A stretch of 64,000 nucleotides of DNA from an uncultured Acidobacteriaceae bacterium (GTDB lineage: Bacteria; Acidobacteriota; Terriglobia; Terriglobales; Acidobacteriaceae), in the NCBI GenBank assembly GCA_963750845.1, contig CAVVSP010000010.1, positions 32,932-96,931 on the forward strand, given 5' to 3'. A program made the translations under genes and the position numbers. Numbering within the stretch: the first letter of the stretch is position 1; each line of letters opens with the position of its first letter. Of the stretch, positions 1-64,000 are shown piece after piece. Under the pieces are notes generated by a model, which made no database searches, was not told the DNA's origin, and saw nothing but the letters and a program-made list of their open reading frames with translations.

Positions 1-2
1 AA

Positions 3-1487
3 CGCGATGTGCTTACTAAGGAGCAAATCGCGCTGGCGCGTCCTGATGTGACGCACTTCAAATACGATCTGGCAGACGAATCCAATCGCGACTTGTCGCT
101 GGTGCCCACTCTCATGCGAGAGATGCTGGAGATGCTGGCATCGGGCGCGATCGCTCCGCTGCCGGTGAAGGAATTCGATAACCCGGGCGATGCGTTTCGT
201 TTCATGGCGCAGGCGCGGCATACGGGAAAAATCGCAGTGACGCGCCCAGGCGTCGTGCCTGATCCGATCGTGATCGACCCGGAGGCCACGTATTTGATCA
301 CGGGCGGCACTGGCGGTGTCGGTCTGCGTTTTGCGGAGTGGCTGGTAAGTCGCGGAGCCAGGCATCTTCAACTTCTGTCGCGAAGAGGCGGCGATGCAAC
401 CTCTGAAGCAGTCATCGCTCCGTTGCGAGCGAAAGGCGCGGACGTTCGCATTGCGCGAATCGATATTGCGGATGCGGCGGCGCTGAAGACCCTACTCGAA
501 GAAATTCCAAAGTCTGCGCCGCTCAAGGGCATATTGCATGCAGCCGGCGTGTTGGACGATCATAGCCTCCTGGGTCAGAGCTTTGCCTCCTTTGTTGAGG
601 TGGCCCGGCCAAAGTGGACTGGCGCGTGGAATCTGCATCTGCTGACGCGCGGTCTGAAGCTCGATTTTTTTGTGCTGTTCTCTTCCGCGACTGCGCTGAT
701 CGGCATGCCAGGTCAGGCCAATTACAGCGCGGCGAACAATATGCTCGGGGGACTCGCAGCGTATCGCCGTGGCCGTGGTCTGCCCGCACTCAGCATTGCG
801 TGGGGCCCCTGGGCGGGTGCCGGGATGGCAGCAGCTTTGCACCCGGCGGACTTCGGTTTCGGGTGGATCACTGCGGAGGAAGGAACGGCCGCCCTGGAAA
901 GATTGCTGACGACTGGCGAGGCCGAAGCGACGGTGCTGCCGGTGGCCTCATGGAATCGATTCGTAAGCCAGCGTTCTGCGGATGCGTCGGCCTTATTTTC
1001 TGGGTTGACGGATACATCGATACGCATAGCAAAGCTCGCCGAGAATCTTGTTTCGTCCCGGGAAAGCGAAGCGGAACGAAAGGCCAGCTTTGCCAAGCTG
1101 CTGCAGCAGGCTGGGCCTTCAGAACGGCGTGCGCTATTGACAGAACATCTGCGGCAACAGACGAGGCAGATTCTTTCGCTGACCACTGACAACGTGGTGG
1201 ACGAGGATGCGGCGCTGCATGATCTTGGCCTGGATTCGTTGATGGCCGTGGAACTACGAAATACGTTGCAGGTCTCGCTGGAGCGTCAGCTTTCCCCGAC
1301 TCTGGTGCTGGATTATCCGACACTGCGCGCGTTGCGGGAGAATCTCTTGACTGAAATGTTTGGTTCGCAAAAGGCACCAGACGCCGCCAGCGAATGGATG
1401 CACCAGATCGATGAATTGACTGACAGCGAAGCGGAAGCCTTGCTGCTGGAAGAACTGCAGAGGCCCGTCCATGCTGCAAAACGTTAA
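3..1487 (+). CDS. Type I PKS, C-terminal part (end of ER, then KR-ACP and C-terminal docking helix); 5' end lies outside the window
   Basis: The frame is open to the left edge. ER tail AFRFMAQARHTGKI; KR motifs ITGGTGGVG, HAAGVLDD (B-type) and YSAAN; ACP LGLDSL; acidic docking helix IDELTDSEAEALLLEEL. Confidence 0.95.
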   Translation, partial: RDVLTKEQIALARPDVTHFKYDLADESNRDLSLVPTLMREMLEMLASGAIAPLPVKEFDNPGDAFRFMAQARHTGKIAVTRPGVVPDPIVIDPEATYLITGGTGGVGLRFAEWLVSRGARHLQLLSRRGGDATSEAVIAPLRAKGADVRIARIDIADAAALKTLLEEIPKSAPLKGILHAAGVLDDHSLLGQSFASFVEVARPKWTGAWNLHLLTRGLKLDFFVLFSSATALIGMPGQANYSAANNMLGGLAAYRRGRGLPALSIAWGPWAGAGMAAALHPADFGFGWITAEEGTAALERLLTTGEAEATVLPVASWNRFVSQRSADASALFSGLTDTSIRIAKLAENLVSSRESEAERKASFAKLLQQAGPSERRALLTEHLRQQTRQILSLTTDNVVDEDAALHDLGLDSLMAVELRNTLQVSLERQLSPTLVLDYPTLRALRENLLTEMFGSQKAPDAASEWMHQIDELTDSEAEALLLEELQRPVHAAKR

Positions 1488-4400
1488 TCCGTTGCCTGCC
1501 GATATGCCCAACGCTGGTGAGCTGTCGCCGGTGAAACGGGCGCTGATCGAAATCCGGCATCTGCGTGAGGAGCTGGAAAAAAGCAAACGAGGCATGCATG
1601 AGCCAGTTGCCATTGTCGGCATGGCGATGCGGTTTCCTGGCGGCATCACGACGCCGGAGCGCTTCTGGGAGGCGCTGGCGGAAGGCGAAGATCTCATCGG
1701 AACAGTGCCAGCCGAACGCTGGGATGCCCGCGAGTATCTGAACACGGATCCCGATCATGCGGGAACCATGTACGACGGTCAAGGCGGCTTCCTGGCTGAT
1801 ATCGATGCATTCGATGCGGAGTTCTTTGGAATCAATCCCCGCGAAGCAGCAAGCATGGACCCGCAGCAAAGGATGCTACTGGAACTCACCTGGGAGGCTT
1901 TGGAGCGAGCGGCAATTGATCCAAAGGCGCTCTTCAATAGCGCTGCCGGTGTCTTTCTCGGTCTATCGAACTGCGACTACGCGCGGTACACAATGCGGGA
2001 TCCGCGGGAGATCGACGCTTATGCCAGTGTGGGCTGCACTTTGAGCATTGCGGCGGGACGTATTTCCTATTTTCTAGGTACCCACGGGCCAGCGATGGTT
2101 GTCGATACGGCATGTTCCTCATCGCTGGTAGCGCTCGATCTGGCCACGCAGAGTCTGCGCCGAGGCGAGATCGATCTTGCCATAGTCGGCGCCGCCAATC
2201 TCATCCTTACACCGGAGTACAGCGTCAGTTTCTCCCGCACACGGATGCTTTCTCCCCATGGTCGCTCAAAAACCTTCGATGCCTCGGCGGATGGTTATGT
2301 GCGGAGCGAAGGCTGCGGAGTCGTGATACTACGGCGGCTTGCCGACGCGAAACGCGACGGCGACCCTGTTCTGGCGAAGATCGTCGGCGTGGCTGTGAAC
2401 CAGGACGGACGGAGTGCAGGCATTACGGCCCCGAATGGCCCGGCGCAGGAAGCGGTAATCCGGGCGGCGCTTGACGATGCTCAGGTGGCTCCGACGGCGG
2501 TTAGTTTTGTTGAAACACACGGCACCGGAACGCCGCTGGGTGATCCGATGGAAGTGCAGGCATTGTCTGCCGTGTATGGAACTGGGCGCGACGGCGGAAC
2601 TCCGCTACACATCGGTTCGGTGAAGACGAACCTGGGACACGCCGAAGCGGCAGCCGGGATGGCCGGGCTGATGAAAGTGGTGCTCACCATGCAGCCAGGC
2701 CATGGAATCGCTCCGCATCTTCATTTCAAGGAGCCCAATCAGAAAATCGACTGGAAAAACCTGCCGATCAAGGTGCCGACGGCACTGACGCCATGGCCAC
2801 AAACGGACAGTGGAACTCGATACGCGGGACTGAGCTCATTTGGGTTCAGTGGAACCAACGCACACATAATTATTGCCTCTGCGGATGATGACGCTCCTGC
2901 CGCAGATGTGAAAGCTGGGCGCGACGATGCCGAGGCGGTCCTGGTGATCTCGGCATCGCATCCGGAGTCGCTGCGAAAACAAGCGGAGAGCTATACCGCG
3001 TTCCTTGAACAGACCACGGAGCGGTTTTCGGATATCTGTTTCACCGCTTTCACCGGCAGGGCCAGCCTGGAACATCGTCTGGCATTGCGAGCGCGGGATC
3101 CGAGGTCAGCGGCTTCCATGCTGGAACAGTGGCTTGCAGGAGAGAGTATCGCAGGGCTGGTATCGAAAGAATCGGCTCCCGACGTTGCAAAAGACAAGAC
3201 CATGCAGTTGCTCGTCCGGTATATCCAGGGCGAGTCGTTGAGCTGGGAAGATCTGCTCGCGGCAGGTGAACAGCGGCGCGTGGCGCTGCCTGTCTATCCG
3301 TTTCGCAAGATGCGCTATTGGTTTGGCCCGGATCCGAAGAAGAAGCGGCAGATGGATCGTGAGCGGATATGGCAAAGTGCGGTAGCTGCGGCTGAACTGC
3401 AAAGCCGTCAGGGACCCCTTGGATGGGATCCAGGATCGTATGCCGAGAGATGGTCGACCTTGCATCGACTTACGTTGGCGCATGCGCAAAATGTCCTGGC
3501 CGAAGCCGGAGCATTTCGACAACAGCAGCTTGTGAGTGCAGACGATGTGCTGTCACAGGGTGGTTTCCAGCCACTCTATCGCAAGCTGGTGCAGCGTTGG
3601 CTCAAAGGCCTGGCTTCGAGCGGAGCGTTGGTGGCCGAAGGAGATCGCTTCCGTGCACCGGCGGCTTTTGGTGCAGCATCGCTTGAAAGACACTGGAGCG
3701 AGACCGAACAACAGCTTTGGAACAATCCCGGGATGCTGGCGTATCTGCGGCAGTGCAGCGCCCTGCTCGGTGATGTGCTGACGGGAAGAAAGAGTTCGCT
3801 GGAGACACTGTTTCCTCAAGGATCGTTCTCCATCGCGGAGGGCCTCTACGAAACCGGTCCAGAAGCACGATTCCTGAATCCGATCGCCGCTGCCGCGGTG
3901 AATCAGGTCGCGCGAGGTCTGGGACAAAGACGCAACGCACGCGTATTGGAAATCGGTGGCGGCACCGGAGGAACGACTTCCGCGATTCTTCCAATGCTTC
4001 CTGCAGGGCAGGCCGAGTACTGGTTCACAGACGTCTCCGAGCTCTTTCTCAACCGAGCGCAACGAAGGTTCGGTGCATATCCTTTCGTTCACTATGCGTT
4101 ATTCGATCTCGATCGTCCGCTCGAAGAGCAGGGTATCGGCGCCGGGCAGTTTGATGTGGTCGTGGCGGCGAATGTCATCCACGCATCGCGCAATCTAAAC
4201 CTGGCGCTCGAGCGGGTGCGGCGATTGCTGGCACCGGGCGGAATCCTCGTGCTGCTGGAATGCACGACGCATCATAGCCATTTTGATATGAGTGTTGGGT
4301 TGATTGAAGGCTGGCAGCACTTCGAAGACGACATACGCCAGGAACATCCGTTGCTGCACGTCGAGCAGTGGAGGAATCTCCTCGAAGCAAACGGATTTTC

Positions 4401-5010
4401 ATCGATGATGGCTCTTCCCGAATTGGATTCACCCGCTTCCGCAGTTGGCCAACACATCCTGATTGCGCGAAGTCTAGAAGCAGGTCAACTCGACTCCGAT
4501 GCAACGTTCCAGAACTTTGTGGCGGATGTTGCGGCGTCGAGATCGAGCGAGCCGATGCAGCCGATCAGCATCGACGGGCGTGATGTCACCGACAGACTGC
4601 GCACGCTCTCTCCGAATGAGCGCGAACAAGCAGTCCTCGATCTTGTGCGGACAACAATCAAGCATGTCTTTAACCTGCCCCAGCGGGCCGAAGAACTGAC
4701 GCCTCGAGATCGGTTGAGCGACCTGGGAATGGATTCCTTGATCGCGCTCGAGTTGCGGGCGGAGCTGGCCAAGGTATTCGGACTGGAAGCCCAGATTTCG
4801 TCGACCATTGCGTTCGATACGGGCACGGTTGGGGAACTGGCCAAAGCTTTGCTGCGAGCAGCGGAAGCTCCCGGACGTGAGGAGATTCAGAGCAGCGAGG
4901 CGGAGGTCCAGAATCTCCCGTCAGTTGCGCAGGTGACGTTGGATGAGCTGAACGAGATGACGGACGAGGATGTGGAGCGGCTCCTGAGTGAGAGGTTGAG
5001 CAGGCGATGA
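1471..5010 (+). CDS. Type I PKS module KS-[no AT]-methyltransferase-ACP
   Basis: KS triad intact (DTACSSS, HGTGT, NLGHAE). The KS-AT linker runs directly into LPVYPF..RYW, with no GQG or GHSxG AT motifs. SAM motif VLEIGGGTGG plus NVIHA and GLIEGW (C-MT-like). ACP LGMDSL. Confidence 0.93.
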   Translation: MLQNVNPLPADMPNAGELSPVKRALIEIRHLREELEKSKRGMHEPVAIVGMAMRFPGGITTPERFWEALAEGEDLIGTVPAERWDAREYLNTDPDHAGTMYDGQGGFLADIDAFDAEFFGINPREAASMDPQQRMLLELTWEALERAAIDPKALFNSAAGVFLGLSNCDYARYTMRDPREIDAYASVGCTLSIAAGRISYFLGTHGPAMVVDTACSSSLVALDLATQSLRRGEIDLAIVGAANLILTPEYSVSFSRTRMLSPHGRSKTFDASADGYVRSEGCGVVILRRLADAKRDGDPVLAKIVGVAVNQDGRSAGITAPNGPAQEAVIRAALDDAQVAPTAVSFVETHGTGTPLGDPMEVQALSAVYGTGRDGGTPLHIGSVKTNLGHAEAAAGMAGLMKVVLTMQPGHGIAPHLHFKEPNQKIDWKNLPIKVPTALTPWPQTDSGTRYAGLSSFGFSGTNAHIIIASADDDAPAADVKAGRDDAEAVLVISASHPESLRKQAESYTAFLEQTTERFSDICFTAFTGRASLEHRLALRARDPRSAASMLEQWLAGESIAGLVSKESAPDVAKDKTMQLLVRYIQGESLSWEDLLAAGEQRRVALPVYPFRKMRYWFGPDPKKKRQMDRERIWQSAVAAAELQSRQGPLGWDPGSYAERWSTLHRLTLAHAQNVLAEAGAFRQQQLVSADDVLSQGGFQPLYRKLVQRWLKGLASSGALVAEGDRFRAPAAFGAASLERHWSETEQQLWNNPGMLAYLRQCSALLGDVLTGRKSSLETLFPQGSFSIAEGLYETGPEARFLNPIAAAAVNQVARGLGQRRNARVLEIGGGTGGTTSAILPMLPAGQAEYWFTDVSELFLNRAQRRFGAYPFVHYALFDLDRPLEEQGIGAGQFDVVVAANVIHASRNLNLALERVRRLLAPGGILVLLECTTHHSHFDMSVGLIEGWQHFEDDIRQEHPLLHVEQWRNLLEANGFSSMMALPELDSPASAVGQHILIARSLEAGQLDSDATFQNFVADVAASRSSEPMQPISIDGRDVTDRLRTLSPNEREQAVLDLVRTTIKHVFNLPQRAEELTPRDRLSDLGMDSLIALELRAELAKVFGLEAQISSTIAFDTGTVGELAKALLRAAEAPGREEIQSSEAEVQNLPSVAQVTLDELNEMTDEDVERLLSERLSRR

Positions 5011-8000
5011 CACAGACAGGCAAATCTGAGCAGTCTGGAGCGCAACTATCTCCATTGAAGCAGGCTTTTCTCGCTCTGCAAGCGGCGCAGTCCCGCGTGG
5101 ATGAACTTGAACGGGAACGCTCGGAGCCCGTCGCCATCATAGGCATCGGATGCCGTGTTCCAGGTGGCGGTGAGGGATATGAAGGCTTCTGGAAGCTGCT
5201 GCAAGAAAAAGGAATCGCCGTCAGCGATGGGATGGAGCGCCGGCTGACTTCCGTCGGCCGTAAGGTGCCGTTGCCCGAGGCCGCGCGATGGGCCGGCCTT
5301 CTGGACGAAATAGACGGCTTCGATCCGCAGCACTTCGGTATCTCGCCACGTGAGGCGGTCGGGATCGATCCGCAACAGAGGCTGCTTCTGGAGACATGCT
5401 GGGAAGCGCTTGAAGATGCTGGCGTAGACCCATTCTCGTTGTATCAGTCTCCTACCGGAGTTTACCTCGGCATCGCGACGCACGATTATGCGCATTTACA
5501 AATGCCGGGAATCGGCTTGGGGACGGTCAGTCCTCACTTCGCATCGGGAATTGCATCGAGTGTTGCAGCAGGCCGAATCTCTTATGTGCTCGGATTGAAT
5601 GGGCCATGTGTTTCCCTCGACACAGCCTGCTCTTCTTCGCTGGTGGGTTTGCATCTGGCGTGCGACGCCCTCCGCCGCGATGATTGCTCGATAGCGCTGG
5701 CAGCGGGGGTGAACGTGATCCTCTCGCCGGAGTATCCTATCGCTTTCGCTGAAACCGGCATGCTCTCTCCGCGGGGTCTCTGCCACACCTTCGATGAGGC
5801 CGCGGACGGTTTCGTGCGCGGAGAGGGTTGCGGTGTAGTGGTTCTCAAACGGCTGCGGGATGCCCAGGCATCCGGCGATCGCATTCTTGCAGTAGTGCTG
5901 GGTTCGGCGGTGAATCACGACGGCGCGGCGAGCGGACTGACCGTGCCTAACGGGCAGGCTCAGCAGGAATTGTTGCGGCAGGCTCATGCGAATGCGCGGG
6001 TGGAAGCGCGACAGGTTGGTTACGTCGAAGCGCACGGCACTGGGACTTCATTAGGCGATCCCATCGAGATTGAGGCATTAGGATCGGTCTTCGGGGCAGG
6101 ACGTAAGCGGGAGCACCCGCTCCTGCTGGGATCGGTGAAGGCGAACCTCGGGCATCTGGAGGCCGCAGCAGGCATCGTCGGAGTCATCAAAGTCGTATTG
6201 AGCCTGCAACACGGAGAGATTCCTCCTCAGCCACGATTGAATCGTCTGAACCCGCATGTTCGCTGGGGTGAGCTTCCGCTCGAGGTCGTGACAGATCAGC
6301 AATCGTGGCCCACGATCGAGGGTCGCCGGATTGCAGGTGTGAGTTCCTTCGGGTTCAGTGGAACGAACGCGCACGTTGTCCTGGAAGGCTTCGCAGAAGC
6401 CGCTCTGCCGGCCCCGGAGGTGCGGCGCGCAGAAGTGCTTGTCCTTACCGCCAGGACCGCGACCGCGCTGCGTCAACTTGCAGAGCGGTATGTGCAGTTT
6501 CTGGAGCGCACCGAGGAAGATTGGGGAGATATCTGTCACACGGCTGCGTCAGGCCGCGCGGTCTTTGGCGAGCGCCTCGCGGTTGTTGCAGCCGATAAAG
6601 AGGCGGCCGCGGATTCTCTGAGGGACTGGATCGAGAGGGGTTTGGAATCGGATGCGGTCTTCGGAGGCAGAGTTCGTGCAGGCGATGCAGTGACGCAGCG
6701 GAAGCTGGAACTGCCTGCGGCGGGTATCACCACCGATAACGAATGGTTGTCTCTGGCAAAGGAAGTCGCGGTTGCGTTTGTCCACGGCATCCCAGTCGAT
6801 TGGAATGCATGGAGGAGGGGTCTTAGTCGGCGCAAGGTGGCCCTGCCGACTTATCCCTTTCAACGCGAGCGGTATTGGGTGGAAGCTCCACGACGCAGAA
6901 ACGAGATTGCGGGCGAAGCGACAGGCCGGATTTTGCTTGGAAGTCGTCTACCGGTGGCCGGAGTGGGCGCGCAGTTTCAAACCGAGCTGTCGGTTGAGGG
7001 CGCGAACAGTTGGATCTCCGAGCATGTGATGGGCGGGCGCACAGTCTTTCCCCTGACGGGACACATTGAACTGATGCTCGAAGCTGGGGCGGAAGCTTTG
7101 GGCGCGGGAGCGATGCTGGAGGATATCGCGCTGCACCGGCCGCTGGTGGTCGATGGCGCGAGCACGATACAGGTGGTTGTAGGGAACGAGGCCCAGGGGC
7201 GCACCCATGTGCAGTCATACGTAGCGGATGCGGATGACGGCTGGCTGCCGATCTCTGAGGGATGGCTTTGCTCGGAGGACAAGAGCAGAAAAGACCATGT
7301 CGAGGATCGACTGGACCTCGAAGCGATTCGCACTCGTTTAGGCGAGCCGCGAGATGCTGCGGAATTCTATGCGAGTGCCGCCACCGACGGAGCCAACTTC
7401 GGCCCACGATTCCAGGGGATTGAACGGTTGTGGACGAGTACGCATGAGGCCTTGGCCGAGGTTGGCGTGCGGGCTGCGGAAGAGAACTATGTATTCGCAC
7501 CTTGGCGTCTGGATGCTTGCCTGCAGTTGATCGCAGCGGTGCGTCCAGATGCGGATATGTATCTGCCTTCGAACGTCGGAGAGATTCGTCTCTACGGAAA
7601 GCCTGGCGAGTATTGCTGGAGTCATCTCCGCAGCCGCCAGACCGACGCCGATACCCTCGCCGTGGATGTGACAGTGGCACATCCCAATGGCAGCGTGCTG
7701 GCAGTCGTTCGCGACATGTTATTCCGCAGGTTTACTCCAGGAAAGGTGGATACCACTTCCTGGTTCTACCGTCTGGCGTGGAAGGTGGCGACGGCTGAGA
7801 TCACGGGGCAGCCTGCGATCCAGCGCGCGATATTGATCGGGCGCTCTTGCAGAATGCCGGAAATAGCAGCATCTTTGCGCGAAAAAGGTGTTTCTGTGCA
7901 GATCTTCGCAGACGCCACGCAACTGCAGTCTTCGGAGGCCGATGTGGTGCTCTGTTTCTTATCGAAAGATGCGAAAGATACTCCGCTCGAAATTGGCCAT

Positions 8001-10589
8001 GTCGTCGAGCGAGCGGAAGAGCATGTGCGATTGCTGCTCGAAACTGTGCATAGGCTGCTGGATGCCTCCACGAAGCGCACACCACGCGTCTATGTTGTGA
8101 CGGAAGATGCATGCGCGGTGCGACCGGAGACATCTGACGCTATCAGCCTGATTCAGAGTTCTTTGGCGGGTGCAGTGATTTCCATCGGATTGGAAGCTCC
8201 GGAGTTGCGTTGCACCCTGCTCGACTTAAGCAGTACCGAGAGCGGTCTTTCAGCGGAACAGATTGCCGCTGAAGTCATGTCGGAAGCAGATGATCTTCGC
8301 GTGGCATTTCGCTCCGACCAGCGATATGGAGCCCGGCTGGAGCGAGTGCCGCTCTCTGAAATGTCTCGCGGAGAGCAACAGGCAACAAGGCTTGTACTCG
8401 GGACGGGCATCGAGGGGCTCACGTATGAGACTGTGGAACGGCAGCCGCTGCAGCCCGATGAGATAGAAATTGAGGTGCGAGCGACCGCGCTCAACTTCCG
8501 CGATGTACTGAAGGCGACGGGCCTACTGGAGCACGCCGGACCAATCGGAACAGATTGCAGTGGCGTGATTTTGCGGACTGGCGCTGCCGTCACCGCGTTT
8601 AAGATAGGCGATCCCGTAGTCGCGATTGCTCCTGGATGCTTCGCGAGCCATGTGGTCACCGTGGATGCACTCGCAGTGCGCAAGCCCGATGAGCTTTCCT
8701 TCGAGCAGGCGGCGGCGCAGACCGTTGCGTATCTCACTTCCGACTACTGCTTGAACGAGTTTGCCCATATCCGGAAAGGAGAGCGTGTGTTGATCCACGC
8801 CGCGGCGGGAGGCGTCGGTTTGGCTGCAGTGCATTTGTGCCAGCGTGCCGGGGCTGAGATATTCGCGACAGCCGGAAGCGACCAGAAGCGCGAGTATCTC
8901 CGCAACCTGGGTATCGAACATGTCCTGGACTCCCGCAGCCTGGATTTCCGCAACCAGATCATTGGCGGCGTAGACGTGGTCCTGAACTCATTGGCTGGTG
9001 AAGCGATCGACGCCGGACTGGATCTCCTGCGACCGAACGGACGATTTATCGAGCTGGGCAAGACGGACATCCGCGAAGCCGGCGCCATTGAAAGACGCTG
9101 GCCGGGTATCCAGTACATTGTGGCCGACCTCACGGTTCTGTTCGAGGAACGGTCTCCCTGGATTCGCGAACACTTGACGGCCCTATTGAACGAGATTGCG
9201 CGAGGGGATCTACCGGCCTTGCCGTCGGCGGTCTACGAGGAACGAGAGACAAAGCAGGCTTTCCGCCACATGGCCGCTGCAAAGCATATCGGCCGGCTGG
9301 TGATCCGTTCCGCGGTGGTGGACTTCGCCGGGGGCGCACATCTGATCACGGGCGGCTTGCGCGGCATTGGGCTAAGGCTGGCGGAGTGGCTGGTAGAGCA
9401 GGGCGCCCGCGATCTCGTCCTCGCCGGAAGGCAGCAGCCATCGGGAGAAGCGCTCGCAGTAATTAGGCAGATGGAGATTTCTGGAGCGAAGGTGCGCGTG
9501 GTGCAGGGGGATGTGGCGGAGTTCGCATCTGCACAACGCATGGTAGCCGAAGCGGGAGCATCGCTGCGAGGAGTGTGGCACTGTGCCGGCGTAATCGACG
9601 ATGGAGCGCTCGCCGAGCAGTACTGGGAGCGGTTCGCCAGGGTGATGAACCCGAAGGTGGAAGGCAGTTGGAATCTGCATGTGCTGACACGCGAGTTGCG
9701 GCCTGAGTTCTTCGTGCTCTTTTCTTCGTGGGCATCGGTTGCGGGTTCACGAGGACAGGCGAACTACAGTGCCGCAAATGCGTTTCTCGACGGGCTCGCA
9801 ATGCATCGCAGGACGGAGGGGCTGTCTGCGCTTTGTGTGGATTGGGGTGCCTGGGGCGAGAGCGGTATGGCTGCGGGGGCGACCATGCAGCGGTACCTGG
9901 CACGGGCAGGCATGGAGAGTATGCGGCCGCAGGATGCGTTTACTGCGCTCATCTCTGCGCTGCGCACCGGAGAGTCGCGCCTGGCCATTGCCTCGATACA
10001 GTGGCCCATCTATCTGGAGCAGGTTCCGAGTTCGCAGCGTAGCTTTTATGCGGAACGGATCGAAGAGGTCGCGTCCGCAGGCAAGCTTCGGCAGGGGCTC
10101 CCGGCGGCTCGCTCCGGCGGCAAATCTCAGCCTTCGGCTGATGCACGAGCATTGCAAGCCGGCCGCGTCCTTTCGGAGATACTCGCGTCTCCTGCATCCG
10201 CGCGGCGCGATACGCTGCAACGCGTTATTGAAGATGTCGTGCGCCGAACGCTGGATCTGCGCCCATCTGACGAGATCGATCCGGAAGTGACCTTTAACGA
10301 TCTCGGGATGGACTCTCTGCTGGCGATCGAATTACGCAACAGCTTGTCCACGATTTTGGAGCGGAGGCTGCCTTCGACGCTGCTTTTTGATTATCCAACC
10401 TTGCGCAAGTTGGCCCGGTTCCTGGAGGAGGAGCTTTTCCCGAATGTCTTGCGGGAGGAGACCGCCATGGTAACTCTCTCCATCGCGCCGGAGCCGGATG
10501 ACGAGATAGAAACGCTGAGCATTCTCGATGAGATTGAGCAGCTGTCAGATGAAGAGGTGGATTCGATTCTGGGGAAAGGTGCTTACTGA
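5007..10589 (+). CDS. Type I PKS module KS-[no AT]-DH-ER-KR-ACP (fully reducing)
   Basis: KS DTACSSS, HGTGT, NLGHLE; no AT motifs. DH HVMGGRTVFP and LDACLQ; ER LNFRD and LIHAAAGGVG; KR GGLRGIG, VIDD, YSAAN; ACP LGMDSL. ATGA overlap with the previous gene. Confidence 0.94.
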   Translation: MTQTGKSEQSGAQLSPLKQAFLALQAAQSRVDELERERSEPVAIIGIGCRVPGGGEGYEGFWKLLQEKGIAVSDGMERRLTSVGRKVPLPEAARWAGLLDEIDGFDPQHFGISPREAVGIDPQQRLLLETCWEALEDAGVDPFSLYQSPTGVYLGIATHDYAHLQMPGIGLGTVSPHFASGIASSVAAGRISYVLGLNGPCVSLDTACSSSLVGLHLACDALRRDDCSIALAAGVNVILSPEYPIAFAETGMLSPRGLCHTFDEAADGFVRGEGCGVVVLKRLRDAQASGDRILAVVLGSAVNHDGAASGLTVPNGQAQQELLRQAHANARVEARQVGYVEAHGTGTSLGDPIEIEALGSVFGAGRKREHPLLLGSVKANLGHLEAAAGIVGVIKVVLSLQHGEIPPQPRLNRLNPHVRWGELPLEVVTDQQSWPTIEGRRIAGVSSFGFSGTNAHVVLEGFAEAALPAPEVRRAEVLVLTARTATALRQLAERYVQFLERTEEDWGDICHTAASGRAVFGERLAVVAADKEAAADSLRDWIERGLESDAVFGGRVRAGDAVTQRKLELPAAGITTDNEWLSLAKEVAVAFVHGIPVDWNAWRRGLSRRKVALPTYPFQRERYWVEAPRRRNEIAGEATGRILLGSRLPVAGVGAQFQTELSVEGANSWISEHVMGGRTVFPLTGHIELMLEAGAEALGAGAMLEDIALHRPLVVDGASTIQVVVGNEAQGRTHVQSYVADADDGWLPISEGWLCSEDKSRKDHVEDRLDLEAIRTRLGEPRDAAEFYASAATDGANFGPRFQGIERLWTSTHEALAEVGVRAAEENYVFAPWRLDACLQLIAAVRPDADMYLPSNVGEIRLYGKPGEYCWSHLRSRQTDADTLAVDVTVAHPNGSVLAVVRDMLFRRFTPGKVDTTSWFYRLAWKVATAEITGQPAIQRAILIGRSCRMPEIAASLREKGVSVQIFADATQLQSSEADVVLCFLSKDAKDTPLEIGHVVERAEEHVRLLLETVHRLLDASTKRTPRVYVVTEDACAVRPETSDAISLIQSSLAGAVISIGLEAPELRCTLLDLSSTESGLSAEQIAAEVMSEADDLRVAFRSDQRYGARLERVPLSEMSRGEQQATRLVLGTGIEGLTYETVERQPLQPDEIEIEVRATALNFRDVLKATGLLEHAGPIGTDCSGVILRTGAAVTAFKIGDPVVAIAPGCFASHVVTVDALAVRKPDELSFEQAAAQTVAYLTSDYCLNEFAHIRKGERVLIHAAAGGVGLAAVHLCQRAGAEIFATAGSDQKREYLRNLGIEHVLDSRSLDFRNQIIGGVDVVLNSLAGEAIDAGLDLLRPNGRFIELGKTDIREAGAIERRWPGIQYIVADLTVLFEERSPWIREHLTALLNEIARGDLPALPSAVYEERETKQAFRHMAAAKHIGRLVIRSAVVDFAGGAHLITGGLRGIGLRLAEWLVEQGARDLVLAGRQQPSGEALAVIRQMEISGAKVRVVQGDVAEFASAQRMVAEAGASLRGVWHCAGVIDDGALAEQYWERFARVMNPKVEGSWNLHVLTRELRPEFFVLFSSWASVAGSRGQANYSAANAFLDGLAMHRRTEGLSALCVDWGAWGESGMAAGATMQRYLARAGMESMRPQDAFTALISALRTGESRLAIASIQWPIYLEQVPSSQRSFYAERIEEVASAGKLRQGLPAARSGGKSQPSADARALQAGRVLSEILASPASARRDTLQRVIEDVVRRTLDLRPSDEIDPEVTFNDLGMDSLLAIELRNSLSTILERRLPSTLLFDYPTLRKLARFLEEELFPNVLREETAMVTLSIAPEPDDEIETLSILDEIEQLSDEEVDSILGKGAY

Positions 10590-10606
10590 GAGCACATAGG
10601 GAGGAA

Positions 10607-13600
10607 ATGGCATTGCGAAGTGACGAAGCATCGAACGCATTTCTGGAGCGCATCCAGAGCCTCTCCCCGAAGCGGCTGGCGCTGTTGGCGGCAGAACTGG
10701 AACGTCGCCTGGCGGCGCGGGAGAACAGTGTCCCCGAGCCGATTGCGGTCATCGGTATGGCCTGCCGGATGCCCGGAGGCGCGACCACTCCGGAGGAATT
10801 TTGGCGGGTTCTGGAGAGCGGCAAGGATACGGCTGCGAAGGTTCCGATCGAACGATGGGACGCCGATGCATTCTACGACCCGCAGTTGGATACGCCAGGC
10901 AAATCGATCACGACGAACGCGAGCATGCTTCGCGGCATCGATCTGTTTGACGCTGCCTTCTTCGGAATTTCACCTCGCGAGGCTACGGGGATCGATCCAC
11001 AGCAGCGAATGCTGCTCGAGGTTACGTGGGAGGCACTTGAAAACGCGGGCGAACGAGGAGAAGCCATTGAAGAGAGTGCGACCGGGATTTATGTGGGTGT
11101 CAGCTCCAGTGACTTTCAGCATCTGGTGCTGCAGGCCGATGAACGTACCCTGAACGCCTATGCCGGCTCCGGGATCGCGAACTCGATGCTATCCGGCAGG
11201 CTTTCGCACTACCTGGGTGTGACGGGTCCAAACCTTACCGTCGACACGGCATGTTCAGCTTCGGCGGTAGCCATTCATCTCGCCTGCCAAAGTCTGCGCA
11301 CGAACGAGTGCAACCGGGCACTGGCTGGCGGCGTAAATCTATTCCTGCTCGCGGAGGGCCTGATCCTTCTCTCACAAGCGCACATGCTCGCTCCCGATGG
11401 GCGATGCAAAGCCTTCTCTCGCCAGGCGGACGGTTTCGGCCGAGCGGAAGGGTGCGGAATGCTGGTGCTGAAACGGCTTTCGGATGCTCGTGCGGATGGC
11501 GACCGTATTCTCGGGCTGATTCGCGGCACGGCTATCAATCATGACGGAAAGAGCAGTGGATTGACGGCTCCGAACGGGCCGGCGCAGGAAGCGGTGATTC
11601 AGACCGCGCTGTCACAAGCGAGATTGAAACCCGGACAAGTTGATTATGTGGAAGCACACGGAACAGGCACGGTCCTTGGCGACGCTATCGAACTGGGCGC
11701 GTTGGGGCATGTCTTCGGCAAGGAACACGATGCGGCGAACCCTCTCTTGCTGGGCTCGGTGAAGACAAATGTCGGCCATCTGGAAGCTGCCGCAGGAGTG
11801 ACCGGCGTGATGAAAGTCTTGCTGGCTTTCCAGCATGAGTCGCTCCCCCCCCATTTGCATCTTTCCGCGGACAATCAGAACGAAGCCTTACTGGGATTGC
11901 CATTCGAGATTCCGATAACTTCTAAACGCTGGTCGCGCTCGCAGCGTCCACGCGTGGCAGGTGTCAACTCTTTCGGATTCAGCGGCACGAACTGCCATCT
12001 GGTTCTTGAAGAGCCGCCACTGGTGGAACAGGCAGAAAGCGGACCGGCGTTTGCCGTGGAGCTGATCACCGTTTCGGCCAAGACGCCAACAGCACTGACC
12101 GCGCTTTGTGGACGATATGCACGTTTTCTGAGAGATAACCCGGCGGTTTCTCTGGGCGACTTCGGATATACGGCGAACGCCTGCCGCACAACCTTTCAGC
12201 ATCGCGTAGCTGTGATTGCACGCTCTGTCGAAGATGCAGCAGCCCAGTTTGAACAGATCAGTTCCGGGAAAGTGGAGCAGTCGTCGAGCTATCGCTTCGC
12301 GGCGGGCTATAAAGCTCCTCCCCTGGCGTTCTTATTTACCGGGCAGGGTTCGCAGTATTCGGGGATGGGTCGAACTTTCTATGAGCGAAATGCAGCCTTC
12401 CGGTCCGCAATGGACAGGTGCGATCGGGCGCTCACCGGTAGAAAGCATCGACTCTCGGCTGTCGTCTTCGGCGATCCTGCTGTTCCGCGCGAGTCAATCG
12501 ACGATACGACCTGGACGCAGCCAGCGCTCTTCGCCTTTGAATACTCCCTGGCAATGATGTGGCAGTCGTGGGGCGTGCGTCCCTCGATGGTCCTGGGTCA
12601 CAGCCTGGGAGAATATGTGGCTGCATGCATCGCAGGCATCCTGACCCTTGAAGAAGCTTTGACTCTCGCTGCCGAGCGCGGACGCCTGATGGGTGAGCTA
12701 CCTCGGAGTGGAAGCATGCTCGCAGTGCGTGCAGGTGAAGACGCGATCATGGCAGTCGTAGGAGCACTGCCTGCAACGGTCTCAATTGCAGCGATGAATG
12801 GGCCCGAAGCCATTGTTCTTTCCGGCAAAACGGACGATGTAACAAAACTGCACGATCTTCTTATGGCGAAAGGCATCCGCTCGCAGCCACTGACTGTATC
12901 GCATGCATTCCACTCTCCGCTGATGGAGCCGATGCTGGATGAATTTGAGGGGCAGGCAGCGAAGCTGACGTATCGGCCTCCCGAGGTCGATTTTGCGTCG
13001 AATGTGACGGGCCAGATGCTTACTCCTGGTGAACCGATCGACGCTGGTTATTGGCGAAAGCACGTTCGCGGGACAGTGAAATTCGCTCAGGGAATGAAGG
13101 CGTTGCTGGAGCAGAAGCCCGGTGTCGTGATCGAGATAGGGCCCAATCCGATCCTGCTTGGCATGGCGAAGGCGGCGCATCCAGAGCTGACGCTGCCGTG
13201 TGTCCCAACGCTGCGTCGTGGTAAGGACGAGTGGCAGTGCGCCTTCGAGGCTTTGCAGCAGATATACCTGGCTGGAGCACCGATTGAATGGAGCGGTGTT
13301 TACCGTGATCGGTTGAAGCAAAAGCTCGTTCTGCCGACATATCCATTTCAGCGCGAGCGTTATTGGGCGGCGGTGACACCGAAGGCTGCAAGAACGGCTG
13401 TCGCTTCTGAGTCTGCAGAAAGCACGGTTGAACGGATTGAGCCGCGCCTTTATCGAGTGGAGTGGACCACGGCTGATCCGAGCCGCGTGAAGACAGAGAA
13501 GACACGGTCAGTCGTCCTGGTGGGTGATGCTCTAGAGAAGATTGAGGTAGGGAAGGCACTTCGCGACGCGGGCCTTGTGGTGCAGGATCTGCCAGTTGCC

Positions 13601-15226
13601 GGATCGTTCTTTTCGGGAAGCACCTCAAGTGATCTAATTCGAGACCGCGAATTCCTCAAGGAATACCTGCGCGGAATCGATACGCCACAGGTAGTTCTAC
13701 TGTTGGCGAGTCGTCCTGAGACGGAGAATCTTCCAGAGGCGGTGCTGCAGAGCGCGACTACCGTTCTGGCGGCAGTGCAGGAAGCCCAGGACAGCAACGC
13801 GGAAGAGCCGGAGCTCTGGCTGATCACGCGCGGAGCTTTTGCCTGCTCGCCGGCCGATCGTATAGCGCTCACCGCCAGCGTGGCGGGCGCCATCGCGAAG
13901 GTATCGCGTGTCGAGAACCCAGGCGTGCATATTTACCAGGCGGATTTGTCCCTCGAACCGACAATCGACGATCTCTCACAACTCGCCAATTTGTTGTGCA
14001 AGGGAACAGTGGAACATACGGTCGCGCTTCGCGAGGGGACGGTTCGTGTTCCGAGGTTGGTGAATGATGACGGACAACAGACAGGACGACTCAAGATCGA
14101 AGCCGGTGCCGCTTACCTGGTAACGGGAGCGTTCAAAGGTTTGGGCCTGCGCACGGCACAATGGCTGGCGGAACGCGGGGCGAGAGAACTCTATCTCGTC
14201 GGACGCAGCGAGCCCTCTGCCGTAACGCGGGAAGAGCTGGATCGTCTCGAACGAGCGGGCGTACGAGTGCATGCAGTTATCGCTGATATCTCAAAAAAGG
14301 AAGAATTCGCTCGTCTTTCAACCCAAATCGTCGAGAATGGTTCCGAGCTGCGCGGTATCCTGCATGCTGCCGGCACACTCGATGACGGTATTCTGATGCA
14401 GCAGACGCCGGAGCGCTTTGCGACGGTCTTTGCTCCCAAGGTTTCAGGTGGATGGTTCCTGCACGAGTTCTCGCTTCAGTATCGGCTGGATTTCTTCGTG
14501 CTATTCAGCTCGGCTGCCGCACTACTTGGCTCGGCGGGACAATCCAACTACGCAGCAGCGAATGCGTTTCTCGATGCACTGGCCGAGTTGCGGCATCAGC
14601 AGGGCTTGCCCGCAACTGCTGTCTCCTGGGGCGCTTGGTCGGAGATTGGAATGGCCACGCGCGGACTTGCCGCTCGCCGCAGCGTCGGCAACGGCATTGG
14701 CAGCATCTCGCCGGAAGAGGGCATGGCGTTGCAGGAGCGAGCCATCCTGAGCGGACTCCCCACGGTTGGGGCGTTGGCCTTCGATTGGAAAAAGCTCTTC
14801 TCGCTGCGAACCGTGCACCATGACTGGCCGCTTCTGCAGAAACTGGCGGCGAATGCCGGTGCGTCGCCCAGTGTTGAGCGTGCTGTCTCTCTGGCCTCGG
14901 TCGTGGAGCAAGCACCCGCCGATGGCCGACTGCATGCGATCAAGGAGTATTTGAGCGCGCGGATCGCGTCAGTTCTGATGCTGCCATCGAGCTACGTTCT
15001 GCACGAAGATCAGCCGTTTGCCGAACTTGGACTTGACTCACTGATGGCGCTTGAGTTGAAAAATGAACTGCAATCATCGGCAGGGGCAGCTCTTCCGCCA
15101 ACATTTCTATTTGAATACCCAAATCTAGGTCTTGCGGCGACTTTTCTGGATGCATTGATGGCGGGAGCCCGCAGGACCGGATCGGCGGAAGTCCACGCTA
15201 CGGGCTATGAGGAGATTGTGCTGTGA
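10607..15226 (+). CDS. Type I PKS module KS-AT(malonyl)-KR-ACP
   Basis: GGAGG RBS. KS DTACSAS, HGTGT, VGHLE; AT FTGQGSQ, GHSLG, HAFH (malonyl-type); KR TGAFKGLG (slightly atypical Rossmann loop), TLDD, YAAAN; ACP LGLDSL. Ends GYEEIVL. Confidence 0.95.
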   Translation: MALRSDEASNAFLERIQSLSPKRLALLAAELERRLAARENSVPEPIAVIGMACRMPGGATTPEEFWRVLESGKDTAAKVPIERWDADAFYDPQLDTPGKSITTNASMLRGIDLFDAAFFGISPREATGIDPQQRMLLEVTWEALENAGERGEAIEESATGIYVGVSSSDFQHLVLQADERTLNAYAGSGIANSMLSGRLSHYLGVTGPNLTVDTACSASAVAIHLACQSLRTNECNRALAGGVNLFLLAEGLILLSQAHMLAPDGRCKAFSRQADGFGRAEGCGMLVLKRLSDARADGDRILGLIRGTAINHDGKSSGLTAPNGPAQEAVIQTALSQARLKPGQVDYVEAHGTGTVLGDAIELGALGHVFGKEHDAANPLLLGSVKTNVGHLEAAAGVTGVMKVLLAFQHESLPPHLHLSADNQNEALLGLPFEIPITSKRWSRSQRPRVAGVNSFGFSGTNCHLVLEEPPLVEQAESGPAFAVELITVSAKTPTALTALCGRYARFLRDNPAVSLGDFGYTANACRTTFQHRVAVIARSVEDAAAQFEQISSGKVEQSSSYRFAAGYKAPPLAFLFTGQGSQYSGMGRTFYERNAAFRSAMDRCDRALTGRKHRLSAVVFGDPAVPRESIDDTTWTQPALFAFEYSLAMMWQSWGVRPSMVLGHSLGEYVAACIAGILTLEEALTLAAERGRLMGELPRSGSMLAVRAGEDAIMAVVGALPATVSIAAMNGPEAIVLSGKTDDVTKLHDLLMAKGIRSQPLTVSHAFHSPLMEPMLDEFEGQAAKLTYRPPEVDFASNVTGQMLTPGEPIDAGYWRKHVRGTVKFAQGMKALLEQKPGVVIEIGPNPILLGMAKAAHPELTLPCVPTLRRGKDEWQCAFEALQQIYLAGAPIEWSGVYRDRLKQKLVLPTYPFQRERYWAAVTPKAARTAVASESAESTVERIEPRLYRVEWTTADPSRVKTEKTRSVVLVGDALEKIEVGKALRDAGLVVQDLPVAGSFFSGSTSSDLIRDREFLKEYLRGIDTPQVVLLLASRPETENLPEAVLQSATTVLAAVQEAQDSNAEEPELWLITRGAFACSPADRIALTASVAGAIAKVSRVENPGVHIYQADLSLEPTIDDLSQLANLLCKGTVEHTVALREGTVRVPRLVNDDGQQTGRLKIEAGAAYLVTGAFKGLGLRTAQWLAERGARELYLVGRSEPSAVTREELDRLERAGVRVHAVIADISKKEEFARLSTQIVENGSELRGILHAAGTLDDGILMQQTPERFATVFAPKVSGGWFLHEFSLQYRLDFFVLFSSAAALLGSAGQSNYAAANAFLDALAELRHQQGLPATAVSWGAWSEIGMATRGLAARRSVGNGIGSISPEEGMALQERAILSGLPTVGALAFDWKKLFSLRTVHHDWPLLQKLAANAGASPSVERAVSLASVVEQAPADGRLHAIKEYLSARIASVLMLPSSYVLHEDQPFAELGLDSLMALELKNELQSSAGAALPPTFLFEYPNLGLAATFLDALMAGARRTGSAEVHATGYEEIVL

Positions 15227-18200
15227 AGCCGTTGATTCAATTTCTATCTGATCTTCGCGCCAAGGACGTCTTACTCAGCGTCGACGGCGATAAGTTGACC
15301 TGCAATGCGCCAATGCATGCAATTACTCCGGAAATCCGACAGGAATTGAGCGATCGCAAAGAAGAGATACTTAGCTTTTTACGAAGTACACAAGGTTGGA
15401 AGGCCGCGGAGACAGGGCCAAGCTCCTCGCGTGATTTGCCGCTCTCGCGCTCCCAACAACGGATCTGGTTTCTGGACCAGCTCGATCCTGGAAATCCGGC
15501 TTATAACATTGTGATCCCTCTCTGGCTCACCGGCAGTCTGGACCGTGATGCCATGGAGCGTGCTCTTCGCGCCGTGATCGGGCGTCACGAAGCTCTTCGG
15601 ACTGGTTTTTCGCAGCGCGGCGGCCGGCCTTTTGCATGGATCACCGGCCAGAAGTCGTGGCAGATGGAGGTCACCGACCTGCGGCATCTGACGGAACCGG
15701 AAGCCGAAACAGAGGCGGCACAGCTTGCCTGGCATGCGGGTCGCTGGTCTTTCGACCTCGAAAAGCCTCCGCTCTTCCGCGCTACCCTCTATCAAGTCAC
15801 CTCTGAGCGATATCTGCTTTGTCTGGTGGTTCAGCACATCGTTGCCGATGGCTGGTCTCTCGGCATCCTTTCTCGCGAGATGTCCGAACTTTATTGCGCA
15901 TTTGCGACTGGCGCATCTTCGCCTTTGCCCGATCCGAGCTTTCAGTATCGTGACTACGTGCGCTGGGAGCAGGAAGAAGGGCAGAGGCTGGCGGAGCAGC
16001 AGCTACCGTACTGGCTGAAGAAGTTACATGGAGACCTGCCGAGTCTGGAGATTCCGCCTGACCGGACTCGTCCGATCCTGCAGAGTCTCGACGGTGGGCG
16101 ACATATTGTCGATATCGACGGCGATCTTGCGGACCAGCTTCGCGTACTCAGCCGGCAGATGGGCGCAACACTTTTTACCGTGTTGCTAGCCGCATTCAAG
16201 GTCCTGATGTACCGCTATACCGGCACCAGAGACGTCATTGTCGGAAGCAACACGGCGAATCGTCCGAGACAAGAGTTCTCCACACAGATCGGCTTTTTCG
16301 TAAATAACATAATTTTGCGCAGCGATCTGAGCGGCAACCCCACCTTCGCCGAGTTGGTTGCGCGCGTGAAGGAGACGACCGGATCTGCTTACGCGAACCA
16401 GAATGTACCCTTCGACTTGTTGGTTGAGAAGCTGCATCCTGAGCGCGCCACGGGCCATCGCAGCACGTTGGCTCAGGTGATGTTTACGCTGGAAAATCTG
16501 CCGCTACCGGATTTGGATCTTCCCGGGCTAAAATCCCGGCCCGACCATTTCGATTTTGGAGTGGCCGGAGCTGATCTTGCGGTATTGCTCTGGCCCGTTG
16601 GCAATGGGTATCGATGTGAGTTCGAGTACAGCAAGGATTTGTTTGACGAAACCACAGTCCGACAGTTGCAGGAACATTATCTGCGATTGCTGAAAGAGGT
16701 GGTGGCAAATCCGGGCGCCCCAATCGAAACGTATCCGCTGCTGAGCGATAACGAACGTGCGCAGCTTGTAACCGAGTGGAACCAAACCGCTCATCCGGGG
16801 CCGGGCTATCCGACTGTAGCAGATTGGTTCCGCGCGCAGGTGGCGCTGCGGCCAAATGCGATTGCGGTGGAGATGGGCGACCGGCAACTTAGCTACGCGA
16901 AACTGGACGCTTTGTCTGACCGTATGGCGAGTGCATTGCAGCAACGCGGCGTCGGACGAGAGATAGTGGTGGGTCTCTATGTGGCGCGCAGTGTAGAGAT
17001 GATGATCTGCCTGCTGGGGATTCTGAAGGCGGGAGGAGCATATCTGCCTTTGGATCCGGCGTTCCCGGCGCAGCGAATTGAATACCTGATCCGAGACTCG
17101 GCCGTGGGTCTGATCGTAACCGAGAAGAGCCTCGAGACTTCGTTGCCCGAGAGCGGCGCAGAGGTGCTCCTGATGGAGCAAGCGCTGGCGTCCGAAACTG
17201 AAAAAGCGGCAGTAGAGCCCGCACGGGCAGAGGATTTGGCCTATCTCATCTATACGTCAGGTTCGACGGGGCAGCCTAAGGGAACTGAGATCACGCACGG
17301 ATCGCTAGTGAACTTGTTGGATTCGATGCTGCGGGAACCGGGACTGAGCCACGGGGACACTCTGGTCGCGGTCACGACATTGTCATTCGACATCGCGGGT
17401 CTGGAGTTGTTTGGTCCACTGGTAAGTGGCGCGAGGCTGGTTCTGGCGTCGCGAGAGCAAACGCTGGATCCGGTCGATCTAGCGGAGTTACTGGAACGCA
17501 GCGGCGCCACGGTGCTTCAGGCTACTCCGTCGACATGGCGAATGCTGATGGAATCCGGTTGGCTCGGGAAGCGCGACCTGCGGATGTGGTGCGGGGGCGA
17601 GGCGCTATCGGCGGAGCTGGCGGATAATCTGCTAACACGTGGGCGGGAGCTTTGGAACCTGTATGGTCCGACAGAAACCACGATCTGGTCGGCGGCGCAC
17701 CGGGTGAGCAGCGGCGAAAACCCTGTTCTTATCGGCCGTCCTATTGCGAATACACGGATGTATATCCTCGACAACCATGGCGATCCAGTGCCGACGGGCG
17801 TGAACGGAGAACTCTACATCGCCGGACATGGCGTGGCCCGAGGTTACCGGAACCGCGCTGAGCTGACGGCAGAACGATTTCTGCCAGAGCGATTTATGGA
17901 CGACGAGCGCATGTATCGGACGGGAGATATGGCGCGGTACCGTCGAGATGGGCAGATTCAACTTCTGGGGCGGACCGATCAGCAGGTCAAACTGCGCGGC
18001 CATCGCATCGAGCTTGGAGAAATTGAGGCGGCACTGGAACGCCATGCAGCCGTACAGCAGGCAGTCATTTCAGTGCGGGGACAGGATGCGGATCGGCGTC
18101 TGGTGGCGTATGTTCGGCTGGACACCGCGAGTGTGCAGAGCGACGATTTGCGGGCATGGCTACAGGAGCGGCTTCCGGAATATATGGTGCCGGGTGTGTA

Positions 18201-18564
18201 TGTTGTGATGGAAGAATTTCCTCTCACGCCGAATGGGAAGGTGGACCGTAATCGTTTGCCCTCGCCGGAAGCGCGTCCACAAGAGCACCATGCACCGGCT
18301 CTGGCGCCACGCAACCGAACCGAACAGCGCGTGGCGGCCATCTGGTCCGAACTGCTCGAGCACGAAGCAGTCGGCGTGCGCGAGAACTTCTTCGATCTGG
18401 GCGGCCATTCTCTGCTCTTGGTTCGCGTGCACGCCCGCCTGCGCGATGCATTCGCTGCCGATATCTCCGTCACCGATCTTTTCCGCTTCACCACCGTCGA
18501 ATCGCTTGCTGCCCATCTGAATCGCCAGGAAGCGCCGGTAATTGTGGAGGGAGTTCCTTCCTGA
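15223..18564 (+). CDS. NRPS module: beta-hairpin (TubC_N-like) docking domain, C, A (probably Gly), PCP
   Basis: N-terminus FLSDLRAKDVLLSVDGDKLTCNAP; C domain LSRSQQRIWFL and QHIVADG; A domain YTSGSTGQPKG, NLYGPTETTIW, YRTGD, NGKVDR. Specificity code read by eye DILQWGLIWK versus canonical Gly DILQLGLIWK. PCP FFDLGGHSL. Confidence 0.95.
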   Translation: MKPLIQFLSDLRAKDVLLSVDGDKLTCNAPMHAITPEIRQELSDRKEEILSFLRSTQGWKAAETGPSSSRDLPLSRSQQRIWFLDQLDPGNPAYNIVIPLWLTGSLDRDAMERALRAVIGRHEALRTGFSQRGGRPFAWITGQKSWQMEVTDLRHLTEPEAETEAAQLAWHAGRWSFDLEKPPLFRATLYQVTSERYLLCLVVQHIVADGWSLGILSREMSELYCAFATGASSPLPDPSFQYRDYVRWEQEEGQRLAEQQLPYWLKKLHGDLPSLEIPPDRTRPILQSLDGGRHIVDIDGDLADQLRVLSRQMGATLFTVLLAAFKVLMYRYTGTRDVIVGSNTANRPRQEFSTQIGFFVNNIILRSDLSGNPTFAELVARVKETTGSAYANQNVPFDLLVEKLHPERATGHRSTLAQVMFTLENLPLPDLDLPGLKSRPDHFDFGVAGADLAVLLWPVGNGYRCEFEYSKDLFDETTVRQLQEHYLRLLKEVVANPGAPIETYPLLSDNERAQLVTEWNQTAHPGPGYPTVADWFRAQVALRPNAIAVEMGDRQLSYAKLDALSDRMASALQQRGVGREIVVGLYVARSVEMMICLLGILKAGGAYLPLDPAFPAQRIEYLIRDSAVGLIVTEKSLETSLPESGAEVLLMEQALASETEKAAVEPARAEDLAYLIYTSGSTGQPKGTEITHGSLVNLLDSMLREPGLSHGDTLVAVTTLSFDIAGLELFGPLVSGARLVLASREQTLDPVDLAELLERSGATVLQATPSTWRMLMESGWLGKRDLRMWCGGEALSAELADNLLTRGRELWNLYGPTETTIWSAAHRVSSGENPVLIGRPIANTRMYILDNHGDPVPTGVNGELYIAGHGVARGYRNRAELTAERFLPERFMDDERMYRTGDMARYRRDGQIQLLGRTDQQVKLRGHRIELGEIEAALERHAAVQQAVISVRGQDADRRLVAYVRLDTASVQSDDLRAWLQERLPEYMVPGVYVVMEEFPLTPNGKVDRNRLPSPEARPQEHHAPALAPRNRTEQRVAAIWSELLEHEAVGVRENFFDLGGHSLLLVRVHARLRDAFAADISVTDLFRFTTVESLAAHLNRQEAPVIVEGVPS

Positions 18565-21500
18565 TGACCATGCCAGGCTCCAACGCATCCAGGAATTCGT
18601 CCTCCTCTGCCAGGCCCGCGCCGTGGAACGACGGCATCGCAATCATCGGAATGAGTGCTCGTTTTCCGGGTGCGCGAAATGTCCGTGAGTTCTGGAAAAA
18701 ACTGGAAGCCGGCGAAAGCTTTGTCTCTGATTTGAGTGAGGACGAACTGCGGGCTGCTGGAGTAGACCCAGCCACGTTGCGCCGCAGCGAATATGTTCGT
18801 CGCGGAAGCATACTGGAAGACGCCGAGTACTTTGACGCAAAGTTTTTTGGCTTCAACCGCCGTGAAGCCGAAATCACCGATCCACAGCACAGGGTATTTC
18901 TGGAGACGGCGTGGCAGGCACTCGAGGACGCGGGCTACACCGGAGATGGTGCCCGCATCGGTGTGTATGCCGGCGTAAGCGTCAATTCCTATTTCTTTCA
19001 GTTGATGTCCCATCCGGATCTCGTCGAGAGTGTGGGCGGATATCAGTTGATGCTCGGCAACGACAAGGACTTTCTGGCGAGCCGTGTCGCCTACAAGCTG
19101 AACCTTCAGGGGCCTGCGGTCGTGGTGCAAACGGCATGCTCGACCTCACTCTCAGCAGTACACCTGGCCTGTCTCAGCATCTTTGCGAACGAGTGCGATA
19201 TGGCACTCGCCGGCGGTGTTTGCATCGGGTTTCCGCAAGGTACCGGCTATCCATATATGCCGGGCATGATCCTGTCTCCTGACGGATACTGCAGGCCGTT
19301 CGACAAAGACGCAAAGGGAACAGTGCCGGGCCGCGGCGCAGCGGTAGTCGTTCTGAAGCGTCTATCGCAAGCGCTGCAAGATGAAGATTCGATCTATGCA
19401 GTGATCCGTGGTTCTGCATGGAACAACGATGGTGCCGGAAAGATAGGCTATACGGCTCCTGGGGTTGCGGGGCAGGCCGCGGTCATTCGCGAAGCGCAGC
19501 GAGTCGCTGGCATAAGTGCGAACCGGATCGGCTATGTGGAAGCACATGGGACGGCGACGGAACTGGGTGACCCCATTGAGGTCACAGCGTTATCCGAGGT
19601 GTTTGCTGGCGGGAAGCCGGCTTCCTGCGTGCTTGGTGCACTGAAGGCCAACCTGGGCCATGCTGATGTCGCTGCCGGCGTGGCGGGATTGGTGAAGACG
19701 ACTTTGGCAATTCAGGCCGGAGTGATTCCTCCCACCCCGAATTTCCAGGAGGCTGCTCCGGCGCTTGGCCTCGACACCGGGCCCTTTGTGGTCAGTGCAT
19801 CCAGAAGAAATTGGCCGGACGGCGAAGAGCGATGGGCCGGAGTGAGTTCGTTCGGCATTGGAGGCACGAACATTCATGTTGTTCTGAGCAATGCTCCCGT
19901 GCGGCCCGCGCGTCCGAATACGGATCGAGCGCGGCTATTTCCGCTCTCGGCACGCACGGAAGGGGCACTGACGAATGTCCGCGAACAGTTGGCGAAGCAT
20001 CTCGAGCAAAGTCCAGAGATAGACCTTGCCGCGGTGGCGGCGACTCTGCAAATCGGGCGACGAGCCTTTGAGTCCCGCTCTGCCACGGTTGCGCAGAGCG
20101 CCGCAGAGTTGGTCACCAAACTCCGTCAGCCAATCGCCACCTCACCGGCGAGCGGCTTCGTCCGTTCAGATGTCGTCTTCCTCTTTCCAGGACAGGGTGC
20201 GCAGTTTGCCGGCATGGCGGCGGGTCTGTACCGCACCGATGCGTCGTTCCGAAGGGTCGTGGATCTCGGCGCGGAGATAGTTCGCGAGGAATTCGGACTC
20301 GATCTTCTGAAGATGATCGTCGACTCGGAATCGACCGGCGAATATGCCGAGATCATCAAGGAGACGCGCGTTACCCAGCCGCTTCTCTTTCTCGTTGAAT
20401 ATGCGCTGGCAACGCGCTGGCGCACGCTTGGCGTAGAACCGGGCGCCTTACTCGGGCACAGTCTCGGCGAACTCACTGCCGCGGCAGTCGCCGGCCTCTT
20501 TTCATTTGAAGATGGCTTGCGCCTGGCTGCCGAGCGTGGGCGACTGATGGGGCAGACCCCACCGGGAGTGATGCTTGCCGTGACCCTCGCGGCAGAGAGT
20601 CTAGCGCCCTATTTAGGACCGGAGTTGTGGCTTGCGGCCGAGAATGGTCCTAAACTCTCGGTCGTGTCCGGACTACCTGCCGCCGTTCAGATGCTCGAAG
20701 AGAAGCTTGCGAAGGATCGCATCTCCTTCGTTCGCCTGGCTTCCAAGAATGCCTTTCACAGCCCATTGATGGCGGATGCGGCGAAAGCCTTTCGCGAGAA
20801 AGTGGCAGCGGTCCCTCGGAAAGAACCTGCAATTCCGTGGCTCTCAAATGTCAGCGGCACCTGGGTCAATCCAACGGAAGCGCAGAATCCTCAGTACTGG
20901 GCGAATCAGATTCTGTCGCGTGTGCGATTTGCGAAGTGCCTTGCTTCTCTCAACGACCGTGCACGCTTTTTGCTCGAAGTCGGGCCAGGAGAGGTGTTGA
21001 TCGGAATGGCCCGCCACCAGACTGTCAAGAGTATAGGCGCGCCTTCGCTCGGGGCGGAGAATCGCAAGAAGAGCGACGACGTAATCTTTCTCGAAGCGGC
21101 TGCGCGATTGTGGCAGGCGGGAATCAATCTGGTCTGGCCAGAACTGCATCCAGGCGAGAAAGCGCAACGCGTGCCGCTGCCCACCTATCCTTTCGAACGC
21201 GAAAAATATTGGATTGGACCCGCGGGAAAATCTATAGAGACGAAACCAATAGAGAACGCGCAGCCACAACGTCAGTTCAATGCGATCACGACGGCAACGT
21301 TGAAGAAACGGCCGGAGATTTCCTCCTGGTTCTACATGCCGCAATGGCAGAGTATGCCGCCGTCGCCTGTTGATCCACTTCACACAACCGCAAAGGCGGT
21401 CGAGTCATGGCTCATCCTGCTGGATTCATCGGGGCTGGGGCAGTTGCTCACGGATCGTCTGGAACAGACAGGAGCCACGGTTGCATCGGTATCGCTCGCC

Positions 21501-23132
21501 CACGAATTTGCGCAAGACAAGAGGGCCTTCTCCCTCAATCCGGAGAAGCAAAGTGACTACGAGCGTTTATGGGCAGAGCTCGGTGCGTCTGGGATTCATC
21601 CTGCGGGCGTGATCTGCCTCTGGACGATAGGCGACATCGCTGCTTCTGCGTTCGATAGCGTCGCCCGGTTGCTACAGAGCGCTCGGGCGACCCGCCAGCG
21701 ACTACTGCAGATTGAAGTTGTCATGGATCGTTTGGAGCAGGTTTTTGACGAAGTCACACAGAATGTGGAGAGCTCCGAAGTATGTGGTCTGATGCGTGTC
21801 GTCCCGCTCGAGTTTCCGGGAACACAATGCCGCACGATCGACGTTGACCTGGCTGCTGGCAATACCAACAAAATCGTCGAGCAGATTATTTCTGAGGTGC
21901 GCTCATCCGGCAGTGCAAGGACTATCGCCATTCGCGGAAATACGCGCTGGCGGAAAGAGTGGTCATCGGTTCCACTGCAGAAAGCGGCGACAGGTGCGTT
22001 CAAGCGGGGTGGAGTCTACCTCATCACCGGAGGGCTCGGTGGCATCGGTTATGTCATTGCACGGCATCTGCTGGCCAAGTACGCCGCCCGCGTTGTCATG
22101 ACGGGCAGAACGCCACTTCCTCCACGGGAACATTGGCGCGGCTTGCTGGAGGAGAACGACCCCGATGAAGAGATATCCAGCCGGATTCGGCGGATGCAGG
22201 AACTAAAAGAGCTCGAGCAGTTCGGAGGAGAGATCCAATATGTCACTGCCGATGTGGCGGATCGCGACGCAATGTCCAGCGTCCTGGCCCAGATGCTTCA
22301 GCGCTATGACAGAATCGACGGAGTAGTACACGCCGCAGGCCTGGCTGGAGGCAGGATGATCGCCGGCATTGATCTGGCGGAAGCTACCCAGATACGTCGT
22401 CCTAAAGTGCAAGGCAGCTTGGTTCTTGCGGATCTGCTGAAGGAAACCAATCTCGACTTCCTCTTGTTCTGCTCCTCCGTCAGCTCCGTGTTCCCCGGGC
22501 CAGGACAAGCGGCATATGCCGCCGCAAACGAGTTTCAAAATCATTTTGCATGGCATTGCCGAAAAGCCTACAGGCTGCCGGCAGTTGCCATCGATTTCGA
22601 CGCATGGCGGCAGGTCGGTATCGCTGCCACCATGGTCCTGCCGGAAGGTTTCGAAGATATCAAGCAAGCGCGAATTCGCACGGCGATGAGCCCCGAAGAG
22701 GGCATCGACGTCATCGAACGCGTTCTTTCAGGATGGCCAGGACCGCAGATCCTCACCTCGACCGTCGAATTGGAGAGTTTTAGCAGCAACCTGCCAGAGA
22801 CATTAGCGGCGTCATCGCTGGAGACATCCGTCTCACCCGAATGCAGTCCGGAGGTCGACGCTATTGTCGAGATATGGTCCGATCTCTTGGCTGACAAGAA
22901 CATTGGGCCGACCGACAATTTTTTTGAACTGGGGGGCCATTCGCTCCTGGGTACGATGATCCTCTCCCGGGTCCGCGAGCGTTTTGGAGTCGTGCTCACC
23001 CTGAGAACACTGTTCGAAGCGCCGACACCCCAGAGTTTCGCCGAGCAGATTCTTTTTGCGCGTGATCGGCAGACGCTGGCATTGACGTCTACTGAGTTGG
23101 AAGCCGAAGAACGAGAGGCCTTCGAGATTTAG
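18564..23132 (+). CDS. Hybrid-type PKS module KS-AT-KR-carrier protein, no thioesterase
   Basis: Post-NRPS KS signature NDKDFLASRVAYKLNL...VQTACSTS; AT FPGQGAQ, GHSLG, NAFH; KR GGLGGIG and YAAAN, no LDD; PCP-like carrier FFELGGHSL. Ends EEREAFEI. TGATG overlap with the NRPS gene. Confidence 0.94.
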   Translation: MTMPGSNASRNSSSSARPAPWNDGIAIIGMSARFPGARNVREFWKKLEAGESFVSDLSEDELRAAGVDPATLRRSEYVRRGSILEDAEYFDAKFFGFNRREAEITDPQHRVFLETAWQALEDAGYTGDGARIGVYAGVSVNSYFFQLMSHPDLVESVGGYQLMLGNDKDFLASRVAYKLNLQGPAVVVQTACSTSLSAVHLACLSIFANECDMALAGGVCIGFPQGTGYPYMPGMILSPDGYCRPFDKDAKGTVPGRGAAVVVLKRLSQALQDEDSIYAVIRGSAWNNDGAGKIGYTAPGVAGQAAVIREAQRVAGISANRIGYVEAHGTATELGDPIEVTALSEVFAGGKPASCVLGALKANLGHADVAAGVAGLVKTTLAIQAGVIPPTPNFQEAAPALGLDTGPFVVSASRRNWPDGEERWAGVSSFGIGGTNIHVVLSNAPVRPARPNTDRARLFPLSARTEGALTNVREQLAKHLEQSPEIDLAAVAATLQIGRRAFESRSATVAQSAAELVTKLRQPIATSPASGFVRSDVVFLFPGQGAQFAGMAAGLYRTDASFRRVVDLGAEIVREEFGLDLLKMIVDSESTGEYAEIIKETRVTQPLLFLVEYALATRWRTLGVEPGALLGHSLGELTAAAVAGLFSFEDGLRLAAERGRLMGQTPPGVMLAVTLAAESLAPYLGPELWLAAENGPKLSVVSGLPAAVQMLEEKLAKDRISFVRLASKNAFHSPLMADAAKAFREKVAAVPRKEPAIPWLSNVSGTWVNPTEAQNPQYWANQILSRVRFAKCLASLNDRARFLLEVGPGEVLIGMARHQTVKSIGAPSLGAENRKKSDDVIFLEAAARLWQAGINLVWPELHPGEKAQRVPLPTYPFEREKYWIGPAGKSIETKPIENAQPQRQFNAITTATLKKRPEISSWFYMPQWQSMPPSPVDPLHTTAKAVESWLILLDSSGLGQLLTDRLEQTGATVASVSLAHEFAQDKRAFSLNPEKQSDYERLWAELGASGIHPAGVICLWTIGDIAASAFDSVARLLQSARATRQRLLQIEVVMDRLEQVFDEVTQNVESSEVCGLMRVVPLEFPGTQCRTIDVDLAAGNTNKIVEQIISEVRSSGSARTIAIRGNTRWRKEWSSVPLQKAATGAFKRGGVYLITGGLGGIGYVIARHLLAKYAARVVMTGRTPLPPREHWRGLLEENDPDEEISSRIRRMQELKELEQFGGEIQYVTADVADRDAMSSVLAQMLQRYDRIDGVVHAAGLAGGRMIAGIDLAEATQIRRPKVQGSLVLADLLKETNLDFLLFCSSVSSVFPGPGQAAYAAANEFQNHFAWHCRKAYRLPAVAIDFDAWRQVGIAATMVLPEGFEDIKQARIRTAMSPEEGIDVIERVLSGWPGPQILTSTVELESFSSNLPETLAASSLETSVSPECSPEVDAIVEIWSDLLADKNIGPTDNFFELGGHSLLGTMILSRVRERFGVVLTLRTLFEAPTPQSFAEQILFARDRQTLALTSTELEAEEREAFEI

Positions 23133-23265
23133 TTGCGTTCTGACTGCCTGTGCTGAGATGAGTAGAGATCGAAAAGCATAATGGAGGCATCTGCCAGGGG
23201 CCAGTTCGAGCCACCTCATTACACCGCACTCCCCGATTGCAGTCGTGTCAAGTGACCTTAAGCGG

Positions 23266-24930
23266 CTAAAACTTCACGAGGATCGCAGCAGTCATCCGGT
23301 CTTCGCTGTTCCGAAGATCGGGGTCCATCCGGGGACCAGCGAACCCGGAGCCCCTGTATTGCCGCCCGGCGGGGTTATGCCACCAGGTCCTGAGAAGTAG
23401 GGGACGTTTGCAGCACGATGGTTATATTCCATCCGCCAAGTGATGTACTGGCTCGGCATGTAGTCGAAAGTTGTGGATGCATCCCACGCTTTGTATTTGT
23501 CTGCTGGATTTTCCGTAAAATATGGGGTGCCGGAGGTTGCAGTCGCGCCATTGATTGGCGGTAGCAGAACCAGATAGCGGCCCGGATTGTTGATCTTTCC
23601 GCCGCCGAGTGTTAGTCCGAACAAATCTTTATCGAACCACAAACGGTTATAGAGCATGAATCCAAGGAAGCTCTGCTTTGGCCCCTTTTTCGAAGTGCCT
23701 GCGCAACTTACTCCACCGCCGTGCTCGCAGCCAGCATCGCCCGTCAGTGAAAAAGCCGCTTTGTCCAGAAGCCGCGTAGGATTGTCGTAATACTTGTATT
23801 GAATGCTGTCATCGGTGTGATAACGAACGCGACCAGGCATATTGAGAACATCCTCACCCAATCCATATTGGTTGCCGAGAATGGAAAGCTTTCCATTCGG
23901 ACGCCATAGAATCTGGCCACCTATTCCTGGACGGTTGTTAAACCGGCCATAGGACTGCCAGCCGTTTACAAACCAAGGCTCGACCTTCAGCCTATCCGAA
24001 AGGAAAATCTGGGCGCGGACTCCCGTGAAGAACCAGGGCGTGTTTGAGGACACATAGGAAGGTTGATATGCCCAGTTGTCGAAGTTGTAATAACTGAACA
24101 ATCCCACGTATGACATGAAGATACCTGCATCGACGTTGATTCCATGAAGCGCATTAAAGTGGTAACCTCCGTATGCTTCTGAAAGGTAGCGGTACGCATT
24201 TACGAGGTCCCAGTTCCCGCGGGAATAGCTGGCGTCGTTGCGCGGCGTGGTTGTGGAGTACATGCCAAACTGGGTCAACACACGAGCGCGTACATTGTCA
24301 TAGTGGAAGTCCCCGCCAACACCCAGCTGGGTTAGCTGGACTTCATTCGCACGGAAAATCTCGCTTGATCCTCCGATAGTGTCGTCTTTCGGGTGCCTGA
24401 AGTCATATGTGTAGTCAACGTCGGCACGGATCTCGGGAGTGAAGAACTTAGAGTCAAAAGCAGCCTCCTTGGTGCGCGGATTGCCGTTCAACCAGGTGAA
24501 GTCCGCAAAAGCAAACGGCGCTGACGCTGACTTCTCGGCAGAGACCTTTCCGGAAATGCGGGATTTCATAACTGCTTCAGAGACAGGCATGTCTGAGGTA
24601 TCAACGGTGATCGCAGGCGTGCTCGGCTTCGCAGAAGATGAGATTCCTGCAGGGACCTTCGCGGAGGCAGCTGAAGAATTGTCCGGCTCCTCTGAGAGCT
24701 TGTTCTCAAGAGCGGTAAGCCGCGCTTTCATCTCATTGATCTCGACGAAGCATATCTGCGCGGCTTTCCGTTGCCGCTACCGGCTGCATCGAGCCGTTTT
24801 CGGTAGTGTTGGCGGCAGTCGCAGGGGTCGGCGGCGTGATCTGCGCGAGAAGAGACACAGATGAGACGATAATCAACGTTATATTGACAAGAACTCGAAG
24901 GGGCGAGAACTTGCGACACCTGTATCTCAT
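23266..24930 (-). CDS. Outer-membrane beta-barrel protein (putative porin); two apparent single-base indels
   Basis: GAGGAG RBS precedes the ATG at 24930, followed by a signal peptide (..VSLLAQ). Removing one base near 24745 joins ADMLR to EINEMKARL. The body is aromatic/Gly-rich and beta-strand-like. Adding one C at 23320-23323 gives the terminus WTPDLRNSEDRMTAAILVKF*, with the terminal Phe typical of OMPs. Confidence 0.8.
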
Positions 24931-25010
24931 ATATCTCCTCAAGATCTTTCGCTCGGCAACGGCGGTCGTGCGCGTAGCACGAACAAACACTTTCAATCTA
25001 CGTCTCGGGT

Positions 25011-25028
25011 CATAAGGGAGGTGTAAGG
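25011..25028 (-). promoter_or_regulatory. Putative KdpE (OmpR-family) binding site upstream of the beta-barrel gene
   Basis: Minus strand reads CCTTACA-CCTC-CCTTATG, a direct repeat with 11-bp period about 80 bp before the start. A near-identical element lies upstream of the kdp operon. Confidence 0.6.
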
Positions 25029-25148
25029 AGGAGCAATATTATGTGATCGCCGGCGAAATGCTCGCCCGGGCTGACAGGGTATGTTGCGTGCGCTGTCTGC
25101 GCTGGGGCTAAACCTCACGATGACGGTTCACACGAAATTCTGATTACT

Positions 25149-26649
25149 ATGAAGAGAGCGATGCCGCACAAGTTAAACAATATGTATGGATCGGCTCCCC
25201 ATCGCAGGTTCGGGACTAAGACGATGCGGATCTGTATCGCTCTTTTGAGCGCGGTTCTTGTTATGGGCACCGCCTGCGTTGCCTTCGCGATGCGCTTCAA
25301 TCTATCTACCGCAGGTTCGCTCGAATTGCTCGTCATCGTGCTGATTGCTCTGGCGCTGGGGTCGTTTTCCTGCCACGATTGCATCTGTTGTTGCTGTCTT
25401 TTGCCTCAACTACCTCTTTATTCCGCCGTTCTTGAAGCTCACCGTGGCTGAGCCTGAGAATTGGGTCTCTCTTCTCACGTTTGAATCCACCGCACTCTTG
25501 GTCGGGGCGCTGTCATCGAAAGCGCGGATCAATGCAGCCGAGGCCGATCTTCAGAGGCAGCGAACAGCAAAGCTTTACGAACTTAGCCGCGCGATTCTGC
25601 TACTTGACTGGCGAAACTCTACCGCAGGTCAACTCGCTTCACTGATCCGGGAGATGGTTGGGGTGGAGTCGGTCGATCTTTGGGTGACCCACGATCCAGC
25701 TCGCATTTCGACGGAGCAGGAGGATCTCCTGTCGGAAGGTTCAGCAGAGCGAACGTATAGTGAGGAAGAGACAGCGACGATCTTAGACCTTGGTACGTCC
25801 AGACGCATGCTCCGCCTGGGTACGACACCAATTGGGGCCATGGTTCTGCGTGGCTGGGACATAGATCCGCTCCTAGCAGATGCGGTCGCCTCACTCGCTG
25901 CTATTGCGTTCGAGCGAGCGCGGTCTCTTGAGAATGAAAAACGGGCCGAAGCGAGCCGCAACATCGAGCAACTGCGAACCGCTGTTCTGGATGGCCTGGC
26001 ACATGCTTTCAAGACGCCTCTTACGGCGATCCAGGCGGCGAGTTCCGGTCTCCTCGCGATTGGGCGGATGACGGAAACGCAGACGGAACTCGTCTCCATT
26101 ATTGATGGGGAAGCAGGAATGCTGAATAAGCTGGCCTCGCGGCTCCTGCAGACCGCTGCGCTTGAAGCGAAGCAAGTTCGGCTGAGCCGGTCGAAGTTCT
26201 CCGCCGTGGCTCTAGTGGAGAGCCTGGTGCAGACTCAGGAGCAGGCTGTCCGGGATCGTATCGACGTGATTGCGGCGTCGCCGGTGATTTCAGTAGAAGC
26301 AGATGCAGAGTTGATCCGGCTTGCGGTGTTGCAGCTGGTGGACAATGCGGTCAAGTATTCGAAGGTGGATAGCAGAATCCAAGTATCGGTAACACAAGGA
26401 GATGTCGAAACGCTGATCAGCGTCGTCAACTCAGGCGGTGGTATTCGAGCCGAGGAGCGCGATCGAGTTTTCGAGCGTTTTTACCGCGGTGCGGATGCTG
26501 TTCGCGGCCCCGCCGGCACCGGACTTGGGCTCTCGATCGTCAAGAAGATAGCCGATGCGCATCAGGGCCGTACCTGGGTGGAATGCGAAGGGGACAGGAC
26601 ATCTTTCATATTTGCCCTGCCGAACCATAGGGGAGTTAGCAATGGATAG
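25149..26649 (+). CDS. kdpD: KdpD-like sensor histidine kinase (4-TM, GAF-like, HisKA, HATPase) lacking the N-terminal KdpD/Usp domains; one apparent indel near 25352
   Basis: Removing one G joins VLIAL to RWGRFPATI. TM motif LNYLFIPP...ENWVSL; H-box AHAFKTPL; N-box DNAVKYS; VFERFYRG and GTGLGL. Start is 25149 or 25224. Overlaps kdpE. Confidence 0.8.
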
Positions 26650-27349
26650 TACGCAGGGAACCGTTCTCCTTGTTGAGGACGACACATCGATACGGCGTGG
26701 ATTGCGCGCTACGCTCACGGCGCTGCAATTTGAGATTGGCGAAGCCTCCACCGGGGAAGAGGCCCTGATGCGCCTGCGAATGGTTGACTACGATGCCGTG
26801 TTGATGGATCTGAACATGCCCGGGATTGGGGGAGTCGAAGCATGCCGCCGGGCCAGGAGGGAGTTTCCCCAGATTTCAATTCTTGTCGTGACGGTTCGTG
26901 ACAACGAAGAGGATAAGGTCGAAGCGCTTGACGCCGGAGCGGATGACTACATCACCAAACCATTTCAGATGCGTGAACTCGCGGCGCGAATCCGTGCCGC
27001 AGTGCGTCGCCGGCGCACCCCACCAAATCCTTTGGAGAAACCGATCCATGTGGGCGACTTCGAGCTGAACCCTGGGAAGCGGCTGATCAAGAAGAAGGGC
27101 CAGGAGATCCGGCTCACTCCGACCGAGTTCGATTTGCTGCACGTCCTGATGGCCAATGCGGGCCACCCGATGCCGCATGCAAAGCTACTGCATGCCGTCT
27201 GGGGTCCGGAGTATGGAGAAGAGCGCGAATACCTCCGCACCTTTATTCTTCAACTACGACGTAAGCTCGAAGATGATCCATCCGACCCCGCTTATCTGAA
27301 AACCGTGGCCTATATTGGCTATGTCTTCTCGGATCCCACCGAGGATTAG
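26642..27349 (+). CDS. kdpE: OmpR-family response regulator KdpE
   Basis: VLLVEDD, MDLNMPG, ALDAGADDYITKPF; winged-helix part LTPTEF...VWGPEY...YLRTFILQLRRKLEDDPSDP; kdp context. Confidence 0.9.
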   Translation: MDSTQGTVLLVEDDTSIRRGLRATLTALQFEIGEASTGEEALMRLRMVDYDAVLMDLNMPGIGGVEACRRARREFPQISILVVTVRDNEEDKVEALDAGADDYITKPFQMRELAARIRAAVRRRRTPPNPLEKPIHVGDFELNPGKRLIKKKGQEIRLTPTEFDLLHVLMANAGHPMPHAKLLHAVWGPEYGEEREYLRTFILQLRRKLEDDPSDPAYLKTVAYIGYVFSDPTED

Positions 27350-27409
27350 TACGGTGTCGGCGTTCTAGCTAGTATCTCTCGTGGCCGCACGTTCTCACAT
27401 TTGAAGAAA

Positions 27410-27988
27410 TTAGCGATTCGCGAGAGGCGCGGTTCTGTCCAAGTCCAAATTTAACTGGAGCACATTGACCCGTGGCTCTCCAAGAATGCCCAGCTGACGA
27501 TTCAATGTGTGACGTGCCACAATCTGCCGCACAGCATCCTCACTCAGATGACGCAGATTGGCAATGCGTGCCACCTGGAAGTTCGCAGCTGCCGGCGTGA
27601 TGTCCGGATCGAGCCCTGAGGCAGATGCAGTTACCAGATCGATGGGCACCTCGGCGCCCGGGTGGTTAGTCTGTTCAGCGGCTACGTCACCTGCAACTCT
27701 GCTTACAAGCTTCTTGTTGGTAGGTCCGTAATTTGACCCCGAGGACGAAGAGGCATCGTAACCACTGCCGGCCGCCGATGGGCGGCTGTGAAAGTACGCG
27801 GGGCCGGTGAACGCCTGTCCCAGTATGCCTGATCCGACTAGCTTGCCACCGCGGATGATTAACTGGCCATTGGCCTTATTCCGGAAGAGCACTTGCGCGA
27901 TGCCAGTGACAGCGTAGGGGTAGCCGATGCCGAGCACAATCGTACCCAGAACGGTGTAGAGTACGGCGGTCATGATATTTCGACGCAT
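27410..27988 (-). CDS. kdpC: K+-transporting ATPase subunit C
   Basis: YFHSRPSA, SASGLDPDI and LGEPRVNVLQLNL motifs. Confidence 0.97.
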   Translation of the reverse strand: MRRNIMTAVLYTVLGTIVLGIGYPYAVTGIAQVLFRNKANGQLIIRGGKLVGSGILGQAFTGPAYFHSRPSAAGSGYDASSSSGSNYGPTNKKLVSRVAGDVAAEQTNHPGAEVPIDLVTASASGLDPDITPAAANFQVARIANLRHLSEDAVRQIVARHTLNRQLGILGEPRVNVLQLNLDLDRTAPLANR

Positions 27989-27999
27989 GATGTGTCCTT

Positions 28000-30045
28000 C
28001 TATGCGAGGTGAAGGGACGTGATAATGACATCGATGAACTTGATGCCAATGAACGGGACGATGACGCCTCCTACTCCATAGATCAGGAGGTTGCGGCGAA
28101 GGAGCGCTTCGGCGCTCATGGCTTTGTATCCAACGCCGCGCAAGGCGAGCGGAATCAGCGCGATGATGATGATGGCGTTGAAGATGACTGCCGAGAGCAC
28201 CGCTGACTCCGGCGTCTTGAGATGCATGATGTTGAGCGCGTTCATAACCGGGAAAGCGACGGAAAACATTGCGGGAATAATGGCGAAGTATTTCGCGACA
28301 TCATTTGCAATGGAAAAGGTAGTCAGGGCGCCGCGCGTCATCAAGAGCTGCTTGCCGATCTCGACGATCTCAATCAATTTCGTCGGATTCGAATCCAGGT
28401 CCACCATGTTGCAGGCTTCCTTCGCCGCCTGCGTTCCGCTACTCATGGCGACACCGACGTCAGCTTGAGCAAGCGCCGGCGCGTCGTTCGTGCCATCCCC
28501 GGTCATCGCGACTAGCTTGCCCTGGGCCTGTTCCCGCTTGATCAGATCCATCTTGTCTTTTGGTTTCGCTTCCGCGAGGAAATCATCCACTCCGGCTTCC
28601 CGTGCGATTGCCGCAGCGGTAAGCGGGTTATCGCCCGTGATCATCACCGTCCGTATGCCCATGGAGCGCAGTTGCGCAAAGCGCTCCTTCATGCCACCTT
28701 TCACAATGTCTTTCAGATGGATGACGCCTAGCGCTCGACGGTTCTCGGCGACCACGAGCGGAGTACCCCCGCTACGAGCAATAGATTCGACGGCCTGACG
28801 CATCTCGCCGGGATACTGACCGCCACCCTCATGAAGAAACCGAGCGATGGCATCGGCAGCGCCCTTGCGGATAACGCGGCCATCCAAGTTAACGCCGGAC
28901 ATGCGTGTGATGGCGCTGAACGGAACGAACTCGGCCTGGTGTTCCGCAAGTTCCCGCCCTCGCAATCCATAGAGCTCTTTGGCGAGTACAACAATCGACC
29001 TGCCCTCCGGCGTCTCGTCGGGTAAGGAAGAGAGTTGAGCTGCGTCGGCGAGCTGATCGGCGGTCACCCCGGGCGCGGGAATAAACTCCGATGCTTGGCG
29101 GTTTCCCAATGTGATCGTGCCGGTCTTATCCAGCAATAGCGTATTTACGTCGCCAGCGGCCTCGACCGCACGACCGGACATGGCGAGCACATTGTGTTGT
29201 ACCAAGCGATCCATTCCAGCGATACCGATGGCGGAGAGCAAGCCGCCGATCGTTGTGGGGATAAGACAGACCAGCAATGAGATGAGAACGAATATTGACT
29301 GTGATGCGCCGGAATAGATCGCAAATGGTTGAAGCGTGACGACGGCAAGCAAGAAGACGATTGTGAGACCGGCGAGAAGAATATTCAGTGCGATTTCATT
29401 AGGGGTCTTCTGGCGCGATGCCCCTTCGACGAGTGCGATCATTTTGTCGAGGAACGTCTCACCGGGGTTCGAGGTAATACGGACTTGGATTTGGTCGGAT
29501 AGCACGCGGGTGCCACCGGTGACGGCAGAACGATCCCCGCCTGCCTCACGAATTACCGGGGCAGATTCACCCGTGATTGCGGACTCGTCTACAGACGCAA
29601 CTCCGTCAATGATTTCCCCATCGCCGGGAATCAGCTCCCCTGCACTGACAAGAACAACGTTCCCCTTGCGCAGGAGGGAACTTGGGACATCTTCAACAGC
29701 TCCGGATGCAGTCATGCGATGCGCTGTGGTTTCAGATTTGGCACGTCGCAGCGTATCGGCCTGAGCTTTGCCTCGGCCCTCCGCCATAGCCTCAGCGAAA
29801 TTGGCAAACAGAACCGTGAACCAGAGCCACAACATGATCTGACTCTCAAAGAGCAGGCCATGTCGATGTGCAAGGAAGTCACGGATTAGATAGACCAGAG
29901 TGATGACACTCCCTATCTCAACAACAAACATGACGGGGTTTTTCATCATGGTGCGCGGATTCAACTTCCGCACCGAGTCGAATGCAGCCTGGCGAACGAT
30001 CTTCGCGTCCCAAAGGGAGCGTCGCTTCTCTCGTGACATAGACAC
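28000..30045 (-). CDS. kdpB: K+-transporting P-type ATPase subunit B
   Basis: [48 protein letters not shown]. Confidence 0.98.
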
Positions 30046-30047
30046 TC

Positions 30048-31824
30048 CTAAAAGGTCCTTCCCGCATGCAGTAGCAGGTGTTCAAGAATAGGTCCAAGGC
30101 TGAGTGCTGGGAAAAAGGTGAGCGCGCCAACGATAAGGATGACGCCCACGAGCAGCACTGTGAATAGAGGCGTGTGCACTGGGAACGTTCCTTGCGAGGC
30201 TGGGACGCTCTTCTTTTGCGCCAGATTTCCGGCAACCGCCAACATAGGGATGATCATGAGGAAGCGGCCAACTAACATGGCCATTCCGAGCGAGAGGTTG
30301 TACCAGTGCGTGTTGGCGCTAAGGCCGCCTAAATGCGGACCCGTTATTGCCCGTAGCAGAGGTGTAAGCATAAAGAATCTCGCTCAATCCATGAGGGCCG
30401 CCGTTACTGAGGCTTGAAAGGCCGAGTTGCGGCATGAGCAGGGACGCCGCGGTGAGAGCAAGGATCGAAAGCGGGAAGATAAGCACGTAGAGCATAGACA
30501 TTTGGACGTCGTAAGCCTGGATCTTTTTCCCCAGATATTCAGGTGTGCGCCCGACCATCAGACCAGCGATGAAAACGGCGAGTATGACAAAAATCAGCAT
30601 GCCGTACATACCAGCCCCGACGCCGCCGAAGATGATTTCACCAAGCAGTATGTTTGTAAGTGGGACCATCCCGCCCAAAGGCATGAAGCTGTCATGCATT
30701 GAATTCACAGCACCGCAACTCGCATCCGTCGTTACGGTCGCAAAGAGGGCGGAATTGGCGATGCCAAAGCGGACTTCTTTACCCTCCATGTTGCCGCCTG
30801 CTTGAAGAGCGGATGCATGCTGGTCAACGCCATGGAAAAGAGGGTTCGGCTTCGACTCGGCTGAATAGGCGACAAGGACGCCCGCAAAAAACAGCACTGC
30901 CATTGCAGCAAAGACGGCCCAACCGTGTCGTGGTGAACCTGTCAGGCGACCTAGAGTAGCAGTAAAGCCCGCCGGTATGAGGAAGATCGAGAACATCTCC
31001 ACAAAATTTGACAGTGGCGTTGGATTCTCAAAGGGATGGGCACTGTTGGCGTTAAAAAAGCCGCCTCCGTTGGTGCCAAGCATCTTGATCGCTTCCTGCG
31101 AAGCAACCGGACCCTGCGCAATAGTCTGCATAGTAATAATTTGGGTGCTGGGTATACCATTCGCCCCTGTGGCGGAGACGCGCTGTGGCTCAACTACAGT
31201 CGCCTGATCGTAAGGGCGGAAGTTCTGAACGACGCCCTGCGAGACGAGAAAAACCGCATACAGAAGACTGAGCGGCAGTAGCACCCAGAGAGTGGCGCGG
31301 GTCATATCGACCCAGAAGTTGCCGATAGTTTTTGACTCGCGGCGGCTGATGCCGCGAATAAAAGCAACTGCGAGCGCCATCCCGACCGCGGCGGAAAAGA
31401 AGTTGTGTGTGGCCAGCCCCGCCATCTGCGTGAAATAGCTCATGGTGCTTTCGGGGGTGTATGCCTGCCAGTTTGTGTTTGTAGTGAAGCTGGCCGCGGT
31501 GTTGAAAGCGAGGTCGGGTGCAACTGCGGCGAACTTCTGCGGATTCAACGGCAACAAGCTTTGCGCACGCTCAATAAAATACGTAAGTAGGAGCGAGGCC
31601 GCGCTGAATAGGAGCATCGCGATGGAGTACTCCGTCCAGCGCATCTCAATGCCAGGATCGACGCGCGTGGCCTTATAGATGAGTCTCTCAACAGGGGAGA
31701 GCAGCGGATCAAGCATGGTGTGTTCGCGTTGAAACACGCGAGCCATGTAGATGCCCATGGGCTTTACCGTGACAAGCACCGCACAGAAGAAGAGAAGGAT
31801 CTGAAGCCAGCCGTTCTGGGTCAT
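30048..31824 (-). CDS. kdpA: K+-transporting ATPase subunit A; one apparent extra base near 30330
   Basis: Pore loops TNTNWQ, GTNGGG, SCGA and NNGS. Removing one base joins NNGSAF to [11 protein letters not shown] and the C-terminal ORF ending LGPILEHL. Confidence 0.95.
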
Positions 31825-31826
31825 GA

Positions 31827-31916
31827 TCAGAATTGTTCCGGGCGCAACAGCGCGTAAACCAGGTAGACGAGAAGAGCAAGCGTGACGGCAAGCAGAAGTA
31901 TTGACGAGGCTGTCAT
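31827..31916 (-). CDS. kdpF: KdpF small subunit (29 aa; not in the ORF track)
   Basis: Hand translation MTASSILLLAVTLALLVYLVYALLRPEQF* carries the YLxYALLRPExF signature and ends 2 nt before the kdpA start. Confidence 0.93.
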   Translation of the reverse strand: MTASSILLLAVTLALLVYLVYALLRPEQF

Positions 31917-32017
31917 CTCACATCTTCTTTCCTGCGCAGTTTGTCACAGCCATAGGTGTAGGCAACTGCGACGGCGAAAAAAAGCGCAGTGATTAGGAGT
32001 AGTCCGATATCCCACAT
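31913..32017 (-). CDS. 34-aa single-pass membrane peptide upstream of kdpF (not in the ORF track)
   Basis: MWDIGLLLITALFFAVAVAYTYGCDKLRRKEDVR*; GAGGA RBS; its TGA overlaps the kdpF ATG (ATGA). Confidence 0.8.
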   Translation of the reverse strand: MWDIGLLLITALFFAVAVAYTYGCDKLRRKEDVR

Positions 32018-32085
32018 AGGAGTGTCCTCGGGAGATCTATGTTAAGGCCGCTTTCGATGCCCAAATCACATGTTCAAGCCCGGCT

Positions 32086-32103
32086 CATCAGGAAGGCATA
32101 AGG
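32086..32103 (-). promoter_or_regulatory. Putative KdpE binding site upstream of the kdp operon
   Basis: Minus strand reads CCTTATG-CCTT-CCTGATG, a direct repeat with 11-bp period about 70 bp before the first ORF of the operon. Confidence 0.62.
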
Positions 32104-32303
32104 ATGATCTTTGAGGGCCGCAGGAAGTGCGACGGAGGATAAGCGACAGCCCTGTTGATGAAGGCGCGCATGTGCCGGCGAGTACCGGCGGCTATCGCGG
32201 ATGCCCTCAGTTCTGGTGGGATTCAGGAGACCAGCTGAGACGCCGAGGAAGTGCTGGAAAGCGCTGGAATGAGCAGCCGGATTGTTATTCGCGAGGCTTG
32301 ACT

Positions 32304-32510
32304 ATGCCGAAAGCATTGGCAAAAGTGGTAATTTCTTTTGGGTCTGAGTCTGCCAACGTTGTGCCAACAAAATTCCAGTATCACCGGCACCATAACGGAT
32401 GCCTCAGGGAGCCATTTCCAGGCGTCCAGATCACAATCATCAGCCAGGAGACAGGCCATCAGCCGGACGGTAACAAGCGGAGATGCCGAAAACTATCTTT
32501 AACTGGACTC
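32304..32510 (+). pseudogene. Relic of a signal peptide plus carboxypeptidase-regulatory-like domain (N-terminus of a TonB-dependent receptor)
   Basis: Switching frames gives MPKALAKVVISF / GLSLPTLCQQNSSITGTITDASG / PGVQITIISQETG / ISRTVTSGDAENYL / TGL. This fits the GTVTDxSGA..PGAxVT...TG..RT pattern. Several indels; no barrel follows. Confidence 0.65.
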
Positions 32511-32673
32511 GTCCGATTCCTGGTACTACGTCCGGCAGCAGCAATGCGGACTACATCGTCTCCACCCATGGCGGCTCGGCGCAGTCATCCGGCGTTAACG
32601 GTATACCATCTACGCAAGTCCTCGCTCTCTTGAGAATGATGACGGCAGCGGCTCGGACCGACGAGTGCTTTGC

Positions 32674-33673
32674 TCACTCTCCGCTCTCGCTGCCGTTGAT
32701 GGCCAGGCTTTCTCCAATCTCCGGACCATATTCTTTCAAATCCGCTAAGAGTGCTTCGTCGGAAAGATCCAGCGGAGAGGATCGTTCCCAGTCATGGTGG
32801 AGTGTCTTGTGAATTCGATGGACGACATGTTCATCGTCGACCGCGATTGCGAGTTCGCGACGGCTATCGAAACTGCCTGGAGCAAGATTGATGGAACCGA
32901 CAATCGCTCGAGCATCGTCTGCGAACAACAGCTTCGCATGCAGATGAACGTGTTTCATCTTGTGGATTTTTATGCCTATGTCTTGCAGCACTCGAAGGCC
33001 ACTGACCCCTTCCATGAGCTTTTCCTTTTTCAGCGTATGGACGGGACGACTCAAAATATGGACTTTGACTCCGCGACAGTGAGCGCGGACCAAGTGCTCA
33101 ATGATGGTTGGATCCTGAAATCGCTCGTGTTGCAGCCATAGGGTATGTTTCGCTTCGTCGATGAATTGGCCCATGCGCTGGCGGCCGTTGCCGATGCACC
33201 AGATGAGGTGTGAACGATCACCCGTCTTGAAAATGTGACCGGTTCCAGTCTGCGTCAAAGCATCCGGCGATCTCGTCGACCTCATGCTTATGCGAGGTGA
33301 ATATTCCATAATCGCGCGCGCCCGTAAGGTTAGCGGTTTCCCAATTGAACGATTGGACGAGGGCGAGTGTGTCGTCCACAACCATCGATTTCTCGTGAGT
33401 CAGGTCAAAAGCAGGGTTAGTCGTCGCAACCTCGATTCCTGCGTTCGCCAGCGCGGTCCGTGAGTCGTCGTTCTCTTTTCGACCGTCACGACGAGCAGGA
33501 TTCAACATGATGCGCACATGAACGCCGCTCCGCTGCGCATTTATCACGGCAGTCAGGAGCGTTGGATCCGAAAAAATAAACATCTTTATCCGAAGCGATT
33601 TCCTGGCACCCGTAATTGCACTGAGGATGGGCTGAACTGAGTCGTCCGGCAAAACAATGAGAGAACGAGACAT
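32674..33673 (-). CDS. Phospholipase D-family protein (two HKD motifs, cardiolipin synthase-like); one apparent extra base at 33230-33233
   Basis: THEKSMVVD and LHAKLLFAD...GSINL; removing one T joins FDADWNRSHF to KTGDRSHLIW. Confidence 0.88.
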
Positions 33674-33744
33674 AAACTGTTCCTTGAAACGGAATGCTGT
33701 AACCACAGTACTTGTCCAGGGCTCTAGAGCACAGCGATTTCTCG

Positions 33745-35535
33745 CTAGATGCTGATTTTAGCCGTGCCTGTTTCGAATTGCGCGCGATGCAACTCCGCAT
33801 AGACTCCATCGCGCTTCATAAGTTCATCATGGGAACCCTCTTCCACGGCGGCGCCTTCCGTGATCACTATAATCTTGTCGGCATCCCGGATGGTACTGAG
33901 CCGATGAGCAATAGCAATAACCGTCTTGCCTTTCGTGACACGTTCCAGGGCTTCGATGACAAGTTTTTCAGATTCGCTATCCAGTGCGGCGGTCGGCTCA
34001 TCCAGTAAAAGAATTGGGCTGTTCCGTATTACTACACGGGCGATGCCGATGCGTTGGCGCTGGCCGCCTGAGAGTGTCGAGCCTCGATCGCCCACCAGCG
34101 TGTCGTAGCCCAACGGCATGGAAGTGATGAAATCGTGAGCGTTGGCCAGCTTCGCCGCCGCTGTGATCTCCGCTATGGACGCATCCGGGCGGCCGAACGC
34201 AATGTTATCGCGAATGGTCCCGCGAAATAGGATCGTATCTTGAAGCACATAACCTATCTGGTCGCGGAGTTCCTTGAGCTTGTAGTCGCGAACATCATGA
34301 CCATCAATAAGGACCTGACCTGCCTGGACATCGTAAAAACGCGGTATCAAACTCACGATGGTTGACTTTCCGCTTCCTGTAGGTCCTACAACGCCGACAA
34401 ACTGACCTGATTTGATTCCGAAGCTGACGTCCTTCAGAATCGGGTTATTGATGTCATAGCCGAAAGCAATATGATTGAACTCGATTTCGCCTTCGAGCGT
34501 CTCCGGCTCTAAGCCATCTGGCCTTTCTGGGGTCGTATCGGTTGTATCCAGAATGGCGCGGACCCGTTCTGCGCCAACAGCGGCCTGGGCAATCGCATTT
34601 GTCGTGGTTGCGAGGTCTTTGACGGGTTTGAAAAACTGGGTAAGGTAGGCGAGGTAGACGGTGAGTTCGCCTATCGTCATGGAACCGCTAAGAATAAGTG
34701 CGGCCCCACGCCAAAGAACGATTGCGGTGCATACGGCTACAGTGGTTGACACCACCGGCGAGAGAATTGCTTTGATCTTGCGGGCCTTTAGTGCTGCCCC
34801 TACGGTAGCCTGACTCACGCTGTAGAGAAGTGCTTCCTCGGTTTTCTCCTGGCCGAATGCCTTCACGACCTGGATGGATTGGAGACCTTGCTGCACAACC
34901 GCTACGATCTCGCTCTGTTCCTTTCTCACTTCGTGGGTGGCTTTCTTTACCGCTTTCTTGAATCGTGAGACAAACAGCAGGAGAAAGGGTGTTACGGCCA
35001 CGGCGATAAGCGTGAAGTCCCAGTTCAGCCAGAACATGAGTCCGAGCATGCACAGGATGGTAAGCATATCGACAAGAATGTTGAGAGTGGAAGACGAGGC
35101 GAAGCCCTCGATGGTTTGAATGTCAGTGGTGAGAGTGCTGAGGATCGTCCCGGTCTCGTGGGTGCTGTAGTAGCTGAGCGATAACTTCTGGAGGTGTTGG
35201 TACACCCTCATGCGGAGATCGTGAGCGACCCACTGGCCGACGCTCTCGGTGTAGTAGTTGTCGATGTACGTGGCAACCGAGCCTGCTACTGCGATGAGGA
35301 TGAATAGTAGAGCAGCCAGGGCAGCGACGTGAAGACGGTGCGTATTCTCAGCCGGTGGTCCTAAAAGGTGATGCAGCCAGGGAGCGAGTTTGTGTTTGCC
35401 AACAACGCTGTCGAGGATAATCTTCAATGGCCATGGCGCGGCGAGACTCATGATGGTCTCAAGCAGCATGGCGAGAAAGATCAACACCAGCTTGGAACGA
35501 TAAGGCCGAAGCAGGCCGCCGATAAATGCCAGCAT
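33745..35535 (-). CDS. ABC exporter, fused TMD-NBD (MsbA/MdlB-like)
   Basis: Six-TM N-terminal half; Walker A GPTGSGKS; signature LSGGQ; Walker B LLLDEPT; IAHRLST. Confidence 0.95.
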   Translation of the reverse strand: MLAFIGGLLRPYRSKLVLIFLAMLLETIMSLAAPWPLKIILDSVVGKHKLAPWLHHLLGPPAENTHRLHVAALAALLFILIAVAGSVATYIDNYYTESVGQWVAHDLRMRVYQHLQKLSLSYYSTHETGTILSTLTTDIQTIEGFASSSTLNILVDMLTILCMLGLMFWLNWDFTLIAVAVTPFLLLFVSRFKKAVKKATHEVRKEQSEIVAVVQQGLQSIQVVKAFGQEKTEEALLYSVSQATVGAALKARKIKAILSPVVSTTVAVCTAIVLWRGAALILSGSMTIGELTVYLAYLTQFFKPVKDLATTTNAIAQAAVGAERVRAILDTTDTTPERPDGLEPETLEGEIEFNHIAFGYDINNPILKDVSFGIKSGQFVGVVGPTGSGKSTIVSLIPRFYDVQAGQVLIDGHDVRDYKLKELRDQIGYVLQDTILFRGTIRDNIAFGRPDASIAEITAAAKLANAHDFITSMPLGYDTLVGDRGSTLSGGQRQRIGIARVVIRNSPILLLDEPTAALDSESEKLVIEALERVTKGKTVIAIAHRLSTIRDADKIIVITEGAAVEEGSHDELMKRDGVYAELHRAQFETGTAKISI

Positions 35536-35831
35536 AGATTTATCCTGACAGAGCGAACCAACTCTAGTTTTGGCCGCTGTCGTGACTGTTTGTTCCTAAT
35601 AAATCTCGTCAAGTCCTGTTTTGAAACGTTCCCTGAGGCATCCGATCCGCGTGCCGGAACGGGCAAGCCTTCGCCATCATAGTCCGTTGCCCGTGCGATC
35701 CGCGCACCTGAATTGAAAAGCGAACGATTTGTCGGGCTGCCGCGAGGCGCCCTTGTTGGACGGTGGCCGTTATTCGGCCGCAATATGTGGCAGAGATCGG
35801 AACAGCCATCATGCTTCTCTGCAAAAGATTT

Positions 35832-36995
35832 CTAGCGACCGAAACGTCCCTGCATCATGCGGCTCACCGACTGAACAGCGACGGCCAACTCGTCAACCGA
35901 GACGCATTCGCGATCGCTGTGCGCCGTTCGCATATCTCCAGGTCCGAATACAACTACCTCTTCTGCTATCGCGGACCACAAGCTGGCCTCTGAGCCGAAA
36001 GCGATCGAAGTGGCTGGCTGACCGGTCACACCTTCAACCAATCGCACTAGAGGGCTATCGGCAGGGGTTTCGAAGCCTGCCTGCTGCCTGAGAACATCCA
36101 GTGATCCGCGCAGGCCTGGATATCGTCCTTCCAGATGCTCAATCATCGCGCGTATCGCAGTCGGGACATGATCCGGCGGCAATCCCGGAACGGGTCTCCA
36201 CTCTACTAGGAGATCGGCTCTTCCGGGGATGATGTTCTTTGCGGAGCCGCCCCCGATGGTGCCAACGTTCACCGTGGTAAATGGAGGGTCGAACAGGTCA
36301 TGGGTTTCCACTGTGAGTTGCTGACTTAGCTCTTCGACTGCAGAAACCAGATGCGCAGCGGCATAGATAGCGGACACACCCTGGGCAGGAAGGGCGCTGT
36401 GCGCCTCTCTGCCATGGATCGTGACTCGTGCGAGGCAATAACCTTTTCCTGCGCGCGCGACGCGAAGGGACGTTGGCTCACCGACAACGAGCCGCTGAGG
36501 TTTCAGGCTATCGGTCGCAATCAGTCGCTTCGAACCGATACATCCGACCTCCTCGTCTGCGGTGAGCACAATACGTAGCCCATTGATCCATCGTGCGTTC
36601 TTGGACTCGGCAGCGGTCAGGAGGCACGCGAGGAATCCCTTGACGTCGCATGCTCCGCAACCATGCAGCATGTGCCCGTGAACGGTGGACTCGAGAGCCT
36701 GCAGCCAATCTTTCGCATAAGGAACTGTATCTGTGTGACAAAGAAAGACCAGGTCTACTTCGCGCTCTACAGCGCTCTGTCCCGGAGGGGCCGCGACTAA
36801 GTTGATTTTCTCTATTCCGGCCTCGTCGGCATAGAGGGCTTCGCGTGTCGTCCATCCTTGAGCCGACAGGACGGAAGCCGCGTAGTCGGTTACGGGACGA
36901 TTTGACATCGCCGAGACGGATGGAAGCCGAATCAAGTGCGAGAGATGATCAACAACCGCAGTCAACACGCGCTCCCGTCGATTTTTCCCCTCCAC
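35832..36995 (-). CDS. M20-family deacylase (acetylornithine deacetylase ArgE-like); candidate N-formylglutamate deformylase
   Basis: HTDTVP, GCGACDVKG, ADEEVG, VVGEPT, EAHS and AHSDRE motifs; last gene of the hut operon, overlapping hutF. Confidence 0.85.
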   Translation of the reverse strand: MEGKNRRERVLTAVVDHLSHLIRLPSVSAMSNRPVTDYAASVLSAQGWTTREALYADEAGIEKINLVAAPPGQSAVEREVDLVFLCHTDTVPYAKDWLQALESTVHGHMLHGCGACDVKGFLACLLTAAESKNARWINGLRIVLTADEEVGCIGSKRLIATDSLKPQRLVVGEPTSLRVARAGKGYCLARVTIHGREAHSALPAQGVSAIYAAAHLVSAVEELSQQLTVETHDLFDPPFTTVNVGTIGGGSAKNIIPGRADLLVEWRPVPGLPPDHVPTAIRAMIEHLEGRYPGLRGSLDVLRQQAGFETPADSPLVRLVEGVTGQPATSIAFGSEASLWSAIAEEVVVFGPGDMRTAHSDRECVSVDELAVAVQSVSRMMQGRFGR

Positions 36996-38350
36996 ACTCT
37001 GGGATAGAGCTCCTGATATCTGCCGACGATCTCCTCTTCGAGCGGATGCCGTCCATCTCGAAGAATGAATTTGCCATTGACCACGACATCGCGGATGGCA
37101 GTGCGGTTCGCTCCAAAGAGGAGAATTGGAAGAAGAGTTTCAGAAGTGTGTCCCGCGACAGAGAGGTCCTTTAGATCGATGGAAACCATGTCACCGTACT
37201 CGCCGAGCGCCAGGGAACCGGACGCAACGGCCAATGCCTGTGCGCCATGGACGGTCGCGCAGTCGAGAAGGCGCGATGCGATGGGATGGCCGCCAATCTG
37301 GTCGAGCACGGCTCGCTGCTGCTGGGCCAATCGCAGGTGGTAATCCAGCTCACGGGCATCTTCCAGCGGATCGATCTGTGCCTGACTATCGGAGCCCAGC
37401 GCATGGCGCACGCCCAACTTCATCAGCGCATCCACCGGAACGATGCCATCGCCGAGATTGCGTTCTGTCGTAGGACAGGAGCAGACGATGGCATGCGCCT
37501 CCGCAAGTGCGGATATCTCATGCGAGTCGAGATGAATCGCATGCACCGCTACGAAATCTCTCCCCATCAGGCCTTCTCGTGCGAGCAATTCTACCGGCGT
37601 GCTCCCATACTCTTGCTGGCACGCTGTGTTCTCGGCGATCTGTTCTGCTACATGCATATGGATCGGCAGGGAATTGCTGCGTGCCCATGAGACGATCTCG
37701 CGCAACGCTTCGAGTGGCACGGCACGAATGCTGTGGGGTGCAACGCCAAAGCTCACCTCCGCGGAGTCCGCAGCATACGATGCGCGAAGGCTGTCGATAT
37801 TCGCGAGGAAGGCGTCAGACTGTTCAAAAAAGCGGCGCTGGCCCGGATCGGATGGCAGTTGATAGCCAGAGCGCAGATAGGCCGAGCGGAGAAGCACAAT
37901 GCGCAATCCTACGGATTTCGCGGCCGCGATGACCTGATGCGCCATCAGGTTTGGGTCATCGTAGGGTGTGCCGTCTGGTGCATTGTGAAGGTAGTGAAAT
38001 TCGCCAACTGTCGTGGTGCCCGCGCGTGCCATTTCAAGAAAGCACATGCGCGCAACATCATAGACATCTTCCGGTGATAGCTGGGCAGCAGCCTGATACA
38101 TCGTGTTACGCCAGGACCAGAAATCCTTTCCACTGACAGCTCGTGACTCGGCCCGGCCGCGGATAAGCCGCTGAAAGGAGTGAGAATGCGCATTGACGAA
38201 GCCGGGAAGCAGAGCCTTGCCCGTCAGGTCAAGATGTTCAGCCAGCTCTGGCGGTTCCGCAATGCGGCCAGCATCGTCTACGAACAGGCTCTTTCCGGAT
38301 ACGAAGCTACCGTTCTGATAAAGCTGTGACGGTTGAAACGACTTAGCCAT
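36962..38350 (-). CDS. hutF: Formimidoylglutamate deiminase
   Basis: PGFVNAHSHSFQR, FWSWR, VGEFHYLH, APHSIRAV, HMHVAEQ, CPTTERNLGDG, GSDS. Confidence 0.93.
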   Translation of the reverse strand: MAKSFQPSQLYQNGSFVSGKSLFVDDAGRIAEPPELAEHLDLTGKALLPGFVNAHSHSFQRLIRGRAESRAVSGKDFWSWRNTMYQAAAQLSPEDVYDVARMCFLEMARAGTTTVGEFHYLHNAPDGTPYDDPNLMAHQVIAAAKSVGLRIVLLRSAYLRSGYQLPSDPGQRRFFEQSDAFLANIDSLRASYAADSAEVSFGVAPHSIRAVPLEALREIVSWARSNSLPIHMHVAEQIAENTACQQEYGSTPVELLAREGLMGRDFVAVHAIHLDSHEISALAEAHAIVCSCPTTERNLGDGIVPVDALMKLGVRHALGSDSQAQIDPLEDARELDYHLRLAQQQRAVLDQIGGHPIASRLLDCATVHGAQALAVASGSLALGEYGDMVSIDLKDLSVAGHTSETLLPILLFGANRTAIRDVVVNGKFILRDGRHPLEEEIVGRYQELYPRVWRGKIDGSAC

Positions 38351-39617
38351 CCTGACGTTTCCTTTGGGTATCCGCGTTATCATCTTCCCCCGATGCAGCG
38401 ATGCGACTGCCTCTGGACCAGACTTCGTGTATCGGGTTGATGGCCATCGTGTAAAGAAGATCGCGCCAGTCGGCTGACTTTAACACCGCAAAGTCTGCTT
38501 GTGCGCCCGGTTCTATGCGCCCAGCGCGGTCCAGTCCAAGCGCATGAGCGGCGTTCACTGTTCCGGCGACGAGTGCTTCCTGAGTCGTCAATCCATTCAG
38601 CCGCACAGCCAGCCCAAGCGCCGCGCTGGTCGAGAATAGTGGGCTCGATCCCGGATTGAGGTCAGTACCCACCGCGACGGCCGTACCTGCATCGATCAAC
38701 TGGCGGCCCGGCGCCTTCGCAATACCCAGGTGCAACGAAACACCTGGCAAGACTGTAGCGATGGTTGTGCGATCGCGAAACTGACCATACTGACGTGCCG
38801 TGCACGCCTCCAGATGATCCACGCTTAGAGCCTTCAGCCGCAATGCCAGTTCGAGGCCGCCAACGGAATGAAACTGCTCTGCGTGGACCTTGATGCTAAG
38901 GCCGTGCTCGATAGCGCAGGTGAGCACCGATTCAGCCTCGTTGACGCTCCACGCCTCTTTCTCAATGAAGATGTCCACCGCCTGCGCAAGGCCGCGGCGA
39001 GCGGTTTCCGGAATCAACTCGCTTCGAACCTGGTCGAGATAGGCGACCCGCACACGCGCATCGATGGGCGGCATGTGAATCAGCAGCGTGGGGACGATCT
39101 GGATCGGCAGATTCGATGCGACCGTCCGGATCACCTCCAACATGCGTAGTTCCTCTGGAATATTGAACCCATAACCGGACTTCACCTCGACAACCGTCGC
39201 TCCAGAACAAATCAGCGCCCGGATTCGCCGTCCAGCCAGAGCCACGAGTTCATCCGTTGATGCTGCCGTTGTCGCGCGGACTGTGCTCCAAATGCCGCCA
39301 CCGGCGGCGAGTATCTGCTCGTAGGTGACGCCGGACGTCCGCGCTTCAAAATCACGCAATCGGTCGCCTGCCCAAACTGCGTGGGTATGCGGGTCAACCA
39401 GACCGGGAACAACAGCGCGGCCGCCAAGATCGACAGTCCGCGACGCTGTGCCAGACCAGTCTGCCGCAGGGCCGGTCCATGTAAAGCGATCGCCGGTGAT
39501 CGCCATTGCGGCGTTCTCGATGACGCTCACTTCGCGCATCTGCGCGCCAAACTTCGGTCCCGCGCCTACAGGTGTCGCTAGCTCGGTAATGCCGGTAATC
39601 AGCAGGTCTGCGGTCAT
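38343..39617 (-). CDS. hutI: Imidazolonepropionase
   Basis: [46 protein letters not shown]. Confidence 0.95.
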
Positions 39618-41269
39618 GCGAGGCTCGGCATATCGAGACCTCGGTCTCGTGCCACTCCCTGCGCCTTCGCATAGCCGGCATCGGCATGCCGAATCACACC
39701 CATCGCTGGATCGTTGGTCAGGCAGAGGCGCAGCCGTTCGTCCGCTTCGTCGCTGCCATCAGCTACGGCGACAAGACCCGCGTGCTGGCTGTAGCCCATG
39801 CCGACGCCGCCACCATGATGGAAGCTCATCCAGGCTGCTCCACTGGCGATTCCAGTGGCAAAGTTTAGCAGAGCCCAATCGGAGACAGCGTCCGAACCAT
39901 CGAGCATCGCTTCGGTTTCTCGATAGGGGCTGGCCACCGATCCCGCATCCAGATGATCTCTGCCTATGACGATGGGTGCGGAGAGCTCTCCATCACGCAC
40001 CATCAGGTTGAAAAGCAGGCCAGCCTTATCGCGTTCGCGGTAACCGAGCCAGCAGATGCGCGCCGGCAGCCCCTGATAGGCGACTTCGCTGGAAGCAAAG
40101 CGCAGCCATTCCTGCAATCGCTCATCGTCAGGAAAGAGCTTGAGCAGCGCGGCATCTGTTTTGGCAATGTCTGTAGGGTCTCCTGAGAGCGCAACCCAGC
40201 GGAAGGGTCCGCGACCTTCGCAAAATGAATCCCGAATGAATGCGGGCACAAATCCGGGATAGTTGAAAGCATCGCCAACGCCCGCCTGCTTTGCCTGCGT
40301 CCGCAGGTTGTTGCCGTAGTCGAAAGCAATTGCGCCGCGTCTCTGCATCTCGAGAATCGCCTCTACATGCCCTGCCATGGCGGCGTGCACGCGATCCATG
40401 TAAGCCGCCGGATCGTGAGTTCGCAGAGCATTCAGGTCCTCGTCAACCAATGCGGGCGGTAAATAACCCCACATCGGATCATGCGCGCTTGTCTGATCGG
40501 TCACAAGGTCGGGTGTAAAGCCAGCGCGCAGCATCGCGGGGAGGACCTCCGCAGCATTGCCTTGCAGTCCGATCGAAAGTGCCGTCTTACTGCGCATTGC
40601 CTGCTGCGCCATCTTGATGGCTTCATCCAGCGAAGCCGTCGCGCGATCCAGATATCTGGTTTTCAACCTGCGCTCAATGCGCGTCGAATCTACCTCAACG
40701 CATATGCTGACGCCGCCAGCCAGCTTTACCGCCAGCGGTTGTGCTCCGCCCATGCCTCCTAGTCCAGCCGTAACACTAATGGTGCCGGCCAGCGTGCCGT
40801 TGAAGTGCTGCTTCGCGGCGGCCTTGAAGGTCTCATACGTACCCTGCAGGATCCCTTGCGTTCCGATATAGATCCAGGAGCCCGCCGTCATCTGTCCGTA
40901 CATCATCAGACCAGCGGCATCGAGCCGGTCAAACTCATCCCAATTCGCCCATCGCGGTACTAAATTTGAGTTTGCAATCAGGACTCGCGGAGCGAGCCGA
41001 TGCGTCTGGACGACGCCAACAGGTTTCCCGGACTGCACCAGGAGCGTCTGGTCATTCTCCAGGCGATCCAGCGTCTCGACAATTTTGTGGTAGCACTCCC
41101 AGTTGCGCGCTGCCTTTCCGCGGCCGCCATACACGATCAATTCTTCGGGCTTCTCGGCAACCTCAGGATCGAGGTTGTTCATCAGCATCCGCTTCGCCGC
41201 CTCCTGGATCCAGCCGCGTGCGGTCCTGGTATTTCCACGTGGTGCTCGAATCTGGTGGGACTCAGTCAT
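39614..41269 (-). CDS. hutU: Urocanate hydratase (start 41269 or 41284)
   Basis: [73 protein letters not shown]. Confidence 0.97.
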
Positions 41270-41498
41270 CTCTGCTTTCACCATGGCACGGGACAAACTG
41301 GTATCTCGTCCCCGGGTCTTTTCTACCAGAAGCACATAAGGGCTGGCTCGGCCTTCTGTCATTCTGTGGCGTTGTCGGAACCGTGATGGCCGATTTATAC
41401 AGAGACGACTATCGGCCCCTTTGCAATTCCGTCGTACTTGGCTGACACTGGCGACGCCGCGCTTAGCGGACGTCATTCTTCCCGGGGCCGCCATTCAG

Positions 41499-43541
41499 AT
41501 GTCATCTCTCCGCGCCACGCTGCTCATCGCTTCTGCCTCGTTCCTCGTGTGTTCCTCCCGCGCGCAAATCAGCGTTGTCAAACCGATACCTGCCCGAGCC
41601 ACGATTGCGATAGACGCAGGGAAACCTGCAGGGGCGCCCATTCCCCGAACAATCTTTGGCAGCTTCCTTGAACCCATTGGTAACTCTACCTACCACGGCC
41701 TGTGGGCGGAGCTTCTGGTGAACCCATCGCTCGAGGAGAATTTGTGGAGCGCGAGCAATCTGGAAACGATGGTGCATGAACATCCGGAGCTGACGCGAGC
41801 GTCCGCACTCGGTCTGCCGTTGCCGTGGGAGCCTCTGGACCCCAAACAGGGCAACCGCTATGAGCCGAGATGGGGAAATGCCGCGAACTCCTGGAGATCG
41901 CTCGTCGTGATGGGGGTGCAGGGGCAACCTACCGGCATTGAGCAGGAGGTCTATCTTCCCGCACAGCGCGAACTCAACTACAAAGGTAGCTTCTTTGCGC
42001 GCCATGTCAGCGGACCATCGACCCTGACCGTATCGCTTCGAATGCGGAACGGCGATGTACTTGCGTCGGCGACGGTGGACGCAACCGCTGAACAGTGGAA
42101 GCAATATGACTTCCAACTTCAAGTGCCAGCGGACAGACTGCATCGTCTTGAGCCTGCGGACTTCGTAGTGGAAGTCGCTGGCGATGAGCGTGTCGACCTG
42201 GACCAGTTTTCTCTTATGCCGGCGGATGCGATCGATGGACTCGATCCTGATGAAGTAGCGATGGCCAAGGCAATGGAGACGCCATTGGTGCGATTTGGCG
42301 GCAACTTCACCTCGGGTTATCACTGGCGGGACGGGGTCGGTCCGCGCGAGAGACGCGTCAACATGCTGAATATTGCGTGGGGTATTCCCGAGTACAACAC
42401 ATTCGGCACGGACGAATTCCTTCATTTTTGCGAGTTGATCGGCGCCGAGCCGCAGGTCGCATTGAACCTGGGTAGTGGCACGCCGCAGGAGGCCGCGGAT
42501 TGGGTTCGCTATGTGGATGAGCACTGGCATCAGCACGGCGGTTTGCTGTGGGAACTGGGCAATGAGCTGTGGGGCGAGTGGAACGTTGGCTGGCCCACCA
42601 GGGATGAGATCGCTGACCGTACGCTCGCCTTCAGTAAGGCGGTTCGCGCCGTCGATCCAACCGCCAAGTTAATCGCGACAGGCGGCGATCCGGATTGGTT
42701 CAACTCGTGGAATGCGCATCAATTGTCGAACCCAGCCGGCACCTTCGACTACCTCTCGACTCATTTCGTCGTTACGAATACCCAGACGAAGCTTGCGCAT
42801 CCGTCGACCGATTTTATGACGCAGGCGGCCTTCGCCTTACCCGTGGAGCTTGGACGGAAGCTGCGCGCCGACCAGCAGCAGATCGATGAGCATCCGGCCT
42901 TTGCGCATCGGGCGCATGTTGCCTTCACGGAATGGCTCTTCATCGGGAATCGGGCCGGCGTCCCCAGCTTCCGCAACATGGGTGGGGCCGTGGATACGGC
43001 TGGCTTCTTCAACATGCTCATGCGCAACACCGACGTCGTGCCAATCTCAGACATGACGGGCATCATGGAGTTTGCCGGTATTTGGAAGAGCCGTGGCCAG
43101 GTCTACGGAGCACCTGGTTACTATGCATTCCGCATGTATTCGAGTGCTCACCCTACGTCCCCGGTAGAAGCGGTAAGCGATGCCGGAAGCTACTCGGTCA
43201 AGAACGGCGTCGAGCGTCTTCCTGAGATCGAGAATGTGCCCTACCTGGATGTGACTGCAGCGCTCGGAGATTCGAAGAAGACACTCTCCATCTTTTGCGT
43301 AAATCGGAGTTTGAATACTGACATCCCTGCAGATATCGCGGTACGAGAGTTTGCGGGCAATGCGAATGCGGAAGTGCAAACACTGCAAAGCGCAAGCATC
43401 GGCGATGAGAACGATGACGATGACCCGGAGCGGGTTGTCCCGGTGACCACTCAAGAGAAAGTGGTGAACGGCCACATGCAGCATGTGTTTCCGCACGAGA
43501 GCGTGACTGTCATCACGCTGCATGCGCGCGATGGAAGATAA
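41499..43541 (+). CDS. Secreted GH51 alpha-L-arabinofuranosidase with an inserted CBM-like domain
   Basis: Signal peptide; IFGSFLE, RFGGNFTSGYHWRDGVGP, FGTDEF, WELGNE (acid/base) and AFTEW (nucleophile). Confidence 0.88.
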   Translation: MSSLRATLLIASASFLVCSSRAQISVVKPIPARATIAIDAGKPAGAPIPRTIFGSFLEPIGNSTYHGLWAELLVNPSLEENLWSASNLETMVHEHPELTRASALGLPLPWEPLDPKQGNRYEPRWGNAANSWRSLVVMGVQGQPTGIEQEVYLPAQRELNYKGSFFARHVSGPSTLTVSLRMRNGDVLASATVDATAEQWKQYDFQLQVPADRLHRLEPADFVVEVAGDERVDLDQFSLMPADAIDGLDPDEVAMAKAMETPLVRFGGNFTSGYHWRDGVGPRERRVNMLNIAWGIPEYNTFGTDEFLHFCELIGAEPQVALNLGSGTPQEAADWVRYVDEHWHQHGGLLWELGNELWGEWNVGWPTRDEIADRTLAFSKAVRAVDPTAKLIATGGDPDWFNSWNAHQLSNPAGTFDYLSTHFVVTNTQTKLAHPSTDFMTQAAFALPVELGRKLRADQQQIDEHPAFAHRAHVAFTEWLFIGNRAGVPSFRNMGGAVDTAGFFNMLMRNTDVVPISDMTGIMEFAGIWKSRGQVYGAPGYYAFRMYSSAHPTSPVEAVSDAGSYSVKNGVERLPEIENVPYLDVTAALGDSKKTLSIFCVNRSLNTDIPADIAVREFAGNANAEVQTLQSASIGDENDDDDPERVVPVTTQEKVVNGHMQHVFPHESVTVITLHARDGR

Positions 43542-43562
43542 CACCGGTCGGTGTGAGATAGC

Positions 43563-44208
43563 CTATTCCGGCATGCGGACCAGGCCCTGCTGGATGGCGG
43601 CTGTTGCCGCCTCCGTCCGGCCTGAGACGTCAAGCTTCCGGATGACGCTGTTGATGTGATTGCGCGCGGTGTTTTCACTGATTCCCAGGGCATTTCCGAT
43701 CTGCTTGTTAGTGAGCCCCGCGCACGACCATCTCCAAAATCTCCAACTCTCTTTGTGTGAGCGCCGAACGCACCATGCGCTCCGCGAGTCGCGCAGCAAT
43801 ACGCGGCGGTATGTGATGTCTTCCGCTATGCACCGCTTGAATTGCGGTGACGATCTCCGCCTGCGGCGTGCTCTTCAGCAGATAGCCTTGAGCGCCGGCC
43901 TCGATCGCGCGATAGATCTCCTCGTCGGACTCGTAACTCGTCAACACGAGGGCCTTGGGCGGGAGAGGTTTTGTGCGAATAGCATTGAGCAGCTCGATCC
44001 CTGTCATGCCGGGCATCCGGAGATCGAGCAACAGGACATCTGGTTGCTCGCGATCGATGAGTTCCAGTGCTTCTTCGCCGGTGGAAGCTGCACCGGAGAC
44101 AGTGAGGCCCGGAATAGACGAAAGCATACTGGCCAGTCCTGCGCGCACGACGGGATGGTCGTCCACGACGAGGATACGGATATTGCCGAATATCTTCGTG
44201 GTGGTCAC
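43563..44208 (-). CDS. NarL/LuxR-family response regulator; one apparent extra base at 43716-43719
   Basis: IRILVVDDHPVVRAGL, LLDLRMP, GYLLK; removing one G joins LTQRELEILEMVVRG to LTNKQIGNALGISENT. The start could extend to 44304. Confidence 0.9.
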
Positions 44209-44403
44209 GGGTTGTTCTTTTTCCAGCGATGCAGTCGAACTCTTTTGCTCAGAGTTGTGCCCGCCGTCTCGTGACAGTGACATGTGTTGTCGTTTTGGAG
44301 CCATAGTTCATATGTACTAGATGCGGCTGGGCCGGGTGTACTCATGCGTATCCTACCTTGCGGCAGGTGCAACACGTTCGAATGCCTCTAGAACAGCGAT
44401 ACC

Positions 44404-45618
44404 ATGACCTTGGAGCGTGCGCCCAGCCTTCTTCTTGCAATGCAGCGAATTCTCATTCTCGTACTCCGATGCTCTGCGGCCGGGCTGCTTGCATCCACTC
44501 TTATCGTGGCGGCGCAGACGCCGGAGACTCTCCAACGCGCTCGTGGCCTTCTCGAGCACGGCCATCTGGCTGACGCAAGTCATACGCTGGATTCACTTTT
44601 GCAGCGGCATCCCGGCAATACCGATGCGTGGACGCTGCTTGGAGTCGTACGAGCACAACAGCATGAGCCCGCGAAGGCCGAGGAGTGCTTCCGTAAGGCG
44701 CTTTCGATCAGACCGGATCTCACCTCGGCGCAGACTAATCTCGGTCACCTGTTGCTGGACGAGCATCGGCAATCCGAAGCGCTCCCCTATCTTACGAGCG
44801 CGCTGAAAAGCGACGGCGGCAACAGCCAGCTTCGCCAGATGCTGGTGAGTGCTGCAGAGGGAACCGCAATTCAACGGCGTGCCCACGGAGACCGCGACGG
44901 CGCGCTTGCGACTCTTCTGTCTGCCAAGGCTGAAGCTCCGCACAGCTTTCCTCTCTTGCTGGACTTGAGCATCCTCGAGGACGAACTCCGGCTGCTCCGC
45001 GACGCGGACAGCGACATTCACGAAGCGCGGTCGATCCATCCGGAGGATTTGAGGGCTCTCTACGCTGAAGCCCGCGTCAAGATGGATCTCCAGGACATGC
45101 CGTCGGCGGAACGGGATATGCGCGCCTATCTCCAGGCTCGCCCGGAGGATGCAACCGCTCATTATGGGCTGGGTCGGATTTTGCAGATTACGCAGCGCGT
45201 GGACGAAGCCAAGGCTGAGTTCGAACGGTCCATCAGATTAGCGCCCAACCAGGCAGAGTCCTACTATCAGATCGGTCAGATGGCGCTCGACAACGGCGAC
45301 TACGCCCTGGCCCGACAGGATTGCAGCAAGGCCCTGGAGCACGATCCAAAGCATGGGGGCGCCTTGACGGCGCTGGGAATCGCAGCCTTTCGACAGAAAC
45401 AGTATGGTGAGGCTATCCAATCGCTTCAGGCAGCAATTGCGGCTGCACCCGAATATCAGCCGGCGCATTACTACTACGGCCTCGCGCTGGCAAAGAGCGG
45501 ACAGAAGGAGGCGTCTGAGCATGAACTGAAAGTCGCTGCTCAGATGGCGGATGAACAGAACCGCAGGGAGGCACAGCGGCTGCAGCTTGCCCCAGGTGCG
45601 TCGGGGCCACAGCCATGA
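44404..45618 (+). CDS. Secreted tetratricopeptide-repeat protein
   Basis: Signal-like N-terminus (start may be 44440); repeated TPR units AWTLLG, AQTNLG, AHYGLG, SYYQIG, AHYYYG. Confidence 0.88.
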   Translation: MTLERAPSLLLAMQRILILVLRCSAAGLLASTLIVAAQTPETLQRARGLLEHGHLADASHTLDSLLQRHPGNTDAWTLLGVVRAQQHEPAKAEECFRKALSIRPDLTSAQTNLGHLLLDEHRQSEALPYLTSALKSDGGNSQLRQMLVSAAEGTAIQRRAHGDRDGALATLLSAKAEAPHSFPLLLDLSILEDELRLLRDADSDIHEARSIHPEDLRALYAEARVKMDLQDMPSAERDMRAYLQARPEDATAHYGLGRILQITQRVDEAKAEFERSIRLAPNQAESYYQIGQMALDNGDYALARQDCSKALEHDPKHGGALTALGIAAFRQKQYGEAIQSLQAAIAAAPEYQPAHYYYGLALAKSGQKEASEHELKVAAQMADEQNRREAQRLQLAPGASGPQP

Positions 45619-45730
45619 TCGCGCCTTGACCTGTATGGTTCTCTTGAATGTCGGGCGTGCTTGTCACCACGCCAGGACGTAAGCTAGAGCATTCGCGCAA
45701 ATATGCCGCCGAATTGAGGGAACCGTACGG

Positions 45731-47236
45731 ATGCTGCCCACTACGCCACTTGCGCACCAGGACGCTGGAACCACGCCGCCTACGGAATTTCGCCGCGCAT
45801 TGGGCCTGTTTGACTCGGTGATGGTGGTGGCCGGCATCATGGTTGGTTCCGGCATCTTCATCGTCAGCGCGGAGATTTCACGACAGGTTGGCAGCGCCGG
45901 CTGGCTGCTGGTGGCCTGGGTCATCACGGGAGTCCTTACATTCGCGGGCGCGCTTTCGTATGGCGAGCTCGCCGCGATGCTGCCCGAAGCTGGCGGCATG
46001 TATGTTTATCTGCGCGAAGCCTTTTCGCCGCTTCTGGGTTTTCTCTACGGCTGGACGCTGCTGACGGTCATTCAGACGGGCACCATCGCCGCAGTGGGCA
46101 TCGCCTTCGCGCGTTTCAGCGGCATACTCTTTCCATCCATTCGTGAAGATAAATATTTGATTGCGCCGGTGCACGTGTTGCCCGGCTATGCGCTCTCACT
46201 GTCCACCGCGCAACTGCTGGCTATCGCCATCATCGTTCTCATCACGGTGTTCAACACCTACGGCGTGCAGTGGGGCAAGTTGATCCAGAATGTCTTCACC
46301 GTTGCCAAACTTGGCGGTATGGCGGCTCTGCTGGTTTTGGGCGCTATTGTGGCGTTCCTGCACCCGGCCGTGCTCCGCGCGAATTTTGCGGCGCCGTGGC
46401 ATCCGGTAAATGTCACGCCAATTCACGGCCTGGAGGCGACCACCGCTTTTGGGTTGTTCGTAGCCCTCTGCGTTTCCCAAACAGGTTCGCTATTCTCGGC
46501 GGACTCCTGGCATGACATCACCTTTGTCGCGGCTGAGGTGAAAAACCCAAAGCGCAACCTCCCATTAGCGCTGGCGATTGGTACATCGAGCGTCATCATC
46601 CTCTATCTGCTTTGCAACCTTTGCTACCTTGCAGCGCTGCCAATGCACGCCATTCAGACTGCTCCGCAAGATCGCGTTGCCACGTTAACGGTGGATGCGG
46701 TACTTCCGGGACTCGGCCAAGTAGCCATGAGCATTCTCATCATGGTGTCAACGTTCGGCACAGTGAATGCGTTGACGTTGGCTGGTGGTCGCGCCTGTTA
46801 TGCGATGGCGCAGGATGGTTTGTTCTTCCGCCGCGCCGGCGTGTTGAACCGCGCCCGCGTCCCCGGGTGGGCACTCGCGATGCAATGTTTCTGGTCCGCC
46901 TTCCTGGTGCTGCCCCGAACTCATGACCGGGTAACAGGAGCCTACGGCAATCTTTACAGCAACCTGCTCGACTACGTGATTTCAGCGGCGCTCATCTTTT
47001 ACATCCTCACCGTAGCCGGCCTCTTTCGTCTGCGCCGCACGCGACCAGACGCGAATCGTCCCTATCGCACATGGGGCTATCCCTGGCTTCCCGCGCTCTA
47101 CATTGCCGGCGCGGCAGTGATTCTTGCTGTGCTCTTTGTCTATCGAACAACGACGACGTGGCCCGGCCTGCTGATTATCGCCAGCGGCGTGCCCATCTAT
47201 CTCGCGATCCGCCGCAAGACGCATGACGCCACATGA
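45731..47236 (+). CDS. APC-superfamily amino acid permease
   Basis: GIMVGSGIF, YGELAAMLPEAGGMYVYL, AEVKNPKRNLP, RPYRTWGYP; about 12 TM segments. Confidence 0.94.
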   Translation: MLPTTPLAHQDAGTTPPTEFRRALGLFDSVMVVAGIMVGSGIFIVSAEISRQVGSAGWLLVAWVITGVLTFAGALSYGELAAMLPEAGGMYVYLREAFSPLLGFLYGWTLLTVIQTGTIAAVGIAFARFSGILFPSIREDKYLIAPVHVLPGYALSLSTAQLLAIAIIVLITVFNTYGVQWGKLIQNVFTVAKLGGMAALLVLGAIVAFLHPAVLRANFAAPWHPVNVTPIHGLEATTAFGLFVALCVSQTGSLFSADSWHDITFVAAEVKNPKRNLPLALAIGTSSVIILYLLCNLCYLAALPMHAIQTAPQDRVATLTVDAVLPGLGQVAMSILIMVSTFGTVNALTLAGGRACYAMAQDGLFFRRAGVLNRARVPGWALAMQCFWSAFLVLPRTHDRVTGAYGNLYSNLLDYVISAALIFYILTVAGLFRLRRTRPDANRPYRTWGYPWLPALYIAGAAVILAVLFVYRTTTTWPGLLIIASGVPIYLAIRRKTHDAT

Positions 47237-47247
47237 CAGAGCCTGTC

Positions 47248-48552
47248 TTACTGATTCGAGGCCGGACGAATCGGGCCAGCGCCCATCGCCGACAGCGGAA
47301 CAGGAAGCAACGGTGGCCGCACGGATGAGTTGCACCAGCCGAACAAAACCTCTGTCGCGGGGCCGCACACGCGCCCCTGGCACGGACCCATACCGCATCG
47401 TGTCTGCCTCTTCGCGTCGGCCCAGTTGTTAAAAGGCGCAAGCGCCGCGTAGGTCACATCTTCGCAGCGACACACAATGGTGTCCGGCTGCGCGAGGCCA
47501 AGCAGCTCGGGGCGAAGCGCGAAGGCTGCCTTCAGCCGCGCCGCAAATCGCCCCAGCTTCTGCCGACGAGGTAGCAGCGCCTTCGCTTCCTCAAGCTTTG
47601 CAGCGGCAGCAAGACCAGCGATGGTTCCGGTGAGTAGCGCGGATTCTAGTCCAGCGATGCCAGTCGGCTCACCAGCAGCGAATACGTTGGTGACGGAGGT
47701 CTGCTGTGCATCATCCACTTCAATGAAGCCATCGCGCAGCGCACAGCCCACCAGGGACGCCAACTCCGTATTGGGCACCAGATGGAAGCCGCAGGCCAGC
47801 AGATCGCAGGGCTCGTCCCAGGTCCGCTGTCCATCCGTCAGGCGCACCGCTTCGACCCTTTCTGTTCCCAGGACAGCAAGTGGCCAGCATCCGAGCCTGT
47901 AAGTACTGCCTCCCGTTGCAGCCCGATATTGCAGTCCCTCGAGCAGCTTTCCCGGCTGACGAGACAAGAAAGCGCTGAAGCGTGCCAATTGCCCGCGGCT
48001 CGCCTGCTCAGCCACGGTTGTGACACGCGCACCCATCTGCCGCAGATGTGCCGCCACGGGCAGGAGCAGCGGACCGCTGCCGGCGACGACGATGCGCTTG
48101 CCCGTGACAGAGAATCCGCCGCGCGCCAGTGCCTGCAGACCGCCCGCACCAAAGACGCCCGGCAGTGTCCATCCCGGAAAGGGTAGAAATCGTTCGCGCG
48201 CGCCTGTAGCCAGCACAAGACGCTCGTATGAGATATCGGTGGTATGAGTGTCAGAACCGTTCTCATAGAGAACGCGCAGGGTCCCCTGGCGCGGCGCATC
48301 AAAGACGCTCCAGCCGGAGAAGACGCGAGCTCCGGAAACCCGCAACGCCAGCAGCGTCTTCCGTTTCACGGTGTCGGATTCTTCCTCATGACCGGTTGTG
48401 GCTTCGCGCCAGATCTGCCCTCCCGGCGCAAGGTTGTCATCCAGCAGCAGGACCTGCCGTCCGTGGGTAGCTGCGGTTGCAGCCGCGGCAATGCCGGCAG
48501 GGCCTGCACCGACGACCAAGACCTCCGTGTCCATGCTCGTTTCTGGGCTCAT
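47248..48552 (-). CDS. FAD/NAD(P) oxidoreductase; alpha-type subunit of heteromeric D-hydroxyproline dehydrogenase
   Basis: VVGAGPAG, ATGARER, PGWTLPGV; C-terminal CRCE...RCGMGPCQGRVC iron-sulfur motif. Confidence 0.85.
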   Translation of the reverse strand: MSPETSMDTEVLVVGAGPAGIAAAATAATHGRQVLLLDDNLAPGGQIWREATTGHEEESDTVKRKTLLALRVSGARVFSGWSVFDAPRQGTLRVLYENGSDTHTTDISYERLVLATGARERFLPFPGWTLPGVFGAGGLQALARGGFSVTGKRIVVAGSGPLLLPVAAHLRQMGARVTTVAEQASRGQLARFSAFLSRQPGKLLEGLQYRAATGGSTYRLGCWPLAVLGTERVEAVRLTDGQRTWDEPCDLLACGFHLVPNTELASLVGCALRDGFIEVDDAQQTSVTNVFAAGEPTGIAGLESALLTGTIAGLAAAAKLEEAKALLPRRQKLGRFAARLKAAFALRPELLGLAQPDTIVCRCEDVTYAALAPFNNWADAKRQTRCGMGPCQGRVCGPATEVLFGWCNSSVRPPLLPVPLSAMGAGPIRPASNQ

Positions 48553-48586
48553 TTCGCTTCTGGGCTCATTTTCGTTCCGGGCTCAT
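48535..48586 (-). repeat. Three tandem copies (17, 17 and 18 nt) of ATGAGCCCRGAA at a gene junction
   Basis: Minus strand: ATGAGCCCGGAACGAAA, ATGAGCCCAGAAGCGAA, ATGAGCCCAGAAACGAGC. Confidence 0.9.
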
Positions 48587-48825
48587 CGCGTTTCCACGAC
48601 CATGCCGGAATGGCAAAGCAGTTGACAGGTACGGCGATGTGGAACTCCGTCGACAGTGGCGCGACACTCAAAGCAGATACCCATGCCACACAGTGCCGTG
48701 CGCAATTGCCCGCTGACCGATCTGCGGCAGGGGGTGCTCGCTGTCAGCAGTGCCGCACTTACCACGGTGCCGGATTTCACCTGGACTTCGCGCCCGTTGA
48801 TGGTGATGGTGAGCAACTCAGGCAA
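48583..48825 (-). CDS. Small 2Fe-2S subunit (gamma-type) of the dehydrogenase
   Basis: TTG start after GGAGG; CGMGICFEC and RRTCQ cysteine pattern. Confidence 0.88.
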   Translation of the reverse strand: MPELLTITINGREVQVKSGTVVSAALLTASTPCRRSVSGQLRTALCGMGICFECRATVDGVPHRRTCQLLCHSGMVVETR

Positions 48826-49939
48826 GGATTGCCTCCGTGCGCGCCATGCGTTCGGGCAGGTACGGCGTCGGATCGATTGCGGTCTTTCGCGCGAGCAGTT
48901 GATCGGCGAGCAGCCGCGCCGCCGCTGGCGCGACCGTGATGCCCAATCCTTCAAAACCCGCCAACAGGTAGAGTGTGGGATCGTGTGTAGGGCCGATCAG
49001 CGGCAACTTGTCCGACGTGGCTGCACGGAAACCCGTCCAGACGCGGGTAGCCGAAAGTGAGCCCAGTTGAGGCATGTACTCGTAGGCCCGCCGGAGCATT
49101 GCGGCAACAACGGATGCATCGACAGCCGTATCTTCCTGCCCATACTGCCGTGAAGAGCCGATGAGTAACTGGCCGGTCATACGTGGCTGGATGTTGAACG
49201 CGACAGAATCAGACACAGTCGAATGGGCGCTCTTGAGATAGCCAAGTTCGACGAGTTGATGCCGCACGAAACCGGGATATCGGTCCGTGATGACAAGGTG
49301 ACCCTTTCGCTTCTTCAGGCGGACCCAGGGAACGATGTCCATGTCGGCGCCGGTCGCAATCACAATGTGGTCACTCGCCAGGGTCGTGCCGTCGCTCAAT
49401 GCCACTGCACCGGCGCTCGCGTTTGTCACCGTTCCGTGGATCAAGCGCGCGCCAGCCCGTTGCGCCGCCTGCAAAAGATAGAGCGCCGCGGCCGGGGCAT
49501 AAAGGACCCCGTCTTCGGGCACAAGCAATGCGCCAACCAGTCCCGGCCGAAGACGCGGTTCAGCGTCGGCCAATGCTGCCGCATCCAGTAGTTCAGTACG
49601 AATCTGGGCACGTGCGTAGCCGGAACGTTTTGCGCATGCCTGCGCCATCTCCTCTTCGTCCGCCGCAATCCACAATGTGCCGCGTTCCTCATATTCCACC
49701 GCGGGCGGCAATTCCGCGGTCAGCTTCTGCCACAGGGATCGCGCGTAGTGCGTCAATGCGAGTTGTGCGGGCGAATCGTCCATGGCAACGATATGCCCCA
49801 TCCCCGCCCCGGTCGCTCCGCCTGCGGGCGCGTCGCGTTCAATCAGGGCCACCTGGACACCCGCCTCGGCAAACTCTCGCGCGCAAGCGCATCCCGCAAT
49901 GCCCGCGCCGACGATGACGACGTCAAACGCGCCCGTCAA
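48818..49939 (-). CDS. DadA/DAO-family FAD oxidoreductase; catalytic beta-type subunit of D-hydroxyproline dehydrogenase
   Basis: [44 protein letters not shown]; directly downstream of the epimerase. Confidence 0.87.
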
Positions 49940-50896
49940 AACCGTATTCCTTCGCGAAATGGGTCACGGTCGTCAAACAGCAATGTCGTCTCCGCGGTAA
50001 TGTACGCGCGACCCTTGATCGTTGGCGTCAAAACATCGCCGGCGATAGCCACCGAGCCTCCAAAGACCGTGCCCAATATTCCTTCCTGACGCCATATTTC
50101 TCCTGCCGCGAGCTTGCCATCAGCATACAAACAAGCCATCTTGGCGCTGGTCCCCGTACCGCAGGGAGACCGATCGAAGGCCGTGCCAGGGCAGAGGACA
50201 AAGTTGCGCCCAGAATTTGCAGGGTCCTCTGCTGGGCCGGTGAACTCGATGTGATCAATCAGGGCGCCGTTCTGAGCCCCGTATGCCGGCAGCGTCAAGG
50301 GCATGTCTCACCGCTGTCGCCGCCGCAATCAGCGCGCTTCGATTATCAATGCGCAACGCGAGGCGATGGTCAGCGACCAGGAAGAACCAGTTTCCTCCCC
50401 AGGCGATATCTCCGTGCATCAAACCCCACTCCGGGACATCTACTTCGACTCCGCTGCGGTGGCGATAGCTGGGTACATTGGTGATGGAAACGGCGCCATC
50501 GGAATGGAGCGCCGCGGCAATGGTTCCTACTGGTGTCTCAATCCCATGCGTGCCAGGTTTAAGGCGCCCAAGATACGCGAGTGTGGCGATCAGTCCGATG
50601 GAGCCGTGGCCACACATGCCCAGATAGCCCACGTCGTTGAAAAAGATAACACCGGCAGTTGCTGCGGGGTCATGCGGAGCACACAGCAGCGCGCCCACAA
50701 GGACCTCCGAACCACGCGGCTCAGAGAGTACGGCTGTGCGAAAGCTATCATGCTGCGAGCGAAATGCTTCGAGCTGAGACCGTAGACCGCCATTGCCCAA
50801 TGACGGGCCACCCGCGATCACAACACGGGTGGGCTCGCCCGCCGTGTGTGAGTCAATGATTTGCACTGATCCGCGGGCGAAGACGGCATCTTCCAT
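49936..50896 (-). CDS. 4-hydroxyproline 2-epimerase (proline racemase family); one apparent extra base near 50271
   Basis: [10 protein letters not shown]; catalytic MCGH and DRSPCGTG; [10 protein letters not shown] and NFVLCPG are of the epimerase type. Removing one A joins GIRGSD to GALIDHIE. Confidence 0.9.
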
Positions 50897-50942
50897 GGGA
50901 GGATTGTAGCCTTTGACCTCCGTCCGGCTGTTCTTGCGACTC

Positions 50943-52852
50943 CTATCGGGCCTTGATGTCAAGCGCCTGAATGCTGTACGCCGGCACCGTGTGCTCGAAG
51001 CTGGCTGCAGCATTGTGAATTGCACTGACGGCTGGAACGATACGCCGTGGATCCGTGATGCTGTTTGTCTCCTCCGGTGTGTTGCCGCGAAGCGTTGTCA
51101 GTTGCGCATCCTTGTCTACCGCCGTTACACCCTTGAGCTGGATACGCATTGCCTGCGGTATTGACGAACCGTTGACCAGCTTCAGATGGATCGTTCCCGT
51201 CGCCGCATCGCGCGTAGTGGACTCGAAGAGGCGAGGACCGGCATTCGTCATCTGTGTACCAAGCACCTCGTTGCCCAGATGTCCTGCAAACATCACCTGC
51301 GCGTAGTAGCTGGGCGAGCCGTAACTGTTTACCGCGTCATAGCCGATCAGGTCCGTGTCCCACTGCAGGGCGCCGGGATTTACGTTACGTCAATAGCGGC
51401 GCATAGGAGGCCATCACGATCAGGTCGCTGTTGCGCTCCATGCCGGTCATCCAGGCTGCGTCGCCCAGAGCGGCGCCCATGTTGGGCGTGGGCGCCCCTT
51501 CGCGCGTTGCCCATTCGCCGACGAAAATCTTCGGGCCGTTGCGGTCTGTCTTGTCGTAGTGATGCGTGTCGTTGAAGAACTCCGTCGCGCTGCGGTAGTA
51601 GTGGTCGTCGATGACGTCCGGTTTCACGCTCGTCACCGGTGTGGTTGCGATGAGCTGAAGCTGTGGATAGCGAGCCTTGATGGCTTTGTAGAACTGCGCG
51701 TAGCGTCCGTCATAGCTGTGCGAGCGGTCGAAACCAGTCTTCATTGCCAATCTCGACATAAGTGAGAGGGAAGGGCGCGGGATGGCCGTCCTTTGCGCGC
51801 TCGGCACCCCACTTGGTGTTCGCGTCGCCGGTCACATACTCGATTTCGTCGAGCGCATCCTGAACGTAGGGCTCCAGCTCGGGGCCCGGCTCCACATGTT
51901 CCTGCTTCATGGAATAGCCGGCGTAGACTGCGAGCACGGGCTGAATCTTCAGGTCTTCGCACCACTCCAGGAATTCAAGCAGCCCCATGCCATCGGACGA
52001 GTGATAGTTCCATGGGCTGATGTGCGTTGGGCGGTCCACCCACGGGCCGATCGTCTTCTTCCACTCAAAGCGCTCGGAGATGTGGTCGCCTTCCAGGTAA
52101 TTGCCGCCGGGCAGCCGCAGGAACTTCGGCTGCATGGCGGCCAGCTTCTCCATCAAATCGGTGCGCAGGCCGTATTCGCGATCGTGGTATGTCGGCGGGA
52201 AGACCGATACCAGGCTCAGGTATAACGTCCCAGGATGGCTCGCAGCCACTTCAAAGTGGTTCGCTCCGCTGACGGCAGGAACCGTGCCGGTCTTCAGCGC
52301 AACCTTGTATTGCTGCCACTCACCGGAGATTGTGGGGATGGAAGACTGGGCCAGCACCTGGCCCGTGCCGTCGCTTACCAGGCGAGCGACGAGTGGCCCC
52401 GTCAGACCGCCATCGCTTTTCGCATAAAAAGAGCACTGATAGGTTTCATTGCCACGCACCGCCATGCCCCAATAGCCGGTGTTTGCGACTCCGGCTTGGT
52501 TGCTTGCGTCGGCCGTCTGGATATTGATCTTAAGGCTGCGCGGAATTGCGCTGCTGGGGCCGCTGCTCTTGTCCAGTTCCATGGACGCCAGCGCGTTGCC
52601 TTGCTCAACCAGCACCCAGCCGTGCGGGCCATAGGAGTCATCCATGAATGCACGGTTACGAATCAGCTCCGGATACAGGCCGCCGTCATAAGAGTGATTG
52701 ATCTCCTCGGTCATCAGACCGTAGAGAGTCGGGCTCACCTGAGCAATGGTCGTTTGTGCATCGATCTCGAGCGTAGCCGGCCGCTGGGCTGTCGCCGCGG
52801 CGGCGATAAGCAACAGCGCGGATAGCAGCGCGCCGGCTCTAGTTGTTATCAT
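50943..52852 (-). CDS. Secreted GH51 alpha-L-arabinofuranosidase; two apparent extra bases (near 51732 and 51387)
   Basis: YGLMTEEINHSYDGGLY, FLRLPGGNY, VEIGNED, DDHYY, IFVGEWA, ERNSD...SYAPL; three consecutive ORF pieces join on single-base removal. Confidence 0.9.
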
Positions 52853-53006
52853 CGAAGGTCTCCCCAGAGAACGTTTGCCGAATGCGCCATTAAAACCGAT
52901 CGAGCGACCTGTCAGCAAGAACTGTTTGGACGGCCTTCGGTCTCGTACAATCCTGATCTCCGGTTCGACCGAGCGAACAGATCTGACAAAACAATCGATC
53001 TCCTCC

Positions 53007-53028
53007 GGACAGGGATAGGACAGGGATA
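53007..53028 (+). repeat. Exact tandem duplication of GGACAGGGATA just before the amidohydrolase start
   Basis: GGACAGGGATA-GGACAGGGATA, ending 3 nt before the GTG at 53032. Confidence 0.85.
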
Positions 53029-53031
53029 TAC

Positions 53032-53883
53032 GTGACCACTGGCTATCGCATTGATGCTCATCATCATTTCTGGCCTTATAGTCCAGCCGAGTATGGCTGG
53101 ATCAACGATCAAATGCGGATTTTGCGACGTGATTTTCTTCCAGCCGATCTAAAGCCTCTTCTCGACCATGCCGGCGTTACTGGGGCAGTCGCGGTGCAGG
53201 CCCGCCAAACCCTTGAAGAAACCCGCTGGCTCCTGAGCCTGGCCGACGACAAAACCGGTGACGCCACCTGGATGAAGGGAGTCGTGGGCTGGGCGCCTAT
53301 CGCCGCTCCGGAGTTTGCAGAGGTGCTGGCCGATCTGAAGCAGAACAAAAAGCTGAAGGGGCTGCGCCACCTCATTCAGGATGAGCCGGATGACCAATTC
53401 ATTTTGGATGACGCATTCAATCGTGGCATCCGCGAACTCGAAGGCACAGAAGTCGTGTACGACATCGTGATCCAAGCGCGCCATTTACCGCAGACGCTGC
53501 GCTTTGTAGACCGACATCCCCATCAGTCATTTGTCCTGGATCACTGCGCGAAACCGCCAATTTTGAGCGGGGAGTCGGAGCCCTGGGCTACGCATATGCG
53601 CGAGCTGGCCAAGCGGCCAAACGTCTGCTGCAAACTCTCCGGGCTGCCAACGGAGGCCGATTGGCAGCAATGGACATCGGTCAGCCTGGAGCCTTATTGG
53701 CGCGTTGTTCTTGAAGCGTTCGGCCCCAACCGACTGCTTTTCGGCTCAGACTGGCCGGTATCCCTGCTTGCCGGCAGCTATCAGCGATGGGTAAACACAG
53801 TCACCGAGTGGGTCGCGCCGCTCTCGGCGATCGAGCAGAACGCGATCTGGAGCGGCACGGCCAGCCGCATCTACTCGCTCTAG
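53032..53883 (+). CDS. Amidohydrolase-2 family sugar lactonase (L-fuconolactonase-like)
   Basis: IDAHHHFW, AVAVQA, VVGW, GLRH, VLDHCAKP, CKLSG, LFGSDWPV; adjacent to the fucose cluster. Confidence 0.87.
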   Translation: MTTGYRIDAHHHFWPYSPAEYGWINDQMRILRRDFLPADLKPLLDHAGVTGAVAVQARQTLEETRWLLSLADDKTGDATWMKGVVGWAPIAAPEFAEVLADLKQNKKLKGLRHLIQDEPDDQFILDDAFNRGIRELEGTEVVYDIVIQARHLPQTLRFVDRHPHQSFVLDHCAKPPILSGESEPWATHMRELAKRPNVCCKLSGLPTEADWQQWTSVSLEPYWRVVLEAFGPNRLLFGSDWPVSLLAGSYQRWVNTVTEWVAPLSAIEQNAIWSGTASRIYSL

Positions 53884-53905
53884 GTGGCAGACGCTAGCAA
53901 GCTAA

Positions 53906-54979
53906 TTATCTGTGTGCCTTGGCTGCCTTCTTCGGTGTTTTTCCGGATGGCTTAGCCGCGGCCGCTTTTTCGCCAGTCGTCGAAGCGCGGATCACCAGGG
54001 CAGGCTCGAGGATGACCTTCTCGGGTGCCGGCCACTCGCGACCTTCGATCATGCCCAGCAGAATCTCTCCGGCCCGCTGGCCGATCAGGTGGCTTCGCTG
54101 GTCGATGCTGGTCAGGGGCACGCGCAGCCAGTCGTTGTAGTTCAGGTTGCCGCAGCCCACCAGAGCGATATCCTCCGGAATGCGCAATCCCGCATCGAGG
54201 ATCACGTTCATGGCGCCGATGGCAATGGGGTCGTTGTGGCAGAAGATGGCGTCCGGGCGTGGCGTTCTTTGCAGCAACTGCCTCATCGCTTCCGAGCCCT
54301 GACGCTGGCTATCCGTGTCCACGTAGTCGCGGCTGAGGATGTAGTCTTCCCGCACTGGCAGCTTGTGCGCGCGCAACGCCTCCAGATAGCCCTCTTTGCG
54401 GCGGATGCCGGTGCTGTTTTCGCGTCCACTGATATGCGCAATGTTCCGCCGACCCATGTCAATCAGGTGCGTGGTGGCGATACGTCCGGCGGCTCTGTCG
54501 TCAATGCCGACAAAATCCGCCTCCAGGTCGTCGAAAGCCCGGTCGATCAGCACGAAGGGCTGCGACTGGCTGCGCATGCGGCGGAAAAGCTGCGTATCCG
54601 CGCCCGAGGAGGCGATGACGAGCGCATCCAGGCGGCGGGCCAGGAGATGGCGAATCTCGCGGGCTTCGAGCGCCGGGTCCTCCTCCGAGGAGGACACAAT
54701 CAACGAGTAGCCCTTGCCTACGATCGCTTTCGAAAGTGCCCTCGCGACCTCCGCAAAGAAGGGGTGGATCAACCCCGGAACGATGAGACCGATCAGATAG
54801 CTGCGACCGGTAACCAGGCTGCGGGCCAGGATATTGGGCTCATAATCCAGTTCTTTGACGCGCTGGAGCACCCTTTTGCGGGTCTCCTCGCCGATGTCGG
54901 GATGGTCGCGGAGCACTTTTGATACGGTGACAACGGAGAGCCCGAGGTCCCGGGCGATGTCTTTCATGCGGATCGTCAT
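53906..54979 (-). CDS. LacI-family transcriptional regulator
   Basis: HTH MKDIARDLGLSVVTVSKVL, hinge YEPNILARSL, AIFCHND..AIG, PLTSIDQ. Confidence 0.95.
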   Translation of the reverse strand: MTIRMKDIARDLGLSVVTVSKVLRDHPDIGEETRKRVLQRVKELDYEPNILARSLVTGRSYLIGLIVPGLIHPFFAEVARALSKAIVGKGYSLIVSSSEEDPALEAREIRHLLARRLDALVIASSGADTQLFRRMRSQSQPFVLIDRAFDDLEADFVGIDDRAAGRIATTHLIDMGRRNIAHISGRENSTGIRRKEGYLEALRAHKLPVREDYILSRDYVDTDSQRQGSEAMRQLLQRTPRPDAIFCHNDPIAIGAMNVILDAGLRIPEDIALVGCGNLNYNDWLRVPLTSIDQRSHLIGQRAGEILLGMIEGREWPAPEKVILEPALVIRASTTGEKAAAAKPSGKTPKKAAKAHR

Positions 54980-55053
54980 ACGCTGGACTATATCGTGTCG
55001 GAGAAGAGGAATTGTCTCGGGAGCCGACTTGCTTGCACCGGGTCGGATGAGTG

Positions 55054-55080
55054 CATAATTGGTCTTTCTAAACCGTTTAC
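55054..55080 (+). promoter_or_regulatory. Putative -10 element and LacI-type operator between the divergent lacI and uxaE-like genes
   Basis: CATAAT at 55054-55059, then the palindrome TAAAC-C-GTTTA at 55069-55079 (AAAC(C)GTTT core typical of LacI-family sites). Confidence 0.6.
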
Positions 55081-55130
55081 TGTAACGAAGATAAAGCATA
55101 AGCTGGGAAATCGCGAGAGGGATACCGAAA

Positions 55131-56483
55131 GTGCCGGCCACGAACTCGCTGGGAAGATTTTCGATCGGGGTAGGAGACCGGTTTGTGCATCAGGCCGGCG
55201 CGCAGTTGCGCGCCTGCCTCCAGGCGGCGGAGGCCGGTGTGGTCGTGGTGCCGGTATGGAACAAGTCGAATCGCGAGCACGCCATCATCGGCTCCGAACC
55301 CGCGCAAACGCGCGTCGCCGCGGATGCCGCTGTTCAGCACCTCAAATGGCAACATCCATATTTTTGCGATGCCGACCACATCAACCTGAGCACCGTGGAT
55401 CGATTTCTCGAACCCTGCGACTTCTTCACCATCGATGTTGCGGACCAGATCGGAGTTACCGCCGAGCGGGTTGACCTGGATCATTTTGTCCGCCGCCATA
55501 CCGGTCTGCTCGGCTCGATCGATCTACCGGGAATTTCTGAGCCGATCCTGGTGGCGCGAGAGGATCTGGAGAGTGTCGGCCGAAAGTATCTATCAGCCGT
55601 GCTCCAGGCCGCAGAGACCTATCGCCACATCGAGCGCGCGAAGGGAAAGGGCACATTCCTCACCGAGGTTTCGATGGACGAGACCGACGCGCCGCAGCAG
55701 CCGGTTGAACTGCTTCTTATCCTCGCTGCTCTGGCAGACGCCGGTGTGCCGCTGGCAACCATTGCGCCAAAGTTTACCGGCCGCTTCAACAAAGGCGTCG
55801 ATTACGTGGGCGACCCGCGTGTGTTTGCGCGCGAGCTGGAGCAGGATATGGCGGTCATCCGGTATGCCATCGATGCATTCGGACTGCCGGCAGAACTGAA
55901 GCTGAGCCTCCACTCCGGCAGCGACAAGTTCTCCATCTACGGCGCCGTACATGCAGCCATGACGAAGCTCGGCACCGGATTGCATCTGAAGACCGCCGGC
56001 ACCACCTGGCTGGAAGAAGTGATCGGTCTGGCAGAGTCGGGAGGCGACGCGCTGACGCTGGTGAAGGAGATTTACGCCGAGGCGTATGCGCATCGCGACG
56101 AGCTGTGCGCGCCGTACGCTGCGGTGATTGACATTGACCCGGCGTTGCTCCCCACTCCTGCTGCGGCAAATCACTGGACGGCAGAGCAGTGGGTCGGCGC
56201 GCTGCGCCACGATCTCGAGTCGCCTGCGTATAACAGGAGCCTGCGGCAGCTTATGCATGTCGCGTTCAAGATCGCAGCGAAGATGGGGCCACGCTACATT
56301 GCCATGCTGGAGCAGCACGAAGACTGCGTGGCCGAAAATGTCACACGCAATTTGTTCGATCGTCATGTTCGACCGGTTTTTCTCGGGGAAAGCAGCCCCG
56401 ACAGGTGTGCAAGCGGCACATGTGCACGAAGGTATGAGGAATTAAACGACAATGCTGTCGTCCGGAATCGCGATCGAGAATGA
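55131..56483 (+). CDS. Tagaturonate/fructuronate epimerase (UxaE) family protein
   Basis: SIGVGDRF, WNKSNREH, DADH, FTID, EVSMDETD, APKFTGRFNKGVDY, KLSLHSGSDKFSIY, HLKTAGTTWLEE. Confidence 0.87.
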   Translation: MPATNSLGRFSIGVGDRFVHQAGAQLRACLQAAEAGVVVVPVWNKSNREHAIIGSEPAQTRVAADAAVQHLKWQHPYFCDADHINLSTVDRFLEPCDFFTIDVADQIGVTAERVDLDHFVRRHTGLLGSIDLPGISEPILVAREDLESVGRKYLSAVLQAAETYRHIERAKGKGTFLTEVSMDETDAPQQPVELLLILAALADAGVPLATIAPKFTGRFNKGVDYVGDPRVFARELEQDMAVIRYAIDAFGLPAELKLSLHSGSDKFSIYGAVHAAMTKLGTGLHLKTAGTTWLEEVIGLAESGGDALTLVKEIYAEAYAHRDELCAPYAAVIDIDPALLPTPAAANHWTAEQWVGALRHDLESPAYNRSLRQLMHVAFKIAAKMGPRYIAMLEQHEDCVAENVTRNLFDRHVRPVFLGESSPDRCASGTCARRYEELNDNAVVRNRDRE

Positions 56484-57753
56484 GGGCAGCGGCGAGCCGC
56501 TGGTCGCGCGCGGACAACTTCTGCCGTTCGGTCTGGTTACTTCGCTCTTCTTCCTCTGGGGCGTGCCCAATAACCTGAACGATGTGCTGATCCGCCAGTT
56601 CATGAAGAGCTTTGCGCTGAACCGCGTGGAAGCGGGTCTGGTGCAGTCGGCTTTCTATCTGGGCTACTTCTTCCTTGCGATTCCCGCGGCGCTCATCATG
56701 CGCCGCCATGGCTACAAAGCGGGGCTCATCACGGGGTTGCTGTTATTTGCTACGGGTGCAGCACTTTTCTGGCCTGCGGCCATCGTCGGCAAATATTGGT
56801 TCTTCCTTGCCGCGCTCTTTGTCATTGCATCGGGTCTTTCCTTTCTAGAGACCGCGTCCAATCCATTCATCACGCAGATGGGCGCGCCGGCCACCGCAGC
56901 GCGCCGGCTGAATTTTTCACAGGCATTCAATACGCTTGGATCGATTGCGGGGGTGCTGGCCGGCACGGTCTTTATCTTCTCCGGCGTGGAACTGACGACC
57001 ACCCAGGTTGCTGCACAAAAAGCAGCAGGCACCTATGCGACGTATCTACGTCACGAGACGATGCGTGTGGTCGTACCCTACCTGGTGCTGGGCGCCATTG
57101 CACTGACGCTCGCCCTGCTCTTCGTGCGTGTTCGCTTCCCGGAGGTGGTTGCCGGGAGTAACGCGGAGGCCGACGGCGGCCGCATCTCGGAGCTCTTCCG
57201 CCGCCCGCACTTCCTGTTTGCGGTGCTTGCGCAGTTCCTGTACATCGGCGCGCAGGTAGGCACGTGGAGCTACTTCATCCAATATGTGCAGGACTATACC
57301 CATCAGCCGGAGAAGCACGCCGGGCTGCTGTTGACCGGCACGCTGGGAGCATTCGCGCTGGGGCGCTTCTCCGCCCCGCTGCTGATGAAGTACATCCCGG
57401 CAGCACGGCTGATGATGCTCTATGCCATGGTAAACGTGCTCCTGCTGCTCTTCGCCGTGTTACGGCCAGGGTGGGCGGGCATGTGGGCGGTCTTTCTTAC
57501 CAGCTTCTTCATGTCGATCATGTTCCCGACGATCTTCGCTCTTGGACTGGAAGGGTTGGGGCCGCTGGTCAAGCTGGGCGGGTCGCTGCTCGTGATGTCG
57601 ATCGTTGGCGGAGCCACACTGACGCCTGTGATGGCATGGATATCTCAGCGTGCTGGCGGCCTTGCCTACGGCTACACCGTGCCGCTGGTGGGATACGTTG
57701 TTGTCGCCATTTTCAGTTGGTATCACGCACAACGGAGTCGCTTGCCCGGATAG
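56452..57753 (+). CDS. fucP: L-fucose:H+ symporter family MFS permease
   Basis: LFFLWG...NDVLI, VQSAFYLGYF, FLETASNP, RLNFSQAFN, AQFLYIGAQ, FMSIMFPTIF. Confidence 0.92.
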   Translation: MLSSGIAIENEGSGEPLVARGQLLPFGLVTSLFFLWGVPNNLNDVLIRQFMKSFALNRVEAGLVQSAFYLGYFFLAIPAALIMRRHGYKAGLITGLLLFATGAALFWPAAIVGKYWFFLAALFVIASGLSFLETASNPFITQMGAPATAARRLNFSQAFNTLGSIAGVLAGTVFIFSGVELTTTQVAAQKAAGTYATYLRHETMRVVVPYLVLGAIALTLALLFVRVRFPEVVAGSNAEADGGRISELFRRPHFLFAVLAQFLYIGAQVGTWSYFIQYVQDYTHQPEKHAGLLLTGTLGAFALGRFSAPLLMKYIPAARLMMLYAMVNVLLLLFAVLRPGWAGMWAVFLTSFFMSIMFPTIFALGLEGLGPLVKLGGSLLVMSIVGGATLTPVMAWISQRAGGLAYGYTVPLVGYVVVAIFSWYHAQRSRLPG

Positions 57754-57817
57754 TGTGCGTACGGCGGTCTGAGGGATCAGAAGCGACGGAAGGATTTTAG
57801 GGGCAAAGAGGGACGGA

Positions 57818-59211
<1,394 letters not shown>

Positions 59212-59215
<4 letters not shown>

Positions 59216-60325
59216 GCCTGTCGAACTCATCCACCGGGCTTGCGAGGAAAGCCGCTGCCGATTGTGTTGGTCGGCGCGGGCGGCATTGTGCAGAATGCGC
59301 ATGTGCCCGCATACCGCAAAGGTGGTCTGCCGATTGCCGCGATCGTCGATCGCCATCTCGCTCGCGCGGAAGCGTTGGCGGCGGAGTGCGGCATTGGCGT
59401 CAGCGGAGGGTCGGTTGGCGCTGTGTTGCCGGAAGTGCGTGGTCCTGTCGTCTTTGATGTCGCGGTGCCTGCCGCGGCGCTCCTTGAGGTCTTGCCGACA
59501 CTTCCGCGAGGCGCCACTGTGCTGATCCAGAAGCCGCTTGGAGAAACGCTGGCGGAGGCGGAGGGCATCGTCGCTTTGTGCCGCGAAAGGGGATTGCGGG
59601 CGGCAGTGAACTTTCAATTGCGCTGGGCGCCGAACATGGTTGCAGCGCGCGCCATTACCGATGCGGGCGCGCTCGGCACGCTGCACGACATCGAGGTCCA
59701 GGTGAGCACCTACACACCGTGGGAATTATGGACGTTCCTGAAAACCGCGCCACGTCTGGAGATCGTGTATCACAGCATTCACTACATTGACCTGGTGCGC
59801 TCCTGGCTGGGAAACCCGCAGCGAGTCTACGCGCGGACGGTGCGCAATCCGCGCACGCCGGATTTGGCTGCTACCAAGAGCGTAGTCGTGATGGACTATG
59901 ACGATTGGACGCGCGTGTTCATTGCGACCAATCACGGGCTGGACGTGCCTTACCCTGAACTGCAACATAGTTATGTTCAGTGGGAGGGGACAGAGGGCGT
60001 CATGCGTGCGCAGATGGGCGTCAACCTTGACTATCCGAAGGGCCGTGGCGACACCCTTGAGTTCTGGCCGCGCGAGCCTCACGCGGATTTTCCTGCGGGT
60101 CCGCAGGCGGTGAACGGCGAATGGTTTCCGGACGCTTTTTTAGGATCGATGCTCTCGGTGCAGCGTTTCGCGTTGGGCGAAAGCGAAACCATGCCGACAC
60201 GCGTGGAAGACGCATTGGATACGATGCGCGTGGTAGAAGCGGCGTATCTATCCTCAGAACGCGGCGGCGAGCCGCTATCGCTGGCAGAGACGAAAACCGG
60301 AGCAATAAGAGACAGGGAGTCATAG
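59212..60325 (+). CDS. Gfo/Idh/MocA-family oxidoreductase; probable extra A near 59248
   Basis: VGAGGIV...H.PAY, LIQKPLG, VNFQLRW, YHSIHYID. The GTG at 59212 overlaps the fucosidase stop and comes into frame if one A is removed (track ORF starts at 59240). Confidence 0.88.
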
Positions 60326-61065
60326 TGTTCGATCTGACAGGCAAGGTAGCACTGATTACCGGAGGTGCCAGCGGCATCGGCGCTGCGACCGCGCGGCGGT
60401 TGTCGGAAGCGGGTGCAAGCGTCATCGTTGCGGATCTTAATGAAGTTGCGGCGAAGACGCTGGCAGGTGAGTTGTCAGGAGCGAAGGGCGTCGCGATGGA
60501 CGTGACCAGCACCGCTTCGATTGCGGCAGTCATGCAGGGACTGAACCGGCTCGACATCCTGGTGAACAATGCCGGCATCGGGCTGGTTGGCAGCATTGCG
60601 CAGACGGAGGAAGCGGATTACGCGCGCCTGATGACGGTGAATGCCACTTCGGTCTATTTAGTCACCAAGGCCGCGCTGCCATTGCTGCTTGCCGTGCGGG
60701 GATCGATCGTGAATATCGGCTCCGTCGCTGGTTTGATCGGCATTAAGCAGCGCTTCGCCTATTGCGCCAGCAAGGGAGCGGTCATCGCGATGACGCGACA
60801 ACTGGCAGTGGAGTATCCAAAGGAGCTCCGAGTGAACTGCATCGCGCCCGGGACGGTGCAGTCGCCGTTCGTCGAAGGCTATCTCGAGAAGTATCATGCG
60901 CACGAGATCGACAAGATGCGCGTGGACCTGGCTGCGCGGCAACCCATGGGGCGCCTGGGCACGCCGGAAGAGATCGCTGCGATGGTGCACTACATGTGTT
61001 CTCCCGAAGCAGACTTTATGACGGGCTCTGTTGTGACCATCGATGGCGGCTGGACCGCTGCCTAG
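60325..61065 (+). CDS. SDR-family oxidoreductase (2-keto-3-deoxy-L-fuconate dehydrogenase-like)
   Basis: TGGASGIG, NNAG, YCASKG, PGT, IDGG; GGGAG RBS; pathway context. Confidence 0.88.
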   Translation: MFDLTGKVALITGGASGIGAATARRLSEAGASVIVADLNEVAAKTLAGELSGAKGVAMDVTSTASIAAVMQGLNRLDILVNNAGIGLVGSIAQTEEADYARLMTVNATSVYLVTKAALPLLLAVRGSIVNIGSVAGLIGIKQRFAYCASKGAVIAMTRQLAVEYPKELRVNCIAPGTVQSPFVEGYLEKYHAHEIDKMRVDLAARQPMGRLGTPEEIAAMVHYMCSPEADFMTGSVVTIDGGWTAA

Positions 61066-61096
61066 CCATAACGAAAGTGAAGGAGCCAAAGTTATT

Positions 61097-62398
61097 TTGA
61101 TTGATCCGACCATTACACGAGTTGAGGTGCTGGACCTGCGCTTCCCAACCTCGCGAGACAGCATCGGTTCCGATGCGGTGAACAAGAATCCTGACTATTC
61201 AGCCGCATATTGCATTTTGCATACGGACGGTGAGCTGAAGGGCTATGGCCTTACCTTCACGCTGGGACGCGGCAACGAGCTTTGCGTGGGCGCCGCCAGA
61301 TATCTGGCAGGCTTTGTCGAGGGGCGTCGCCTCAGCGCCCTCACGGACGATCTGCGGATTTTTTCGCGGCAACTGACCGATGACAGCCAGTTCCGGTGGC
61401 TGGGTCCGGAAAAAGGCGTCACACACATGGCGGCGGCGGCGCTGATCAATGCTGTCTGGGACCTCTATGCACGGCAGCGCAATAAGCCACTGTGGCGGTT
61501 GCTTGCCGACATGAGCCCGGAAGAGATCGTTCGCCTCGTCGACTTCCGCTACATTGACGACGCAATTACCGAAGAGGAAGCGCTGGCTCTCTTGAAGTCG
61601 AAGCGGGCGGGCAGGGAAACGCGCATCGCGGAACTGGAGAACGCCGGCTATCCCGCGTATACCACCTCGGTTGGCTGGTTCGGCTTTCCCGACGAGAAGG
61701 TCCGCTCGCTCTGCCATGAAGCGCTCGCAGAAGGCTGGCGTCATTTCAAATTGAAGGTTGGAGGCGAGCCAGGGGACGATCTGCGCCGTGCGGCCCTGGT
61801 CCGCCGCGAGATTGGGAGCGACAGCAAGCTCATGATGGATGCCAACCAGCGCTGGGGTGTTACGGAGGCAATTGCGCGGACGCGAGAACTTGCCGAATTT
61901 AACCCATGGTGGATGGAAGAGCCGACGAGTCCGGACGACATACTGGGTCATGCGCGAATCCGTCGCGAGGCCGGAGTGCGGATCGCAACCGGCGAACATT
62001 GCCAGAATCGCGTGATGTTCAAACAACTGCTGCAGGCGGGTGCCATCGATGTCTGCCAGATCGATAGCTGCCGCCTTGCCGGGGTGAATGAGAACCTGGC
62101 GGTGTTGCTGATGGCGGTGAAGTTCGGGGTGCCGGTATGCCCGCATGCCGGTGGCGTGGGGCTGTGTGAATATGTGCAGCATCTCTCGGCATTCGATTAC
62201 ATCGCTGTCTCCGCCTCACTTGAAAATCGCGTGACCGAATACGTGGATCATCTGCATGAGCATTTCCTCGACCCGGTTCGCATCCGCGAAGCACATTATG
62301 TGTTGCCCAGTCAGCCGGGTTACAGTGCAGAGATGTATCCGCAAACACTGATGGACTACCGCTTTCCGGATGGAAAGGTTTGGAGAGAGCTCGAGTGA
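61097..62398 (+). CDS. L-fuconate dehydratase (enolase superfamily, ENOSF1-like)
   Basis: DLRFPTS, GSDA.N..PDYS, QFRWLGPEKG, PAYTTS.GW, FKLKVG, MDANQ, EEPTSPDD, TGEH, CPHAGGVGL. Confidence 0.93.
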   Translation: MIDPTITRVEVLDLRFPTSRDSIGSDAVNKNPDYSAAYCILHTDGELKGYGLTFTLGRGNELCVGAARYLAGFVEGRRLSALTDDLRIFSRQLTDDSQFRWLGPEKGVTHMAAAALINAVWDLYARQRNKPLWRLLADMSPEEIVRLVDFRYIDDAITEEEALALLKSKRAGRETRIAELENAGYPAYTTSVGWFGFPDEKVRSLCHEALAEGWRHFKLKVGGEPGDDLRRAALVRREIGSDSKLMMDANQRWGVTEAIARTRELAEFNPWWMEEPTSPDDILGHARIRREAGVRIATGEHCQNRVMFKQLLQAGAIDVCQIDSCRLAGVNENLAVLLMAVKFGVPVCPHAGGVGLCEYVQHLSAFDYIAVSASLENRVTEYVDHLHEHFLDPVRIREAHYVLPSQPGYSAEMYPQTLMDYRFPDGKVWRELE

Positions 62399-63258
62399 AA
62401 TTGATTACGTTCCACCGCAAAACCGGCGCGGCACCGGAGCCGGGCGTGCTGCAAAAGGACACGATCTACCCGCTGACGCCTTTCGGCTATGCGGATGTGG
62501 AGAGCTTTATTGCGGCTGGCGCTGCAGCGCTTCAATCAGCGCAAGCGCTCATCTCCAACAGCGGAATTGGCACCGTGCCCCTGTCCAGCGTTCAATTGCT
62601 TTCCCCACTTCTGCGTCCGCCAAGAATTTTCTGTGTTGGGTTGAACTATCAGGACCACGCCACGGAATCGAAGATGGTGGTGCAGGCGGTCCCGACAATT
62701 TTTATGAAGCTGGCATCGGCCATCACGGGACCGGACAGTGACATCGTGTTGCCCCTTAACAGCTCGCAGCCGGACTATGAAGCGGAACTTGCTGTAGTGA
62801 TCGGCCAGAGCGCCAGAAACGTGACCCGCGATAACTGGCGCGAGTGCGTCTTTGGCTACACGATTCTGAACGACGTCAGCGCGCGCGATGTGCAGCTGGC
62901 AACGTCGCAGTGGACGCTGGGAAAGAGCTTTCCCACGTTTTGCCCCATTGGCCCATGGGTCGTGACCGCCGATGAATTGACCGATCCGCATTCACTGGAT
63001 GTCACGCTGACGATCGGCGGAGAAACGCTGCAGCAGGCGAACACCCGCGACTTGATCTTCGATATCCCGGCCGTTCTTGGTTATATTTCCGCGATCGTCC
63101 GCTTGGAACCCGGAGACATTGTCAGCACAGGCACACCGCAGGGCGTCGGGTTGGGCCGCACTCCGCAGCGGTGGCTGCGTCCGGGAGAAGAGGTCGCTAT
63201 CGAGGTAAGCGGTATTGGGCGGCTCGTGAACCGTACCGTGGCCGCAAGCCGGAACTGA
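62395..63258 (+). CDS. Fumarylacetoacetate hydrolase-family protein (2,4-diketo-3-deoxy-L-fuconate hydrolase-like)
   Basis: CVGLNY..H, DYEAEL, NDVSARD, GKSF..F.P.GP, TGTP.GVG; GTGA overlap with the dehydratase. Confidence 0.92.
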   Translation: MKLITFHRKTGAAPEPGVLQKDTIYPLTPFGYADVESFIAAGAAALQSAQALISNSGIGTVPLSSVQLLSPLLRPPRIFCVGLNYQDHATESKMVVQAVPTIFMKLASAITGPDSDIVLPLNSSQPDYEAELAVVIGQSARNVTRDNWRECVFGYTILNDVSARDVQLATSQWTLGKSFPTFCPIGPWVVTADELTDPHSLDVTLTIGGETLQQANTRDLIFDIPAVLGYISAIVRLEPGDIVSTGTPQGVGLGRTPQRWLRPGEEVAIEVSGIGRLVNRTVAASRN

Positions 63259-63321
63259 ACTGTAGCGCCGCGCCGCCGGGAGTGATCCGCGTTGCCGGAG
63301 AGTTCTTTTGTGTCGATGACG

Positions 63322-63540
63322 CTACTTCTGCGGAAAAGGCTCCGCTTTCATGGAACCATCCCGCTGCTTCAGCAGGATCTGAACTTTGCCTTCCGCTGCG
63401 TCCAGTTCCTCTTTGCACACCGATGAAAGCTGAATGCCTTCTTCAAAGAGCTTGATCGAATCTTCGAGGGGCAGATCACCCTTCTCGAGCTGATTCACTA
63501 TGGATTCGAGCTGCTTGAGCGAGTCTTCAAACTTGGGCAT
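63322..63540 (-). CDS. xseB: Exodeoxyribonuclease VII small subunit
   Basis: FEDSLKQLESIVNQLEKGDLPLEDSIKLFEEG...C...L..AEGKV. Confidence 0.96.
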   Translation of the reverse strand: MPKFEDSLKQLESIVNQLEKGDLPLEDSIKLFEEGIQLSSVCKEELDAAEGKVQILLKQRDGSMKAEPFPQK

Positions 63541-63589
63541 GGGTCTCTGTGCTCGCGCGTCGACGTCCGGAGCAGCTTCCAGTCTAAGC

Positions 63590-64000
63590 CTATTGCGCCG
63601 GCTGCGTGAAGAAGTGGTCGATGAGGTAGTCGCGGAGTTGGATGTTGAAGCGCCGCGTGTTTTGTGTCACATCCGTGGTATCGGTGTTGTATACGACCAG
63701 GTAGCCGCGGCCGGCAGCAGGATCAAAGTTGATCTGGCTGCGGAAGCCGTTCTGCCATCCCGGATGACCAATCAGACGCACACCGCGGTCGGTGTGAATG
63801 AAGAAGCTGGCGGCCACCTCATCCTTCGCCCCGGCTCGCGAAGGAAAGTCATCATCGGGCGGCACGGCCAGAATCGGATGCCACATCTCTTCGAGCGAGC
63901 TGCGTTTGAGGATCCGGTCATACTCAGTCTGATGCGCGGGATCGCCCAGCAGAAAACGCAGGTAGCGCAGCATGTCCGGCAGCGGCCCATTCAGGCCGCC
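63590..64000 (-). CDS. C-terminal part of a probable beta-lactamase-family serine hydrolase (runs off the window)
   Basis: Open frame from the right edge: GGLNGPLPDMLRYL...SSLEEMW...IGHPGWQNGF...VVYN, matching the class C beta-lactamase/esterase tail pattern. The catalytic SxxK motif is not visible. Confidence 0.65.
   Translation of the reverse strand, partial: GGLNGPLPDMLRYLRFLLGDPAHQTEYDRILKRSSLEEMWHPILAVPPDDDFPSRAGAKDEVAASFFIHTDRGVRLIGHPGWQNGFRSQINFDPAAGRGYLVVYNTDTTDVTQNTRRFNIQLRDYLIDHFFTQPAQ

Follow-up and report, generated by a model that had tools for sequence, protein, structure and literature searches.

The window, the whole 64,000-nt stretch of DNA that was analysed, corresponds to G000:C10:32932-96931, where G000 is a genome assembly (81% complete, 39 large contigs) of an Acidobacteriaceae soil bacterium. 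Positions 1-23132 hold six co-oriented genes, given by the + strand ORFs 3-1487 (open at the 5' end), 1471-5010, 5007-10589, 10607-15226, 15223-18564 and 18564-23132. As the preliminary description had claimed, overlaps (17, 4, 4 and 1 nt) occur at all junctions but one of the five, the exception being a 17-nt gap at 10589/10607. The domain order it gave for the six genes was reproduced exactly by Pfam, with E-values from 1e-9 to 1e-105. Numbered by their modules in the full assembly line discussed below, the genes are laid out as follows.

1-1487, + strand: 3' end of PKS gene 3, module 3 (KS-DH-ER-KR-ACP without AT, by Pfam), of which the window holds the ER tail, KR (about 285-815), ACP (about 1149-1334) and C-terminal docking helices; the entire gene (1929 aa) lies at G000:C10:28629-34418 (L002:12629-18418), + strand
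1471-5010, + strand: PKS gene 4, module 4, with KS (about 1600-2727), KS/AT-type linker (about 2734-3144), C-methyltransferase core (cMT; about 3910-4398) and ACP (about 4642-4851)
5007-10589, + strand: PKS gene 5, module 5, with KS (about 5124-6233), linker, DH (about 6933-7745), MDR-type ER (about 8451-9305), KR (about 9333-9857) and ACP (about 10224-10424)
10607-15226, + strand: PKS gene 6, module 6, with KS (about 10736-11863), AT (about 12329-13258), KR (about 14108-14644) and ACP (about 14948-15142)
15223-18564, + strand: NRPS gene 7, module 7, with a TubC_N beta-hairpin docking domain (about 15238-15384), C (about 15430-16770), A (about 16828-18240) and PCP (about 18325-18519)
18564-23132, + strand: PKS gene 8, module 8, with KS (about 18633-19745), AT (about 20175-21032), KR (about 22012-22610) and a PCP-like carrier (about 22857-23048)

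Together with these domains, the catalytic motifs support the earlier claim of a hybrid PKS-NRPS line. Every KS in the window keeps its Cys/His/His and every carrier its Ser, the signature motifs of DH, KR, ER and cMT are intact, and the reductive domains are integrated within the modules, as expected of a modular type I PKS-NRPS. The KR of gene 3 carries an LDD motif and the catalytic Tyr. Gene 4 has neither AT nor KR; its matches are to KS (1.6e-94; DTACSSS/HGTGT/NLGH), Methyltransf_12 (2.3e-21; SAM motif LEIGGGTG) and PP-binding (2.2e-9). Gene 5, also without AT, shows the DH motif HxxxGxxxxP, a KR with IDD motif and Tyr, and the ER motif AAGGVGLAA. In gene 6 the AT motifs (GHSLG..HAFH) are of the malonyl type, the KR is of the LDD/B type and the C-terminal tail reads ..GYEEIVL. 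Gene 7 matches TubC_N (1.7e-17), Condensation (1e-104) and AMP-binding (6.6e-89). Gene 8 has a malonyl-like AT (GHSLG..NAFH), a KR with Tyr and without the LDD motif, a carrier with the motif FFELGGHSL and an acidic/hydrophobic tail (..EEREAFEI); it contains no TE. The + strand operon ends here, since the next gene is an unrelated BBP2 porin on the - strand (23292-24731), followed by kdp genes.

The cluster had been said to start outside the window, and its start indeed lies about 18-19 kb upstream on the same contig. Three further + strand PKS genes are found there (KS-AT-ACP, KS-KR-ACP and the start of the KS-DH-ER-KR-ACP gene), so that the whole assembly line spans about 41 kb (G000:C10 about 14988-56063). 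A divergent operon upstream of them encodes a type II thioesterase, an Sfp-type PPTase and an NRPS module with the layout beta-hairpin dock-C-A-PCP-TE. This last gene (L023:5989-10416, - strand), which first came to light as a paralogue of the window NRPS at 42% identity, matches TubC_N (1.1e-16), Condensation (3e-100), AMP-binding (6.5e-97), PP-binding and Thioesterase (4.8e-16); we refer to it as M9. Promoter and terminator scans of the divergent intergenic region and the 3' end gave nothing above shuffled sequences. The cluster is rare, and is otherwise present in a close MAG (G001) and in the cultured Acidobacterium sp. S8 (G127; genome 99% complete). The whole set is conserved in both, with 58-70% amino-acid identity between genera across all modules. 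M9 is divergently placed upstream of the PKS genes in G000 and G001, and lies convergent and directly downstream of gene 8 in S8. S8 has no KR in module 2 and a break between C and A in its M7 gene; either the two strains would make different products or the S8 copy may be impaired. A GT2 gene adjoins M9 in G000 and G001. As an ABC-2 exporter takes its place in S8, GT2 found no support as a conserved tailoring gene, which leaves tailoring uncertain.

We conclude, with a probability of about 0.7, that the hybrid assembly line has nine modules, of which the window covers the tail of module 3 and modules 4 to 8, and that M9 is the terminating release module. The proposed order, drawn from gene order and docking elements, would be M1 (KS-AT-ACP, with a methylmalonyl-like AT, GHSMG..VASH, and Cys/His/His in the KS), M2 (KS-KR-ACP), M3 (KS-DH-ER-KR-ACP), M4 (KS-cMT-ACP), M5 (KS-DH-ER-KR-ACP), M6 (KS-AT-KR-ACP), M7 (beta-hairpin dock-C-A(Gly)-PCP), M8 (KS-AT-KR-PCP) and M9 (beta-hairpin dock-C-A(Gly)-PCP-TE, divergent upstream and adjoining the type II TE and the Sfp-type PPTase). 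The domains of M1 include no obvious loading device. The description of six modules, one per gene, thus holds for the window genes but not for the line, which has nine: three lie upstream on the + strand, the remainder of gene 3 among them, and M9 is on the other strand. The apparent lack of a release domain in the window would follow from the terminating C-A-PCP-TE being encoded upstream on the opposite strand.

Synteny and docking motifs suggest that M9 accepts the chain from M8. TubC_N domains (PF18563) stand at the N-termini of both NRPS modules, and both carriers that precede them end in short acidic/hydrophobic tails, a pattern that fits the SLiM-beta-hairpin docking rule reviewed in PMC9113145. 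By this rule, the acidic tail of M8 would dock on the beta-hairpin domain of M9; a complex prediction with this domain (P0121:62-135) and the gene 8 carrier with its tail (P0001:1425-1522) scored 0.07, which weighs neither for nor against such docking. The known pairs TubB-TubC, Kj12B-C and Bamb_5915 share the PF18563 domains and the charged/hydrophobic tails on the feeding carriers, whereas here two tails and two docks occur in one line, so that cross-talk may be possible. No recognisable docking element was seen at the M7 to M8 junction. The PKS termini resemble class 2 (Cur-type) docking domains, known as two-helix C-terminal and coiled-coil N-terminal regions from CurG/H, CurK/L and Bamb_5925/24, as a pattern judged by eye; searched in isolation, these helices and termini had no significant match in the PDB, and the KS alignments run into the N-terminal region of CurL (from query residues 5 and 14).

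Both NRPS modules are read as glycine modules. With the A-domain codes hand-anchored on the A4, A5 and A10 motifs, M7 gives DILQWGLIWK and M9 DILQLGLIWK, which agree with the Gly pocket code DILQLG(L/M)IWK at 9/10 (L299W) and 10/10 positions, respectively. The best solved relatives of both are Gly modules as well (LgrA M2, DhbF 5u89 and AB3403), those nearest to gene 7 in the PDB being LgrA module 2 and DhbF 5u89; the glycine assigned to the window NRPS in the preliminary description is in line with this. AB3403 (ABBFA_003403, Acinetobacter baumannii, PDB 4zxh/4zxi) has the same C-A-PCP-TE architecture as M9, with a full-length similarity of 657 bits, and is the best solved match of the M9 TE. 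It is said, by Drake et al. in 2016, to activate Gly. The nucleophile elbow of the M9 TE reads GGHCVGG in G000, GGLCVGG in G001 and GGYCVGG in G127, aligning with ggwcfgg of AB3403; Asp and His are conserved too, which completes a Cys-Asp-His triad. Among the 150 TE cluster representatives nearest to it, 128 have Cys at the nucleophile position. AB3403 differs from M9 in that its aligned region lacks a beta-hairpin docking domain; it is part of a small non-PKS lipopeptide locus whose product is uncharacterised. A type I TE with catalytic Cys is also known from ObiF, where it forms the beta-lactone of obafluorin (PMC6668435). The Asp of ObiF sits on another strand (RifR-like), whereas the M9 TE keeps the AB3403/EntF-like position, and beta-lactone formation by M9 is impossible because the terminal residue is Gly.

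A further feature is the acyltransferase complement. Modules 2-5 keep the KS/AT linker and have no AT, and a profile search found no AT remnant in them at E<=0.001. An earlier reading of the locus gave no weight to the missing ATs of these four modules. In G000, G001 and G127, PF00698 matches are confined to AT1, AT6, AT8 and a FabD of 314-321 aa; no other free-standing AT is present in these three genomes, of which G000 is 81% and G127 99% complete. AT1 itself was considered as a FabD-like trans-AT and rejected, its nearest solved relatives being the in-module methylmalonyl ATs of DEBS and MAS. KS3 (AT-less) and KS6 (AT-bearing) score best against CurL (535 and 565 bits), followed by DEBS (about 450) and single trans-AT KSs (315-390). 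A trans-AT bimodule from Brevibacillus (7zma) topped both lists only as the sum of two KS domains; taken singly these score 315 and 336 bits, below CurL, and a trans-AT type was rejected for the KSs. By sequence similarity, the KSs of the AT-less modules belong to the cis-AT (CurL-like) lineage. A trans-AT PKS would have a free AT (often AT-AT-ER), KSs of trans-AT clades and a trans-acting ER; here FabD is the one free AT, KS3 and KS6 score lower against single trans-AT KSs than against CurL and DEBS, and the ERs are integrated and MDR-type. The ACPs of M2-M5 may be malonylated in trans by the housekeeping FabD or by a cluster AT. The former has a precedent in the dep pathway for FK228 (romidepsin) of Chromobacterium violaceum, a hybrid NRPS-PKS with AT-less PKS modules and no cluster AT gene, where FabD supplies malonyl (PMC12994790). 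Its module order and product are unrelated to those here, and the three modules that keep their ATs make a cluster AT acting in trans an alternative to FabD in the present line. CurL, a cyanobacterial cis-AT PKS of the curacin type (PDB 4mz0), is the closest solved KS-linker for AT-less and AT-bearing modules alike. The Cur system shares one module per protein, short helical termini, an integrated cMT and integrated MDR-type ERs; however, each Cur module has its own AT, which is missing here from 4/7 PKS modules, and host phylum, module order and NRPS content differ.

From these modules, the product would be a C-methylated, keto-/hydroxy-bearing medium-chain acyl group in amide linkage to 4-amino-3-hydroxybutyrate (Gly plus one reduced ketide), followed by a C-terminal glycine. 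It would leave the Cys-type TE either as the free acid or lactonised at the hydroxyl of M6 or M8; for the linear acid, starting from propionate, the expected composition is about C20H36N2O8 (432.25 Da). The C-methyl branch, partial reduction and glycine predicted earlier are retained, while the end of the chain, given before as one more extension, is revised to a second glycine with Cys-type TE release. Since module 2 of S8 has no KR, the M2 hydroxyl was judged a less likely site for a conserved macrolactonisation. As a broader and more speculative proposal, which we regard as possible though doubtful, the locus may define an acidobacterial lipo-depsipeptide family, in which a line of cis-AT lineage shed four ATs, relies on FabD or a neighbouring AT in trans, and uses a conserved Gly and Cys-TE module to close an unusual ring of medium size, 7-membered (M8 hydroxyl) or 12-membered (M6 hydroxyl).

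The line could instead end at gene 8, with release by the type II thioesterase or spontaneously, and the divergent C-A-PCP-TE would then serve a different small pathway, perhaps one that includes the adjacent GT2. The opposite strand of M9 and its position beside GT2 in G000 and G001 agree with this, and type II TEs can hydrolyse acyl groups bound to carriers. Yet M9 still adjoins the PKS genes in S8 despite its altered position and neighbour, its beta-hairpin domain requires an upstream carrier with a tail, which gene 8 offers while having no release domain, and a lone C-A-PCP-TE would find no separate acyl donor in the locus. We consider this reading unlikely. Slightly less credence is due to the idea that the cluster is decaying and non-functional in this genome, with a genuine frameshift in KS1 and the AT-less modules as relics. 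A one-base insertion does interrupt KS1 in G000 (L002 about 5898), and four modules have lost their AT. However, KS1 is intact in G001 and G127, the same assembly has a one-base insertion in kdpA, and the sister MAG shows breaks in three other cluster genes, a pattern that fits indels of long-read assembly in a genome 81% complete and in 39 large contigs. The frameshift is probably an assembly error. The AT-less modules, moreover, keep all catalytic motifs and are conserved between genera.

It is very unlikely that some characterised pathway is closely homologous to this cluster. Gly-ketide units occur in known products of myxobacteria and cyanobacteria, which speaks for such a pathway, but above 45% identity gene 8 has only unnamed proteins, acidobacterial or metagenomic, as homologues, and the named matches from other phyla reach at most 42% and differ in length. 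No matching pathway emerged from full-text searches on acidobacterial PKS-NRPS products, nor from literature searches on AT-less acidobacterial PKSs and on cis-AT modules without AT. A 2025 survey found just 7 acidobacterial BGCs, in four families, that co-cluster with MIBiG references. The domain order, which had been called unrecognised, therefore has no characterised counterpart among the gene 8 homologues and the literature searched, and the placement in a host group with few characterised metabolites is supported. Least probable of all is a genuine trans-AT segment whose dedicated free-standing AT is encoded elsewhere and missing from the assembly. G000 is incomplete, and AT-less modules with a retained flanking linker are a hallmark of trans-AT systems; against this, the nearly complete S8 genome likewise has only FabD beyond the three cluster ATs, the KSs are nearest to that of CurL, and integrated MDR-type ERs and helical N- and C-terminal docking regions are typical of cis-AT lines. 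In summary, the locus is a real hybrid PKS-NRPS cluster and an orphan; its kind is known, though some of its features are unusual.

For annotation, the nine-module reading implies that a "missing" release domain may sit upstream of a PKS operon on the opposite strand. Gly termination modules paired with a Cys-nucleophile TE are widespread in sequence databases, a combination that still awaits a functional explanation. The loss of ATs from modules of the cis-AT type, in genomes that lack a dedicated trans-AT, is relevant to the origin of trans-AT systems and to extender supply; if the lipo-depsipeptide proposal is true, the line would represent an evolutionary intermediate between cis- and trans-AT logic and a new scaffold from a phylum almost without known polyketides. 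Acidobacteriaceae are abundant in soil, and almost no specialised metabolites are known from them. Since the cluster, which is complete and under selection, is also present in the cultured Acidobacterium sp. S8, a direct search for its product is feasible.

Six co-oriented genes occupy the start of the window (contig C10, positions 32932-96931), the first of them cut by its edge. The ORF list, Pfam matches and motifs agree with the preliminary description on their domain order and on four overlapping junctions, which measure 17, 4, 4 and 1 nt; the remaining junction is a 17-nt gap. The docking strings quoted in that description were likewise found in the sequence. Beyond position 23132 come a convergent BBP2 porin gene, a two-component pair and kdpCBA, so the plus-strand operon ends there. 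At its other side, the 33 kb of C10 that precede the window were examined: the operon starts at C10:21676, its first three modules lie there, the third running into the window at 1-1487, and a divergent group includes a second NRPS gene, first detected as a paralogue of the window NRPS (42% identical).

Genes and modules of the assembly line (window coordinates unless stated; domains of window genes from Pfam)
Upstream of the window, plus strand: module M1, KS-AT-ACP
Upstream of the window, plus strand: module M2, KS-KR-ACP, without AT
Upstream of the window with its tail at 1-1487, plus strand: module M3, KS-DH-ER-KR-ACP, without AT
3-1487 (5′ open), plus strand: window part of M3 (tail of PKS gene 3), ER tail-KR-ACP
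1471-5010, plus strand: PKS gene 4, KS-linker-cMT-ACP
5007-10589, plus strand: PKS gene 5, KS-linker-DH-ER-KR-ACP
10607-15226, plus strand: PKS gene 6, KS-AT-KR-ACP
15223-18564, plus strand: NRPS gene 7, TubC_N-C-A-PCP
18564-23132, plus strand: PKS gene 8, KS-AT-KR-carrier
Upstream, at the shared divergent intergenic region, minus strand: type II thioesterase
Upstream, divergent group, minus strand: Sfp-type PPTase
L023:5989-10416 (L023, an upstream stretch of C10), divergent group, minus strand: NRPS of 1475 aa (module M9), TubC_N dock-C-A-PCP-TE
Upstream, divergent group, minus strand: GT2 glycosyltransferase

With the upstream plus-strand modules, the third of which is the one whose tail opens the window, and the divergent NRPS-TE, the line has nine modules; the six-module architecture proposed earlier therefore stands for the domains in the window but not for the full extent. 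The catalytic motifs are intact (KS Cys/His/His, carrier Ser, DH HxxxGxxxxP, KR Tyr, ER nucleotide motif and cMT motif I). All five KRs, numbered here by module, have the catalytic Tyr, and the (L/I)DD motif is present in KR3, KR5 and KR6 and absent from KR2 and KR8. The GT2 gene adjoins a gene for a protein of 1130 aa that combines Ig-like repeats with a 'choice-of-anchor V' domain (L023:1195-4587, plus strand; C10:10194-13586), 91% identical in G001, a closely related metagenome-assembled genome.

The N-terminus of M9 is a beta-hairpin docking domain (TubC_N), a type that depends on a short tail at the C-terminus of the upstream carrier (review PMC9113145). Such tails are seen on gene 8 (EEREAFEI), which lacks a release domain, and on gene 6 (GYEEIVL), just ahead of the second beta-hairpin NRPS, gene 7. 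G001 ('uncultured Acidobacteriaceae MFD04580.bin.1.17') has the same layout at 85-99% identity. In Acidobacterium sp. S8, which belongs to another genus and shows 58-70% identity across the cluster, the NRPS-TE gene and the PPTase gene are convergent and directly follow gene 8. At the sequence level, a dock on M9 and a tail on gene 8, the lack of a release domain in gene 8 and a linkage kept despite rearrangement thus support M9 as a member of the line. This terminating module on the opposite strand accounts for the release domain that seemed to be missing.

Glycine had been named as the NRPS substrate in the window, and both the pocket code and the nearest solved glycine modules bear this out. 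Anchored on the A4, A5 and A10 motifs, the A-domain codes are DILQWGLIWK for M7 and DILQLGLIWK for M9; the latter is the canonical glycine code, from which M7 deviates at position 299 alone (Trp). The closest solved relatives of both are the glycine modules LgrA module 2, DhbF (5u89) and AB3403. The Trp of the gene 7 A domain (window 16828-18240) is kept in G001 and in the orthologue of another Acidobacteriaceae genome, G059, whereas M9 and other relatives retain Leu. Among the ATs, AT6 (GHSLG..HAFH) and AT8 (GHSLG..NAFH) are malonyl-like, and AT1 (GHSMG..VASH) has its nearest relatives among methylmalonyl ATs, those of DEBS and MAS.

Modules M2-M5 retain the KS/AT linker and have no AT, so the cis-AT rule of an AT in every module does not hold here. 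None of three trans-AT PKS features (a free AT, the KS clade, a trans-acting ER) was found either. A PF00698 search of the genome under study (81% complete), G001 and S8 (99% complete) found no free AT beyond a FabD of 314-321 aa; its other matches were AT1, AT6 and AT8. The AT-less KS3 and the AT-bearing KS6 both match CurL best (535 and 565 bits), with DEBS at about 450 and single trans-AT KSs at 315-390. A trans-AT type had been implied by 7zma as the top KS match; it was rejected, since that chain holds two KSs and since CurL and DEBS outscore single trans-AT KSs. The ERs, of MDR type, are integrated in their modules. The simplest reading is a line of cis-AT lineage after loss of four ATs, in which either FabD or one of the cluster ATs would load the carriers of M2-M5 in trans; FK228 offers a precedent for loading by FabD. 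Related acidobacterial clusters in the genomes G115, G062 and G029 likewise combine AT-bearing and AT-less modules, and G115 has an incomplete AT match of 51 bits, covering profile positions 2-114, inside a stretch mapped as an AT-less module.

The TE of M9 has Cys in its nucleophile elbow (GGHCVGG; GGLCVGG in G001 and GGYCVGG in S8), as does its closest solved relative, AB3403, at the equivalent position, with Asp and His aligned. In an exhaustive search, Cys occupied this position in 128 of the 150 nearest TE cluster representatives (50% identity), many TE relatives being C-A-PCP-TE proteins of about 1400 aa, and the last A-domain code was glycine-type in 13 of the 19 representatives from which codes could be extracted. 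Judged by sequence, the M9 TE falls in a large clade with a Cys nucleophile and is one example of a 'Gly + Cys-TE' termination unit that is widespread and functionally unexplained, not a one-off. A catalytic Cys in a TE has been described as uncommon and tied to beta-lactone formation in ObiF; this chemistry is impossible for M9, because the last residue of the chain is glycine.

The predicted product would comprise a starter and six ketide extensions, then glycine, one reduced ketide and a C-terminal glycine. The polyketide part would bear hydroxyls from M2 and M6, two fully reduced units, and a single C-methyl from M4 adjacent to a retained ketone; glycine and the reduced ketide would form a 4-amino-3-hydroxybutyrate unit. 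The methyl-branched, partly reduced chain with a glycine amide that had been proposed is thus still predicted, but not its end after one more extension, as M9 would add a second glycine. The linear acid would be about C20H36N2O8 (432.25 Da) if the starter is propionate and about 418.23 Da if it is acetate; a lactone would be lighter by 18 Da, and the S8 version by 2 Da, as KR2 is missing there. A lactone formed on the M6 hydroxyl would have a 12-membered ring, one formed on the M8 hydroxyl a 7-membered ring; since module 2 of S8 has no KR, a conserved role of the M2 hydroxyl as nucleophile is unlikely. KS1, in which Cys/His/His is retained (NAACAAS), lacks a dock at its N-terminus; it could use an external acyl group for condensation or do no more than prime the line.

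One extra base (..gag c gtc gat..) splits KS1 upstream of the window, at about C10:21898 (about 5898 in the upstream stretch L002), leaving ORFs L002:5676-6005 and 5956-8847 in the first PKS gene. In kdpA (window 30319-31824, minus strand), a one-base insertion at about 30300-30340 (..GSAF / a / GGLSANT..) shortens the gene, and the conserved C-terminal ~85 residues follow in another frame as far as kdpB. An assembly indel is the probable cause; counting KS1, the assembly has two breaks of this kind close to the cluster. KS1 is intact in G001 and S8, genes 5, 6 and 8 are broken in G001, and the assembly under study is 81% complete in 39 large contigs. Taken with the kdpA insertion, these observations are better explained by indels of long-read assembly than by decay.

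Of 200 other genomes sampled from the family, 12 have a gene 8-type PKS at E<=1e-280, with S8 alone matching at 69% identity or more. With the queries used, no such hit came from the two genomes of the same genus, which are 97% and 99% complete. One set of homology tallies takes in genome G026, on which no particular claim depends. Metagenomic contigs hold copies at 80-83% identity, and an 82-kb ENA contig keeps genes 5 to 8 with other genes after them. The cluster flanks also differ between the genome under study and S8. This patchy pattern is consistent with transfer or repeated loss. The S8 locus (G127 C3:175001-235000) has a module 2 of 803 aa without KR, against 1260 aa here, a glycine NRPS in two ORFs, with the split falling between C and A, NRPS-TE and PPTase genes on the downstream side, and an ABC-2 exporter pair in place of the GT2. 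Clusters in G062, G115, G029 and G059 share only a 3′ trio (beta-hairpin dock-C-A(Gly)-PCP, KS-AT-KR-PCP and C-A-PCP(-TE)), joined to different PKS tails that combine AT-bearing and AT-less modules; from their gene content, they look like a head-group-conserved family.

Homologue and literature searches found no characterised pathway with the same module order, and every homologue that exceeds 45% identity is an unnamed protein from acidobacteria or metagenomes. The orphan status resting on these searches is provisional; a 2025 survey places very few acidobacterial BGCs near MIBiG references. By architecture, the cluster is a modular hybrid PKS-NRPS, a known kind, and every unusual trait has precedent. 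Orphan PKS-NRPS clusters are common. The cluster is real, complete and conserved, experimentally accessible through strain S8, and of moderate interest.

Follow-up and report, generated by a model that had tools for sequence, protein, structure and literature searches.

The DNA analysed here, hereafter the window, is a stretch of 64,000 nucleotides (G000:C10:32932-96931) from a 5.1-Mb genome in 39 contigs that is 80.8% complete and whose close relatives are Acidobacteriaceae. Annotation of the window with Pfam, together with the 33 kb that precede it, revealed a co-directional assembly line on the plus strand, the genes of which we call A to H. Genes A to F and H code for PKS modules and gene G for an NRPS module. 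The first module, KS-AT-ACP, is that of gene A (L006:6956-9847), which in this assembly carries an apparent frameshift in the region L006:6883-6905. It is followed by gene B (L006:9844-13626), coding for an AT-less KS-linker-KR-ACP protein, and gene C (L006:13629-19418), coding for an AT-less KS-LD-DH-ER-KR-ACP protein of 1929 aa. Gene C starts upstream of the window, at G000:C10:28629, and its 3' end, encoding the KR and ACP, occupies positions 3..1487 of the window, where the Acyl_transf_1 profile has no match. Next come gene D (1471..5010; P0001, 1179 aa), coding for an AT-less KS-LD-cMT-ACP protein, and gene E (5007..10589; P0002, 1860 aa), coding for another AT-less KS-LD-DH-ER-KR-ACP protein.

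The AT domain reappears in gene F (10607..15226), a KS-AT-KR-ACP module whose AT, at ~12329-13258, carries the motifs GHSLGE and HAFH. Gene G (15223..18564) codes for a C-A-PCP protein with a TubC-type N-terminal docking domain, and gene H (18564..23132) for a KS-AT-KR-carrier protein with a KS of the post-NRPS hybrid type and an AT at ~20175-21032 harbouring the motifs GHSLGE and NAFH. Divergent genes upstream of the line encode a type II thioesterase, a PPTase and a C-A-PCP-TE NRPS that also has a TubC-type docking domain.

The AT-less run thus comprises four consecutive modules, B to E, flanked by the KS-AT-ACP module of A and the KS-AT-KR-ACP-type modules of F and H. The line has three ATs for seven PKS carrier domains, and four of its seven PKS modules have no AT. 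An earlier note on this DNA had described two AT-less modules, those of D and E. The loss of the AT was borne out, and the count has to be raised to four, as genes B and C, which precede D and begin upstream of the window, are devoid of an AT too.

Anatomy and conservation of the AT-less modules

The Pfam profiles ketoacyl-synt, Ketoacyl-synt_C and KAsynt_C_assoc and the CurL-like/RhiE-like KS-AT linker all match the proteins encoded by D and E. Acyl_transf_1 does not match B, C, D or E, all of which retain the linker domains, whereas it matches the sister genes F and H with 205 and 169 bits, respectively. In gene D, the KS (1600..2727) has its catalytic residues Cys215, His350 and His390 in place. 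The site of the missing AT follows at 2866..3321, where the KS-AT linker is fused to the post-AT linker LPVYPFRKMRYW. In P0001, the KS-AT linker runs from VLVISAS at about residue 489 (nt ~2935) to HRLAL, ending at about residue 540, and LPVYPFRKMRYW begins at residue 606 (nt ~3286). A C-methyltransferase (3910..4398; Pfam Methyltransf_12/23/25) and an ACP (4642..4851; motif LGMDSL, Ser1089) complete the module. Gene E is built likewise. Its KS (5124..6233) has Cys208, His343 and His383, and its KS-AT linker is fused at the site of the missing AT (6375..6878) to the post-AT linker LPTYPFQRERYW, which begins at residue 613 of P0002. Embedded DH, MDR-type ER and KR domains (6933..9857; Pfam PKS_DH_N/PS-DH, ADH_N/ADH_zinc_N and KR) and an ACP with the motif LGMDSL (10224..10424) follow. 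The linker motifs quoted in the earlier note are therefore found in P0001 and P0002 at the positions it gave, and its description of the two KSs as catalytically intact holds. The Cys-His-His triad and the ACP serine are present in every AT-less module.

This linker anatomy had also been offered as evidence for the nature of the modules, a use that it does not allow. A KS-AT linker followed by LPTYPF..RYW is generic to trans-AT modules: a P-x-Y-P-F motif lies 130-177 aa past the end of the KS in 16 of 18 reference trans-AT KSs, and the corresponding offsets are 141 aa in D and 157 aa in E. Because those references share the motif offset, the anatomy by itself is uninformative on a recent deletion. 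For D, the place of the missing AT shows in a comparison with G114_1485, a KS-AT-cMT-ACP protein of 1485 aa that belongs to a different genus of the family. The two proteins align end to end with 44.8% identity over 1158 pairs, and the sole large gaps, 306 aa in total, fall between residues 559 and 583 of D, where the AT is located in its relative.

Homologues of D that are similarly AT-less number ~100, with 50-94% identity, and the named ones all belong to Acidobacteriota (Acidobacterium sp. S8, Acidicapsa ligni, Silvibacterium and Terracidiphilus). The KS cysteine, both histidines, the ACP serine and motif I of the methyltransferase are 100% conserved in the 87 full-length AT-less D homologues. 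As the earlier note had proposed, orthologous clusters were also compared. Nine orthologous Acidobacteriaceae loci in species-representative genomes, including that of the cultured Acidobacterium sp. S8, have the AT-less modules in the order B-C-D-E followed by the AT-bearing F. Relative to the closest orthologue (L019), C, D and E have dN/dS values of 0.17, 0.22 and 0.14, respectively, and their KS domains have values of 0.04-0.09. Orthologous clusters whose proteins are no more than 55-64% identical share the AT-less state, which is old, stable and under purifying selection. The term 'snapshot' of a cis-to-trans transition used in the earlier note is unfit, since diverged clusters share this state and it is under selection.

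Affiliation of the KS domains and probable traces of AT loss

The best single-domain PDB matches of the AT-less KSs are to CurL (538-569 bits) and DEBS (449-485 bits), and the KSs of trans-AT systems among the PDB chains (PksL, PksJ, RhiE, OzmH and others) score no more than ~400 bits. The top PDB match, 7zma, with 676 and 713 bits, was considered as a close trans-AT relative and rejected. Its score is misleading because it adds up two KS domains of the same chain; the isolated KS4 (7zmc) gives 357-373 bits. The NCBIfam models did not discriminate between cis- and trans-AT KSs.

Two trees were built, in line with the phylogeny that the earlier note had suggested. An IQ-TREE analysis of 88 KSs included two trans-AT reference sets, namely a multi-KS AT-less megasynthase of Serratia marcescens MSU97, which we take to belong to an oocydin-type cluster, and an AT-less PKS encoded within the same family of acidobacteria (G046:C5). 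The KSs of A to F fall within a clade with cis-AT KSs (support 99), and both trans-AT sets lie outside it. A FastTree analysis of 383 KSs used as an unselected reference 150 representatives of giant PKSs (86 all-AT-less, 53 all-AT and 11 mixed). They came from a whole-library search ranked by summed score, which selects giant multi-KS proteins, and hence they are not nearest neighbours. All 106 KSs of the all-AT proteins and the KSs of A to F are united in one clade of 183 KSs (support 0.92), to which the all-AT-less proteins contribute only 5 of their 190 KSs. The earlier view that these KSs are of the cis-AT type is upheld by both the PDB scores and the trees, and sequence comparison places them outside the trans-AT clades.

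Relationships within the line point in the same direction. The KS of D groups with those of KS-AT-cMT-ACP modules from the same bacterial family (support 92 and 88). C and E have sister KSs (support 100), although the modules upstream of them differ, one being KR-only and the other cMT-only. So far, the AT-less modules of the line represent three or more lineages, namely B, C together with E, and D. The phylogeny of trans-AT KSs tracks the type of substrate rather than module duplication (PMC7930024); the sisterhood of the C and E KSs despite different upstream chemistry is thus the duplication pattern of cis-AT systems and not the substrate-sorted pattern of trans-AT systems. In addition, C and E have an MDR-type ER embedded in a DH-ER-KR loop, in the cis-AT style.

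Module C probably retains a decaying relic of an AT. In G000, L019 and S8, an extra stretch of 87 residues separates its linker domain from the post-AT linker (P0124 560-646; L006:15306-15566). Part of this insert aligns to the nucleophile-elbow region of the AT profile (positions 77-101), with the GHSxG motif destroyed. Its AT-HMM score is 7.3 bits in G000, a value reached by none of 2000 shuffled sequences, and 2.0 bits in L019, reached by 20 of 2000; that of S8 was not significant in the same control, and the copy in G000 was the only one to attain significance. A search with Pfam detected no AT in the insert, nor did a profile of the insert against the ORFs of the genome, and hhalign aligned it to the AT with P = 7e-4 but a probability of only 27% and an odd output. 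With a dN/dS of 0.385, the insert changes more rapidly than the sequence on either side of it, and it is missing from the six other orthologues. No such relic was seen in D or E. In the six genomes lacking the insert, C and E have almost identical linker segments, which suggests gene conversion, a process that could spread an AT-less linker from one module to another.

Two further genera have related clusters (G064:C1:567-600 kb; G114:C1:3.44-3.48 Mb) with one AT-less module each. They had been considered as all-cis orthologues of the present line and were rejected as such, as they are related without being strictly orthologous and each has that AT-less module. Loss of the AT within cis-type lines is recurrent in databases, given that 25 of the 173 uncut cis-clade KSs are without an AT and that 11 of the 150 giant proteins of the reference set are mixed. 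The derivation of the AT-less modules from cis-AT ancestors by loss of the AT, as put forward in the earlier note, gains support from where the D-type KS falls in the trees, from the AT-sized gap in D and from the probable relic in module C.

Possible donors for the ACPs of the AT-less modules

A PF00698 scan of the whole G000 assembly (80.8% complete) identified four ATs. Three are those of A, F and H, and the fourth is an ORF of 312 aa on contig 24 (G000:C24:572780-573718). The latter is an equivalog-level FabD (TIGR00128, 376 bits for a cut-off of 261) and adjoins plsX. The earlier note had reported no stand-alone AT in the window, and this holds, FabD excepted, for the 233-kb contig and the entire assembly. 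Five genomes bearing orthologous clusters have the three in-cluster ATs and one FabD-sized AT ORF each. Acidobacterium sp. S8 and G121 have exactly these four, and the other three also have ATs inside other large PKS ORFs. Hence, no dedicated free-standing AT was detected in G000, at its 80.8% completeness, or in the five other genomes. We also found no discrete AT within 10 kb of two other AT-less proteins of the cis clade (P0164 and P0116), whose contigs are short. The AT of A is methylmalonyl-like, with the motifs GHSMGE and VASH and best PDB matches to DEBS AT3, Lsd14 and MAS; that of F is malonyl-type (GHSLGE, HAFH), and that of H has GHSLGE and NAFH. The line contains neither a tandem nor an additional AT.

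As only FabD stands alone, the ACPs of the AT-less modules must be loaded in trans, in agreement with the proposal of the earlier note, and FabD is the best candidate donor because the scans yielded only in-line ATs and FabD. B to E are best explained as functional extension modules that descend from ordinary cis-AT modules minus the AT domain. They retain the KS, both linkers (KS-AT and post-AT), the cis-style reductive loop and the ACP, and we propose that their four ACPs are malonylated in trans, most likely by FabD, the housekeeping malonyl-CoA:ACP transacylase. The methyl branch introduced at module D would stem from the SAM-dependent cMT rather than from methylmalonyl-CoA, and the presence of a cMT inside this AT-less module fits a malonyl-only supply. 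We assign this reading, in which FabD is reached by elimination, a probability of about 0.55.

It is possible, if doubtful, that one of the in-line ATs acts in trans on the four orphan ACPs in addition to its own, in which case that of F would be the likeliest, followed by that of A. In all six genomes the cluster comes with the three in-line ATs without exception, and the motifs of the F domain are those of a malonyl-type AT. In Archangium, a cis-AT line with an AT-less module and a two-AT module makes its product (PMC13454183), and the G064 and G114 clusters have one AT-less module beside AT-bearing ones. However, the present line has no such spare AT, the orphan ACPs are located on four separate polypeptides, and the methylmalonyl-like AT of A (VASH) would be a poor match to the cMT in module D.

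A dedicated free-standing trans-AT, encoded in the unassembled ~19% of the genome or far from the cluster, is improbable. The incompleteness of G000 leaves room for it, and pathways differ in this respect, since the spiruchostatin and FR901375 clusters carry their own AT and romidepsin biosynthesis uses FabD1 (10.1101/2025.03.13.642940). Nevertheless, the cluster itself is where the gene of a dedicated trans-AT normally resides, and the 233-kb contig has none; moreover, no discrete AT other than the FabD-sized ORF is apparent in the five other cluster-bearing genomes, one of them that of a cultured isolate.

It is very improbable that B to E are canonical trans-AT modules recombined into a cis-AT line to form a hybrid of the kirromycin type. 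They do resemble trans-AT modules in lacking the AT while keeping the linker domain and LPTYPF, and the acidobacterial family includes a true trans-AT-like PKS (G046:C5). Nevertheless, both trees place their KSs in the cis-AT clade, C and E have the embedded MDR-type ER in a DH-ER-KR loop, their KSs are sister duplicates that are not sorted by substrate, and D is collinear with its KS-AT-cMT-ACP relatives. Finally, in spite of the frameshift in gene A and of the many MAGs among the related genomes, an assembly or sequencing artefact, or modules that are decaying and skipped, is hardly credible, because the same architecture is shared by nine orthologous loci in independent genomes, ~100 protein clusters and the 87 full-length homologues, with intact frames, invariant catalytic residues and dN/dS values of 0.14-0.22. 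Taken together, explanations other than FabD, an in-line AT or an unseen discrete AT are quite unlikely.

We regard as unlikely a further scenario, in which a trans-AT system has arisen independently from a cis-AT line by graded AT loss, with the AT of F or A as a shared loader. If it were true, the graded series would run from one AT-less module in the G064 and G114 clusters to four in the present line, with a relic in C. An embedded cis-AT (that of F or A), and not FabD, would then serve five ACPs on separate proteins, and the line would illustrate, as a natural intermediate, the way in which trans-AT systems emerge.

Comparison with known systems and implications

The closest parallels to the arrangement that we favour, supply of B to E by FabD, are AT-less modules of mainly NRPS lines. 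In pseudotetraivprolide biosynthesis, transacylation by FabD was demonstrated with in vitro kinetics for the ACP of PipC, an AT-less module (PMC12828459). Reconstitution of the romidepsin pathway showed that DepB and DepC are supplied by FabD1 (10.1101/2025.03.13.642940), and a role for FabD was inferred for BrnF of barnesin (PMC13096860). Like B to E, these proteins have no AT, they have kept the linker (AT-docking) region, and they occur in genomes devoid of a typical trans-AT. In those cases the malonyl units come from the FabD of primary metabolism, whereas for B to E we infer this origin. PipC, DepB/DepC and BrnF also represent one or two modules each; B to E, in contrast, are four consecutive modules, of which two are fully reducing with an embedded ER and one has a cMT, in a line that keeps three cis-ATs, which could stand in for FabD. 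A run of four modules with fully reducing members is absent from the known FabD-served cases, which are single modules in NRPS-PKS hybrids.

Mixed cis-/trans-AT lines produce kirromycin and enacyloxin, and like the A-H line they combine AT-bearing and AT-less modules. Kirromycin biosynthesis reportedly involves dedicated discrete ATs, and the AT-less part of its line is said to have trans-AT-type KSs; in contrast, the KSs of B to E are of the cis-AT type, and no discrete AT was found for them. Both enacyloxin and oocydin have been listed as trans-AT systems (PMC7930024). Canonical trans-AT PKSs such as those of bacillaene and oocydin (PMC7930024, PMC9491710) share with B to E the KS, the linker domain, the LPTYPF..RYW motif and the absence of the AT, and, as in module D, their methyl branches are made by cMTs. 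Unlike them, the A-H line has neither a free-standing AT nor an AT-AT-ER protein, its ER domains are embedded rather than trans-acting, and the KSs of B to E lie outside the trans-AT clades, with relationships that reflect module duplication. In three respects that characterize canonical trans-AT systems, namely a dedicated AT, the KS clade and the evolutionary pattern, B to E appear to differ from them. Of the features of cis-AT lines, the KS clade and the embedded-ER loop are present, but not an AT in every extension module. On these sequence features, B to E are cis-AT-derived modules in a mixed line, even though they would function in the manner of trans-AT modules.

In Archangium violaceum, the cis-AT PKS of bgc34 has no AT in module 3 and two ATs in module 1 (PMC13454183). 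That line makes its product with a single AT-less module and a spare in-line AT, whereas the present one has four AT-less modules and no spare. The related G064 and G114 clusters share their module types with it (KS-AT-ACP, KS-[AT]-DH-ER-KR-ACP, KS-[AT]-cMT-ACP and NRPS), and the D-type KSs group together. There, however, only the KS-DH-ER-KR-ACP module is AT-less, and the cMT module and the one after it keep their ATs.

Mixed lines were already known, as were modules served by FabD (PMC12828459, PMC13096860, 10.1101/2025.03.13.642940) and the sporadic occurrence of an AT-less module in a cis-AT line (PMC13454183). What is unusual here is the run of four AT-less modules, two of them fully reducing, its conservation throughout a bacterial family, the availability of both AT-bearing relatives and a probable relic, and the existence of a cultured carrier. 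The locus offers a conserved natural case of cis-AT modules that work without an AT, including fully reducing ones with an embedded ER, and the AT-bearing relatives allow direct comparison with the AT-less modules. For PKS engineering, it supplies natural deletion boundaries together with a candidate supply route, through FabD or a cis-AT acting in trans. Because Acidobacterium sp. S8 is cultured, the question of how the ACPs are loaded is directly testable. The cluster is widespread in soil Acidobacteriaceae, where it encodes an as yet uncharacterised polyketide-peptide assembly line, and its history bears on the repeated rise of AT-less, trans-AT-like architectures through domain loss.

Start of the line and chain release

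The first module of the co-directional PKS-NRPS line (genes A to H) is gene A, which codes for a KS-AT-ACP protein at positions 6956-9847 of L006, the stretch overlapping the window start. Its KS has an intact Cys and is not a KSQ, and its AT is methylmalonyl-like (motifs GHSMGE and VASH). Neither a loading domain nor a FAAL was found near gene A. The gene is frameshifted in this assembly, upstream of the window (L006:6676-6956; G000:C10:21676-21956 in the source genome): the KS N-terminus (MSNAERT..GGFLTE) is in a different frame and meets the main frame within L006:6883-6905. The orthologues in Acidobacterium sp. S8 and genome G121 are unbroken ORFs of 1063-1092 aa. Either a sequencing error or a genuine lesion could account for the frameshift.

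At the other end of the line, gene H has no terminal TE. Divergent genes on the minus strand (L006:3-6169, running on into the adjoining L005) code for an NRPS of the form C-A-PCP-TE that carries a TubC-type docking domain, along with a type II thioesterase and an Sfp-type PPTase. This NRPS-TE protein is likely the missing release module for gene H.

Sequence traces in AT-less modules C and E

In gene C the linker domain is separated from the post-AT linker by an 87-aa insert (residues 560-646; L006:15306-15566, upstream of the window), found only in the source genome, the orthologous locus L019 and S8. It contains a probable decayed AT active-site segment (WRSWGLDP..IDHPSL..AAAG), and the AT-HMM score of the source genome's copy was matched by none of 2000 shuffles; Pfam and profile searches of the insert were negative for AT.

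In six orthologous clusters (L020-L024 and L026), the segments of modules C and E from the linker to the DH start are nearly identical, whereas their KS domains are not, a pattern that points to intra-cluster gene conversion between the two modules.

AT-less modules in other lines

Two related Acidobacteriaceae PKS-NRPS lines (G064:C1:567-600 kb, L064-L066; G114:C1:3.44-3.48 Mb, L067-L069) have exactly one AT-less module each, KS-DH-ER-KR-ACP, the others, including KS-AT-cMT-ACP, being AT-bearing. Among 150 giant PKS representatives (P0125-P0274), 11 combine AT-bearing and AT-less modules within one polypeptide, as in P0170 (AT, none, none, AT), and a small number of proteins that lack AT altogether (P0125, P0164 and P0219) have cis-clade KSs. 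The KSs of a multi-KS AT-less PKS from the same bacterial family (G046:C5:1-25000, L038-L050) group with oocydin-type trans-AT KSs. Judging from this grouping, Acidobacteriaceae also harbour genuine trans-AT-type lines.

What the first reader, a model, noticed from the sequence alone, without database searches (positions are those of the whole stretch)
22840..23132. Line ends without a release domain but with a second SLiM docking tail: hidden partner or iterative loop
Seen: the last PKS has no TE or reductase, and its carrier is PCP-like (FFELGGHSL). It ends EEREAFEI, similar to the GYEEIVL tail of the 10607 PKS that precedes the NRPS beta-hairpin domain. The next gene is an unrelated convergent porin. 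Known: acidic/hydrophobic C-terminal short linear motifs bind TubC_N-type beta-hairpin docking domains on C/Cy domains or tailoring enzymes. Inference: either the acceptor is encoded upstream (non-colinear), or the single visible beta-hairpin domain accepts both tails. The second case would let NRPS and last PKS cycle and add repeated Gly-derived units.
Basis: partly seen in the sequence, partly recalled or inferred. Interest (0 to 1): 0.72.

Follow-up and report, generated by a model that had tools for sequence, protein, structure and literature searches.

The report
Docking tail pointing to upstream release module
The last polyketide synthase in the window is not the end of the assembly line: its short acidic tail most likely plugs into a peptide-synthetase-plus-release module encoded on the other strand 37 kb upstream, an ordinary out-of-order gene arrangement rather than an iterative loop.

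Summary
The gene at window 18564-23132 is KS-AT-KR plus a PCP-type carrier, has no TE or reductase, ends EEREAFEI, and is followed by a convergent porin.

The "missing" partner exists. The genome holds exactly two TubC_N beta-hairpin docking domains and two condensation domains. The second pair sits on a divergent gene 13.7 kb before the window (G000:C10:14988-19217, minus strand). That gene reads betaHD-C-A(Gly)-PCP-TE and lies next to a type II thioesterase.

Relatives support the pairing:
- A close relative (88-95% identity) keeps the same arrangement.
- Acidobacterium sp. S8 has the orthologous terminal gene 1.7 kb downstream of the last PKS, convergent.
- In six more distant family clusters, PKS modules with the same PCP-type carrier and ...EREE[F/I]E[I/F] tail are followed by a betaHD-C gene, directly or one gene on. 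One of these is a colinear betaHD-C-A-PCP-TE.

The tail is as conserved as the folded carrier (71% against 12% for the linker).

Minor crosstalk cannot be excluded.

This is a known kind of junction in an uncharacterised Acidobacteriaceae cluster. The scan has reported the same kind before on other DNA (e1-5276310).

The parts
10607..15226 (+). PKS g3: KS-AT-KR-ACP (ACP-type carrier), the donor at the first PKS-to-NRPS junction
   Evidence: Pfam. The carrier groups with the cluster's ACPs.
15203..15223 (+). SLiM tail of g3, GYEEIVL. This is class 1, x-x-[E/D]-E-[I/L]-x-[L/I].
   Evidence: Translation. Orthologous and related tails are GYEEIVL, QQEEIRL, EYEELSI and QKDEICI.
15223..18564 (+). 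NRPS g4: betaHD(TubC_N)-C-A-PCP. Its start overlaps the g3 stop. A-domain code DILQWGLIWK (Gly-like).
   Evidence: Pfam, (TubC_N residues 6-54, E 1.7e-17). A-domain code read.
15223..15390 (+). Beta-hairpin docking domain of g4. The hairpin reads VLLSVDGDKLTCNAP, with few basic residues.
18564..23132 (+). PKS g5: KS-AT-KR-PCP-type carrier plus SLiM, with no TE or reductase. It is the last plus-strand gene of the cluster but not the last module.
   Evidence: Pfam; translation.
22857..23048 (+). PCP-type carrier domain of g5 (DNFFELGGHSL)
   Evidence: PP-binding at residues 1432-1495. 43% identical to the terminal NRPS PCP, E 7e-18. Non-orthologous database hits are NRPS proteins.
23106..23129 (+). 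SLiM tail of g5, EEREAFEI. This is class 2, E-R-E-E-[F/I]-E-[I/F]. Its proposed partner is the betaHD of the terminal NRPS, which lies outside the window at G000:C10:14988-19217 (minus strand; L003:14988-19217), 13.7-17.9 kb before window base 1.
   Evidence: for the tail and its conservation. for the partner.
23292..24731 (-). Convergent BBP2/OmpL-like porin, which marks the cluster border. It is conserved next to g5 in the close relative G201.
   Evidence: Pfam. 93% identical in L038.

Best explanation
The gene at 18564-23132 is the penultimate module of one hybrid PKS-NRPS assembly line, not its last. Its PCP-type carrier bears a conserved C-terminal short linear motif, EEREAFEI. This motif most likely docks onto the N-terminal beta-hairpin docking domain of a separately encoded terminal subunit, betaHD-C-A(Gly)-PCP-TE.

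That subunit lies at G000:C10:14988-19217 on the minus strand. It is divergent from the PKS operon and sits 13.7 kb before the window, about 37 kb from the g5 stop codon.

Its C domain would condense the beta-hydroxyacyl chain on the g5 carrier with glycine, and its fused TE would release the product. A type II TE (C10:20378-21169) lies beside it.

The line therefore has two PKS-to-NRPS junctions, each with its own SLiM and betaHD:
- g3 (ACP-type carrier, tail GYEEIVL) passes to g4 (hairpin ...DKLTC...).
- g5 (PCP-type carrier, tail EEREAFEI) passes to the terminal NRPS (Arg-rich hairpin IRLSVDGDRLRCSAPKGR).

Shown: the domain content, the 2:2 count of tails and docking domains, the conservation of the tail, and the co-occurrence and adjacency in relatives. 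Inferred: physical binding, the pairing specificity and the order of chemistry.
For: 1. Domain counts in the genome. It holds only two TubC_N domains and only two condensation domains, all in this cluster. One pair is on g4. The other is on the upstream ORF, which Pfam reads as TubC_N (E 1e-16), C, A, PCP and TE.
2. Release domains. The only TE domains above Pfam's cut-off are the one fused to that ORF and the adjacent type II TE. All modular KS domains lie on contig C10, so this is the only modular PKS/NRPS (assembly-line) cluster found in the assembly.
3. Position of the docking domain. With the likely TTG start (C10:19217), which is preceded by GGGTGGAG and matches the start of the S8 orthologue, the docking domain sits at residue 1. 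It aligns from residue 1 to the solved betaHDs of EpoB 5T7Z (E 4e-9), AerJ 8AQQ and TubC 2JUG.
4. Orthologous clusters.
- G201 (88-95% identical) keeps the upstream divergent arrangement. Its terminal NRPS is 92% identical and the spacing is the same 28.9 kb.
- G126, which is Acidobacterium sp. S8 (P0021), has the same PKS gene order. Its terminal NRPS (66% identical) lies 1.7 kb downstream of g5 and is convergent.
- Both genomes again hold exactly two TubC_N domains.
5. More distant g5-like modules, with KS-AT-KR, a PCP-type carrier and an EREE[F/I]E[I/F] tail, have a TubC_N-C gene directly after them or one gene on:
- G061: colinear betaHD-C-A-PCP-TE.
- G176:C92 and G048: betaHD-C-A-PCP.
- G114: free-standing betaHD-C.
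- G058: A-PCP-TE, then betaHD-C.
- G202: TE-like ORF, then an NRPS ORF whose tblastn match covers residues 1-1116 of the terminal NRPS (betaHD-C-A-PCP); its TubC_N was not confirmed with Pfam.
6. Tail conservation is 71% against 12% in the linker.
7. The two junction classes differ consistently.
- Position -2 of the tail is acidic in class 2 in 7 of 8 modules and variable in class 1. Position -6 is Arg in class 2.
- Acceptor hairpins for class 2 carry more basic residues.
- C domains and betaHDs of g4 type form a clade apart from all acceptors of class 2 tails (SH-aLRT 99 for C, 82 for betaHD).
8. From the literature. SLiM-betaHD pairs at carrier/C junctions are established. The last residues of the SLiM pair with strand beta2 through salt bridges (PMC9113145). 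ACP-SLiM to betaHD-C-A-PCP junctions have been reconstituted (PMC13324335).
Against: - No binding was measured or modelled with confidence.
- SLiM-betaHD pairs are known to be promiscuous. Examples are the rhabdopeptide NRPS and the watasemycin/enacyloxin crosstalk (PMC9113145), and non-cognate HDAC-inhibitor pairs (PMC13324335). Sequence class differences therefore do not prove orthogonality.
- Chemically, both donors carry beta-hydroxyacyl chains and both acceptor modules are predicted to load Gly, so nothing in the chemistry forbids crosstalk.
- The assembly is only 80.8% complete, so a further partner in unassembled DNA cannot be strictly excluded. The 99% complete S8 genome, however, shows the same 2:2 count.
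- The G000 tail has Ala where 6 of 7 relatives have Glu at position -4.
Confidence: 0.87

Rival explanations
1. Iterative loop. The g5 tail docks back onto the betaHD of g4, so that g4 and g5 cycle and add repeated 4-amino-3-hydroxybutyryl units (+101.05 Da each) before release. This could be the main route or a side route.
For: - Precedent exists in the rhabdopeptide NRPS, where SLiMs and betaHDs interact promiscuously and the modules iterate (PMC9113145).
- Both tails share the hydrophobic -1/-3 and acidic pattern.
- g3 and g5 both deliver beta-hydroxyacyl chains, and both acceptor A domains are Gly-type, so the g4 C domain could in principle accept the g5 product.
Against: - A dedicated acceptor with a TE exists, and tails and docking domains count 2:2 in three genomes.
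- The two tail classes and the two hairpin classes are kept distinct across genera.
- The donors also differ in carrier type, ACP against PCP. The betaHD and C domain can read carrier type directly (PMC13324335).
- In colinear relatives the class 2 tail is followed by its own betaHD gene.
Confidence: 0.06
2. g5 is the true last module. The chain is released by the free type II TE or spontaneously. The tail is a relic or recruits a tailoring enzyme. The upstream betaHD-C-A-PCP-TE gene would belong to a separate small pathway, together with the GT2 gene.
For: - The terminal NRPS is on the other strand, 37 kb from the g5 stop, with a GT2 gene directly downstream of it.
- SLiMs can also recruit tailoring enzymes (PMC9113145).
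Against: - The terminal NRPS starts with a docking domain and a C domain, so it needs a SLiM-bearing acyl donor. The only unpaired SLiM donor in the genome is g5.
- The gene stays with the cluster in G201 and in S8 although its position changes.
- The GT2 gene does not travel with it in S8.
- The tail is under strong conservation.
Confidence: 0.04
3. The partner of the g5 tail is a further betaHD protein, such as a free C, TE, reductase or halogenase, encoded in the roughly 19% of the genome that is not assembled.
For: Completeness is 80.8%. BetaHDs occur on many kinds of trans-acting enzymes (PMC9113145).
Against: The 99% complete S8 genome and G201 carry the orthologous cluster and hold only the same two TubC_N domains.
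Confidence: 0.03

Closest known systems
PKS carrier-SLiM to betaHD-C-A-PCP junctions of hybrid assembly lines (EpoA-EpoB, TubB-TubC, DepC-DepD, PcdC-PcdK)
   Same: - A short acidic/hydrophobic tail follows the last carrier of a PKS subunit.
- A TubC_N-type alpha-beta-beta-alpha-alpha domain sits at residue 1 of a separately encoded NRPS subunit, ahead of its C domain.
- The terminal betaHD here matches EpoB, AerJ and TubC docking domains directly (background in PMC9113145 and PMC13324335).
   Different: - Here the donor carrier is PCP-type although it belongs to a KS-AT-KR module.
- The line contains a second junction of the same kind with an ACP-type donor.
- The acceptor gene is on the opposite strand at the far end of the cluster.
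- No experiment exists for this system.
Enacyloxin chain release (Bamb_5917 PCP-SLiM with Bamb_5915 betaHD-C)
   Same: A PCP-type carrier with a SLiM hands a polyketide chain to a betaHD-C domain at the release end of a PKS (PMC9113145, PMC13324335).
   Different: - In enacyloxin the PCP and the C domain are both free-standing, and the C domain itself releases the chain onto a small-molecule acceptor.
- Here the PCP is fused to the PKS module. The acceptor is a full C-A-PCP-TE module that adds glycine first.
Rhabdopeptide NRPS (Kj12A/B/C), the iterative SLiM-betaHD system
   Same: The same docking class is used, and several SLiMs and betaHDs occur in one system.
   Different: - Rhabdopeptide has three betaHDs for two SLiMs, with near-identical docking elements that cross-react.
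- Here the count is 2:2, the classes are distinct and conserved, and a dedicated TE-bearing terminal module is present.
Non-colinear modular PKS/NRPS clusters, for example the convergent ave and rap PKS gene sets (from my own knowledge, not checked here)
   Same: Gene order and strand do not follow the order of biosynthesis. Docking elements, not gene order, set the subunit order.
   Different: Those examples use PKS-PKS helical docking domains. Here the out-of-order junction is a SLiM-betaHD junction.

Membership tests
SLiM / beta-hairpin docking domain pair (TubC_N, PF18563) | The acceptor subunit carries a TubC_N domain above Pfam's curated cut-off. | tested here: met
   Terminal NRPS: 61-66 bits against a cut-off of 26. 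g4: 64-68 bits.
SLiM / beta-hairpin docking domain pair (TubC_N, PF18563) | The docking domain sits at the extreme N-terminus and is joined by a linker of roughly 20 residues to a C or Cy domain. | tested here: met
   With the TTG start at C10:19217 the domain begins at residue 1. This matches the start of the S8 orthologue and the solved EpoB, AerJ and TubC domains. The C-domain motif PLSFAQERFW follows the docking domain by about 20 residues.
SLiM / beta-hairpin docking domain pair (TubC_N, PF18563) | The donor ends in a short tail of under 15 residues after a carrier domain. The tail is conserved while the preceding linker is not. | tested here: met
   The tail is EEREAFEI. The last 7 columns are 71% identical against 12% for the linker in 8 related modules.
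SLiM / beta-hairpin docking domain pair (TubC_N, PF18563) | Complementary charged residues lie on the SLiM strand and on strand beta2 of the hairpin (salt bridges), together with a hydrophobic face. | tested here: inconclusive
   The tail has E/R/E at -2/-6/-7 and hydrophobic residues at -1/-3. The hairpin reads DRLRCSAPKGR. The residues are present, but which residue contacts which was not established.
SLiM / beta-hairpin docking domain pair (TubC_N, PF18563) | Physical binding of the tail to the docking domain, and dependence of chain transfer on that binding. | not testable with these tools
   This needs ITC or NMR and an in vitro transfer assay.
Iterative SLiM-betaHD system (rhabdopeptide type) | Donor tails outnumber the acceptors or cross-react with them, with near-identical docking elements and no one-to-one assignment. 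| tested here: not met
   There are two tails and two docking domains in G000, G126 and G201. The two tail classes and two hairpin classes are distinct and conserved.
Terminal (releasing) NRPS module | C-A-PCP followed by a fused TE with a catalytic triad. | tested here: met
   Pfam finds C, A, PCP and Thioesterase. Motifs present are HHIICDA in C, FFELGGHSL in the PCP, and PGDH for the TE histidine. The TE nucleophile motif is GHCVG, so the nucleophile is Cys, not Ser.

The most novel reading that the evidence does not exclude
The two SLiM-betaHD junctions of this line are not fully orthogonal. The g5 tail would sometimes return the chain to g4 (adding extra 4-amino-3-hydroxybutyryl units, +101.05 Da), or the g3 tail would sometimes dock on the terminal module (skipping g4 and g5). 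The cluster would then make a small ladder of lipopeptides. The ACP-type versus PCP-type donor carriers would act as the main fidelity filter.
Probability: 0.08. Interest if true: 0.5.

Novelty: new member of a known kind. Interest (0 to 1): 0.18.

Why it matters
The result closes an apparent gap. The assembly line does have a release module, so the product can be predicted: a reduced, C-methylated polyketide chain, then Gly, then a beta-hydroxy C2 extension, then Gly, released by a Cys-type TE.

It also gives a natural example of one line using two distinct SLiM-betaHD pairs, one with an ACP-type donor and one with a PCP-type donor. This could serve as a small test set for docking specificity rules and for engineering.

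It does not reveal a new mechanism.

Tried and rejected
- Complex prediction. I ran g5 carrier+tail (alignment A1) against the terminal betaHD (alignment A2). The request failed twice because the machine was busy. It then ran and returned no verdict: score 0.07 against a mark of 0.32, and the controls were not folded. It is not used for or against binding.
- The look-up of encoding contigs for three closer metagenomic orthologues (P0005, P0011, P0013). I used the search for related loci and the genome search instead.
- My first automatic read-out of the A-domain specificity code used wrong offsets. I redid it by hand from the motif context.
- A regex for the hairpin motif and for the C1 motif missed several relatives. 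I recovered those from the Pfam coordinates.
- Terminator and promoter scan after g5: nothing informative.
- Considered and rejected: the upstream NRPS as a starter module. It begins with a docking domain plus a C domain and ends in a TE.
- Considered and rejected: g3 pairing with the terminal module and g5 with g4. g3 and g4 overlap at stop and start, and colinear relatives show the order class 1 tail, g4-type NRPS, g5-type PKS with class 2 tail, terminal-type betaHD.
- Two unpublished genomes (G025, G173) appeared in the list.
Full report
**Observation**

The window carries the 3' two-thirds of a hybrid PKS-NRPS cluster, with these genes:

| Gene | Window coordinates | Domains |
|---|---|---|
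| (end of earlier gene) | 3-1487 | end of a KS-DH-ER-KR-ACP gene |
| g1 | 1471-5010 | KS-cMT-ACP |
| g2 | 5007-10589 | KS-DH-ER-KR-ACP |
| g3 | 10607-15226 | KS-AT-KR-ACP |
| g4 | 15223-18564 | TubC_N-C-A-PCP |
| g5 | 18564-23132 | KS-AT-KR-carrier |

- g5 has no TE or reductase domain and ends ...ELEAEEREAFEI. Its carrier reads DNFFELGGHSL.
- g3 ends GYEEIVL.
- The next gene (23292-24731, minus strand) is a BBP2 porin.
- The carrier is PCP-type by homology. It is 43% identical (E 7e-18) to the PCP of the terminal NRPS and 38% to that of g4. It matches the cluster's ACPs only weakly, at E 0.003 or weaker where it matched at all.
- A database search with residues 1400-1522 returns, apart from orthologous PKSs, NRPS proteins.

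**The missing partner**

The window is G000:C10:32932-96931. A whole-genome search with the TubC_N model finds exactly two matches. One is on g4. The other is at C10:19056-19208 on the minus strand.

- The ORF holding the second match (C10:14988-19415) is TubC_N, C, A, PCP and Thioesterase.
- The genome has only two condensation domains, on these same two genes.
- The only TE domains above Pfam's cut-off are the fused one and a type II TE at C10:20378-21169, between the terminal NRPS and the PKS operon.
- All modular KS domains are on C10.
- The likely start of the terminal NRPS is the TTG at C10:19217. It is preceded by GGGTGGAG and corresponds to the ATG of the S8 orthologue.
- With that start the protein is 1409 aa, and the docking domain begins at residue 1.
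- From residue 1 it aligns to the solved docking domains of EpoB (5T7Z, E 4e-9), AerJ (8AQQ) and TubC (2JUG).
- C-termini and N-termini of all the subunits show that the PKS-to-PKS junctions use helical docking elements. Only g3 and g5 end in SLiM-like tails.
- So there are two donors for two acceptors.

**Comparative evidence**

| Genome | Relation to G000 | What follows the g5-type module |
|---|---|---|
| G201 (Acidobacteriaceae MAG) | 88-95% identical | Same layout as G000: tail AEEREAFEI, convergent porin after g5. Terminal NRPS (92% identical) upstream and divergent, at the same 28.9 kb from g4. |
| G126 (Acidobacterium sp. S8, by P0021) | another genus, 58-70% identical | Same PKS order, g5 tail EEREEFEI. 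Terminal NRPS orthologue (66% identical) 1.7 kb downstream of g5, convergent. |
| G061 | more distant, same family | Colinear TubC_N-C-A-PCP-TE |
| G176:C92, G048 | more distant, same family | TubC_N-C-A-PCP |
| G114 | more distant, same family | Free-standing TubC_N-C |
| G058 | more distant, same family | A-PCP-TE, then TubC_N-C |
| G202 | more distant (an Acidobacteriaceae MAG) | TE-like ORF, then an NRPS ORF matching residues 1-1116 of the terminal NRPS (tblastn; TubC_N not confirmed with Pfam) |
| G176:C77 | more distant, same family | No partner within the 12 kb read |

- G201 and G126 each hold exactly two TubC_N domains.
- The terminal gene thus stays with the cluster while its position and strand change.
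- The more distant modules all share KS-AT-KR, a PCP-type carrier and a tail EREE[F/I]E[I/F].
- The tail's last seven columns are 71% pairwise identical, the 22 linker columns before them 12%, and the carrier core 62%.

**Two junction classes**

- Counting from the C-terminus, both tail classes have hydrophobic residues at -1 and -3 and acidic residues around -4/-5.
- The g5 class adds Glu at -2 (7 of 8 modules; Ser in G058) and an invariant Arg at -6.
- The g3 class is variable at -2 and has Y/Q/K at -6.
- Acceptors of g5-class tails have more basic hairpins (G000: IRLSVDGDRLRCSAPKGR) than g4-type acceptors (VLLSVDGDKLTCNAPMH).
- In trees of the C domains and of the docking domains, the g4-type acceptors form one clade apart from all acceptors of g5-class tails. 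SH-aLRT is 99 for C and 82 for the betaHD.
- The donors also differ in carrier type, ACP against PCP.
- The review PMC9113145 states that the last residues of the SLiM form a strand against beta2 of the hairpin, with two salt bridges and a hydrophobic face.
- PMC13324335 shows that the betaHD can also grasp the carrier itself.
- Both layers could therefore give fidelity here. This is inference and was not shown.

**Predicted chemistry**

- Reading the A-domain pocket from the motif context gives DILQWGLIWK for g4.
- The same reading gives DILQLGLIWK, the Gly code, for the terminal module.
- The line would thus end: ...beta-hydroxyacyl (g3), Gly (g4), C2 extension plus ketoreduction (g5), Gly (terminal), TE.
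- The second glycine comes from a second module, not from cycling.

**Rivals**

- *Loop.* It has a precedent in rhabdopeptides, and both donors and acceptors are chemically similar. But it is unnecessary once a dedicated TE-bearing acceptor is found. It also conflicts with the 2:2 count and with the conserved class differences. I give it 6%, mostly as possible minor crosstalk.
- *Relic tail, with release by the type II TE.* This leaves the terminal NRPS without any donor and ignores the tail's conservation (4%).
- *A partner in unassembled DNA.* The 99% complete S8 genome makes this unlikely (3%).

**Comparison with what is known, and novelty**

SLiM-betaHD docking at carrier/C junctions is well described, with more than 1400 pairs reported (PMC9113145). 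ACP-SLiM to betaHD-C-A-PCP junctions have been reconstituted (PMC13324335). Out-of-order gene arrangements are common in modular systems.

This is a new, uncharacterised member of that kind in soil Acidobacteriaceae. The scan has already reported the same situation in another genome: e1-5276310, where a PKS tail points to a divergent NRPS 40 kb away.

Interest is low.

**Limits**

- No binding evidence could be obtained. The complex prediction gave no verdict (see Tried and rejected).
- The assembly is 80.8% complete.

Noticed in passing
L003:15345-15640 (G000:C10, minus strand; outside the window, terminal NRPS TE domain): The fused TE has the nucleophile motif GGHCVGG, so the nucleophile is Cys where Ser is usual. 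The same is seen in S8 (GGYCVGG) and G058 (GGWCLWA), while G061 has Ser. GXCXG TEs are uncommon. [quoted passage not shown] The release chemistry here may therefore be a cyclisation rather than hydrolysis.
   Followed up: partly
L004:1895-1901 (G000:C10:21895-21901; outside the window, loading-module KS): The loading KS is split over two frames. Relative to the 95% identical G201 sequence, G000 has one extra base (TTGACGGAGCGTCGAT against TTGACCGA-CGTCGAC). This breaks the conserved GGFLxxVDxFDAxFF stretch. It is either an assembly error or a recent inactivation of the whole line.
   Followed up: partly
window:15223-18564: The g4 C domain has QHIVADG in place of HHxxxDG. The first His is lost and the catalytic second His is kept. 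Its A-domain pocket has Trp at position 299 (DILQWGLIWK), and the Trp (in RMW[C/S]GGE) recurs in the g4 counterparts of S8 and G058.
   Followed up: partly
L032:3071-7275 (G058) and L033:7191-8864 (G114): In two related clusters the acceptor after the g5-type module is a free-standing TubC_N-C protein of about 560 aa. In G058 a separate A-PCP-TE gene lies between the PKS and that protein. These are split terminal modules, closer to the enacyloxin Bamb_5915 design.
   Followed up: no
L003:13692-14975 (G000:C10, minus strand): A family 2 glycosyltransferase gene lies 12 bp downstream of the terminal NRPS on the same strand. It was not found in the two 20-kb stretches of S8 (G126:C3:183000-223000) compared. 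The product may be glycosylated in this lineage.
   Followed up: no
L038:6887-11561 (G201): The g5 orthologue of the close relative is split into two overlapping frames (6887-10606 and 10539-11561). This is a frameshift in that MAG assembly.
   Followed up: no
window:18520-18660: The NRPS-to-PKS junction between g4 and g5 shows no recognisable docking elements. g4 ends ...QEAPVIVEGVPS, and g5 starts with a Ser-rich 20-residue stretch directly before the KS. All PKS-to-PKS junctions have helical docking sequences. How g4 finds g5 is unexplained, apart from the 1-bp stop/start overlap.
   Followed up: no
L003:16230-16260 (terminal NRPS A10 motif): The A10 core reads PNRKVDR instead of PNGKVDR. 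The catalytic Lys is kept.
   Followed up: no
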